Below are positions 1 to 37,513 of a stretch of DNA of 37,513 nt, piece after piece. This DNA comes from Chrysochromulina tobinii. Its lineage: Eukaryota. The position numbers and the translations under genes are program-made. Under the pieces are notes generated by a model. That model was not told where the DNA came from and made no database searches. It worked only from the letters and a program-made list of their open reading frames with translations. Location of the stretch: assembly GCA_001275005.1 (NCBI GenBank), contig JWZX01002932.1:1-37513 (forward strand). Direction: 5' to 3'. How positions within the stretch are numbered: position 1 is the first letter of the stretch; each line of letters begins with the position of its first letter.

Positions 1-194
1 GCAGGGACCGGGTTGTCGCGCTCACCAGGCTGCTTGTGTAGCTCTGATGAACAGCAATTCAAGTCAAACACGCGACCAAGTTTACGTGAATGTACAGTAC
101 AAGTACTCTATTCATTCACAACACACCAACACGCACAGACCAAACTCAAACCAAGCGTGAAGGTCGAACACCATATACTCTATTCATACCTACC

Positions 195-285
195 CCCGGG
201 ACACACACGGGACACGCGGACGCACAACGGCACACGGACCACCCAGACGAACCTCACAACCATCCAAACCCACCCACAACACACG
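195..285 (-). repeat. Dispersed non-coding repeat family, copy 1 (inverted relative to copy 2), flanked by 12-bp direct repeats TTCATACCTACC (183-194, 286-297)
   Basis: CCGGGACACACACGGGACACGCGGA...CAGACGAACCTCACAACCATCCAAACCCACC is the reverse complement, with a few mismatches, of 490-579. Identical 12-mers lie on both sides. Confidence 0.85.
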
Positions 286-433
286 TTCATACCTACCGGT
301 ACTGTTTCGCCCACCGCCTTCGAGCAGGCGCGGGGAGGCGCTCTGGGAGCGGGTGGAGGCAGGGTCGGGTTCGCTGGGGGTGGCCTCTTCTGAGTCGGCC
401 GCGGGGGCGGTCGACTCCGGGCCTGCGGCTCTT

Positions 434-607
434 GAGTCGGCCGCGGCAAGGGGCCGCAGCTTGTCGGTCGTCGCGCTGACGTGCGGGTTGTGTGTTGTTG
501 GTGGGTTTGGATGGTTGTGAGGTTCGTCTGTGCGGTCCGTGTGCCTCTGTGTGTCCGCGTGTCCCGTGTGTGTCCCGGCTCCCCCCGGTGTCTTTTTACC
601 GGTACTG
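434..607 (+). repeat. Dispersed non-coding repeat family, copy 2 (possible non-autonomous mobile element)
   Basis: Core GGATGGTTGTGAGGTTCGTC...CCCGTGTGTGTCCCGGCTCCCCCCGGTGTCTTTTTACCGGTA is also found at 23487-23647 and 37176-37405. Confidence 0.85.
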
Positions 608-1544
608 TAGAATTCATTATGAATACACACAACACGTACAACTGTGAAAACAAAACAAAACTCCCGAAGGGAGTCACATGCAGGCGGAGAGCTGAGAGAC
701 AGCCTACAATTCACACAAACAAACATTTAACCCCAGAGACATGTAACCAGATGGGCTCTTTTCACACGCGCCGCTGTACTGTGTGGTCCTGTTTTCAATT
801 CACAGTTTCACACACACACACACATCAACACGTACGAACGCAAGCGCTCACATGTGAAGAACAACTTCCACACGTTCACACTCAGGCTCGCGCGCCGGGT
901 AAATGAAGTTCTTTAATCTCCACTTCTCCAGCCTTGATCTACAGCGCGACTGAACATGTGTTGTGTGTGAGTCCGCCGCTGATCCGCTCGGTTATCCGCT
1001 AGGCGCCGCTCCGGCGCGCCTCGATGAGCAGTGGGTGTAGAACTGGTGCTAGATGAACACCTCGTACACTGCACCACTGCAGTCTTCTAGTTGTAAAAGC
1101 CGTGTACATGTTGCGCGTTCTGATGCGAAAAAGAACGTCCACCAACCACCAGTCCTGGACCCTGGCCAACATTTGCCATCCGATAAATCCCCTCCAAATA
1201 ATCCGAGAACCCAGCACATCATTAACCCCCCCTTGAAACCCCCCGACGCCCCGTGCCGTCTGCCCTTGAGGCATTGTAAAACTTGTAAGTGGCTACATGT
1301 AAGTGCCCTGTAGAGCTTCTGAGCCCCTGACCCTGAAATCGGTAGTTGACAGCATAATCCACCCCAAAGGACCCCCTGAGCGAGAGGGGCTGACTCAGCG
1401 TCCTAACAATTGTGCTTTATTAGGTAGGTGTCCGACTTCCGAAGCCAGTCGCCTGCCTGTCCAGGTCTAAAAATAAGTCCAGGACGAGGACGCGACGAGG
1501 ACGCGACAACCGCCCTGGACATCGTGTCCGAGAGTATCACGGCC

Positions 1545-4500
1545 ATGCAGACGACTCCGAGGTCGCCGAAGCAGACACCGAGACAAGGACAAGTTGACGC
1601 CACTGCGAAAGACGCAAAGGACTACGACATGCTGGATGTCAGACTGGACGACGACACGCTGGACACACCGTGCAAGCACGAGTTTTCAAAGGACGCCGAT
1701 GATCATGACAGCGAGCTCGAGCCCTCTCACGACCCGTCAGACGACGGCTTCACCTTCACAGCGGTCCTCGTCGGTGGCCTCAACATGTGGAGAGATGTCG
1801 TAAAACACCTGTGCGGCATCAAATTCCCCGTCTTTGTCGCGGTCTTGGGCTCCGTGCTGCTCGTTGCCTTCTCCGCCTTGCCCGGCGATATCTGCATTAC
1901 TCAGAACGTCGGCAAGGTAATCTCGACCATCTGTCTCATCAGCGAGTCGAATTGGGTCATGGCGCTCCACCTCTCGGTCTTGGGCACGGTTTTGGGCTCG
2001 GTATGTAGCCGGAGCATCATGCGCGGCCTCCAGCATCCGATCGCCCTCATCATGACAGCGCGCTTGCTGCCCGTGCGCGCTCGAGCGTACGCCTCGGGCT
2101 CGAGCCGATCGGGTGCCATCGGCGCTGCCGCGGCCGCGCCGAGCCCCGTGACCATCGGCTACGTGACCGATGTCGAGGGCGACCTTGGCTTCTGGCGGCG
2201 CTACTGCGCCATCTCCGAGGTGATCGACGACAGCGGCGGCCTCGACGAGCTGCGACTGCACCCGGGCTGCCACTTTGTCTTCGGCGGCGACTCGGTCGAC
2301 AAGAGCAGCGGCGACCTGCGCTTCCTGCGCTCGCTGCTCGCGCTGCGCCGGCGCCACCCGGACCGCGTCCACCTCGTGCTGGGGAACCGCGACATCAACA
2401 AGATGCGGCTGCTGGCCGAGCTCGATGAGAGCCGCGACAACTGGCTCGCCGCCTCCGAGCACCCGGGCGTCTACTGGCGCGCGGGCGGCGGACCGGAGGG
2501 TGGACCGTCCACGCCAGCCACATACCTGGCGGCCCTCACGGGATCGCGCGCAATGGATACAGTCGCGAATCGTCTGCGGTACATGCTCGCCGACAACATG
2601 GGCTCGCCGCGCGCCTTTGAATTTCGTAGGCAGGAGCTCGCCGCACTCGGTGTGAACGCCGCCGCCGTCGCAGTCGGTGGCGATGCGCCGAGTGCGAGGA
2701 CGGCGGCGGCGACGGCGGGGGCGACGGCGGGGACGGTGGGCGGTGGTGGTGGTGGTGCGGCGGCGGCAGTGGGCCACACGGGAGTTGGAACAGGCGCCAT
2801 AGTGAGTGACGAGGCCGTTCTCCAGTCTTACCTCGACTCGCTCCACAAGCCCGAAGGTACGAATGCACCCGAGTGCACCTGAGTGCACCTGAGTGCACGC
2901 ACCTGAGTGCACCTGACGACCTCAGATTGCGTGCCTCACATCAGGTCTGATGCGGCAGTACCTCGAGCACGCCGTGCTCGCGGTGCGATTAGGCTCGGTG
3001 GTCTTCGTACACGGCGGCATTCATCCAGAGGCCATCGGCGTCGTGCCAGGGCGAAGTGCGATCTCCCTTGATTGCCCGTGATTGCCAGTGATTGTCCTTG
3101 ATTGCAAATGATGGCCCCGTTCATCCAGAGGCCATCGGCGTAATGCCTGGGCGAGGTGCGCCGCTGGCCGATGGAGCTGCTCTGCCCAGCATGCATGTGC
3201 TCACTACGACGCGCACTCTCCCCACAGGTGCGCCGGTGGCCGACATCGACGAATGGCTCGCTGCTCTAAATGCCTTTGCTCGCAAGGAGGTGAACGCATG
3301 GAGTGCGGACGTGGATGAGGTCGCAAGGACTGGCAAGGGGGCCGAGTGGGCAGGGCGACACGATCGCACCGGCTTTGGGTTCTTTGATCGACCAGGTGGG
3401 CTGAAGGCCACTGATGGCCACTGATGGCCTCTGATGGCCTCTGATGGCCTCTGATGGCGCCTACCGCATGTCTGAGCACGCACATGCTCACTACGACGCC
3501 CACGTCTCCTTCCCCACAGGTGGGAGGCTCCTCGCCTACGGCATGGATACGCAGCCCGACTTGACGAAATCGCCAACGGTCGTGTGCTCCTCGTACCTGG
3601 TGAATGGGCACCCGCACCGTCCGGCGGCGCGGGCGGTGGAGCGGTTGGCAGAGGCAGGGGTGCGTGCAGTCGTGGTGGGCCACCAACCCCACGGCGACGC
3701 GCCCGTTGTCATCCGATGCCCGATTAGGAAGGCGCAGGCAGCAGAGGAGCCCGCAGGGCAGTCCGCAGTGAAGTTCGCAGAGGAGTCCGCAGTGAAGTTC
3801 GCAGAGGAGTCCGCAGGGAAGTCTGCAGAGGCGGCTGCAGATGAGGATGCATTCCTCGTGATCACTGCGGACTCGTCGTTCAGTTCCTCTGTGGAATGGG
3901 AACCGCCCTCGTCCTCTCTGCCGCCGCCCTCGCCGCCCTCGCCGCCGCCCTTGCCGCCCACCACCGTGCCCACAGCGGCGCTATCGCCGCCGTCCACAGT
4001 GACGCCCAAGACGGCGCCCAGTTTCGGTCCGCCTCGCGGGCCATCACCGCCCCAATCCGAGGACCCCCGAGGTATGCATGTGCTCATCACGACGCTCTCT
4101 CTCCTCACAGGCCGGCCTCGCGGCCCATCACCGCCCCAATCCGACGACCCTCGAGGCATGGCAGTCGTCGAGGTGCTGCTTAGGGTTGCCTTGGATGGCG
4201 GCGGCGACCAGGACGGCGCCCAAGGTGCCGCCTTGCACCGCCAGCGCCACCAAAGCTGCCGCCACCACACCACCACCCGCACCGCCAGCGCCAGCGTCAG
4301 TGCCATTTGTGCACATGGGAGTGCTCACCACGGCGCCACCACTCCCCACAGGTATGCCATTTGTGCGCGTGCACGGTGTCCTATCGGATGGTCGTCGACT
4401 CGATTGCGTTGTCAGCGACGCCCCTACCGCCGCGGAGGCCTTCGATGGCACCATCCTTGTCGGCTCCGAGGCCGATGCAGCGACGGGGGCGGCGGCGGAG

Positions 4501-4728
4501 GCGGCGGCTGCAGCGGTCGATGCGAATGCGACGGACGCTTCTGCTCCAGCGGAGGCATGCGCCGTGTTGAGCACGGATGGCTGCTCGGCGCACGTGCACG
4601 TGGGGTGTGAGGTGGAGGGCGGCCGTTGGTGGATCAAGGCGAGGCTCGAGGACGGCGCGTGGCTGCTCTCGCGAGGGGAGGGATACAAGGTGCAGAACGC
4701 TGTGGCGGGTGGTAGTAGTTTAATATAA
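1545..4728 (+). CDS. Calcineurin-like metallophosphoesterase family protein, multi-exon, with hydrophobic N-terminal segments
   Basis: Motifs in order: YVTDVEG, FVFGGDSVDK, LVLGNRDINKMR, VFVHGG (exon after 2944) and VVVGHQPHGD. Frame-consistent GT-AG introns are 2857-2944, 3056-3227 (or 3031-3130 plus 3156-3227), 3396-3519, 4027/4072-4110 and 4225-4351. Stop is TAA 4726-4728. The start codon is uncertain. Confidence 0.8.
2857..2944 (+). other. Spliceosomal intron with 10-bp minisatellite (GAGTGCACCT)n
   Basis: GAAG|GTACGA...CACATCAG|GTCTG; splicing restores PEGLMRQYLEH...VFVHGG. Confidence 0.85.
3056..3227 (+). other. Intron (or two adjacent introns) containing a (TGATTG..)n minisatellite, a duplicated exon segment and the shared 3' cassette
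   Basis: GT donors at 3056 and 3156, acceptor CCCCACAG at 3227. 3020-3060 is duplicated at 3120-3160 (37/41 identical). Confidence 0.7.
3396..3519 (+). other. Intron with (CTGATGGCCT)n minisatellite and shared 3' cassette
   Basis: CCAG|GTGGG...CCCCACAG|GTGGG; the spliced product reads DRPGGRLLAYGM. Confidence 0.85.
4027..4110 (+). other. Probable in-frame intron (84 nt; alternative 39-nt form 4072-4110) with shared 3' cassette
   Basis: 4027-4076 duplicates 4111-4160 (44/50 identical). The segment ends GTGCTCATCACGACGCTCTCTCTCCTCACAG. Confidence 0.6.
4225..4351 (+). other. Intron with shared 3' cassette
   Basis: CAAG|GTGCCG...GTGCTCACCACGGCGCCACCACTCCCCACAG|GTATG. The 127-nt removal joins ORF 3444-4610 to ORF 4078-4728 in frame. 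The donor is uncertain. Confidence 0.65.
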
Positions 4729-4948
4729 ATGTGATGTAGTTTCTTCCCTTGCTAACGCATTCGGATATTTGTGGCACACTGCTGCGTGCGTGGGAGTTGG
4801 GTTCTGAGCCTTCCCCCCACGGAGTATACATCGTACTTCCAAATACGATGTATTCACACAAAGTTGTTCACAACCTTCACAAATCCCGAGCTGTCTCGTG
4901 TGAGTTTCCGTCTGGTCAAGGGGATAAGGGCCGACCACGTCCTTGAGG

Positions 4949-5788
4949 ATGAAGAGGACACTTTTGATGCTCTGCGCAACCGTGCACGGGTCCAATGTCG
5001 ATCTGCCACTTCTCGATGGCGCTCTGGCCGCCATTGCAGCCGCCAGAAATGCACTCACCGCTGCTGCAGAGGAGACCGCCGTTCGACGCATCCTACAGGG
5101 AGATGAACACCTGCTGCTACTGGCCAAGCACTTTGGCTACATGCCGAGCTTTGCACAGCTTCTCAACAATGCGGTGGGTCATCAGTCGGCGACTACGGTT
5201 GAGCCGTCGCTGGCGGCAGCGGCAGCTGGGGTGAAGCCGTCGCCGTCGCCGGTCAACGTGCTCACCTTGCGACGCAGTGTCAAGGAGTACGACTCTCGAC
5301 CAGTCCCGCCAGACAGCATCCGCCGAGCGCTCGATGCGGCGATCTTGGCCCCCAACCACTTCCTTACGGAGCCGTGGCGCTTTTACGAGCTCGGGCCGAC
5401 TGCGCGCCAGGCCGTTGGCGCACTGAACCCGGCAAAGCAAGAGGTCTTTGCCAAGGTACCCGGCTGGATGATGGTCACGGTCGCTGCGTCTGAGTACGCC
5501 GCGGACGGCAGTCTGAGCACTAAGAAAGGCCTCGAGGACCATGCGGCCACCGCCTGTGCCGTACAAAACTTCATGCTCTCACTGGCCGCTGAAGGCCTGG
5601 GCACGAAGTGGATGACGGGAGCTCTCGGCATTGTGCCTGAGAAGCTGATGGATCTGGCAGGTGTGAACGCGACGGCAGAGCGTTTCATGGGGATGGTGTG
5701 GTACGGCTACCCGCAGACGCAGCTGGAGAGTCTCACGGCACCTGCTCGCAAGCTGGGCGTCGAGGGCGTCTATAAGGTGCTCGCATGA
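4949..5788 (+). CDS. Nitroreductase family protein (YdjA/YfhC-like) with N-terminal extension, possibly a targeting peptide
   Basis: RRSVKEY, ALDAAILAPNHFLTEPWRF, EDHAATACAVQNFMLSLAAEGLGTKWMTG and GMVWYGYP are nitroreductase-fold motifs. Single exon. Confidence 0.88.
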   Translation: MKRTLLMLCATVHGSNVDLPLLDGALAAIAAARNALTAAAEETAVRRILQGDEHLLLLAKHFGYMPSFAQLLNNAVGHQSATTVEPSLAAAAAGVKPSPSPVNVLTLRRSVKEYDSRPVPPDSIRRALDAAILAPNHFLTEPWRFYELGPTARQAVGALNPAKQEVFAKVPGWMMVTVAASEYAADGSLSTKKGLEDHAATACAVQNFMLSLAAEGLGTKWMTGALGIVPEKLMDLAGVNATAERFMGMVWYGYPQTQLESLTAPARKLGVEGVYKVLA

Positions 5789-5933
5789 GTGTTCGTATTT
5801 GGTCGCCGAGACAGGAGAAACAGAAAGCGATGGCCAATGGCAATGCGTCGCTATAACTCCGTATGATGGACATAAGGTGTTGGCAACTGTGCCAGACTGT
5901 AATTAGTTTGTCACTCTAAAGAGATATATGAAT

Positions 5934-8900
5934 TCAAGAGGGGGGCGCAATGCTCACGCTTGTCGACCCGCCAGGGCTCAGTCGCACCACGTGACTGGTG
6001 CCCAGCAACCCTCGGCGGGCACATCCGATTGCGGCGGAAGTCCCAAGACAAGAAACGTGCATACGGCCCGCACTGACGGCTGGCGGGAACACCCGCTCTG
6101 AACGTAGAAAGAGCGTTGCCTCGGAGGATGGTGCAGCTTCGTGTCGCAGCAGCGCGAGCTTCACGGTGTTGGTGGAGCCCTCAAACGTGAGCTGCTCGAT
6201 CATCGCACCCTCGACGCTGATCGTGAGCCCAAGTCGCGCGATGTATGCGCGCCGACGGAGTGCGTCGCGGGGCGCAATCGTGACCCGACCACCACACACA
6301 TCCGAGACGCTCGCCTGGCTCTTCAGCGCCATCGGCCTGTGGCGAGCCGACTATGTCGCACAGCATGCACTCCCATCCACGCCACACCGAGCAGTCGAGG
6401 TATGCTGCGGCCGAGCGCCAGTAGCCGTACAAGCCAATGCCGTAGTCGCCCGAGTAGGCGTCACGCCGAAGCAACGAGGGGTCGCCATGCCACGCCATCG
6501 AGGCAGCTCCGGACGGATGGATGTTGGAGAGATGGCCGAGTAACGCCGCAGCACCCAGTCGTAGCAGATGCCCCCGCCCCGGGTAAGCGCGGTATGCGTC
6601 GAGGACCGCCACCGCGCTCAGCGTGCTTCCGTAGTGATGAAATTCACGCTCGTTGCCGAGGGAAGTCTTGCCATTGATCACATAGTCCCAATACCGCCGC
6701 GCTGAGCCTGAGTACGCCCAATGCGGGAGCACCGCCATGTACGCGAGCACAGCATCGACTGTCTTGTTTGCGGCCGCGTGATGGCCCTCACGGAGCAGCC
6801 AGGTGTGGATCTCTTCGTGCCCGGTCGAGTCCCAGGGGAACTCCGAGCCGTACGGGAACTCCATCGCCATCCACTTGCGCATCCGTGCTCCTCTCAAGTT
6901 GCGCATCTGGACCACAGCTGCCCTGAGCTCGCTCGCATTGGCCGTCTGTGCAGAGTCGGCAGCATGAGTTCCTTTAGGGCCGGCGGCACTTTTCGCCACA
7001 GTCCAAACGTCTGCGGCTGGCTGCCTCTCAGCTGCTTCGAGCTCGCGCTCCAGATCGGCGAGCAATCGCTCGAAGACGGAGCCCACCATCAGACCCCATT
7101 GTGAGGTGCCGCTGCCCTTTCCGCCGTGCACCCACATGGCCGCTGCCGTCCTCGCCGCCTGCAGCAGGTACCAGTGCCAGCTCGCGCGCGAGGCAAGCGG
7201 CGGCGAGAAGTGCCTCGCGAGCCGGTAGAGTGCCCAATAGACAGCAGTCACGTGCGGGTAGTTGTACGCGCGCCAGGTCTCCAGTGACCGATTCTCACTC
7301 CAGCACACCATCCAGTTGCAGCAGTTGGTCTTCTTGGCACACGCAGTCCAGCACTTGAGGCACTCGGCCGTCAGCGCCGGCGCGGCCGCACGCGCCCTCT
7401 CGGGCGCCGCCTGAAATTCGTCACTCCAGTAGACCATCGAGGCGCGCACTGCATAGTCTCGGCCCTGCAGAAACTGACGCCTGTCTCCATGCTCAGGCGT
7501 CCAAAGCGTCTCGTGCACGTACGCCTCGAGTTGCGCCACCTCCGAGGCCACGGGCGCCCCGAGCTGCTTGATGGCCATCGCGAGCGGAGCCGCTGCGCCT
7601 GCTTCGTCGGAGAGCCCATCCATAAAGATTCGAGGCTCGTCTAGGAGCGCTCCCGCGCCCACGCCCTCCCCTGATCGGTCGGCATCACTCCCCATGAAGG
7701 CGGGTGCGCGGTGCCAAGGGTCGGGCTTACCTGCCGGAAGCCAAGCCTGTCGACTGCCGTACGCGCCGTGCCGCTGCAGGAGCGAGCGTGCGTGCTCGAG
7801 GATGATCAAGTGCACAGTCTGCACGAGCGAGGGCGTGTGACGGCACCAGCCTGGCGACCCGAGGGCCGCGCTGTGATCACAGCCCTTTGCGTAGCGCAGC
7901 GTGAGCCTACAACGCCCAACGGCTTCGCGCAGCTTCAGAGTGATGACCTGCAACCGATGCCCCGACTCCCTCGTTGTCCCGTCGCATCCAACCCGCAGCG
8001 CGTCGTCGCCGCTGCCCATGTCAGCGCAGGAGATGAGGCGAGGGGCTTCCACGACGAAGTCGAGCGCCGACGGTGGGTCGGCACTGATGTTTACGAGAGC
8101 GAGCCAACTTCCCGACGGCAGCGATGGCAGCAGGACCTCAACTCGCGCCTGCATGCCCACGTGAAGCGAGGCAGCGGGCAGAGGAGTGGCGACGGGCATG
8201 CCGGCACCCACCAGCGCAGCAGGCACGTGGTCAACGGAAGCCGCAAGACGAAGCCGTACGCCATACGTAGCTGTTGCGCCGGGTAGCAAGGTGGCCTGGG
8301 TCGGAATGTTCCATGGATCTGGCTTGACCCCTCGATAATTCCACTCCTCTTGCGCATACGCTTTCGAGTGGAACACGATCTCGTAGAGTGCCTCGAACAT
8401 CCACCCCTTGCTGTCTCGCGACTCATCCTTCCGAAGTGGACGCCACGCCTCGAAGCCGGCAGCCTCTGGAGCGCCGTCACGGGCAGCCTCTGGCGCGCCG
8501 TCGCGGGCAGCCTCTGGAGCGCCATCCGCCGCGACGGCGCCGCGCGGCTGCGAAGACGGAAGCACGAGCAGGACTGGCCCACGACCGTTGGCACGTGTCA
8601 CCTGAACGTAGCCTGCGCCTGCCCCGAGGTACACCTCGGTGAAGCTGCAGTTGGCCGCCACATTGGCGAGGTGGCGCCCCGTGAACAGCTGGTTGAACGG
8701 CATCGAGAAGCCGAGCCCGCCGATCTGGAGCGCGAGATCGGCCGTATTTCGGAGGGACCAGCTGATGGACGCCTCGTCGCCCTTGGACGCGACGAGACGT
8801 GTGACGCGCAAGCCCGAGCCTCTGAGCACGTGCACTCGCGCAGCAGGACGTAACCCAGTGAGTGCAAAGGGGTACCATGAATGAATTCGTGCATCAGAGA

Positions 8901-9985
8901 CTGGCAGCATTGATGTTGAGAGGAGGGAGAGAGGAGGGAGGGATCTGCGTGTGGCACTGGAACGCGCACCGAGGCCGGAGCTGCGTGGTCACATCCATCG
9001 AAGCCGACGACCCATCACGAGACGCCACCAGCCCGCCGTCTGCGCCCGAGTCGGCGGGGTGAGGGGCGCTCGCCACGACCGTCGAAAAGCTAGTGTACCG
9101 AGCCTCGAGCGCGGCGGCGTCGGAGCGCGGCGCCGTTGGATCCATTGTTGGATCCAAGCGGCGCACGCGAATCGTCAGGTCTCCGAGGTGCTGGAAGCCG
9201 GGCGTGGAGCGATCGAGCGGCTGCGCCACGTTGCCCGAGCCCGACCAGTGTAGCTTGACGGACGGTTCGCGTAACGGGATAGTGTACGAGAAGCCTGATG
9301 TGGCGGCAGGGGTGACGACTTCGACCGTCCCGAGATCCGTTCGAAGTCCGATCAGGAAGGCGTCGCCGCGCCGCCCGCCCAGAGGCAGCAGCGATGAGCG
9401 AGTGAGTGCGGCACGATCGATGGCGAGGCCAGGGTCGAGCGCAGCCATTGGTGGCTCTGGTGGCTCGGGCGGCGGCGACGAACGTGGCGGTGGCGGCGGC
9501 GGAGGTGGCGGCGGCGGCGGCGGCGAGGCTCGCAGACGAGCGACGGTCTCGGCGACGCACGCGCTCAAAAGGCAAGCAGCCTCAGAGTCGATCCGCTGCA
9601 ACTGGTACGCGGCGCCACCATCGCCGACCTTTGCAAAGTGGTCCATCGTGATCTTCGGCTCGCTTGGAAGTGCCTCGACCATCGAGAAGTCGAGCGCACG
9701 CAGCTTGCACCCAGAGGTAGGGAATCGGATCCACGCCCGCATGCCTGCATCATCGATCCTCCAAACAGAGCCCCACTTTGAAACGAGGCATCCGGCACTG
9801 GCGATGGCTGCTGGTGGTGAATCAACGGCTGCAGCAACCGTGCTTATTGGAGGCGGTGGCGGAGCTGTGACTCGGGCTTGCTCGTTTGTGGCCGATTGGA
9901 GCATTTGAGTAGCCGGCTTCAACACATTCGCCCACAGCACGGCGGCGCCGACGATCAGCAACAGCACAAAGTGCCGGTTCCGCAT
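5934..9985 (-). CDS. DUF5695 family (putative glycoside hydrolase) with N-terminal signal anchor and Pro-rich stem; one intron and one apparent frameshift
   Basis: Motifs HLGDLTIR, IGGLGFSMPFN, GYVQVTRANGRGPVLLV, WRAYNYPHV, FPYGSEFPWDSTGHEE, PHWAYSGSARRYWD, EREFHHYGS and DAYSGDYG. Intron 8822-8969 joins ORFs 8894-9997 and 6181-8910 in frame. The C-terminal VTIAPRDALRRRAYIARLGL lies in a shifted frame (5934-6332). Confidence 0.8.
8822..8969 (-). other. Spliceosomal intron (148 nt)
   Basis: CCTCG|GTGCGC...GTGCTCAG|AGGC; the phase-2 junction gives LRPRGSGLRVTR. Confidence 0.7.
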
Positions 9986-10278
9986 TGTGAAACTCACGGA
10001 TGTGCAGGCAATCCGCCGGCCAACCGTCGGCCCTCTCGGCGTTCGGAAAAGAGGGCCGTCGGCCCTCTATGGGAAGCGCGCGGGATCGGTGTGAACAACC
10101 AAATTTGGAAACCGAAAAAACAATGCCAATCCGTCGCACAATAGTTCGAGCGCGGACGTGTGCGGACGTGTGCTTGTCGGTGTGCTCACGGCAGCGCCGT
10201 TACGTAAGTTTCGCCGAGAAGTGCGTTCCGCTAACACGTCGGCTCTCAAGATCGCGCTGACGGGAACGCAAGGCGAGG

Positions 10279-10736
10279 ATGGGCTGCGGCGCCTCCCATG
10301 AAGGACGACTTTCGCAATCGTTCCCCCCGATCCGGAGAGCGTCAAATCATTCAAAAGTAGTAGGGCCCCAAGTAGGGGAACCTCATCGTGCCGCCACTGG
10401 AATCCTCGTGGTAGAGTACGAGTTCAGCGAGGAGGATTGGGAGGATTTGACAGTTTACGAGGCCGGTGCGTCAGGCCCCTCTGCATTCGAGGCCGTACCC
10501 ACATGCATCTCATCTGTTGCACTGTCCCCCTCTCTCGCACAGGTATGGCCAGGGCTCGAGCAGCGGAAAATGCAAGGCAGCTAGGAGCGCTGAAATCAGC
10601 GCTGAAGTCGCCATCGTATGAGCTCACCAGCCATGCACACCGTTCGATTGAGCTCTCTATGACCGCATCTGGGACGGACAGCAGACCAGTGCTCTTAAAA
10701 CTATTGGCGACCAAGGGGCGCGCGACCAAGAGGTAG
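10279..10736 (+). CDS. Small hypothetical protein with N-terminal MGCGAS dual-acylation motif; intron 10466-10542
   Basis: ATG GGC TGC GGC GCC TCC start. The intron GCCG|GTGCGT...CTCTCGCACAG|GTATG joins ORF 10279-10584 to ORF 10437-10736 in frame. Confidence 0.6.
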
Positions 10737-10891
10737 CGACCAAGGCGCGCGTAGGGGTAGACTTTTCTCGACGGGGCTTTGCGGCTATCACTTGTACACT
10801 CAACATTGCATCTTTAACTCACACTGTACACCTTAGAGTATTCGTATTCTACTAGAGTTGTTGTAACGCATGCTAAGCATCTTGACCCGAT

Positions 10892-11719
10892 CTACTCACT
10901 CTGCGAGCGTACACATCTGCCGCCGAACATCATACTATTATACGGCCCGGAGCCGTCCACTGCGCGGCACTGCACGCAGAGGGTTCTCAGCTCTCTGTCT
11001 GCACCGGAGCAATTGTGAGCCGCGCACTTCCATATTAGGGATGTGCCCTCTCAACAAGCCCGCGCACGTTACGGAGTGCGCATACCAGGCGGGTGCCAGG
11101 CTGGGAGGCTGGTCGGCAAGCTGAATGATATCTGCCGGTTGCTCCGCGACGGCCTCCTCTCTGCATCGCAGTAGAGCTTGAAGGCGCTGATGCCAGTCTG
11201 TCCAGGCTGGCGTGCCAAGGCGCGAATGTCGTCGAGGACGTCGGCTGGCGCGTCGCGCTCGAGCGAGCTGCGTAGGCGCTCGCGAGCGGTCCAGGAGATC
11301 TCCGGCCCGTGGCTTGCATAGTAGCCGAGCAAGTGCGGTGTGTGTTCAGTCACGGTGAAGGATTCGTCCTCGTCGTCTCGTGACGCAGCGAGAAGATTCT
11401 GGATGGAGACGGAGTGCCGACCGGTGCTGTTCCTGTATAGCACCACGTCTGCCATTGCCCGCTGCTCCACAAGGCTGGCAGCGGTCGACTGCTGAGCTAT
11501 TCTCGCACCTGCCGAAAAGCCACCCATGCTTGGCGTGCGAGAAAGCGATACGGATGATGCGAGCCCTGCGCTCTGCGCGCGAGCCAAGGGCTGCTGCGAG
11601 CCGTTCAGCCTCATCACCGGCTCGTCGAAGACGTGGGCGTCATCGACGAGCATAGACCCTCGTTGGTGGAGCCGTTTCCCTTCACGGTTCGTGGGGTTTG
11701 AACACTCTCGAACCGCCAT
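10892..11719 (-). CDS. Hypothetical protein; probable intron 10999-11085
   Basis: Open frame from ATG 11719. A possible intron CCTG|GTATGC...GCTCAC...GTGCAG|ACAG extends the frame to TAG 10892-10894. No recognisable domain. Confidence 0.45.
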
Positions 11720-11769
11720 AATGGCGCTTTGAAGCGGCTTGGGCCCGCAGTTAGTTTCGTAGCTTCTGC

Positions 11770-13307
11770 ATGAAACTTTGACCATATTTGGGGTGACTTT
11801 CCTTTTTTTGATGGCGCCCTTCGCCGTCAGAGCCTATGGAGATGGTGATTCGACGCTGCTGAACCGCTATTTGCGATTTGACAAATTCGATGTCGACGCT
11901 GGTGCAGACTACGGCGTGCGCGACCTCGATTCACCGGGCAGGCTCGAGAGCAGCATGCCGTACACATTCGAGCCACCCACGCCATGCCTGACGGAGTGCT
12001 TTGCAGACCCGCACTGCCATGGCTTCGTCACATTTCATGGCCAATGTTACTTCCGCGGCGGGCCGACCCAGACCGCCGACCACCTGCTCAGCGCCAAAAG
12101 GCTTGCAGAGCAGAGCAAGCTCTACGTCCTAGTTGGCAAGCACAATGAGCTGCCATCACCGCCACCCTCACCCCTGCCGCCGCGGCCGCTGTCGCCTCCC
12201 ACCTCGCCTCGGCCACCGCCATCGCCTCAGCCACCGCCGTCGCCTCGGCCACCGCCATTGCCGCCGTCGTCGCTGCGATCGCTGGAGATCGACGAGCTCC
12301 TCGAGGGGATGAAATCGCACATGCGTGCTGTGCTGCTCGTGCTTCTCGGGATCATGCTCCTGCTCATCTCCTACACGTTCGCCCTCGAGGACGAGGCGAG
12401 GCAGACCTTGAAGCGACACGCCAAAAGCCTTCTCCTCGGCAACGAGGCGAGGCGGTCCTCCTTGAAGCATCATGTCGAACTTGATCGCTCCAAATACTTG
12501 AGCGCGCCGAGCCAAGAGTCAATTGAGGCTACGCTGACTCTCGACCATCCGAATAGCGAGCACTCCGAGTCCAAACACCAGCCGGAGGATGGAAAGCACC
12601 ACATGAGAGCGCGGTCCTCCGAGAATCGCTCAGAGACTCGGAGTGAGGCGGTGCCAGCCCCCGAGGAGGCGGCGCAGGGACGTATCGCGCCGCCGGCGAC
12701 GCCGCCGCCCGCGCCGCCGCCACCGCCGCTCCTGCCAGGCTGGCCCGTGCCTCCGGGATGGTCTGCGGCGCTGGACTCTGCGTCAGGGCAGACAATCTTC
12801 GTACACGCTCGTGCACGTAGTACGTCTGCCCCCTCTCATAAAGCCGTACTGATCACACCGGAGAATGTGCATGCACTGCCGCCGCCGCCGAGGGCTGACG
12901 GTGGCAACATCATTATGGGGTCTCCCTTGATCCAAAGGCTACCTGCCTCACCTGCCACCAGGCCTGACCAACTGCCGTCACAGGTTAAACAGTCTCCTCA
13001 GCCTCAACCACTGCTCTCGGACTTTGAGAGAAGCGTGTACCGTGTCGGCGGCGCCGAGGCGTTCGCCGATGAGGTCGCCAGCACGGCGCGGGAGTGGCAG
13101 GCAACGGGACGGTTGACACCCGCGGTCATCTCAGAGACGGGACGGGTGGCTGGCGACAACACCGCCTCTGAGAAGATCCCAGCGAGCCCCCTACCTGCCT
13201 GCGGCGCTTCAATCTCGACCGACAAACCCGAGGCTCCCGCTTCAGGCCCTTCCGATATTTCGTACGGCGTACTACCGCAAAACACTACAGTACTTGCGCT
13301 TTGTTGA
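11770..13307 (+). CDS. Single-pass membrane protein: signal peptide, PAN/apple-like Cys domain, Pro-rich stalk, TM helix, degenerate cytoplasmic WW-like motif (apparent 1-nt deletion near start)
   Basis: CLTECFADPHCHGFVTFHGQCYFRG (PAN-like), PPSP repeats, AVLLVLLGIMLLLISYTFAL (TM) and VPPGWSAALDSASGQTIFVH. Adding one T at 11777-11779 gives the signal peptide MKLLTIFGVTFLFLMAPFAVRA. Confidence 0.7.
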
Positions 13308-13877
13308 GGTTTGAAGGGTTGAGTTATTCCATTAAAGGTCTGAGTTGGTGCTGGTTGGATTTCGCGATCAATACGCGATCATTCCCCCGGCGCCCCGGGG
13401 GGGTGATCGTACCGAAGAGAACGTATGTACGTGTGTAATACGTGTGGAAAGCCCAAACCAGAGATCATGAGAAAGGGCCAAGGCTGCGAAGCAGCGTCTA
13501 AGCAGCGTCACCGTCTACTCTCACTCTCAGACTCCGCAACTCCGTCTCCTTACCGTCTCCCGCCTCGACCCATGGACTCTCCAAGAGGCAAGAGCGCAGA
13601 AGGTCGCGACGGTCGTGTGCAGAGGGCAACTACAAGGTGCACGAGGTAAGGTGGTAGGTGAAGGGTCCCCGCTTCAAATTCACGAGACACAACCGAACAA
13701 TTAAAAAAGAAAAACCGAACACAGCCCTCCAAATACGTCCCCCAAAGCGATGGTCAAAAGATGCACGGGGTACCGGTACGCACGGCGTGCTGAAAGACAA
13801 CAAAGTTTTATTCATAATGTTTCACCGAACAAACTCACAACACACGGTTGTCGCGTCTGTCGGGGGACCGCGAAGAA

Positions 13878-13925
13878 ACTGACTGACTGACGACACTGAC
13901 TGACTGACGACACTTATTACTGACT
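13878..13925 (+). repeat. Short tandem repeat (ACTG)n / ACTGACTGACTGACGAC x2
   Basis: ACTGACTGACTGACGACACTGACTGACTGACGACAC read directly. Confidence 0.8.
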
Positions 13926-14079
13926 GGCGTCTGTCGTGTTAACGTTCACGCACAGGGAACCACAACCGCGCACCTGGGATCTCTCGCCTGGCAAGTCGAC
14001 GCTGGGGGCATTGCCAGGCCCCAGCTCTGTGGGTGGGAAAAAGGAGGGAGCCGAACCTGTCGTGGACAAAAGGGGCCCT

Positions 14080-15636
14080 ATGTCATCGCTGAGGCGTCCC
14101 ACTCCGACCGAGGCGGCAGTGGTGCGCTGGCTGAGGGCGCTGCCACGACCCCCAGCGGAAGTGTACCTGCAGGAGGCACGCGTCGCGATTGAGGCGGCAG
14201 TCGAGCAAGTGCTCATCGACAGGCCGGCCGATCCTTTAACCGCCATCGCGGACCACCTTCGGGCTTATCGGCCACAGGCGTTGACTGAGCTGCGGGCTGA
14301 GATGCCCCACATGGAGCACAGTCCGAGCATCTCCTCTCGCATGCTGCTGCCGCCGCTGCTCTTGCACGACGGCAGCTCCATCAAGGGCAGCCTCATCGAG
14401 GGCACAATTCTGGCTCAGATTGTCAAAGCGGAGACGAAGGACGCTACACCATCTAAGGAGCCGGTTGTTGAGCCCGCTCGTGCCTCAGTTCAGGTAGCCG
14501 CGGCACAGGTCAAGGCGGAAGGGCGCGAACGCGTCGTATCGGCCGTCGATGCACAGGTCGAGGCTCATGGGCGCGAGCGCATCGCGGATTTGATCGCCCA
14601 ACATGCGGACGAGCTTGCGACGCTGCGCTCGCGGGTGTGCGAGGAGGAGCATTACGATGCGGCACGGCACGACGATCTTTTCCTCTTGCGCTTCGTGCTG
14701 AGCCACCTCCCGTGCAGTCTCCCACTGGGGAGCACAGGGAGGCAGGCAGGCAGGCAGGCGGCCGTCAAGGCTGTGAAGTCGACCATTGCGTGGCGAGCGC
14801 GACACGGCTTGGATGAGCCGGGCTTGCTGTGCGGCGGACCAGATGCTCTAGTGTTTGGACCTGTGGCCAAGTTTTACGCCTCGATGACGGTGCGCGACGC
14901 CGTCTCGTACTACGTGCCCGATGCGGATCGAGGTGCCGTTCTCGTCGCCGTGCCGGGGTTGCTCGACTTCCACCAGATGGTCGCCACCCTCAGTGAAGAA
15001 GAGCAGGTGATGGCATCATCTGATGACCCCATGCTGGCCCTTGAGTGCTCATGAGGGCATCGTATGACCCTTGATTGCAGGCCCAAGCGCATCGATTAGC
15101 CGTTGAGTGGCTCCATCGCCAGTGCGATGAGGTCACGCGGCGCACTGGCTACCTGACCAAGTATGTGCGCCTCATCGACCTGCACGGCATGTCGCTCCGC
15201 GGCATCAACCGCCGATTCCAGCGGCGTGACGCCGAGAATACGAAAGCAATCGAGGACTTCTATCCTCAGCTCCTCGGTGCTGTCTTCATCTGCCACGCGC
15301 CACGCTGGCTACAAGGGGTTTGGCGCGGCCTGCGCACTATGATGTCCGCGCGCGTGCTCGAAAAGGTGATCGCCGCGGATTGCCGCGGATTGCCGCGGAT
15401 TGCCACTGATCGCGCGGCCTCCTGGCTCACTCAAAAGATCACTGATTGCACTCCAGGTCGACTTCCTTGAGCCACGGACCAACGCTAAGGAGCGTCAGAA
15501 GCTGATGCGCTGGATCACGATCGAGAACTTGCCGCGCTGCTTCGGCGGCACCAGCGACACTTGGCCCCCGCCCAACACTCGATTCGCACCGGTGTCGTGT
15601 GGTGATGGTGTCGCGGAGGTCAGAACCCGTCTGTGA
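14080..15636 (+). CDS. CRAL-TRIO (Sec14-like) lipid-binding protein with N-terminal RIIa/Dpy-30-like motif; introns 15007-15080 and 15366-15456
   Basis: HDDLFLLRFVLSH...AVKSTIAWRARHGLD (CRAL-TRIO_N), LIDLHGMSL...EDFYPQLLGAVFICHAPRW...MMSARVLEKVDFL...ITIENLPRCFGGT, and N-terminal EAAVEQVLIDRPADPLTAIADHL. Both GT-AG introns are frame-consistent. Confidence 0.88.
15007..15080 (+). other. Spliceosomal intron (74 nt)
   Basis: GAGCAG|GTGATG...TTGATTGCAG|GCC, phase 0. Confidence 0.85.
15366..15456 (+). other. Spliceosomal intron with (GATTGCCGCG)n 10-bp minisatellite
   Basis: GAAAAG|GTGATC...CACTCCAG|GTCGAC, phase 0. Confidence 0.85.
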
Positions 15637-15689
15637 TCAGTGATCTGATCTACGTCTATCGAGCGGTACCGTTAAATCTGTTGAACGAA

Positions 15690-17328
15690 CTAGACTAAAT
15701 CTTTACAGTTGCTCCTGTTGCCGCCCTTGCTGATGCAAAACGCGTTCGTCGCCTTCCTCCACCACGCCGCCCTCGCCATGTTCGGTGACCTGCGTGGAGC
15801 CTGTAGGCGATCGAACGTAATGTGGCCTGAGTGGCTTGGCCGCCCCAGCTCAGCGCGAGTGCGCAAGCTGCGGAGCCCACTGCGGAGCACGGCTCCGAGT
15901 GGTCCGAGTACCCTGCCTCCACGCTCGTGCACCACCTCACCGATGAGGCGCCCAAAGTTGCCCCCACTCGGCGCGAAGAAGCGCGCTTCGGACATGAACG
16001 CGAAGTCGCAATCGACGCCAAGCTGTCCAGAGCCTGCCGGACTGATCCAGCGCACGTGAAGTGATGAGCCGCTGCGCGACTTCGCCGACTCGATCCAGCG
16101 GCGCAAGTGCGAGATGTACCTATATGGCGGCGGTGTGGCAATCAGCATGCAAACAGCATGCAATCAGCATGCAATCAGAGGCCATCAGAGTAGCGGGATG
16201 TACTTGAGACTGCGCCCCATCGCGCCATGCCCGAATCCAGTCTCGTTGTCATTGTTTGAGAACTTGCGCCCGTCGTCGAGCAGCGTATTGACCTTGGCCA
16301 CGATCACAAGGCCAGTGGCACCTTTGGGGAGCTCGTTGAGCAGCCCGTAGTAATAGCTCTCAGGTCGCACGTACCTGCCATATATCCGTTCCATAGATGG
16401 CCATTAGTCGCCATCTACAGTCGCAATCAGTCACAATCAGTGGTAATAGTTCTCGGGCCGTGCGTACCGGTCGCACACGGACGCGCTGCCGACCTCCTCG
16501 TGGATCGTCCATGGGGCCCCTGTCGCCTGGGCGCCCGCGCCACAACTCGTCGGCGCTCCGATTGCACACGCCGTTGCCGAAGACTTCGCCGAGGCGCACG
16601 TGCACTACGCACTCGTTTCGCGCGGGCTTCACGAACGGGCACGTATGCGGCCCTTGGAGCGCAGAGCTGCGCGGCACGGGCCGCATGCCCCGGTAGCGCA
16701 TCGCATCCGCCGATCGCGTCAGAGCTTTCATGTCGTACACTTTCTCGGCGAAGCGCGTGTAGTAGTCGCCAATTGAGCCCGGCCACTGCTTTCGCACATT
16801 CGCCGGATCGAGTCCAGCACAATGGAAAGCGTCGACACGCTCGCCGAAGCAGCCGATTATGTCCGCGAGCCGGTACTGCCCAATCATCCCGGTCGCGTTC
16901 AGCCACCACCGTGGGAAGTCGATCGCTGTGCGCGAGCACGCTTTGGGCTCCAACGCATGGAGTGGATCGGATGGCAACACCTTAATGACCAGTGCTCGAT
17001 CTTTGAGGATGCAATTCCCCTCCTCATCGATGCTGAACGAGAGGCAGTCTCGGCGGGCTGCACACGCGGCCCGGCAGCTCGAATAGGTGTAGGGGGCAAC
17101 GTAGTGCTGCAGTGGGCATGGCATACTGTTGATGCACCTTGCCTCAGGTGAGGTTATCGCCTCTGCCTGACACTCGAACTCGTCGAACTCGTCGGCAGGT
17201 GTGTGGCGAGTTGAACCGTTGATGGTGGAAGCCAAGGTGGAGGCGGCAAGGCCGATGAACAAGGCGAAGGCGGAGTAGCAGGCGGCGCGCGCGATGTTAC
17301 GTGGCAGCTTGACAAAGCCATCCTGCAT
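15690..17328 (-). CDS. Type II membrane protein with PAN/apple domain and fucosyltransferase-like (GT11/GT23-like) C-terminal domain; introns 16375-16467 and 16120-16203; apparent frameshift ~16513-16520
   Basis: N-terminal TM (YSAFALFIGLAAS), CRAACAARRDCLSFSIDEEGNCILKD (PAN), and VVHVRLGEV ... YVRPESYY ... DCDFAFMSEARFFAPSGGNFGRLI, which resemble HxRxGD / DF..MS / SxF motifs of GT-B fucosyltransferase-like proteins. Confidence 0.65.
16120..16203 (-). other. Intron with (CTGATTGCATG)n 11-bp minisatellite; 5' end resembles downstream exon start
   Basis: CTCAA|GTACATCCCGC...CCATATAG|GTACATCTCGC; 84 nt, removes an in-frame stop. Confidence 0.8.
16375..16467 (-). other. Intron whose first 28 nt are a diverged copy of the downstream exon start
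   Basis: Intron start GTACGCACGGCCCGAGAACTATTACCAC vs exon start GTACGTGCGACCTGAGAGCTATTACTAC (22/28). Contains CTGATTG repeats and ends TGGCAG. Confidence 0.75.
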
Positions 17329-17516
17329 TTTCTTCTCCCCGCGAGATTCTTGCTAAAAAAGGACATGAATTGAAACTGCCCCACGGAACCCTTCGCCACC
17401 AAAACGTCTAAAAACCTAGCCTTCTCTTGACTTGTCCTTGGCTCACTTGGCGACAGACTTGTGAGACCCGACCACATGGCGTGCAGAACCGTACAGTACA
17501 GTAAGTGCAACGTTCA

Positions 17517-18626
17517 ATGATTTTACCACCACGCCATTCGCAAGTGCTGCTCGCAATGGCCTCCGTGCTTCGCCGCCCGGCGCCGCTCGCATGTCAACCT
17601 CCGGTCGAGGAGGTGCTGCCTGGACAGATCACACTGGCAGAAAGTTCGGTAGGCCTTTATGAGGTATTGCGTTGTGTTCCTGAGGTAGCCAAAGGGCCTG
17701 CAACGCAGCGGGTCATCGTCCTCACGGGTAACCCGGGCCTCGCGGGCTTCTACGCCGATTTTGCCAGCGTGCTGTCTTCGGAGCTGCGTGCTGAGGTCGT
17801 GGTGCTCGGGCTTGCTGGCCACGTGTCGTGGTCTCTGCTAAGCGCCGCAGCCAGCCCATCGCAGCTTCGGCACCGCCCGCCGCACGGGCTCGACGACCAA
17901 GTCGCTCATTTAACTGAGGTTGTGGCGCCGCACTTGCAAGCGGCCGAGGAAGAGCGTCAGCCCGTGACGCTCATTGGCCACTCCATCGGTGCGTGGCTCG
18001 CGTTTCGTGTGTCCCAGCAGCTGGGATTGGCGCGCAATGGCGCATCGGCTGCGCCGCTCGTGCTGTTCCTGATGCCGTTCCTCGAAGAGAATATGAGCGA
18101 TCCGGCGTATGCCAGCAAGAGCCGCGCGCTCCGGCGCTTCCCGTTCGTCATTCCGCTCATCAGCCGCGTGGCGCCGCTCCTGCGGAGCGTCGTGCCGTCA
18201 CGCGTGCGTCGCTGGCTCCTGAGCTCACAAGTGGGGGGCATGGAGCGCGAGTACGTGCGCCTCGTCGAGGAGGGCATGCTGCATCGCGGCTGCATCGAGA
18301 ACTATCTTTTCCTGGCGAGGACAGAGATGTTCTCACACCAAGCGACGTTTGCGACGGAGGCGTTGCGTCCACTCGCAACAATAGGTAGGCTCGCCGCCCT
18401 GTACGTGAGTAGTGGGGACGAGTGGGCGCCGCTGGCCATGGAGCGCCGGCTGGCCACCGAGGCGGCGGTGCCCACGACTGTCGTGAGCCGCGACGAGGTG
18501 AGCCATGCCTTCTCGTGCAGATCACGCGAGACCAATGTGGTGGCGCAATGGGTCGTGGAGCGGGTCAACGAGGCATTTCCATTTGCCGACGCCGTTGCTC
18601 GGAGTCGGACGAGGAAGCTCCCTTAA
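17517..18626 (+). CDS. Lipid droplet-associated hydrolase-like alpha/beta hydrolase (LDAH/DUF2305)
   Basis: VIVLTGNPGLAGFYADF, LGLAGH, LDDQVAH, LIGHSIGAW (GxSxG nucleophile), DEWAP and SHAF. Confidence 0.85.
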   Translation: MILPPRHSQVLLAMASVLRRPAPLACQPPVEEVLPGQITLAESSVGLYEVLRCVPEVAKGPATQRVIVLTGNPGLAGFYADFASVLSSELRAEVVVLGLAGHVSWSLLSAAASPSQLRHRPPHGLDDQVAHLTEVVAPHLQAAEEERQPVTLIGHSIGAWLAFRVSQQLGLARNGASAAPLVLFLMPFLEENMSDPAYASKSRALRRFPFVIPLISRVAPLLRSVVPSRVRRWLLSSQVGGMEREYVRLVEEGMLHRGCIENYLFLARTEMFSHQATFATEALRPLATIGRLAALYVSSGDEWAPLAMERRLATEAAVPTTVVSRDEVSHAFSCRSRETNVVAQWVVERVNEAFPFADAVARSRTRKLP

Positions 18627-19019
18627 ATTTACTCTACTCCTGCATGTATATTCCTCTTTACTATACGGCTTAATGCTGCACGCACAACGACGCACACGGC
18701 GCGCGCGATCGCGCGGGCGGGCGCGTTGTGCACGAAAGACAATACCCGAATACGCGACAAGGACATTGCAAGCCAATGTACAGATGCACTTGCAGGTCGC
18801 AGCACGTATGGCACGGTATGGGTCGCAGCGTGCGCCCCCTTACGCTTTACACGTTGGTGCAACCAACGATCTCTTTCCACTTTCGATGTACGGCGATGTA
18901 TGCACATGGCAATGGTGCAGCACAGCGTTCTGCGCTTTGCCAGAGAATGTCTCTCGGCTGTAGTTGCAAGCCTTTCAGCCTACACAGCAACTCCGAGAGT
19001 TGGCGATCGACTCTCTGGG

Positions 19020-19709
19020 TCACACCCAGCGCGCCTCATTGGTCTGCTGGTTCAAGTAATAACGCCGGCCGGTCTGCGGATCCACCTGAATCACCCACAG
19101 ATCCTGCTGCTGAGTCGCTGGCTGCTGCTGCTGCGGCGGCGGCGGCTGCTGTGCCAGCTGCTGCTGCGCAGCCGCCGGGTACATTTGTGCCAGCCGGTAC
19201 TGCGCCATCTGCTCCTGTCGCTGACGCTCCGCCTGCTCTTGTGCGGATGATGGCGCTGACAACTGCTGCTGCGCCTGCTGCTGTGCTAGGTGCTGCTGCC
19301 GCACCGCATGGTACTGTTGCGCCAATTGGTATTGCAGCAATTGCTCCTGCCGCTGCTGCTCTAGAGTCGATCCTGGCGCTAGCTGCGGAAGCTGATGCTG
19401 CTGCACGAGATGCTGCTGCGCATGGTATTGCTGCGCCAGTTGGTACTGCAACATTTGCTGCTGCCACTGTTGCATGAGTTCCTGCTGCAGCTGCGCGCGA
19501 TACTGCATCTCAAGCTGCTGCTGGCGAAGTTGCTGCTGCTGCTGCTGCGCCACTTCGGCAGAGGGCAGCTTTACGTGCATCGTACCGTCTGGTGGGGGCG
19601 GAGTAGGTGACATGACCGTGTACGTCTGCCCCTGGTAGTCGAACGTAAATGGTTCACCTGGCGCGACGGTGCTGGGGATGGTCACTCTGACCATCGTCGA
19701 GTTCTCCAT
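19020..19709 (-). CDS. Glutamine-rich protein with C-terminal WW domain
   Basis: PolyQ tracts with repeated QYQLAQQYHA, and C-terminal WVIQVDPQTGRRYYLNQQTNEARW. Confidence 0.8.
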   Translation of the reverse strand: MENSTMVRVTIPSTVAPGEPFTFDYQGQTYTVMSPTPPPPDGTMHVKLPSAEVAQQQQQQLRQQQLEMQYRAQLQQELMQQWQQQMLQYQLAQQYHAQQHLVQQHQLPQLAPGSTLEQQRQEQLLQYQLAQQYHAVRQQHLAQQQAQQQLSAPSSAQEQAERQRQEQMAQYRLAQMYPAAAQQQLAQQPPPPQQQQPATQQQDLWVIQVDPQTGRRYYLNQQTNEARWV

Positions 19710-20158
19710 CTGATGGTCCAATCTCAACTGCAAGGACGTGCACAGCAATTTTGCAAAGGACGGGGATACGAGCGATCAGTAGGGAACTAGGGATTCAGGA
19801 GGCAAATGGCGGCCCGAAGCGCCCCCCCGTCATCGAGAGGAGGCGCACAATTAGTATGGATGCGCTTTTCGGCCGCGCGCGAGTGTGCGCCGTCCCCACG
19901 AAGCACGCGGGCGCGCAAACGCACGGGGCGGAGTGATGCTTGCGGTGCAGTGGTCAATTCTGGGGTCGCTCAATCGGGGCAATCATAAATCACATTCACG
20001 GTACTTTCTAAATTATCTCCGTAAATCTCCGCGATGCCCATGTGCAGACCTGCAACTGTGGCAGAACTCCAGGTCCGGTGTTCTTGTCGTCGAACCTTCG
20101 CGGAGCTCATCTCCTTTTCAAGCGCACTGGTCTGTGACCGTGGAGACCACGCGGGAAA

Positions 20159-21208
20159 ATGCTGCAAACGCCGAGCGATTTCGCAACGGGAAGCGCGGAG
20201 TCGTCAGATACCAATTCAGCCATGTCGTCGGACCCCAAGCTCACTGTCCCCTCGCTTTCTCCTACCGGCTCGGCGGAATCGGTGAAGACGGAGGTACCCG
20301 AGGTAGAGGACGCGCCAGAGTCCGATAGCAAGCGCGCCCGTGTGGAGGGCCTGCCGCTTGGCGACCTCGGCTTGGCGATCGGCGCCACGGTCGAAGTGGC
20401 GTGGGTCATAGAGCGCGAGAACATGCCCTCGGAGCGTGTGTGGTGGACGGCGCGCATCGAGACTGACGATAACGCCTCGGTCACCGAGGCGGGCGCTGCC
20501 CGCCTCATCTACGCGGCACAGCACGGCTTCGAAGAGGAGAGCCGCCGCGTCACCTTCTTGGCCGAGTCGTTCCTCTTCGACGCGCAGGACAGGGAGCGGC
20601 TACCATACCGTAAGGAAGGCGAGGAGGGCCCGGCACTCGACGACGACGACGAGGGCGAGGAGGGTGACGAGGCCGACGCCGAGCAGCTGTACGATCACTC
20701 AGTCGCCGAGGCGGACGTGGCGGCGGCGGCGGCGGGTGGCCCGCTGCTCGTGGGCATGAAAGTGAAGTCGCGCTTCCAGGGCGGCGAGCGCTTCTGCGCG
20801 GGTAGCATCGTCGAGGCGCACGACGACGGCACGTACGATGTACTCTACGAGGACAACGTGTGCGAGCAGAATGTGCCGCGCGAATACATCGAGGTGGTGG
20901 CGCTCGCTGCGAACGTGCGTGCGGCACTGCAAGCGGAGGAGCAGGAGACGGCCGCCGAGTCCACCGAGCAGTTCTTCGAGCTCTTCGTCTCGTCACTCAC
21001 CTCCGGAGCCATGTTCCAAAATCTGCCGCCCGACAAGCAGCGCCAGGCCTCTGAGCACGTGCGCACGATGCGGCCGCACTTTGAGGCGGAGCTCGGCGTG
21101 CTGCGCGATGCCCGTGGCTGGGGCGCGATCGTCACGGGCGAGGACATCAAGGAGCTCATGCCCAAGGTGATGCTCCGTGCCAAGCAGTTTCAGCAGGCCT
21201 CCTCGTGA
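20159..21208 (+). CDS. Tudor/SH3-like beta-barrel domain protein (probably two barrels)
   Basis: LLVGMKVKSRFQGGERFCAGSIVEAHDDGTYDVLYEDN..EQNVPREYI (Tudor-like) and IGATVEVAW...VWWTARI. Strong GC3 codon bias. The start could be 20222. Confidence 0.75.
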   Translation: MLQTPSDFATGSAESSDTNSAMSSDPKLTVPSLSPTGSAESVKTEVPEVEDAPESDSKRARVEGLPLGDLGLAIGATVEVAWVIERENMPSERVWWTARIETDDNASVTEAGAARLIYAAQHGFEEESRRVTFLAESFLFDAQDRERLPYRKEGEEGPALDDDDEGEEGDEADAEQLYDHSVAEADVAAAAAGGPLLVGMKVKSRFQGGERFCAGSIVEAHDDGTYDVLYEDNVCEQNVPREYIEVVALAANVRAALQAEEQETAAESTEQFFELFVSSLTSGAMFQNLPPDKQRQASEHVRTMRPHFEAELGVLRDARGWGAIVTGEDIKELMPKVMLRAKQFQQASS

Positions 21209-21526
21209 CCCGCGGGGCGGCGAGTGTGGAGCGAGCGGCCCCCGGGTTCTCTCGCCCCTCGGTAATCGCCGCGCTGACCATGGTAGACTCCGGCAAGCTT
21301 TTGAAAGAACCGCTCTTCACACCTCGGAGCTGCGAGAGAAAACGTTCACACCAGGATCCTGCGTGGTCCCCTCGAAGCCGGCGCTTGACTTTGCCACCCT
21401 CACGAGCGAAAGATTCGCTCAGTGCGACTCACGACATCTTCAGCACCACAACGGGCAAAAACGCGGCACCTCAGCTCTCCGCGCGTAAAAGTGTCAGCGG
21501 CGGTGATCGCCTTTCCATGGATCCGA

Positions 21527-22561
21527 ATGAGTGCGGTCGCCATATTGGGTGTCTTCTTTCTGCTGATGGGCGTGTTCCACCAGCGCCGATCTCACGCCGG
21601 CTTGCTGCCTCAGTATCCGATGAAGCGCCGGCTGGAGGCGTCTGGGTCTGCTCTTCCTGCATTCGCCATATCTGTAAGCGGCGCAAGCCGTAGTCCGGCA
21701 GTGCTCAAGAGCTTTGCATCGTCGCTTCTCCGCCATGTCATCCGACCGGCGTCGACAACGTACGGCTTCCACGCGCTGGTGTGGATGCAAGACTCGGACG
21801 CTGAGATGATGCTGTGCAATTTGCTGGAAGCGGACGTGACGCTCTGCCTCACGCGGCAGATGGCAGTCATGACCCTGCCCTCCGGTTCCAAAGGTGAACA
21901 GGACGAAGCCGCAGCCATTGCCGCCGACCATCCCAAGGAGGCGTACGGCGCTGCATGGATCGAGGACATGAGTTTCAATACTCTGCGCATGCTCCATAAG
22001 CTGCGCGGCGTCGAGTACCTTCGAGAGCGCGCTCTCGCGACCGCCACCGACGGATCCGCAGCTGCTGCCGGCCACATGTGGGTGCTGCGAGTGAGGCCCG
22101 ATATCGAGCTGCACTCGCGCCTGCCGCTCCCGCCGCCGCCGCACCCTCGCAAACTCGCGGCCGACGATACGCACGAAGGCGGGGGTGGCGGAGACGGCGA
22201 GCTCACGCCTGCGGTGAGCGCGACGGCCTTTGACGCGGCTGCTCGTCAACGACATTCAAATGTACTCATGCCATGGCTGTGCCATGCGGAGGCACTGTGC
22301 TCCGATCAGTGGATGCTGCTCTCGCCCGCCGCGTCCGCGCGCCTTGCCACCCTGTACGAGCCGTCGGTACTCCGGAAGACGATGAGCCTCTCGTCGCCTC
22401 CCAGCCTGTATCCGGAACGGCTGGTGTGGAAACTTCTTACGACGGCCTACACCGTCACGCCCCTGCCGAGCGCGCCGGAGCACCACTTGCTGGCTGCTGA
22501 CGGCATCGAGCGCGACGCGTACGCGAAGCTCAAAAGGGACTTTCCGAGCTGCTTCCGTTAG
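21527..22561 (+). CDS. Type II membrane protein with RxRPD motif (putative glycosyltransferase-like)
   Basis: N-terminal hydrophobic anchor AVAILGVFFLLMGVF, then RMLHKLRGV...WVLRVRPDI...SDQW...YPERLV, a pattern seen in uncharacterised GT-A-like proteins. Confidence 0.6.
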   Translation: MSAVAILGVFFLLMGVFHQRRSHAGLLPQYPMKRRLEASGSALPAFAISVSGASRSPAVLKSFASSLLRHVIRPASTTYGFHALVWMQDSDAEMMLCNLLEADVTLCLTRQMAVMTLPSGSKGEQDEAAAIAADHPKEAYGAAWIEDMSFNTLRMLHKLRGVEYLRERALATATDGSAAAAGHMWVLRVRPDIELHSRLPLPPPPHPRKLAADDTHEGGGGGDGELTPAVSATAFDAAARQRHSNVLMPWLCHAEALCSDQWMLLSPAASARLATLYEPSVLRKTMSLSSPPSLYPERLVWKLLTTAYTVTPLPSAPEHHLLAADGIERDAYAKLKRDFPSCFR

Positions 22562-22791
22562 ACGGAGGCCATCTCGGTAGACGTGGAGGCCCCGCCGGGC
22601 CTCCAACCGGAACCGGAACGACGATGCCGGGGTAACAAGTTGAGCAGTGAATCAGCTGTTAACGTTTGTTTCCTGTTACTCGAGTCCCGCGGACGTCTTT
22701 AGACCATGCTCTCGAGGGTTTTTTCTCGGGCCCATTCAGCTCACAACAGGTGTCCGCGGGACCGAAGGGGCCGGGGACCCTCGATACAAGC

Positions 22792-23343
22792 TCACAACAA
22801 CGGTCCAGCCGCATACTCTGCCTTCATGGGTTGCTCCGCCTTTAGCGCCTCCAGTCGTCGGCGAAGCTCCTCAATCCCACGCCCAGATCCCGCTGGACTG
22901 AAAGCCGCAGCGGAAGGCGGCGCGTGATCCTTCGCACTACGAGCATGGCTGCCGTCGTTTGCCGGCCGTTGATTAGCACTCAAACTCAGCACTCCAGCAG
23001 CCTCCGATGGCGCAGCCATGGTGGCGATCACGTCCGGCCCCACCGAGGCAACGGCAGAATCGGGGCGCTCGCCTCGGGTCGCATAAGACCACTCGTCGGC
23101 CGACCACTCGCTGGCGCTCGAGGAACTCTCGCTCGTGCAGGTGCGAGCAGAGCAAGGCGTCAGCGGCTTGTCGTCCATCGCGCTTGTCCTCACGCGTCGC
23201 GGCGCATGCTCGATGGCCTGCTGCTTGAGCTGTCGGAGTTGATGCACGTGCGAGCGCGCCGAGCCGGGGTGCACGTGCGAGCGCCAGCCGCCATCGTGGG
23301 CGGCGGCAGTCACGCCTCTCTTGATACTCAAGTCCGGCAACAT
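22792..23343 (-). CDS. Hypothetical protein
   Basis: Open frame from MLPDLSIK with an amphipathic C-terminal helix IEELRRRLEALK. No domain recognised. Confidence 0.35.
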   Translation of the reverse strand: MLPDLSIKRGVTAAAHDGGWRSHVHPGSARSHVHQLRQLKQQAIEHAPRRVRTSAMDDKPLTPCSARTCTSESSSSASEWSADEWSYATRGERPDSAVASVGPDVIATMAAPSEAAGVLSLSANQRPANDGSHARSAKDHAPPSAAAFSPAGSGRGIEELRRRLEALKAEQPMKAEYAAGPLL

Positions 23344-23486
23344 CGATGCGAAAAGGTAAAACCGCCTTGTGGGGAAAATGGCGCTCGCAGAATGTGAAAC
23401 CACTTTCACTTGTTTCACAAATTTTTGAGGCCTGAAACCGAGCAGAGTTCCTGATCTGAATTGAATTGGCTTGACTTGACTTATTA

Positions 23487-23647
23487 CTGAGTCGGCCGCT
23501 GATTCGGTCGTCTCGCGGTCGCTCGGGTGCCGTGCCCCGACCCCCGTGCGGGTTGGGAACTTGGGATGGTTGTGAGGTTCGTCTGTGTCACTGTGTGATG
23601 CGTGTGCCCGTGTGTGTCCCGGCTCCTCCGGTGTCTTTTTACCGGTA
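23487..23647 (+). repeat. Dispersed non-coding repeat family, copy 3
   Basis: CTGAGTCGGCCGC...GTGCGGGTTG...GGATGGTTGTGAGGTTCGTCTGTG...CCCGTGTGTGTCCCGGCTCCTCCGGTGTCTTTTTACCGGTA is collinear with 434-605. Confidence 0.85.
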
Positions 23648-23753
23648 GCTTTTCAAACACCACGAGAGCGTTTTCAACTCTCTGATGCCCCACAGGAACC
23701 GAAAGTTCGCTTTTCCGAGTCATTTCTTGCCCACGTTCATCTTCGGGAGGGTC

Positions 23754-24824
23754 ATGCTCTCCGGCCGCGTGTGCGAGTGGGTTGCACGTAAGAATGATCA
23801 CGCGAATGACCCATTTGCCAATCTCGGTGAGCTGCCATCGCCGGCTGCCCAGGGGATTGGAGCGGCAACTGCGTCTGCAGCAGGCACGATTGTTGCAAAG
23901 TCTGATCGCATCCAGAAGGCAAACAACAGAGTATACATACCCGTGCAGGATTGCAACGCTTCCCTTTTCATACTGTCTGAAAAGCGATGGCGATGAGCGC
24001 GCGGAGAACAGCTTTGGTACCACGTCGCTGGCATACGAGATGCGGCGTGGTGCTACCCTGAGCCTGCGCCTGGCAGGGAAAACTTGCGGAATCACGTCAC
24101 CTTCGCCACTGGCAAGGGCATCCTCGTGAAAGAGCATGGCGACGCGATACATGACAGCGCCGCGCCAAACAACCCGTTTGAGGCGCGGCGCTCGAGACCC
24201 ATCGTCGTCGCTGGCTTCGGCACAGCTCTGCAGGCAGTTTCTCCCTCGAAGCCGCCGCCGATGACGCCATTGGCAGCGCTGCCGCCATCACTGCGTGACG
24301 GATCTGCCAGCGAAGGCACGTTGCTCACATTTGATCCGACGCGCTTCTCGTCGCGTTTTCTGCGCCTCGAGACCCCCACACGTGTGGCATGCCATACCAA
24401 CTGCAGCCAGTCTACTCAGGGCACAGCATTCCTCACTCCCGCCATCCGCGGCGGCGAGGCCGTGACGCTGAGGATCCGGTGCAATGCCAAGCCGGGCAGG
24501 ATGCGCTACTTTATAGGCTGCGCACCGGCGCCCTTCGACGTGGACGCTGGTCAGGCCGCGGTCCAGGCGTCGGGCTACTCGCTTGAGAACCTGAAGGCTG
24601 GGCCCAACTGCCCGGCTCAGCCGTGCGGCGGCTCGGCGCCGCCGTGCTTCCATACGGGTAGCGTGGTCACAATGTGGATCGACCTCCAGACCTCGCCTGG
24701 CAGCGTGCGCTGGGAGGTTGACACCACTGGCGTGGTGCACACCGTCAGAGTCGACCCGAATACGCCCGAGCTGTTCGCCTTTGTGAGCTTGTACAATCGC
24801 GAGGCAGTCTTCGAGCTCATGTAA
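23754..24824 (+). CDS. DUF427 + B30.2/SPRY-like protein with in-frame TGA (23994-23996) at the conserved Cys: candidate selenoprotein
   Basis: ORFs 23685-23996 and 24084-24824 share a frame, separated only by one TGA: IVAKSDRIQKANNRVYIPVQDCNASLFILSEKRWR*ARGEQLWYHVAGIRDAAWCYPEPAPGRENLRNHVTFATGKG (DUF427 pattern). C-terminal FHTGSVVTMWIDL...LFAFVSLY is SPRY-like. The start may be 23685. Confidence 0.75.
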
Positions 24825-25131
24825 GGTCGGGTGAGAAAGCGTCTGGCCCCGTCCGCCCCCGGTCGCGACGCCCCTCTACCCGTTTACTTTACTTTATAAG
24901 TGCTGCCGTGGTAGTAGTACATAGGTACCGGTACGCAAGGGATCCGATAAATAACACGATGACTCCACGCCACACTCCATAGCGCATAGGCACCGCAGTG
25001 CGTCTGCGCTCTCAACAGTCACGTCACCCGGCACACAGGCGGCCCCAGTGACTTATCCCCCCGGAGCAACGGAGATGATGAGGGAGGTCATACATTCGAG
25101 TTGCCAGTGGCCCGCAGCCCTGCAGGTGCAG

Positions 25132-25319
25132 TATGCCCCCGTGGGTTCGAGGCCGACACTGGTACAGCAGACGTTTCCCTATGCCCCCGTGGGTTCGAGG
25201 CCGCCACCCGACACTCTCAGTCTCTCACGCCTGAGCCGGAAGTTCCGGCAGGACGCCGCCGTGACCGATCCAACCGAGTCCGAGACTTGCGTTCGGTGGC
25301 ATAGGGAAACGTCTGCTGT
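25132..25319. repeat. 24-bp direct repeat (25132-25155, 25180-25203) enclosing an inverted copy (25164-25185) of 25298-25319
   Basis: TATGCCCCCGTGGGTTCGAGGCCG occurs twice. ACAGCAGACGTTTCCCTATGCC is the exact reverse complement of GGCATAGGGAAACGTCTGCTGT. Confidence 0.9.
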
Positions 25320-28300
25320 GCCCTGTGTCGCCGAGTGTGGGGAGAGGGCTGCTTGAGAGCGGCGGCCGCGGGCCGCGCGGCGAGACAGGCTGCGAATGCG
25401 ACCGCTCCGACAATGCGGAGCTGCGCGGCGGCCGTCGCGGCTGCAGCTGGAGCCGAGGGCTTCGCATGCCACCCCGAGAGACGCGCGACGAAGACGGAGA
25501 CGCGGGCACCGATTGCGCGCCGAATGGGGCCGGGGCGGTGGCGGGGCCGGTGGCGATGGCGGTGGCGGGGGCGTAATCGGGCCTCGAAGTAGCGGAGGCC
25601 GTGGACGCATACGACGTGTCTACGAGCGTGTACCCCGTCCAAGATCCTACACTTCGGCGGGGGGGGTCGTGCTCGTAGACGCTCTCGTAGACGTTGCCGA
25701 GGGGATCACGCCACACAGCGGATGTCGTCACGCTCGAGCCTACAGGCGAGGGCGGGCGCGTGAACTCTGACGCGTGATCTCTGTGCGAGTCTGACGCGGC
25801 GTCTCGCGATTCTGACTTGGTGCTTGGTCGGAAGAGCGTCCCGTCTGGTCCCACAGCGCCATCGTACAGCGTGGTGTCGGTGGTGTATTGGCTCTTGACA
25901 TGGCGCTGCTGCCAGCGTGGCTCGTACCAACGCGGCTCGCTCGTCTCGGTCGAAGTTCCGGGCAATCTCCATGCAGCTCGGTCCTCTGCGTGTTGCATCC
26001 ACTCGGGCACGGGCGGGCCCAAGCCTCGAGGAGAAGACGAGTTTCGTGCTGGAGGGACTGGAAGCGAAGGCGGCACCGAGGGTGGATTGCGTGGCGGGCG
26101 CGCGACGCCCGGGCAGCCGGCCCCGCTGATCGGCAGCTTGATCGGCAGCGGCCGCATCAGGGGCATAGCGGGGCCCAGCTGCGAGCGGTGAGGGTCGAGG
26201 ACTGTGGGAATCGACGGGGGCGGCGAGCGCCGACCGGGGCCGCGTGGGGCAATGGCCTGGAACCGGCCCTGTCGCCCTACCGTAGGCGTCACCCATGCTG
26301 TCGTGAACTGATTCGCTACGTCCGCCGGGGTCAGCTGTTCGATCGCCTCCGCGGCGCGCGCGTCAAACTCGCGGGAGTAGACGTCCTCCTTGTAGCTCGC
26401 ACTCGATCGGATTGCATTGTACCACGAGCCGCCGGCCGCCGAGGAAGTGCGCGCGCTCTGCACGGCACTCTCGCACAGCACCGCTGATGACGTGAGGGAC
26501 GCGCTCATGCCAAACGAGACGTCGTGGGTCCCCATGTGCGACCTCTCGCTGCCGCCGTAGCCGTAGCCAGAGCCCTCAACAAAGGATGTCGTGTTGGAGC
26601 TTGGTCTCGTGGGTGGTGGCGGGCGCCGCTCGTCAAGGAAGGCAAGGTACTGGGTGATGGGGGATGGGACGACGCCGAGCGAGTCGCTCGGCGGGGAGGG
26701 CTCGATGGGGATGGGCGAGCCACGCCGCGGTAGCAGGTTCATGGGTGCAGCCGCTATGAGCATTTTGGCATGCCGCGGACCACCGCCGCCAGCGGCCACC
26801 GCGCTCGCGCCGCTGCTGTTGCTCGACTGGAGAAGCTCGGGAGCACCGCCCTCGAGCGCTGCATCGGCCGCAGTAGCGCCGGCTGAGTCGTGGGCGCCCT
26901 CGACGCGCGCGCCCACCTCACGCTGAGAATGATCAGTCCTCCCGATCGCAAAGGCGCGCGGCGTCATGCGATGCACGTGCTCGTTGCAGTCCTTGGCTCC
27001 GACGGCCAGCTTAAAGTACGGCTGGCTCAGCTGTAGCGACGGGTGACGTTCGAACCAGCTCGAGTCCATCACGTGTGGTGCGACGGCGAGGAAGCCATCG
27101 CCAAACTGCACAAACTCATCGCCATGCAGGTGGCGCACGCCTATGCGCTCGAGCTGCACCTTGGTGAAGTCGCGCACGCCGTAGCCGAGCGCCGAGATAA
27201 GCAGCTTGTTGCGCAGCTCGCGCCCGGTGGTTGGGCGCATCTCGATACCAGTCCAATTCAGGGTCTCGTAGCGCTGCCAGTACTCATCCATGGGCGACGG
27301 TACGACGACTCTCGCGCGGCGGGGGGGCATGGCCGACATGTTGGTGTGCGACGAGCGGGTAGAGCAAGCACTGCGCCCTCGCAATGGCACATGGTTGCCG
27401 TCCAGGGCGAATTCGACAGATGGGGGGCTCTGGGGACGGGATGCCTCTACCCGCGACTGGGGACGGGATGCCTCTACCCGCGACTGGGGACGGGATGCCT
27501 CCACCCGCGAGCCGACCTCACCCGACCCCTCGCCTACAGCCTCGTGACTCAAGCGAGGCTGCATGTGGATCGTGCGGCGGTTCGACTGGCGAGAGGGTAG
27601 GCGGGATGATGACGTCGAGCCCTCCTTAGACGACGTGTGATCTACGGGCGGCATGTCAGACGGCGGCGGCTCGGGCCGAGGCCCACCGCGCGACGGCGGT
27701 GGGCTGAGCGTGCTGCCTCGCGAGCTACCGCGCGAGTCAGGCCGTGAAGAGCCCGGCCGCGGGGGGGTGCGCGAGCGTTGCGGGCGCGATGACGCGGGTC
27801 GTGAGGTGGGAGTCTTCGGCCTTCCGACCACCATCGGCCAGTCGGTCGCGGGGGCAGGAGCCGAAGCCTCCTCAACCGCATCTGCAGTGGCAAGGCGTAT
27901 TAAGGTGAAGGTTGCCTGCTGCCCCTCGCTGCTGCCGTCGGTGAACATCTTGACGGGCTTCTCGCGTGTGATCTCGTTGTCGTTGACGGCGATGACCCGG
28001 TCGCCCAGGGCGACCTTACGCATCGTCCGAGGCGCATCGTCCGTCTTGATGCCCGTCACCACGTTTTCGCTGTCCACAGTCAACCCAAAGCCGTCCGGGT
28101 AGCGCCAAGTGAGAGTGATCTTGAAGGGCCGTCCGGCGCCCGGCAGCTCCAATTTTGAAGGATCAAAGATGCCCTCACCACCCGTATAACTTTCCAAGAA
28201 GGAGCGTCTTTTCCCGGTCAGTGGGCGCGAGGTCAACATCAGCAACTCGACGGGAGCAGAGGCTTCGGCTTCGGCAGCAGGGGCGGAAGAGGCGCTTGGC

Positions 28301-29982
28301 TCGCATCGACTGTCGCCTTCTCCAACCACGCCACCTGCGCCGACACCTCTGCTACTCCCGGGGCGTGGCTTCCCTAGAATTGGCTGCTCCAAGCCCTCAG
28401 GCCACCAATCGTCGTAGTCGTCATCGGCGCGCGTAGCCTTCGCCTCGGCTCCCGGGGCGGCATCCTTCACGGGCGCGAGGGACTCGGAGTCCTCGGCGCC
28501 GCTCTTTTGGAGCCCTCCATGGTGCCGTTCGACAAAGGCTCGCACCTCCGTCTCCAGGTGGAAAGCATCGATCCCCGTATGCTTATGGCAGAGCTGCAGT
28601 ATAAACTCGTGCCGGTCCGGAAGTGGCATCGCGACAAACCGCCCCCAGTCGTCCTCTGTTAATGAATCAAGCACATCCTGCAGCTTGCCCGGTAGGCCGT
28701 CGCGCAGCGCCCAAAACTGAAGCCGGCCGCGCGCGCCCGGCGTGCCGCCTTCCCTATGCCTCACTTCTCGTTCCACCTTAACTGCGGCCACCGTTCTTTT
28801 GGCGAGCCTGCCGCGGCTAATATTCTGAATCTTCTGCGCGGCCTGCTGTCGTTCCTCCTTCTCCTTGCGCGCCTTCTTGCCTCGCACCTTGGCCTGCACC
28901 TTGCTCGCCGCCGCGCGCTTCTGCTGGCTGCTCCCCACGCTCTTGGCAGCCTTCTGGCGGTAGTTAACCTCCTCCTCTTCCTCCTCCTCCTCCTCCACCT
29001 CAGCCTTTTGGCGCTTTGCCTTTGGTGGCGGTGGCGTCACCTCCGCCGTACCAGTCGGTGCCGGTGGTGGAGGCGGCGGCGCCTCCTCCTCCTCTTCATC
29101 AAAAGTCTCGTCAAACACGCAAGCGGCCTCATCCTTCCAGACAAAGGTCATCATGATGACGTTGCCGTTGGCGTCCGTCACCGGGTACGATACGGTCACT
29201 GTTCCAAAGAGCATCCACAGGAAGGCCGCGTACTCATGCCCGCTGATTCCCGCCGTCCACGTGTCTGCAAGCTCAAAGAAGGCGTCCATAAAGCGCTTGC
29301 GTGAGAGGGTGGGCGCGCCTTTCGAGTCGTTCTTCCAGTCCTCGGCAATCGTCTTCTCCGCATCCACTGGGTCGAAGTTCTTGATCATGACGCGGTAGAT
29401 GCGGCGCAGCATGATTGCATGCCCCTCCTGGTGTAGCTCGTTAGCATTTGGATCGCCTCCCGAGTGCAAGCTGCGTTGTGCGGCCTCCCAGAAAGCTTGC
29501 AATGCCTCGAGCACGCGCCGGTCGTGCCGGAGCTTCTGCCGCTCACGCATCTTCTCTTCCGTGGCCAGGCTGGCGTCGCCCTGCTGCCACATCTCGAGCT
29601 TCTCAAGATCCGCCTCCGACTCTACGACGGTTGTGACTGTGCCGCTCGCCATGCTCTCCTCTTCGGCGGTAAGCGCCTTCTTCACCTTTGTATCGAAGCC
29701 CAAGGAGCGCAGGATGGCTTCACCGTGTTTCGCACCCGCGCGAAGCTTGGCCATGTACCGGTCGTGGTTTGAGCTTTTTGTTTCACTCTTGCCCCAGGCG
29801 GCCAAGGCGCCCTTTCCTCCAAGCGCGACGCTAGACGTCAGCCGGCGCTTCATCTTAGCGAGCGACCGTGCAAAGTTTGAGACCTTATGCCATCGCAGGC
29901 CCGCCTTTGATACTGGGCGAGGGCCAGCACCTGAAGCAGCAGTGGCGGCGGCAGTCGCACCCTGTTGGCGTGCTGGACCCAT
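25225..29982 (-). CDS. Large protein with EF-hand-like region, two IQ motifs, PDZ domain and long low-complexity C-terminus
   Basis: Uninterrupted ~1585-aa frame. TLSRKRFMDAFFELADTWT..EYAAFLWMLF; IQ motifs AASKVQAKVRGKKARK and AAQKIQNISRGRLAKR; PDZ GFGLTVDSENVVTGI...VALGDRVIAVNDNEI. In-frame introns or upstream exons cannot be excluded. Confidence 0.75.
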   Translation of the reverse strand: MGPARQQGATAAATAASGAGPRPVSKAGLRWHKVSNFARSLAKMKRRLTSSVALGGKGALAAWGKSETKSSNHDRYMAKLRAGAKHGEAILRSLGFDTKVKKALTAEEESMASGTVTTVVESEADLEKLEMWQQGDASLATEEKMRERQKLRHDRRVLEALQAFWEAAQRSLHSGGDPNANELHQEGHAIMLRRIYRVMIKNFDPVDAEKTIAEDWKNDSKGAPTLSRKRFMDAFFELADTWTAGISGHEYAAFLWMLFGTVTVSYPVTDANGNVIMMTFVWKDEAACVFDETFDEEEEEAPPPPPPAPTGTAEVTPPPPKAKRQKAEVEEEEEEEEEVNYRQKAAKSVGSSQQKRAAASKVQAKVRGKKARKEKEERQQAAQKIQNISRGRLAKRTVAAVKVEREVRHREGGTPGARGRLQFWALRDGLPGKLQDVLDSLTEDDWGRFVAMPLPDRHEFILQLCHKHTGIDAFHLETEVRAFVERHHGGLQKSGAEDSESLAPVKDAAPGAEAKATRADDDYDDWWPEGLEQPILGKPRPGSSRGVGAGGVVGEGDSRCEPSASSAPAAEAEASAPVELLMLTSRPLTGKRRSFLESYTGGEGIFDPSKLELPGAGRPFKITLTWRYPDGFGLTVDSENVVTGIKTDDAPRTMRKVALGDRVIAVNDNEITREKPVKMFTDGSSEGQQATFTLIRLATADAVEEASAPAPATDWPMVVGRPKTPTSRPASSRPQRSRTPPRPGSSRPDSRGSSRGSTLSPPPSRGGPRPEPPPSDMPPVDHTSSKEGSTSSSRLPSRQSNRRTIHMQPRLSHEAVGEGSGEVGSRVEASRPQSRVEASRPQSRVEASRPQSPPSVEFALDGNHVPLRGRSACSTRSSHTNMSAMPPRRARVVVPSPMDEYWQRYETLNWTGIEMRPTTGRELRNKLLISALGYGVRDFTKVQLERIGVRHLHGDEFVQFGDGFLAVAPHVMDSSWFERHPSLQLSQPYFKLAVGAKDCNEHVHRMTPRAFAIGRTDHSQREVGARVEGAHDSAGATAADAALEGGAPELLQSSNSSGASAVAAGGGGPRHAKMLIAAAPMNLLPRRGSPIPIEPSPPSDSLGVVPSPITQYLAFLDERRPPPPTRPSSNTTSFVEGSGYGYGGSERSHMGTHDVSFGMSASLTSSAVLCESAVQSARTSSAAGGSWYNAIRSSASYKEDVYSREFDARAAEAIEQLTPADVANQFTTAWVTPTVGRQGRFQAIAPRGPGRRSPPPSIPTVLDPHRSQLGPAMPLMRPLPIKLPISGAGCPGVARPPRNPPSVPPSLPVPPARNSSSPRGLGPPVPEWMQHAEDRAAWRLPGTSTETSEPRWYEPRWQQRHVKSQYTTDTTLYDGAVGPDGTLFRPSTKSESRDAASDSHRDHASEFTRPPSPVGSSVTTSAVWRDPLGNVYESVYEHDPPRRSVGSWTGYTLVDTSYASTASATSRPDYAPATAIATGPATAPAPFGAQSVPASPSSSRVSRGGMRSPRLQLQPRRPPRSSALSERSHSQPVSPRGPRPPLSSSPLPTLGDTGHSRRFPMPPNASLGLGWIGHGGVLPELPAQA
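27430..27511 (-). repeat. Coding tandem repeat, 27-bp unit x3 (SRVEASRPQ)
   Basis: GGGACGGGATGCCTCTACCCGCGACTG repeated three times on the + strand. Confidence 0.85.
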
Positions 29983-30175
29983 CCTTCGGTGTGCAAGCCT
30001 TTCCACACGAAAAGATCTGCGGTGTCACCTCTGACGAGCCGATTGGAGGCAAACCTCTTGCCACTGCTGAAGTCTCGTCGAGCGTACTGCCGCCCGTGTC
30101 GTCCGCGTGGTCTTGTCGTTGCGGACGCGGCTCACCGTCGCAAAATAGAACGACAAGGCGACTTCAAAGAAACGC

Positions 30176-30207
30176 TACCGGTACAGTACTGTACCGGTAA
30201 AAAGACA
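30176..30207 (-). repeat. 24-bp perfect palindrome fused to a terminal fragment of the dispersed repeat
   Basis: TACCGGTACAGTACTGTACCGGTA (30176-30199) is self-complementary. TACCGGTAAAAAGACA is the reverse complement of the repeat end TGTCTTTTTACCGGTA. Confidence 0.8.
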
Positions 30208-30931
30208 ACGCTACCGGGTACCGGTCAACTTTCGCACTCGCGTTCATGCGCGTTGACACGACCTCTTCGCTACTGGTCCTATTGCTTGGAGCCCTTTCGC
30301 TTTTGGAGCTTTGGTCAGTCCCTTCTTTCGAAGAACGCCCGTGCGCTCGACGTGTGTGGTGACTTTATACTTATTTGAGATGTGATGGCCAAAGGCTCCG
30401 CTCGGTGGACCGCCTACCCGCTACCGCGCATCCACGCCGCGGAGGCGGTTGCCGGTACATCGAGCGAGTTGCCGAGATCGCTGTTCGGCGCATGTGTTTG
30501 GCATTGACCGGAGACCGTGTCAAGGGGAGACCGTAAGTGTAAGTAAGTAAGAAAGTGGCAGCGTACAGACGTGGCGAGGGGGATACCCAGGCATACAGGG
30601 CATGTCGTGTACGGTGTTATTGACCCATGACCGGAGACCGATATTCCCGATGTTCAACTTGAAGTTCAACATGATGTTGTATAGAATTTTCACATTTCAG
30701 AGACGCTCGCACATCACGGTGGTCTAGTCCAACTGGTTACGTGTCCTCGTGTCGACCGGGCCGGCGGTACCTCTAAATCCCACCGGTCGATGAATCGCTT
30801 GCGTTTTGTGTGTTCGCACGTGTCGACCAATGATCTATGATGTCGGACAGTGTTCGTGGAAGAGCGATGTAAGCGTGACGAGTGTTAATGAAGTGTGTAT
30901 CATGCCGTGCAAGCCTTCATCTCCGCAATTG

Positions 30932-31504
30932 TCACTGCTCGAATTCTTGACTACTCTTTGCCGCCACGAGTGCGTTCAACACTCGCAGCGCGCGTGCTCG
31001 TTGGATTTTGAGCATAGCTCTCTGCTCCTCGAGTGCTGCTATGCCGCCATCCTGGGCTGCGCCACCGCCACCGCCCGTCTCATTGTCCTCGTCGTCCTCC
31101 TCATCAGCAGCATCAGCATCAGCAGCAAGCTCCTTTCTTGCAGCCACCCGCGCCTCGAGAGCCAGCTCATCCTTCTCAGCACTGGTTGCGACCTGTTTCG
31201 CCTGCTCGATAGTCTTGGTGGCAGTTCCTTCGGGCAGCGTCTGCAGGTAATTGAGCAGATGCTTGAACGAGTCCCGAGAGACTCGATGACTGTGAGGCCA
31301 TCCCTTGAGCAAGAATGTCTGACGAGACTTGCTAAACTTCCAAGTCGCATTAGGCTCCTTCCGAACCGCCCACTGCTCAAGGTATTCACTTGCAGCAGCT
31401 GCGGCTGCACCGCCAGCCGTTGCCGCTGAGGCTGCAGCATCTGGCTTGCGCGCTTTGAGCTTCTTCTTGCGCCGTTGCTTTGCCTTGACAGATCCTTTAC
31501 CCAT
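30932..31504 (-). CDS. WKF domain (DUF2373, C7orf50-like) protein
   Basis: Basic N-terminus (KQRRKKKLK), ASEYLEQW....WKFSKSRQTFLL...SFKHLLNYLQTL, and C-terminal RARALRVLNAL. Confidence 0.85.
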   Translation of the reverse strand: MGKGSVKAKQRRKKKLKARKPDAAASAATAGGAAAAAASEYLEQWAVRKEPNATWKFSKSRQTFLLKGWPHSHRVSRDSFKHLLNYLQTLPEGTATKTIEQAKQVATSAEKDELALEARVAARKELAADADAADEEDDEDNETGGGGGAAQDGGIAALEEQRAMLKIQRARALRVLNALVAAKSSQEFEQ

Positions 31505-31780
31505 CGGATCGTTCGTGTATGAACACCTGTCGCTCTTGGTCCGGAGGCTGCTCAGAAGCCGGACGACGTGCGCGCGGAGCCTGTGTGGACGGCTCTTGCC
31601 ACGCGGCAGCACGACAGAGCGTCGCCTTGGGCGGATTGCGAAAACAAGCACGTCAATGACGACTGCGGGACTAGGATTTTGTGCTTGAAAAGCACTATGG
31701 GTGTTCCAGCACGTGTGATCATTTGTTCAGCCATGGCGCGCACACTCTGGAAATGCAGCGTCATTCCCTACTGCAATTCC

Positions 31781-33119
31781 CTACCCTACTCCAGGTCCAC
31801 GCGGCACCTCAGCGGCGTCGCTACTGCTGGCCTTCCCGGCCACCCTGGCATTGATCGCCTCCACCTCGGCCGCGCGCTCCACTGCGGCCTGCTTCTCCTT
31901 CTTGAGCCTCTTCGTCGACGCAGCCTTGAGCAGCGAGTTGATCTGATCGGCTTCAGCTTTCGTCTTACGGAGCTTTTCAAGAGTCCGAGCTCCCTCCTTC
32001 TCAGCTGCGGCCATCTTGGTGCCCTCGATCATTACAGCTGGATCCATGGCCGTCCAATTGATCTTCTCGCCCGTCGCAGCTGCCTTCTCCATCAGATCTG
32101 CCGCCTGCTGCCGCGCCGCCAGCCGCGCCACTTCCAGTTCGGCGGCTGCCTCCGCAGATTTAGCAGCTTTTTGGGCTGCGGCCCTCGCAGCATCGGCTTG
32201 AGCCGCCTCTTGGGACGTCCTTTCAACGGCCAGCGCCTCGGTAGCCGCCACAGCGGCGGTCACGCGCGCTTCGTCGTCAGCACGCTCCACCGCTTTGTCA
32301 GCACGCTGCACCGTTTCGTCAGCACGCTCCACCGCTTTGTCAGCACGCTGTACCGTTTCGTCATCACGCTGCACCGCTGCCCGCTCCGCTGCCGCGCGCT
32401 CCACAAGTGCCTGTTCTGCCGCTGCGAGCTCTGCTGCTGCCTTCTCTGCCACCTCTTGCTCCGCCGTGACCTGCTGCACAGCTACTCTCTCTGCAGCCGC
32501 TCGCTCCGCTAGCGCTCGTTCCGTCGCCGCCTTCTCTGCTGCCGCAGCCATCTCTGCTGCCGCCGCCATCTCTGCCGCCGCAGTCTTCTCTGCCGTCGCC
32601 GCCTTCGCTGCCGCCGCCTTCTCTGCTGCCACCTTCTCTGCTGCCACCTTCTCCGCTGCCACCTTCTCTGCTGCCGCATCCTCTGCTGCAGCATCCTCTG
32701 CTGCCGCCTGCCGCGCGGCGGCCCTCTCTGCCGTAATGCGCTCGGTCTCCTGCCTCTCCGCCTGCTGCTTCTCCGCAGCAGCCCATCGCGCCTCCTGCTC
32801 TGCTGCCTCCACGCCCATGGCTGCTTTCGCCGCCTCCATCGCAGCAGCGCTCAAGTTGGGAGGCACATACTCTCTGGGAACGTATGGCTCAGCACGGCTC
32901 GGCGTCTGTGTCGGAGCTGCCGAGGGAGGAGCAGACGGAGGAGGCGCACATGCGGGAGGCGCGACCAGCGAGGCCTCCGCATCAACGTCCACCTCAGCTA
33001 CCTCAGCTGCAGCCTTGGCCTCCGCCGCCGCCTCGGGTACGGGCGCCGCCTCGGGCGCGGGGGCCGGCGCAAAGGCCAAAGCAGCTGCTTCGGCCGCCAC
33101 AGTATCGGTCGCCGCCGCC

Positions 33120-33199
<80 letters not shown>

Positions 33200-36100
33200 C
33201 ACCGCCGCCGCCTGTGCAACATCTGCCGCCCGCACCTGTGCTTGAGCAGCGACCCGCGCCTCAGCCTCAGCCGCCGCCTTCATCTCGGCAACTTTGGCCC
33301 TATCAGCGTTGCCCCTCTCAATGGCTTGCAGCCTCGTGGCTGCCTCCTGCTGTGCACTCGCCTCCGCCGCCTCCGCCGCTGCTACTGCCGCCTGCGCCGC
33401 CTGCACCTCCGCGGCCGCCTTCTGCGCTGCCAACCGCGCGTCAGCCTCTTTTTGAGCCTTGAGCGCGGCAAGTTTGGCCCTATCCTTCTTGCCCCTCTCG
33501 ATAGCCTGCAGCTTCGTGGCTGCCTCCGCCTCCGCTGCAACCCTCTCCGCCTCCGCTGCAGCCCTCTGAGCTGCGGCTGCCTCCGCTGCGGCCCTCTGCA
33601 CCTGCGCTGAAATCCTCTCAGCCTCGGCCGCCGCAGCTGCCGCCGCCTCGGCGAGGATTGCTTTCACGACGGCCTCCTCCTCATCGGCTTCCTGCAGGAT
33701 TGCCGCCTCGTCGGCGTCCTCCTTCGCACGGTGCGCCGCCGCCCTGTCGTCGGCTGCGAGTCGTGCATCCACACGGCGCTTCGCCTCCAACTTGGCCTGT
33801 TCTAGGAGCTCCTGCTCCTGCTTCTCCCTTTCCAATCGCTCCGTGAGCAGCTGCTCTTCCTTCCGGTGGGCGCTCGCCTGCGCCGCAGCTTTCGCTGCCG
33901 CCGCCGCCGCCGCCACTTCCGCCGCCTCCGCCGCCGCTGCTGCCTCTTCCGCCGCCGCCAAAGCCGCCAAAGCCGCCTCCGCCTCCGCCTCCGCCTCAGC
34001 GATCGCCTTGGTTGCAGCTTCCGCTCTGCGATGCGAGTCCACATAACGAGCCCGAGTAGCGTTACCACGCTGCGTGGCCTGGAGCATGGTGGCCGCCTCG
34101 ACCTCAGCAGCCGCACGCTCCTCGGCGCTGAGCTCGGTGATGGGTTGCCTCCGAGGCAGGGCCTCGGCGCTGGGCTCGCTGACGGACTGCGCGACGCCCC
34201 AAACCTCTTCGTACGTGGTTTCCCCCACCTCGGGCGGTGGGGGCGGCAATGCTGCTATGGGGGTTGAGGCGTTGGCGGCCGCAACGGCTGGCGGGGAGTC
34301 GGAAGACAAGGGTGCGCGTGGGGGCGGCGTCTCCTCGATAGGCTCCAGCGCCGCCGGCACTCGCAGCGATCCTGACAGTTCCGGCGGCTCCGTAACTGCA
34401 CGGACACTCGCAGCGATCACCCCCTCCACCACGGCCTCTCCGGGGGTTTGAGGCCTGCTGACGGCCCGGAGACTCGCCGCGATCACCCCCTCCACCACAA
34501 CCTCCGCAGGCGTTTTGGGCCTTTCAGCGGTCACTGCCTGGGCACTCGCAGCGATACCCCCCTCCACGGTCTCGGCAGGGGATGGGGGCCTGCCGCCGGT
34601 CAGGACGCTCGCAGCAATCCCCTCCTCCACGGGAGCGTACGGCTCGGGCAGATCTTGGCACAAATCTCGGACGCTCGCAGCGATCCCCTCCACGGGAGCG
34701 GACGGCTCGGGCAGATCTTGGCACAAATCTCGGACGCTCGCAGCAATCCCCTCCTCCACGGGAGCGGACGGCTCGGGCGGATTTTTGTACTCCACAGGAG
34801 CATAGGGCTCGGTGGGGGACATGGCGGGGGAAGAAGGCGCGGGGGTCTGTGCCGCCGACGGTGGAGCAGATGGAGGGGAGCCAGGGGGCGCGCCGATCGG
34901 CACGGCCTCGGCGCCAGAGCCCATCTCAACGATCGGCGCGGCTTCCGCGCCCGTCACGGCACCCGCGTTGTGATGGGCACCCGCGTCCTCATCCGGAACA
35001 GCATCGGCCGTCTCATCTGGCTGCACCTCGCCCCCCTCCTCCACCGCCTCCTCGTCCGCCTCCGCCACCGCTGACGCCTCGCGCGACACTGTCGCCCTTG
35101 CAACGGGCGCAGCCGACGGCGCAAATGCAAGCGCGGCGTCATTGATGGACGCCAAATCAATTTTGAAACTGATATTCACCTGTGGGGAGAGTCGAGCGCC
35201 GTGGTGAGCACTTGCATGCCAACGGCCACGTGGACGCCCAATCAATTTTGAAACTGATATTCACCTGGATCGGCGCGGGCGCCGCCGCTTCGTCGGCCAA
35301 CCCCTCAGCCACCGCCCCGCGCACGCGACGGTCCACAGCCGCTGAGGGTGCAAAGACGGGCGCAAAGTAGTCTGCCACGTCCTCTGCCACCGGTTGGACT
35401 ATGGCTAGCGACTTCGTCGGGCGCGCGTCGAGCTGCACGGCGACGGGCGGGGCGGCGGCGGGCGCAGTTTCTCTCAGGCTCTTGGTCCGTATAGGCGGCA
35501 GCCCTTGTTCCTTGCTGGCGAGGTGATGCAACTGACGCTCGAGGGGAGTCGGCGGTCCCTCAGATGAGCGAGTGAGTGGCACACGTCCATCTGCTTCCTT
35601 GAACGTCTTCGGAGGTTGCTGCCCATAGCATAGCTGCGGATGTCTACGAGTCACGCCGTGGTGAGCACTTGCATGCGGCGGCTTTGGACGGCTTCGGATC
35701 GGCGAGAGGCCCCCCGCACTTCGGCCAGGGCTGGAACCGCGGCTGTGGCTCGGGCTGGAGCCTCTCGATCGGCGGTTAGGGCTCGACCCGATCTCCCCGA
35801 TCTCCCTCGAGATCTCCCCGTCGTCCGGCGGCGGGCGCGCCCGCGGCTGCAGCTGGCTAAGCGGCGTTGCGAGCTGGACAAGCTCATCCGTCGTGGGCGG
35901 AGGCAGTATCGGGCGCCGGGCGGGCGGGGGCACGAAGGGGGTGATGCAAGATTTGGGCTCGGGCGCCACGTGACGCTTGGCGAGCTCGACGGCAGATCGC
36001 GCTCTCGGCCGATCTCGGTCGATCTCGATGGCGGAGCTCCGGCTGAGGCCGCCGTTCTCTACGCTCACGCCGCCGCCGCTGCGACTTGCGCCTCCGTCCG

Positions 36101-37073
36101 CACCACCCCCGGCGCCGCCCTGGCTGCTGAGCTCTTGCAGCCGCATCAGGCGAGACAGGTTCGATTGCCGCCGAGTTGCCCACAGGCGTCGCTCCGCCTG
36201 TAACCGTCGAAGGTCGTGCTGCTCCTGCGACGCCGAGCTGCGTGCCGAGTTGGACATTCGGCTGGAGCGTGGCGTGGCCGAGGTGGCGGTCGAAGTCTCT
36301 CCAGTCCATGGCGAGCCCGGGGGTGGGTGCGGCGTGAGCGCTGGCGGGAGCGCCGTGGCGAGCGCCGAGGCGTCGTGGCGAGCGCTCGGCTCGGCGGACG
36401 CGAGGGCTCCTCGGGGCGAGTGCATTGGCAGCATGCGCGGCCGAAATGTCGCCCTCAGCTGCTGGTTGAGCTCCGCAAAATCGATGGAGCCCGACTCATT
36501 GGCATCCAACGACGTGAAGAGCTTGTCGACGACGGAGGCCGACGCCTCGTAGCCGAGGAACGAGAAGGCGCGCTCAAACTCATTGCGGGTGACGACGCCG
36601 TTGCCGTCCAGGTCCCATGACGTGAACAGGTCGATGACGCGCACGCGATTCACGCGCAGGAGCTCCTTGAGCTGCTCGGCCGCGGTCGCGTCGTCCACAG
36701 CGTCGAGCTTGATCGTTGAGTCAAGTGCCTGTCCTCGCTCGCCGTGTGCCGCCTGGCGTAGCGAGAAGTTGTAGTTGTGGTGGTTCAGGCCTTTCTTGCC
36801 GTCATTCTGCCCAGCCTCCTCCAAATGGCGTTGGTGGTAGGTTTTGGGGTGGTAGAAGCCCGGTTTGCCCGCAATCGGCTCGAGCTCAGCTAGAGCTGCC
36901 TCCCGCTCCCTTACTCTCTGGTCATGGGTCAGCTGTTTTCTCACGATGCGCGTCTCCACCTCCTTTGCTTTGACCGCGGTCTTGATGCGCTCCCACCGCT
37001 GCAACGCCGAAAGTTGATACTCCGCAGCGCGGCTCGAGGGCAGGGCGCCAAGCCCATGTGAAGTTCTCCACAT
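31781..37073 (-). CDS. Giant protein with EF-hand pair, three IQ-like motifs and Ala/Glu-rich repetitive coiled coil; intron 35180-35264 (possible second intron ending 35634)
   Basis: EF-hand loops [13 protein letters not shown] and [15 protein letters not shown]-like [22 protein letters not shown] and [11 protein letters not shown]. The 85-nt intron joins ORF 35157-37088 to ORF 31781-35245 ([12 protein letters not shown]). Confidence 0.8.
33108..33200 (-). repeat. Coding tandem repeat, 15-bp unit (EAAAA)n
   Basis: GCCGCTGCCTCGGCC repeated about 5-6 times. Confidence 0.85.
34400..34800 (-). repeat. Coding tandem repeats, ~60-63-bp units ([22 protein letters not shown])
   Basis: Near-identical repeated units are visible in both DNA and translation. 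Confidence 0.8.
35180..35264 (-). other. Intron = copy of downstream exon start + shared 3' cassette
   Basis: CAG|GTGAATATCAGTTTCAAAATTGATTGGGCGTCCA...GCATGCAAGTGCTCACCACGGCGCTCGACTCTCCCCACAG|GTGAATATCAGTTTCAAAATTGATTTGGCGTCCA. 35146-35182 matches 35231-35267 at 36/37. Confidence 0.9.
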
Positions 37074-37175
37074 GTGCGCGACGAGCAAACTTGACGCGCT
37101 CTCGCTGAACTGATCTGAACTTGGATCTGAACGTCCGCGCGGCGAGCTCGTGTCGAACTCAACGTCTCAAGTCTA

Positions 37176-37405
37176 CCGTGTGTCCCGGCTCCCCCCGGTG
37201 TCTTTTTACCGGTGTCCCGGCTCCCCCCGGTGTCTTTTTACCGGTGCTGGTGGGTTTGGATGGTTGTGAGGTTCGTCAGTGTGATCCGTTAAATCCGTGT
37301 GCCCGTGTGCCCCCGTGCCGTGTGTCCCGTGCGTGTCCCGGCTTCCCCGGTGTCTTACCGTAAAGCGTTTTGAGGTGGTTTGTGAGATTCGTGTGTCTGT
37401 TCAGG
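37176..37405 (+). repeat. Dispersed non-coding repeat family, copy 4 (rearranged, with internal 32-bp tandem duplication)
   Basis: GTGTCCCGGCTCCCCCCGGTGTCTTTTTACCG x2, then TGGTGGGTTTGGATGGTTGTGAGGTTCGTC and a third CCCGG..CCGGTGTCTTACCG end. Confidence 0.85.
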
Positions 37406-37435
37406 CTCATAAACACCGGCCACCACCCGGGTGAC

Positions 37436-37513
37436 GGGGGGTTTCCTATACAAATTGGGGGGGGTTTCCTATACAATACGTATCCTGATGTATCCTGCAT
37501 GTATCCTGCATGT
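37436..37513 (+). repeat. Short tandem repeats GGGGGGTTTCCTATACAA x2 and (GTATCCTGCAT)n running off the window end
   Basis: Read directly from the sequence. Confidence 0.75.

Follow-up and report, generated by a model that had tools for sequence, protein, structure and literature searches.

Introns that join a copied exon start to a recurring 3'-end cassette: a possible route of local intron gain by copying

Within a 37,513-nt stretch of DNA from Chrysochromulina tobinii (contig JWZX01002932.1, here called the window) and 146 fetched loci, we found a large family of short cassettes that commonly form the 3' end of an intron whose 5' part in most cases repeats the beginning of the downstream exon. 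We lean towards the view that such introns arise when DNA synthesis in an exon copies in the 3' end of an intron close by and then copies the target again.

Six matches to the cassette, with 0-3 mismatches, were present in the window, on the plus strand at 3189, 3476, 4072 and 4313 and on the minus strand at 35219 and 35676. These are the places given by a sequence-only reading of the same DNA, and the number expected by chance was 0.02 on average (0 of 100 shuffles reached six). As that reading also held, the two minus-strand copies are identical over 23 nt, and each of the six runs in the sense direction of its host, a phosphoesterase-like gene or an EF-hand gene. The former was placed by homologues at 2019..4728 (plus strand, start uncertain), where a five-intron model yields an open frame of 729 aa. 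One of its predicted introns (2857..2944, plus) consists of a second type of filler, a 10-nt tandem repeat ending in TCACATCAG. The predicted compound intron at 3056..3227 (plus), removal of which keeps the homologue-matching frame, has an outer donor at 3056, repeat filler and a 41-nt duplication (3020-3060 versus 3120-3160); its inner donor at 3156 heads a gapped 28-nt copy of exon 3228-3267. It ends in cassette copy 1 (3189..3227, plus), composed of a 24-nt core, a pyrimidine tail and the CCCCACAG acceptor. Repeat filler of 10-nt units together with copy 2 (3476-3519) makes up a predicted 124-nt intron at 3396..3519 (plus), across which homologues read continuously as FF(D/E)RPGG-RL and in which just 5 nt of duplication are left. 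At 4027..4110 (plus), a copy of exon 4111-4160 followed by copy 3 (4072-4110) forms a predicted 84-nt intron; the duplicate aligns over 46 nt, and retention would likewise be in frame. A copy of the exon from 4352, with 17 nt duplicated, and copy 4 (4313-4351) form the predicted 52-nt intron 4300..4351 (plus), for which the donor was picked by reading frame.

The EF-hand gene (31781..37073, minus) contains a predicted 85-nt intron at 35180..35264 (minus), made of a downstream-exon copy of about 34-50 nt (33 of the first 34 nt identical) and cassette copy 5 (35219-35180), and removing it lengthens the open reading frame from 638 to 1735 aa. Copy 6 (35634..35676, minus) has no duplicated donor and the frame is open through it. 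Upstream of this copy are five GT donors, of which only one, 246 nt off, preserves the frame, and copy 6 is probably an in-frame exonic insert and not an intron end. Two further repeat-filler introns lie elsewhere in the window: a 74-nt one at 15007..15080 (plus), which is absent from one RNA contig and has no duplication left, and a predicted one at 16375..16467 (minus), the first 28 nt of which copy the downstream exon (21/28 identical). RNA contigs were compared with window positions 1500-17400, a stretch that ends before the EF-hand gene. There the phosphoesterase gene had low cover, joints from repeats dominated, and among the joints listed none fell on its cassette junctions.

A census of the window and the fetched loci, anchored on exact matches, gave 265 distinct core copies in unrelated genes across many Pfam families. 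In this anchored sample 72 of the 265 copies have the consensus core and 117 differ from it at one site, and the core is uniform in both record series (178 and 87 copies). By comparison with the core, the tails are nearly all unique, with 177 distinct among 191 acceptor-bearing copies and 30 distinct among 30 copies with a perfect duplicate. The unit is a nearly fixed 24-nt core with a variable pyrimidine tail and an AG acceptor; a templated cassette had been rightly recognised before, but it is not the single element of about 40 nt then described. Spacers of 0-92 nt separate duplicate and core, giving ragged ends, and spacers of 19-35 nt are common to unlinked loci. Both cassette ends can be shortened in individual copies. 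A SINE-like, target-primed retroelement would be expected to have a fixed, tailed 3' end and 5' truncation; here the AG end is often fixed and the 5' side ragged, but 3'-cut copies occur, and no poly(A) was seen. A longer, full-length form, of a kind that the sequence-only reading had proposed to look for, brings a GTACGT donor of its own and occurs at the unlinked loci L015, L016, L040 and L054, with its 3' part at L093. Tandem arrays of exon start plus cassette are present as well. Depending on tail length, a GCTCAC motif lies 18-46 nt (mostly 22-34 nt) upstream of the AG, a position that fits the branch site of a U2-type intron, with the A of the motif as a candidate branch point.

No resemblance to a known small RNA turned up, an Rfam search of window positions 2800-4500 giving no matches at E values up to 1. 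Folding of two window cassettes revealed no stable hairpin (z 0.55 and 0.89), the cassette has neither terminal direct nor terminal inverted repeats, its ends differing between copies, and two matches in viral contigs came with nothing pointing to a viral carrier. A list of truncated cores (99 matches, one mismatch in 14) was left uncounted as mostly chance in GC-rich DNA. Roughly extrapolated from six copies in 37.5 kb, there are probably thousands of such introns per genome.

The 5' parts of the introns had been described as unrelated, and to each other they are; most of them, however, are copies of their own downstream exons, over 46 aligned nt in the intron at 4027 and over about 34-50 nt in the one at 35264. 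Likewise, the donor had correctly been ascribed to host sequence, but it had gone unnoticed that this sequence is a duplicate, 11-50 nt long, taken from the downstream exon. Duplicates of 11-50 nt were found in 122 of the 191 acceptor-bearing copies, versus 0.47% of 3000 mismatched control pairs. Their median length is 27 nt, with one of 100 nt, and their identity 95.8% (47 perfect); 106 of the 122 begin with GT, and the target consensus is (C)AG|GTRCGC. The remaining 69 copies have no clear duplication at a score cut-off that is blind to duplicates shorter than 10 nt. In the 122 duplicated copies the 5' parts are locus-specific, similarity at both boundaries being confined to a few full-length copies. 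Microhomology of at least 2 nt occurred at 10 of 21 spacer-free junctions versus 13.6% expected, and at 8 of 19 once two likely tandem remnants were removed. The age spread of the duplications showed no clear overdispersion (p 0.08), and cores were no more diverged at copies with diverged duplications. The second, unrelated filler of 10-nt tandem repeats is built alike (51 matches), an argument for a process of the host rather than a single element.

Splicing, which the sequence-only reading had proposed to check by RNA, was confirmed for four cassette introns of a DHX37-like gene (locus L022) in RNA contigs, while the cassette introns of the window are predictions. In each of the four, duplicate plus cassette is removed from GT to AG, the joints taking out 77, 71, 133 and 79 nt, and the open reading frame has 1908 aa spliced versus 823 unspliced. 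Two distant homologues align over all four junctions, two gap-free and two with a gap of at most one residue nearby. The joints can slide by 6, 6, 13 and 23 nt, with the GT..AG cut always within range and one repeat only 6 nt long. We also considered the 39-40-nt cassette alone as the intron, with its own GC or GT start; this would keep the frame at three window sites, but in all four RNA joints the duplicate is lost together with the cassette.

Comparison with relatives, likewise proposed beforehand, pointed to lineage-specific introns. A 78-nt intron at L038 corresponds to an empty site with a single target copy in its orthologue L041 (63 substitutions in 3716 columns), a pair that by itself would be compatible with gain or with exact loss. 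The 87% identical protein P0062 is without the four L022 insertions and has one that L022 lacks, and P0063 and P0064 are without the four L022 introns and two further inserts checked. An intron-less allele may exist at L022. Sequence variants were shared locally. Among 232 same-contig pairs, 55 had a common core variant versus 11.7% under a stratified null (maximum 18.8% in 2000 permutations), so that neighbouring copies match about twice as often as expected, and 12 shared at least 6 flank nt versus 1.5%. At L022, five of nine core pieces, one of them antisense, bear a variant seen in 14 of 265 copies overall. Neighbours on opposite strands match at an equal rate (8 of 26 pairs), including L015 and L016, which lie several kb apart.

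The orientation of the copies is biased but not absolute, since antisense copies and acceptor-less exonic copies exist. In a strand test that covered 150 of 155 clusters, the Pfam host gene was on the cassette strand in 21 (one a low-complexity artefact, leaving 20 real) and opposite in two, and another antisense copy, the third, is found in frame within the DHX37-like ORF. The earlier claim that every copy is sense thus holds for the six window copies but not for the family. Similarly, the view of the cassette as a templated supplier of acceptor and branch-point-like motif stands, but not every copy is an acceptor: copy 6 is read through, acceptor-less copies occur in exons, one core lies in a 3' region just past the stop codon, and in one exon a core of 24 nt, with nothing else of the cassette, is flanked by 3-nt repeats. 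The acceptor-less copies are in frame in 17 of 35 cases, a weak excess (p 0.044; Fisher p 0.33 against intron-type copies). A codon-model strand test on 99 copies (68 sense, 8 antisense, 23 undecided) was left unused because of stops in two training frames, an accuracy of 54/60 and a known sense copy called antisense.

The copying model that we favour would run as follows. DNA synthesis, during replication restart or break repair, would depart from an exon, copy the 3' end of an existing and often nearby intron, with DNA or nascent RNA as template, and rejoin the exon further back, so that the exon start is duplicated and the duplicate supplies the GT donor. Microhomology of 2-9 nt may guide the switches in and out. 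Since all existing copies end in CACAG|GTRCGC, the return would be favoured at AG|GTRCGC, and each new intron could in turn be a template for the next. Splicing and reading frame would filter the surviving insertions, giving the sense bias, and unequal exchange between the two repeats may create tandem arrays and could also delete the intron exactly. Of this picture, the architecture, splicing in four cases, presence and absence among relatives, excess sharing between neighbours, ragged ends, and antisense and exonic copies are observed. Counting against it is the core, which is far more uniform than the tail; unselective copying leaves this unexplained, so that a splicing constraint or a sequence-specific protein is needed. 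Gene conversion after insertion could also be the source of local variant sharing, and selection for functional donors would predict the AG|GTRCGC target just as well. More tentatively, the whole may amount to a transposase-free intron factory, in which host repair or replication inserts copies of intron 3' ends at exon sites resembling donors, and the products template more in a local chain reaction.

A doubtful but real competitor to the copying model treats the core as the signal by which a very small non-autonomous element is recognised. Either an HUH endonuclease of the Replitron or Helitron type or target-primed reverse transcription would move this element, with one end fixed at AG|GT and the other fuzzy with donor flank, and the enzyme would make the long duplication. 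According to the available part of PMC10288648, Replitron-1 shows one-orientation dinucleotide insertion, a fuzzy parental-flank end and variable duplications, and a single locus with a Replitron protein is reported from a haptophyte genome. The uniform core in both record series and the full-length form at four unlinked loci, with its 3' part at L093, also suit an element. The missing terminal repeats and stable hairpin do not, nor does a tail that differs in nearly every copy beside the supposedly fixed end; either end can be shortened, down to the bare core between 3-nt exon repeats, and the second filler shows duplication likewise but with different ends. We consider an RNA route unlikely, in which reverse transcriptase on an mRNA jumps at AG|GT to a pre-mRNA or intron RNA, copies the intron 3' end and returns, and the cDNA recombines. 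Such template switching is among the models proposed in the available part of PMC3443670, and it would agree with the strong sense bias (20 real Pfam matches versus two), with variants common within a gene and with 3' ends mostly exactly at the acceptor. Opposite-strand neighbours nevertheless match equally often, and cDNA recombination should strip neighbouring introns, yet the introns are clustered (four within 900 nt at L022).

A reading in which selection maintains the core as an ancient, extended branch-point signal throughout the lineage, and the duplications are separate local tandem duplications or splice-site slides in existing introns, seems very improbable. A conserved core beside a drifting tail and the tandem arrays speak for it, and AGGT tandem duplication is a demonstrated intron-gain route in the available part of PMC3443670. 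Empty orthologous sites and reciprocal insertions already largely refute it; cores also occur in exons, past a stop codon and in antisense, where a branch point is unnecessary, and simple tandem duplication yields no foreign filler. Reverse transcriptase can be led to jump between templates by direct repeats of 20-30 nt, and the RNA support comes from contigs. Even so, an artefact, whether misassembled repeats or RNA joints produced by such jumps, is hardly credible: the separate record L083 matches the window exactly along 1078 nt, in run X6 DNA contig 26 covers 3922-4646 with no difference, and the RNA joints slide by the few nucleotides given above with GT..AG always included.

The principle of an acceptor in the insert and a donor from a target duplication is already known. 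In the available parts of PMC9860276 and bioRxiv 2020.10.14.339549, Symbiodinium and Polarella glacialis (classes 4/5 and 6/8/10) have introners in which the element brings the 3' site and the target duplication the 5' site, so that the contrast earlier drawn with terminal-inverted-repeat introners was overstated, although duplication length and variability and local ragged copying do differ. Like those, the present introns form a multi-copy family that leaves the mRNA unchanged. The duplications described there have a set length of 4 or 8 nt (3-9 bp generally), and the element has inverted repeats and fills almost the entire intron. The duplication in the present introns varies between 11 and 50 nt and takes up about one third of the intron; inverted repeats are absent, the tail is unique and neighbours tend to share variants. 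Introners of a Chrysochromulina sp. Tara MAG are likewise haptophyte families without inverted repeats that take one site from a duplication, but in reverse, with a 4-bp duplication and the element carrying the 5' site and taking the 3' site (PMC9860276, available part); the supplement rows searched contained no match to the core. Replitron-1 and Replitron-N1 of Chlamydomonas reinhardtii share the dinucleotide-anchored end, the fuzzy end with parental flank and the variable duplication. They are, however, 0.9-3.6 kb long with 6-bp terminal direct repeats, a hairpin and a Rep gene, of which the terminal direct repeats and a stable hairpin were not found in the cassette, and the available part of PMC10288648 reports no intron-making role. 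Gains by staggered double-strand-break repair in Daphnia pulex resemble ours in repeating the adjacent exon's terminal bases and in nested secondary insertions, but the repeats are 4-12 bp and the part of PMC4202315 available reports no shared filler family, versus 11-50 bp and a recurring splice-signal cassette here. In AGGT tandem genomic duplication (PMC3443670, available part) the donor also comes from a duplicated exon segment starting AG|GT, but the whole intron is exon copy, whereas here a foreign intron end gives acceptor and branch region. What we describe would be a new variant of intron gain, with a long, variable exon duplication and local ragged copying.

In the broad sense these are introners, with common sequence in many introns, splicing at L022 and absence at orthologous sites. 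The Gozashti 2022 pipeline requires similarity to extend to both splice boundaries, which only the few full-length copies show, so surveys of this kind would skip such introns and the route may be under-counted elsewhere. Nor are they of MITE or terminal-inverted-repeat type, for which inverted repeats and a short, fixed duplication (3-9 bp) would be expected; of Replitron features, they have the variable duplication and the fuzzy parental-flank end. If our reading is true, introns can be gained without a classical transposon, to which bursts of gain are now credited, and if the factory reading also holds, introns beget introns in a way invisible to searches that demand similarity at both ends. 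Hundreds of young introns preserve a record of their birth in target copy, donor variant and junctions. Since they are polymorphic among relatives of an organism with culture-derived DNA and RNA runs, gain, exact loss and a possible enzyme are directly testable. For annotation, cassettes that are retained in mRNA or inserted bare surface as recurring peptides in predicted proteins.

The cassette introns are real, young and spliced at the sites tested, and they represent a new form of intron gain. The sequence-only reading had placed six copies of the cassette (a near-fixed 24-nt core, a pyrimidine tail and an AG acceptor) in the window, and a search at up to three mismatches bore this out, returning exactly six matches, all where they had been placed; 100 shuffles gave a mean of 0.02 and none reached six. 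Four of the six lie within a phosphoesterase-like gene, whose exons were placed from homologous proteins and which forms a single 729-aa open frame under a five-intron model. The other two lie within an EF-hand gene, whose frame lengthened from 638 to 1735 aa once 35264-35180 was removed. The frame stays open through the copy at 35676, which has no duplicated donor and so probably does not mark the 3' end of an intron. The same reading had called the intron 5' parts unrelated to each other, and missed that in four of the five predicted cassette introns of the window this part duplicates the beginning of the following exon.

RNA contigs provided evidence of splicing in L022, a DHX37-like gene carrying the core. 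Contigs of four runs skipped 77, 71, 133 and 79 nt (the 71-nt skip in three runs, the 77-, 133- and 79-nt skips in one run each), all bounded by GT..AG on the minus strand and each made up of duplicate, spacer, core and tail. The L022 frame is 1908 aa spliced versus 823 unspliced, and two distant helicases align over all four junctions. Splicing of cassette introns was supported for these four; among the RNA joints listed for window 1500-17400, where cover of the phosphoesterase-like gene was low, a single intron was bridged, by one contig, and this intron (15007-15080) was filled with repeats instead of the core. An RNA contig also skipped 83 nt without GT..AG ends at L022 6702-6784, a low-complexity stretch of the frame, possibly reflecting another allele or an artefact.

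The wider family was sampled by an exact-pattern scan of metagenome contigs, which gave at least 146 stretches; 144 loci and 2 viral-collection loci were analysed with the window. For the copy number that the sequence-only reading had proposed to check, we counted, among the matches listed, 265 distinct cores at no more than four mismatches from GCATGCAAGTGCTCACCACGGCGC, in a sample anchored on exact core matches and not a random one of the genome. With that anchoring, 72 of the 265 cores had the consensus and 117 a single difference. In 191 of the 265, the first AG, 8-40 nt past the core, was a YAG with sufficient flank. In 122 of these acceptor-bearing copies the exon start recurred upstream (score of at least 10), as compared to 0.47% of mismatched control pairs (n=3000); the same score test found no clear duplication in the other 69. 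The 122 duplicates were 11-50 nt long (one of 100; median 27), were 95.8% identical to the exon start (perfect in 47) and began with GT in 106 cases, with a target-site consensus of (C)AG|GTRCGC. The duplicated introns had a median length of 78 nt and no reading-frame bias (frame classes 46/43/33).

The remaining parts of the insert were more variable in sequence or length. The tail, 86% pyrimidine, was almost unique to each copy (177 types among 191 copies, 30 among the 30 with perfect duplication), and the spacer ahead of the core spanned 0-92 nt, certain 19-35-nt spacers being common to unlinked loci. Microhomology was present at 10 of 21 spacer-free junctions. Four loci (L015, L016, L040 and L054) carried a full-length form of ~72 nt, with a GTACGT donor, two repeat units and the core; L093 carried the 3' part of this form, which links the core and repeat fillers. 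Folding of two window cassettes gave no stable structure, and window 2800-4500 had no Rfam match.

A general scan for GT-headed duplications returned 225 matches, and shuffled DNA (232 kb) a single one. The core was contained in 123 of them and a second, 10-nt CTGAT-type repeat filler in 51, and the rest take in mirror matches and coding repeats. The units of the second filler are 9-11-nt tandem repeats of the CTGATTGCC, CTGATGGCC and CTGATGACC types, and in the window it occupies 2857-2944, 3056-3125, 3396-3460, 15007-15080 and about 15368-15457 on the plus strand, and 16375-16467 and about 16120-16203 on the minus strand. Its common acceptor, TCATCAG, ends 25 of the 51 and matches the unit CTGATGA in reverse complement, which is what fold-back synthesis would produce. 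Over 3093-3623 the DNA depth added up to ~39,000, against ~50 elsewhere.

Comparison with relatives, a check proposed with the sequence-only reading, revealed differences in intron presence. A 78-nt intron in L038 was matched by a single target copy at the same place in its orthologue L041 (1.7% diverged), the one clean case in nine compared locus pairs; by itself this pair fits gain or exact loss alike. Differences between L022 and P0062, a relative's protein 87% identical to the L022 product, were reciprocal. P0062 starts with translated cassette and was therefore read from unspliced DNA. Both share an intron at residue 855, directly after which P0062 has an additional duplicate-plus-cassette beyond the L022 set. 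Four insertions of L022 are missing from P0062: two introns (at 874 and at 972), an insert of 81 nt at 1701 and, at 1577, a bare 24-nt in-frame core. The same four are absent from two further proteins, P0063 and P0064, which may have been read from DNA or from RNA. When L013 and L059 were aligned (A1, columns 1000-1200 and 1500-1700), one compound intron had repeat and core units differing between the two strains, and a core with duplicated target lay across a stop codon in variable copy number.

The sense-only orientation claimed earlier was found to be common and not exclusive. By Pfam matches, host gene and cassette ran in the same direction in 21 of 150 clusters (one of them an artefact) and in opposite directions in 2, with no match in 127. 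Both antisense copies so placed lack CACAG; they add 69 and 57 nt. Within L022 a third antisense copy is an in-frame addition of 69 nt; the in-frame excess of acceptor-less copies was weak (17 of 35). Neighbouring copies tended to be alike. With one copy kept per tandem array (218 copies, 232 same-contig pairs), both members had the same core variant in 55 pairs versus 11.7% under a null that shuffled labels only among copies of like record series, anchor status and variant number (2000 rounds, maximum 18.8%), and at least 6 flank bases were common in 12 pairs versus 1.5%. The excess was seen in both record series and extended to opposite-strand pairs (8 of 26). Gene conversion after insertion could also produce this pattern.

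The simplest account, to which we incline with some reserve, has a host polymerase switch templates: it would leave the exon, copy along a nearby intron end and re-enter the exon at an earlier AG|GT, and selection would then retain products that splice or keep frame. We propose this because the duplication is long and of variable length, the ends are ragged, junctions show microhomology, neighbours tend to share variants, copies occur in both orientations and there are two unrelated fillers. The account is weakest on the uniformity of the core, which better fits a sequence-specific enzyme and makes a Replitron-like or target-primed element the main rival, one we hold possible but rather doubtful.

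Template switching or not, these introns differ from those described in the accessible portions of the literature compared (PMC9860276, PMC12130899, bioRxiv 2020.10.14.339549, PMC10288648, PMC11282704, PMC3443670 and PMC4202315). Introners that take their donor from a duplication are already known there, with duplications of 4-8 nt (PMC9860276; bioRxiv 2020.10.14.339549), and intron-gain repeats in Daphnia are 4-12 bp (PMC4202315), both in contrast to the 11-50 nt of the cassette introns. Neither those portions nor the openly accessible listings and abstracts searched described the cassette family or 11-50-nt duplications at such scale; further supplements may list the family. The 2022 introner pipeline demands similarity at both intron ends (PMC9860276), which the cassette introns fail, and the 2025 survey enters Chrysochromulina tobinii with 0 families (PMC12130899), a figure that is relevant here only if the genome is of that species.

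Several other arrangements were observed. At ~589 on the minus strand of L054 the layout is reversed, the donor coming from the element and the acceptor from a duplicated end of the preceding exon. Target-plus-core units recur in tandem every 45-57 nt, mostly at multiples of three, at L008 4735-4870, L064, L065, L047, L076 and L138; these arrays may be translated, since the core is open in each of its three sense frames. L145, where a 4.5-kb viral-collection contig ends in a core with acceptor adjoining tandem repeats, is probably host DNA. Within the window, an intron-like 3' end outside the modelled genes at 10478-10543 (plus strand; CATGCATCTCAT ... CTCTCTCGCACAG|GT) may be a decayed relative. 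RNA and DNA contigs on the gene at 16463-17265 had 29-49 differences, which suggests that a paralogue or allele has diverged from it, and an intergenic repeat (ACACACGGGACAC... and GAACCTCACAACCATCC motifs) was dispersed in several copies and both orientations at 200-600, 23480-23650 and 37200-37340.

Follow-up and report, generated by a model that had tools for sequence, protein, structure and literature searches.

The window analysed here is a 37,513-nt stretch of a Chrysochromulina tobinii contig (GenBank assembly GCA_001275005.1, contig JWZX01002932.1), which carries at 23754..24824 (+) a single-exon coding sequence interrupted by one in-frame TGA. The Pfam content of the window is eukaryotic-looking, with EF-hand and lipid-droplet hydrolase matches as well as weak WW and IQ matches. 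A DUF5695 protein is encoded at 6181-8910 (-), a lipid-droplet hydrolase, whose relatives are fused to EF-hands, at 17505-18626 (+), and an EF-hand protein at 35157-37088 (-). Two long ORFs, 25225-30006 (-) and 31781-35245 (-), gave weak IQ, Hint or PDZ matches only. For a neighbouring gene, the sole named relative is from Haptolina brevifila, at 35% identity. The region 25132-25322, where the convergent ORF 25225-30006 ends, contains a pair of 28-nt direct repeats separated by 48 nt as well as a 29-nt inverted repeat; a strong GC and AT skew marks 32001-34000, and no tRNA genes were found in the window.

The frame under study opens with an ATG at 23754 and closes with a TAA at 24822-24824, giving 356 codons with a single UGA to be read through, at 23994-23996 (+), codon 81. 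An earlier sequence-only reading had described this frame and its splitting by the ORF track, and both were borne out on re-reading: the list of open reading frames shows two pieces broken at the TGA. The predicted selenocysteine (Sec81) stands at the end of a strand formed by residues 72-81, within the motif K-R-W-R-U-A-R-G-E-Q. The start codon is backed by a segment that is conserved right after the Met in relatives (E8-W9..R12-K13..D19-P20) and which forms part of family-specific N-terminal helices, residues 1-26 (23754..23831, +), where E8, W9, R12, K13, D19 and P20 are the conserved positions.

Downstream of these helices, residues of about 37-128 (23862..24137, +) form a DUF427 beta-tent domain. 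The Pfam DUF427 model (PF04248) matches residues 40-119 with an E-value of 1.4e-10 and 41.3 bits, against a cut-off of 22.1. Modelled alone, the N-terminal domain reaches a pLDDT of 93.7 (in both structure models, Cys was substituted for Sec). In the ranking of known folds, the DUF427 structure 3DJM comes first (Z 14.8, rmsd 2.4, 97 residues aligned), followed by yippee/Mis18 (Z 8.7), cereblon (5.6) and MsrB1 (5.5). The AlphaFold model of the full protein, computed from a 35-row alignment, shows two confident domains joined by a linker, with a mean pLDDT of 84.8 and a pTM of 0.60, the latter too low to place Sec81 relative to C213. The linker, residues 132-184 (24147..24305, +), has a pLDDT under 50, is poorly conserved in protein sequence and is probably disordered; as described below, it carries a SECIS-like hairpin. 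Residues of about 190-356 (24321..24821, +) are predicted to form a SPRY/B30.2-like beta-sandwich, in which C213, N216, K246, R249 and M250 are invariant in 33/33 rows. The match of this half to the TRIM67 PRYSPRY domain (VIA Z 18.9, rmsd 2.4, 152 aligned) was obtained with the predicted model, and Foldseek likewise returned a SPRY match, with an E-value of 1.2e-8. The Pfam SPRY model gave no match at E-values up to 0.1. The DUF427-SPRY fusion suggested earlier, for which HMMER had been named as the check, is thus confirmed by Pfam for DUF427 and by predicted fold for SPRY, but not by a Pfam SPRY match.

The same reading had placed the TGA on the Cys of the DUF427 CPxKG motif, with one residue missing just after it. 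Alignment to 3DJM reproduces this register, residue 81 (entered as C) standing opposite the Cys, one residue being missing afterwards, and counting from the conserved Ser also puts the TGA on the Cys and makes the loop shorter by one residue. In the model, residue 81 closes a strand ahead of a tight turn. When all 20 residues were substituted at the site, Cys was the top scorer in 11/11 family sequences, 3.7-4.1 bits above the next, and Trp fell outside the top six. Cys also occupies the position in 24 of the 29 matches that span the site, all of them canonical DUF427 proteins. The exact register is less firm when HMMER is given an X at position 81: the gap then falls on the Cys column instead, so that sequence alone leaves its position ambiguous. 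A tree, which carries a long-branch warning, sets the 10 family rows on one side of a branch and 18 Cys-type DUF427 rows on the other, with support of 100/99.

Seven runs were aligned to the window, one DNA-type and six RNA. The TGA was bridged without a joint by the DNA-type run, which is possibly the window's own source, and by four of the six RNA runs (X12, X13, X15 and X16), in evidence that consists of assembled contigs and in which DNA carry-over into the RNA libraries is possible; X14 and X17 have gaps at the site. The X12 contig covers 23735-24549 with zero differences from the window, and that of X13, a poly(A) library, covers 23756-24594 with one difference, outside the TGA. In X12, X13 and X15 the TGA and the linker hairpin lie on one piece; X16 bridges the TGA. 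An intron over the TGA was rejected, no joints having been listed in any of the seven runs. Of the checks that had been proposed, retention of the TGA in the transcript thus came out positive in the RNA contigs, and the DNA-type run shows TGA at the site rather than TGC, TGT or CGA. Upstream of the gene, RNA-library contigs from four runs cover 22687-23349, overlapping an ORF at 22792-23418 (-) that has no Pfam match over the cut-off. Just upstream, 23607-23647 is matched by many unrelated RNA contigs, with a summed depth of 50-380, and is probably a dispersed repeat.

Twenty metagenome loci related to the gene were fetched, of which 14 reach the TGA site and six do not. The TGA is kept in all 14, at GC contents of 27-64%, and is never replaced by TAA or TAG. 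Four of the 14 match the window at 99-100% identity; once these, and two pairs of near-identical loci, had been merged, nine distinct sequences remained, the full-length ones sharing 31-76% identity. Between positions -6 and +8 around the TGA, the residues S, K, R, A, R, G, E, Q, W and Y are invariant in 10/10 rows, yet nine of these ten use two to five codons each, the Trp at +7 being always TGG and the site always TGA. Selection on both sides of the TGA is thus of the coding type. Five of the remaining loci (L016-L020) are short coding pieces amid CA-rich repeats in which the Sec site is uncovered; they probably belong to an intron-rich member.

Among protein databases, named members of the family were found, in 30 proteins looked up, from Tetraselmis striata, Pelagophyceae sp., Baffinella frigidus, Amoebophrya sp., Polykrikos kofoidii and Polarella glacialis, a spread over green algae, pelagophytes, cryptophytes and dinoflagellates. 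No viral homologue was found; one exact pattern of the family motif gave 0 matches in GTDB species genomes, and three family proteins matched 0 NCBIfam families. None of 30 protein-database matches reads through the TGA site, and 32 of 121 representative matches end at the residue just before it. Public Tetraselmis and Pelagophyceae gene models (P0094, P0149 and P0142) halt at or skip the Sec site, and one Tetraselmis gene has two models, the first halting at the site and the second skipping it, a pair of the kind that gene finders would be expected to produce on meeting a Sec codon. No Cys form of the DUF427-SPRY family was present among the 121 matches. The proposed comparison of orthologues for TGA against TGC or TGT therefore favours selenocysteine, in that relatives keep TGA and the family yielded no Cys form.

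That the databases contain split pieces only could also be taken to mean that the TGA is a true stop, the locus being a pseudogene or specifying a peptide of 80 residues and, separately, a SPRY protein started from a later ATG. A bacterial DUF427 locus (L021:601-630, -), the sole one returned by one exact, narrow pattern, lends this reading some weight, since a lone TGA stands there precisely on the Cys and its genome yielded no SelA, nor any SelB above the cut-off. We regard the L021 TGA as a nonsense change, an error or the product of an incomplete genome and do not count it as support for a bacterial Sec-containing DUF427. In the family itself, a stop at this position would sever one compact domain (pLDDT 93.7) at a hairpin tip, and the five residues +1 to +5, ahead of any start codon, do not vary while their codons change synonymously. 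Termination at codon 81 is accordingly a most improbable account of the locus.

In a second alternative, a standard amino acid is inserted at the UGA, which would be either a leaky stop or a codon reassigned to Trp or Cys, with the linker hairpin acting as a generic stimulator of readthrough. One of the 121 protein matches, P0082, does read through with Trp at the site, and one of the named relatives comes from Amoebophrya, a genus in which reassigned stops have been reported in one strain (PMC6394959). P0082 is nevertheless near-identical to L013, which has TGA, and its Trp is probably the result of a code-4 gene call, on a 578-nt contig from an AT-rich lineage. The site is never TAA or TAG in the 14 loci, the nearby Trp is without exception TGG, and UGA serves as the terminal stop in 4/10 of these genes, from which it follows that UGA is not reassigned there. 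Moreover, Cys suits the column best and Trp ranks outside the top six, and the hairpin, which is 157-382 nt distant from the UGA, has a core, spacing and AA that are specific to SECIS elements. Readthrough of this kind is very unlikely. We infer that the UGA at codon 81 is very probably read as selenocysteine. The central claim of the sequence-only reading, Sec at the DUF427 cysteine position, therefore stands, with TGA in 14/14 covering loci and none of the contrary findings it had named being encountered.

If UGA 81 specifies Sec, a SECIS is to be expected. A bacterial-type Sec hairpin right after the UGA was sought, and no common fold was seen within 70 nt in the 9/9 sequences. A eukaryotic-type SECIS is, in contrast, predicted inside the coding sequence, at 24139..24211 (+), residues of about 129-153, consisting of helix I, an AUGA core at 24151, an 11-bp helix II, an AAA at 24167 and a 3' core half at 24193-24196. 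Counted from the core, the hairpin begins at 24151, 157 nt 3' of the UGA, with the AAA unpaired at position 12. Among 18 matches to a loose pattern on the two strands of the window, this hairpin is the most stable (-25.5 against -14.0 for the next, a gap of 11 kcal/mol). Its fold z is -4.9, and 0/200 shuffles were as good. Rfam RF00031 (SECIS_1) aligns to 24141-24206 with 33.7 bits, just below the cut-off of 35, and with an E-value of 1.8e-5 on a 161-nt stretch that was picked after the loose scan, which becomes about 4e-3 when adjusted to the length of the window. A scan of 14 whole loci gave no Rfam SECIS match, but that scan missed the linker hairpin too. The element has the RUGA/GA core, the two helices, the unpaired AA and the same strand as the gene, all features of a SECIS; what it lacks is the canonical placement in the 3' UTR, the best element being in the coding linker. 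L002, L003 and X13 differ from the window at one coding position only, 24205, which is the bulged base of helix I; as a single site, this is anecdotal.

Counterparts of this hairpin, with the RUGA..GA core, were found in the linkers of 8/9 distinct sequences, in one codon phase and 157-358 nt after the UGA, and the element is retained down to 31% protein identity. An AA or AG lies at positions 12-15 in seven of the eight hairpins; L010 has no AA. With pairing counted ungapped from the core halves, a MAFFT alignment of the eight hairpins being unusable, 71/88 cells pair, compared with 30-48 when the halves are slid, and positions 1-3 show three to five pair types each; these first columns are partly circular, as the hairpins were selected by a filter requiring closing pairs, and the linkers are related sequences. 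The number of shuffles per 1000 that match the quality of each hairpin was 0, 0, 0, 7, 8, 16, 67 and 141, so that six of eight are equalled by at most 16/1000, those of L009 (67) and L010 (141) being weak. The L009 and L011 hairpins have a fold z of -0.7, and the L006 and L008 linker elements gave no SECIS family match in Rfam. The one sequence without a hairpin, L005, has lost about 31 codons covering it relative to the near-identical P0012 and is shifted in frame (L005:480-500), on a contig that finishes in a run of A; the loss is explained either by a stable hairpin having been skipped in copying or assembly or by the allele being broken. At the protein level, the peptide footprint of the core, [HNDY][DE]x4[KNR], is present in 25 of 42 linkers, where 2000 shuffles gave 3.2 on average and 11 at most, a statistic that ignores kinship; the set derives from the 43 of 142 proteins with a measurable linker, one near-duplicate having been removed.

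The search for a SECIS in the 3' UTR that the sequence-only reading had recommended yielded only a weak hairpin there, the SECIS-shaped element being found in the coding linker, where a 3' UTR search would miss it. The weak candidate, at 25041..25089 (+), is a kink-turn-like hairpin with RUGA/GA core lying 224 nt 3' of the stop; its upper stem has a dG of -5.8, its fold z is -0.2, and it is probably not a working element. It could be argued that the gene depends on this conventional 3' UTR SECIS, the hairpin of the linker being left over from the past or playing an auxiliary part. Only 2/300 shuffles yield such a hairpin with an unpaired AA, and the L008 UTR also offers a candidate. The L008 candidate is, however, equalled by 35/300 shuffles, Rfam gives no SECIS match in the UTR of either the window or L008, and no UTR candidates were found in L005, L006, L009, L012 or L014, of which 98-600 nt were present. 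The linker element, by comparison, is kept at 31% protein identity. RNA contigs of five runs finish between 24849 and 24955, short of 25041-25089, contigs being unable to show mRNA ends. A working UTR element thus seems improbable, and we judge the internal linker hairpin to be very probably the functional SECIS. The locus as a whole is, with much the same confidence, best explained by a UGA in the DUF427 Cys column that works together with a coding-linker SECIS to give a selenocysteine-containing DUF427-SPRY protein.

The mechanism that would follow can be outlined from known eukaryotic Sec biology. The linker hairpin likely acts by recruiting Sec machinery of the eukaryotic type, making UGA 81 a likely selenocysteine codon: SBP2 and eEFSec would bind the hairpin core ahead of the ribosome, and Sec would be inserted. 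The ribosome would then translate through the hairpin and melt it, and output is expected to be low and self-limiting, because each ribosome must melt the internal hairpin. The linker would put up with such a structure since little amino-acid sequence appears to be required there, and UGA would be barred in frame from either core half, which agrees with the fixed phase. As to origin, a DUF427 selenoprotein was possibly fused to a SPRY gene, its old 3' UTR becoming the linker, which would fit both the low-complexity linker and the Tetraselmis model that ends after DUF427.

The binding groove of beta-tent proteins is made by the beta4-beta5 loop together with two aromatic residues on strand 6 (PMC4287342). 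Residues W99-x-Y101 lie on the strand that matches groove strand 6, by strand order. Sec81, on the beta4-beta5 hairpin beside this strand, might accordingly be a nucleophile at the groove rim, which is the weakest part of the proposal. The invariant K77, R78 and R83 could stabilise the selenolate or hold a negatively charged substrate, the SPRY domain would present a protein target, and the invariant C213 (33/33 rows) is a candidate resolving thiol. On balance, the predicted function towards which we lean is that of a selenol-dependent oxidoreductase in which SPRY binds the target and C213 possibly serves as the resolving thiol. Given Sec insertion, a non-redox role, in metal or electrophile capture or in a groove binding nucleic acid or phosphate, is a real but lesser possibility: Sec81 has no CxxU-type partner nearby, binding is the role of most beta-tent relatives (such as yippee, cereblon and the C-terminal domain of RIG-I), and the site is strongly basic. 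Known selenoproteins, on the other hand, are mainly oxidoreductases (PMC1802603), the missing Cys form among 121 matches suggests a catalytic need for selenium, and C213 does not vary.

No published report of a DUF427 selenoprotein was found in the literature searched. The main text of the algal selenoproteome survey has 0 occurrences of DUF and SPRY, a term search of the Archaeplastida survey gives 0 for DUF, and DUF427 is absent from the DUF passages of a 2026 prokaryotic review. The family could already have been catalogued under a different name, for instance among the "Hypo" families (PMC7539508) or the three hypothetical proteins of Ostreococcus that are given by coordinates alone (228-558 nt). 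Eukaryotic SECIS are held to be 3' UTR elements, with those in coding regions inefficient (PMC1802603); Seblastian demands a SECIS 3' of the coding sequence (PMC3753652), and an earlier survey discarded candidates that lay inside the coding sequence of proteins already known (PMC2375036). We consider it probable that this gene belongs to an ancient, cross-supergroup family of cellular selenoproteins, outside the published inventories, that relies on a SECIS in a disordered coding linker, possibly a captured 3' UTR.

If so, a class of selenoproteins has been hidden by the filter that places SECIS after the stop, and Sec insertion may be subject to a translation-coupled limit. An internal SECIS kept across about 30% protein identity would provide a natural test of SBP2 against elongating ribosomes, and a re-screening of protist genomes minus the position filter is suggested. 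The family would also add a non-thioredoxin fold to plankton selenoproteomes, point to the residue of DUF427 that is likely reactive, and explain why several sequenced algae have broken gene models.

Comparison with known systems shows both kinship and departure. The SPRY/B30.2 domains of TRIM67, RanBP9 and Ash2L share the fold of residues 190-356 (Z 16-19), whereas the protein described here is 9-17% identical to them, has no Pfam SPRY match and no RING or SOCS partner, and carries its own invariant patch. With Cys-type DUF427 proteins (PF04248, PDB 3DJM) it has in common the fold (Z 14.8), the motifs Y-x-P and W-x-Y-P and a Sec in the CPxKG Cys column; it differs in a U-A-R-G loop one residue shorter, the basic K-R-W-R that precedes it, the added N-terminal helices and the SPRY fusion. 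MsrB (selenoprotein R) belongs to the same beta-tent fold class (3MAO, Z 5.5, rmsd 3.3, 83 aligned; PMC4287342), a likeness at the level of fold only. The present protein has no zinc motif and no Pfam MsrB match, its strand 114-117 has neither Cys nor Sec, and its reactive residue would be on the beta4-beta5 hairpin, whereas that of MsrB is at strand beta7, a mapping made by strand order and not by superposition.

The precedents found for a coding-region SECIS in eukaryotic systems are viral or single-gene only. In addition to canarypox GPx4, there is a reverse-strand ciliate prediction in a gene that has no Sec (PMC7409322). Horseshoe crab SelW resembles the present gene in being cellular and eukaryotic and in having a SECIS predicted within its ORF, but it is a single sequence and has a second SECIS in its 3' UTR (PMC2397514). 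The nearest parallel in arrangement is GPx4 of fowlpox virus, which has a eukaryotic-type SECIS within the ORF, 3' of the UGA, and for which Mix, Lobanov and Gladyshev reported that the coding-region element supports Sec insertion, at much lower expression (PMC1802603). Fowlpox GPx4 is, however, one viral gene encoding a thioredoxin-fold protein, whereas the gene described here is cellular, belongs to a family found across several protist supergroups and carries its element in a single codon phase within a domain linker.
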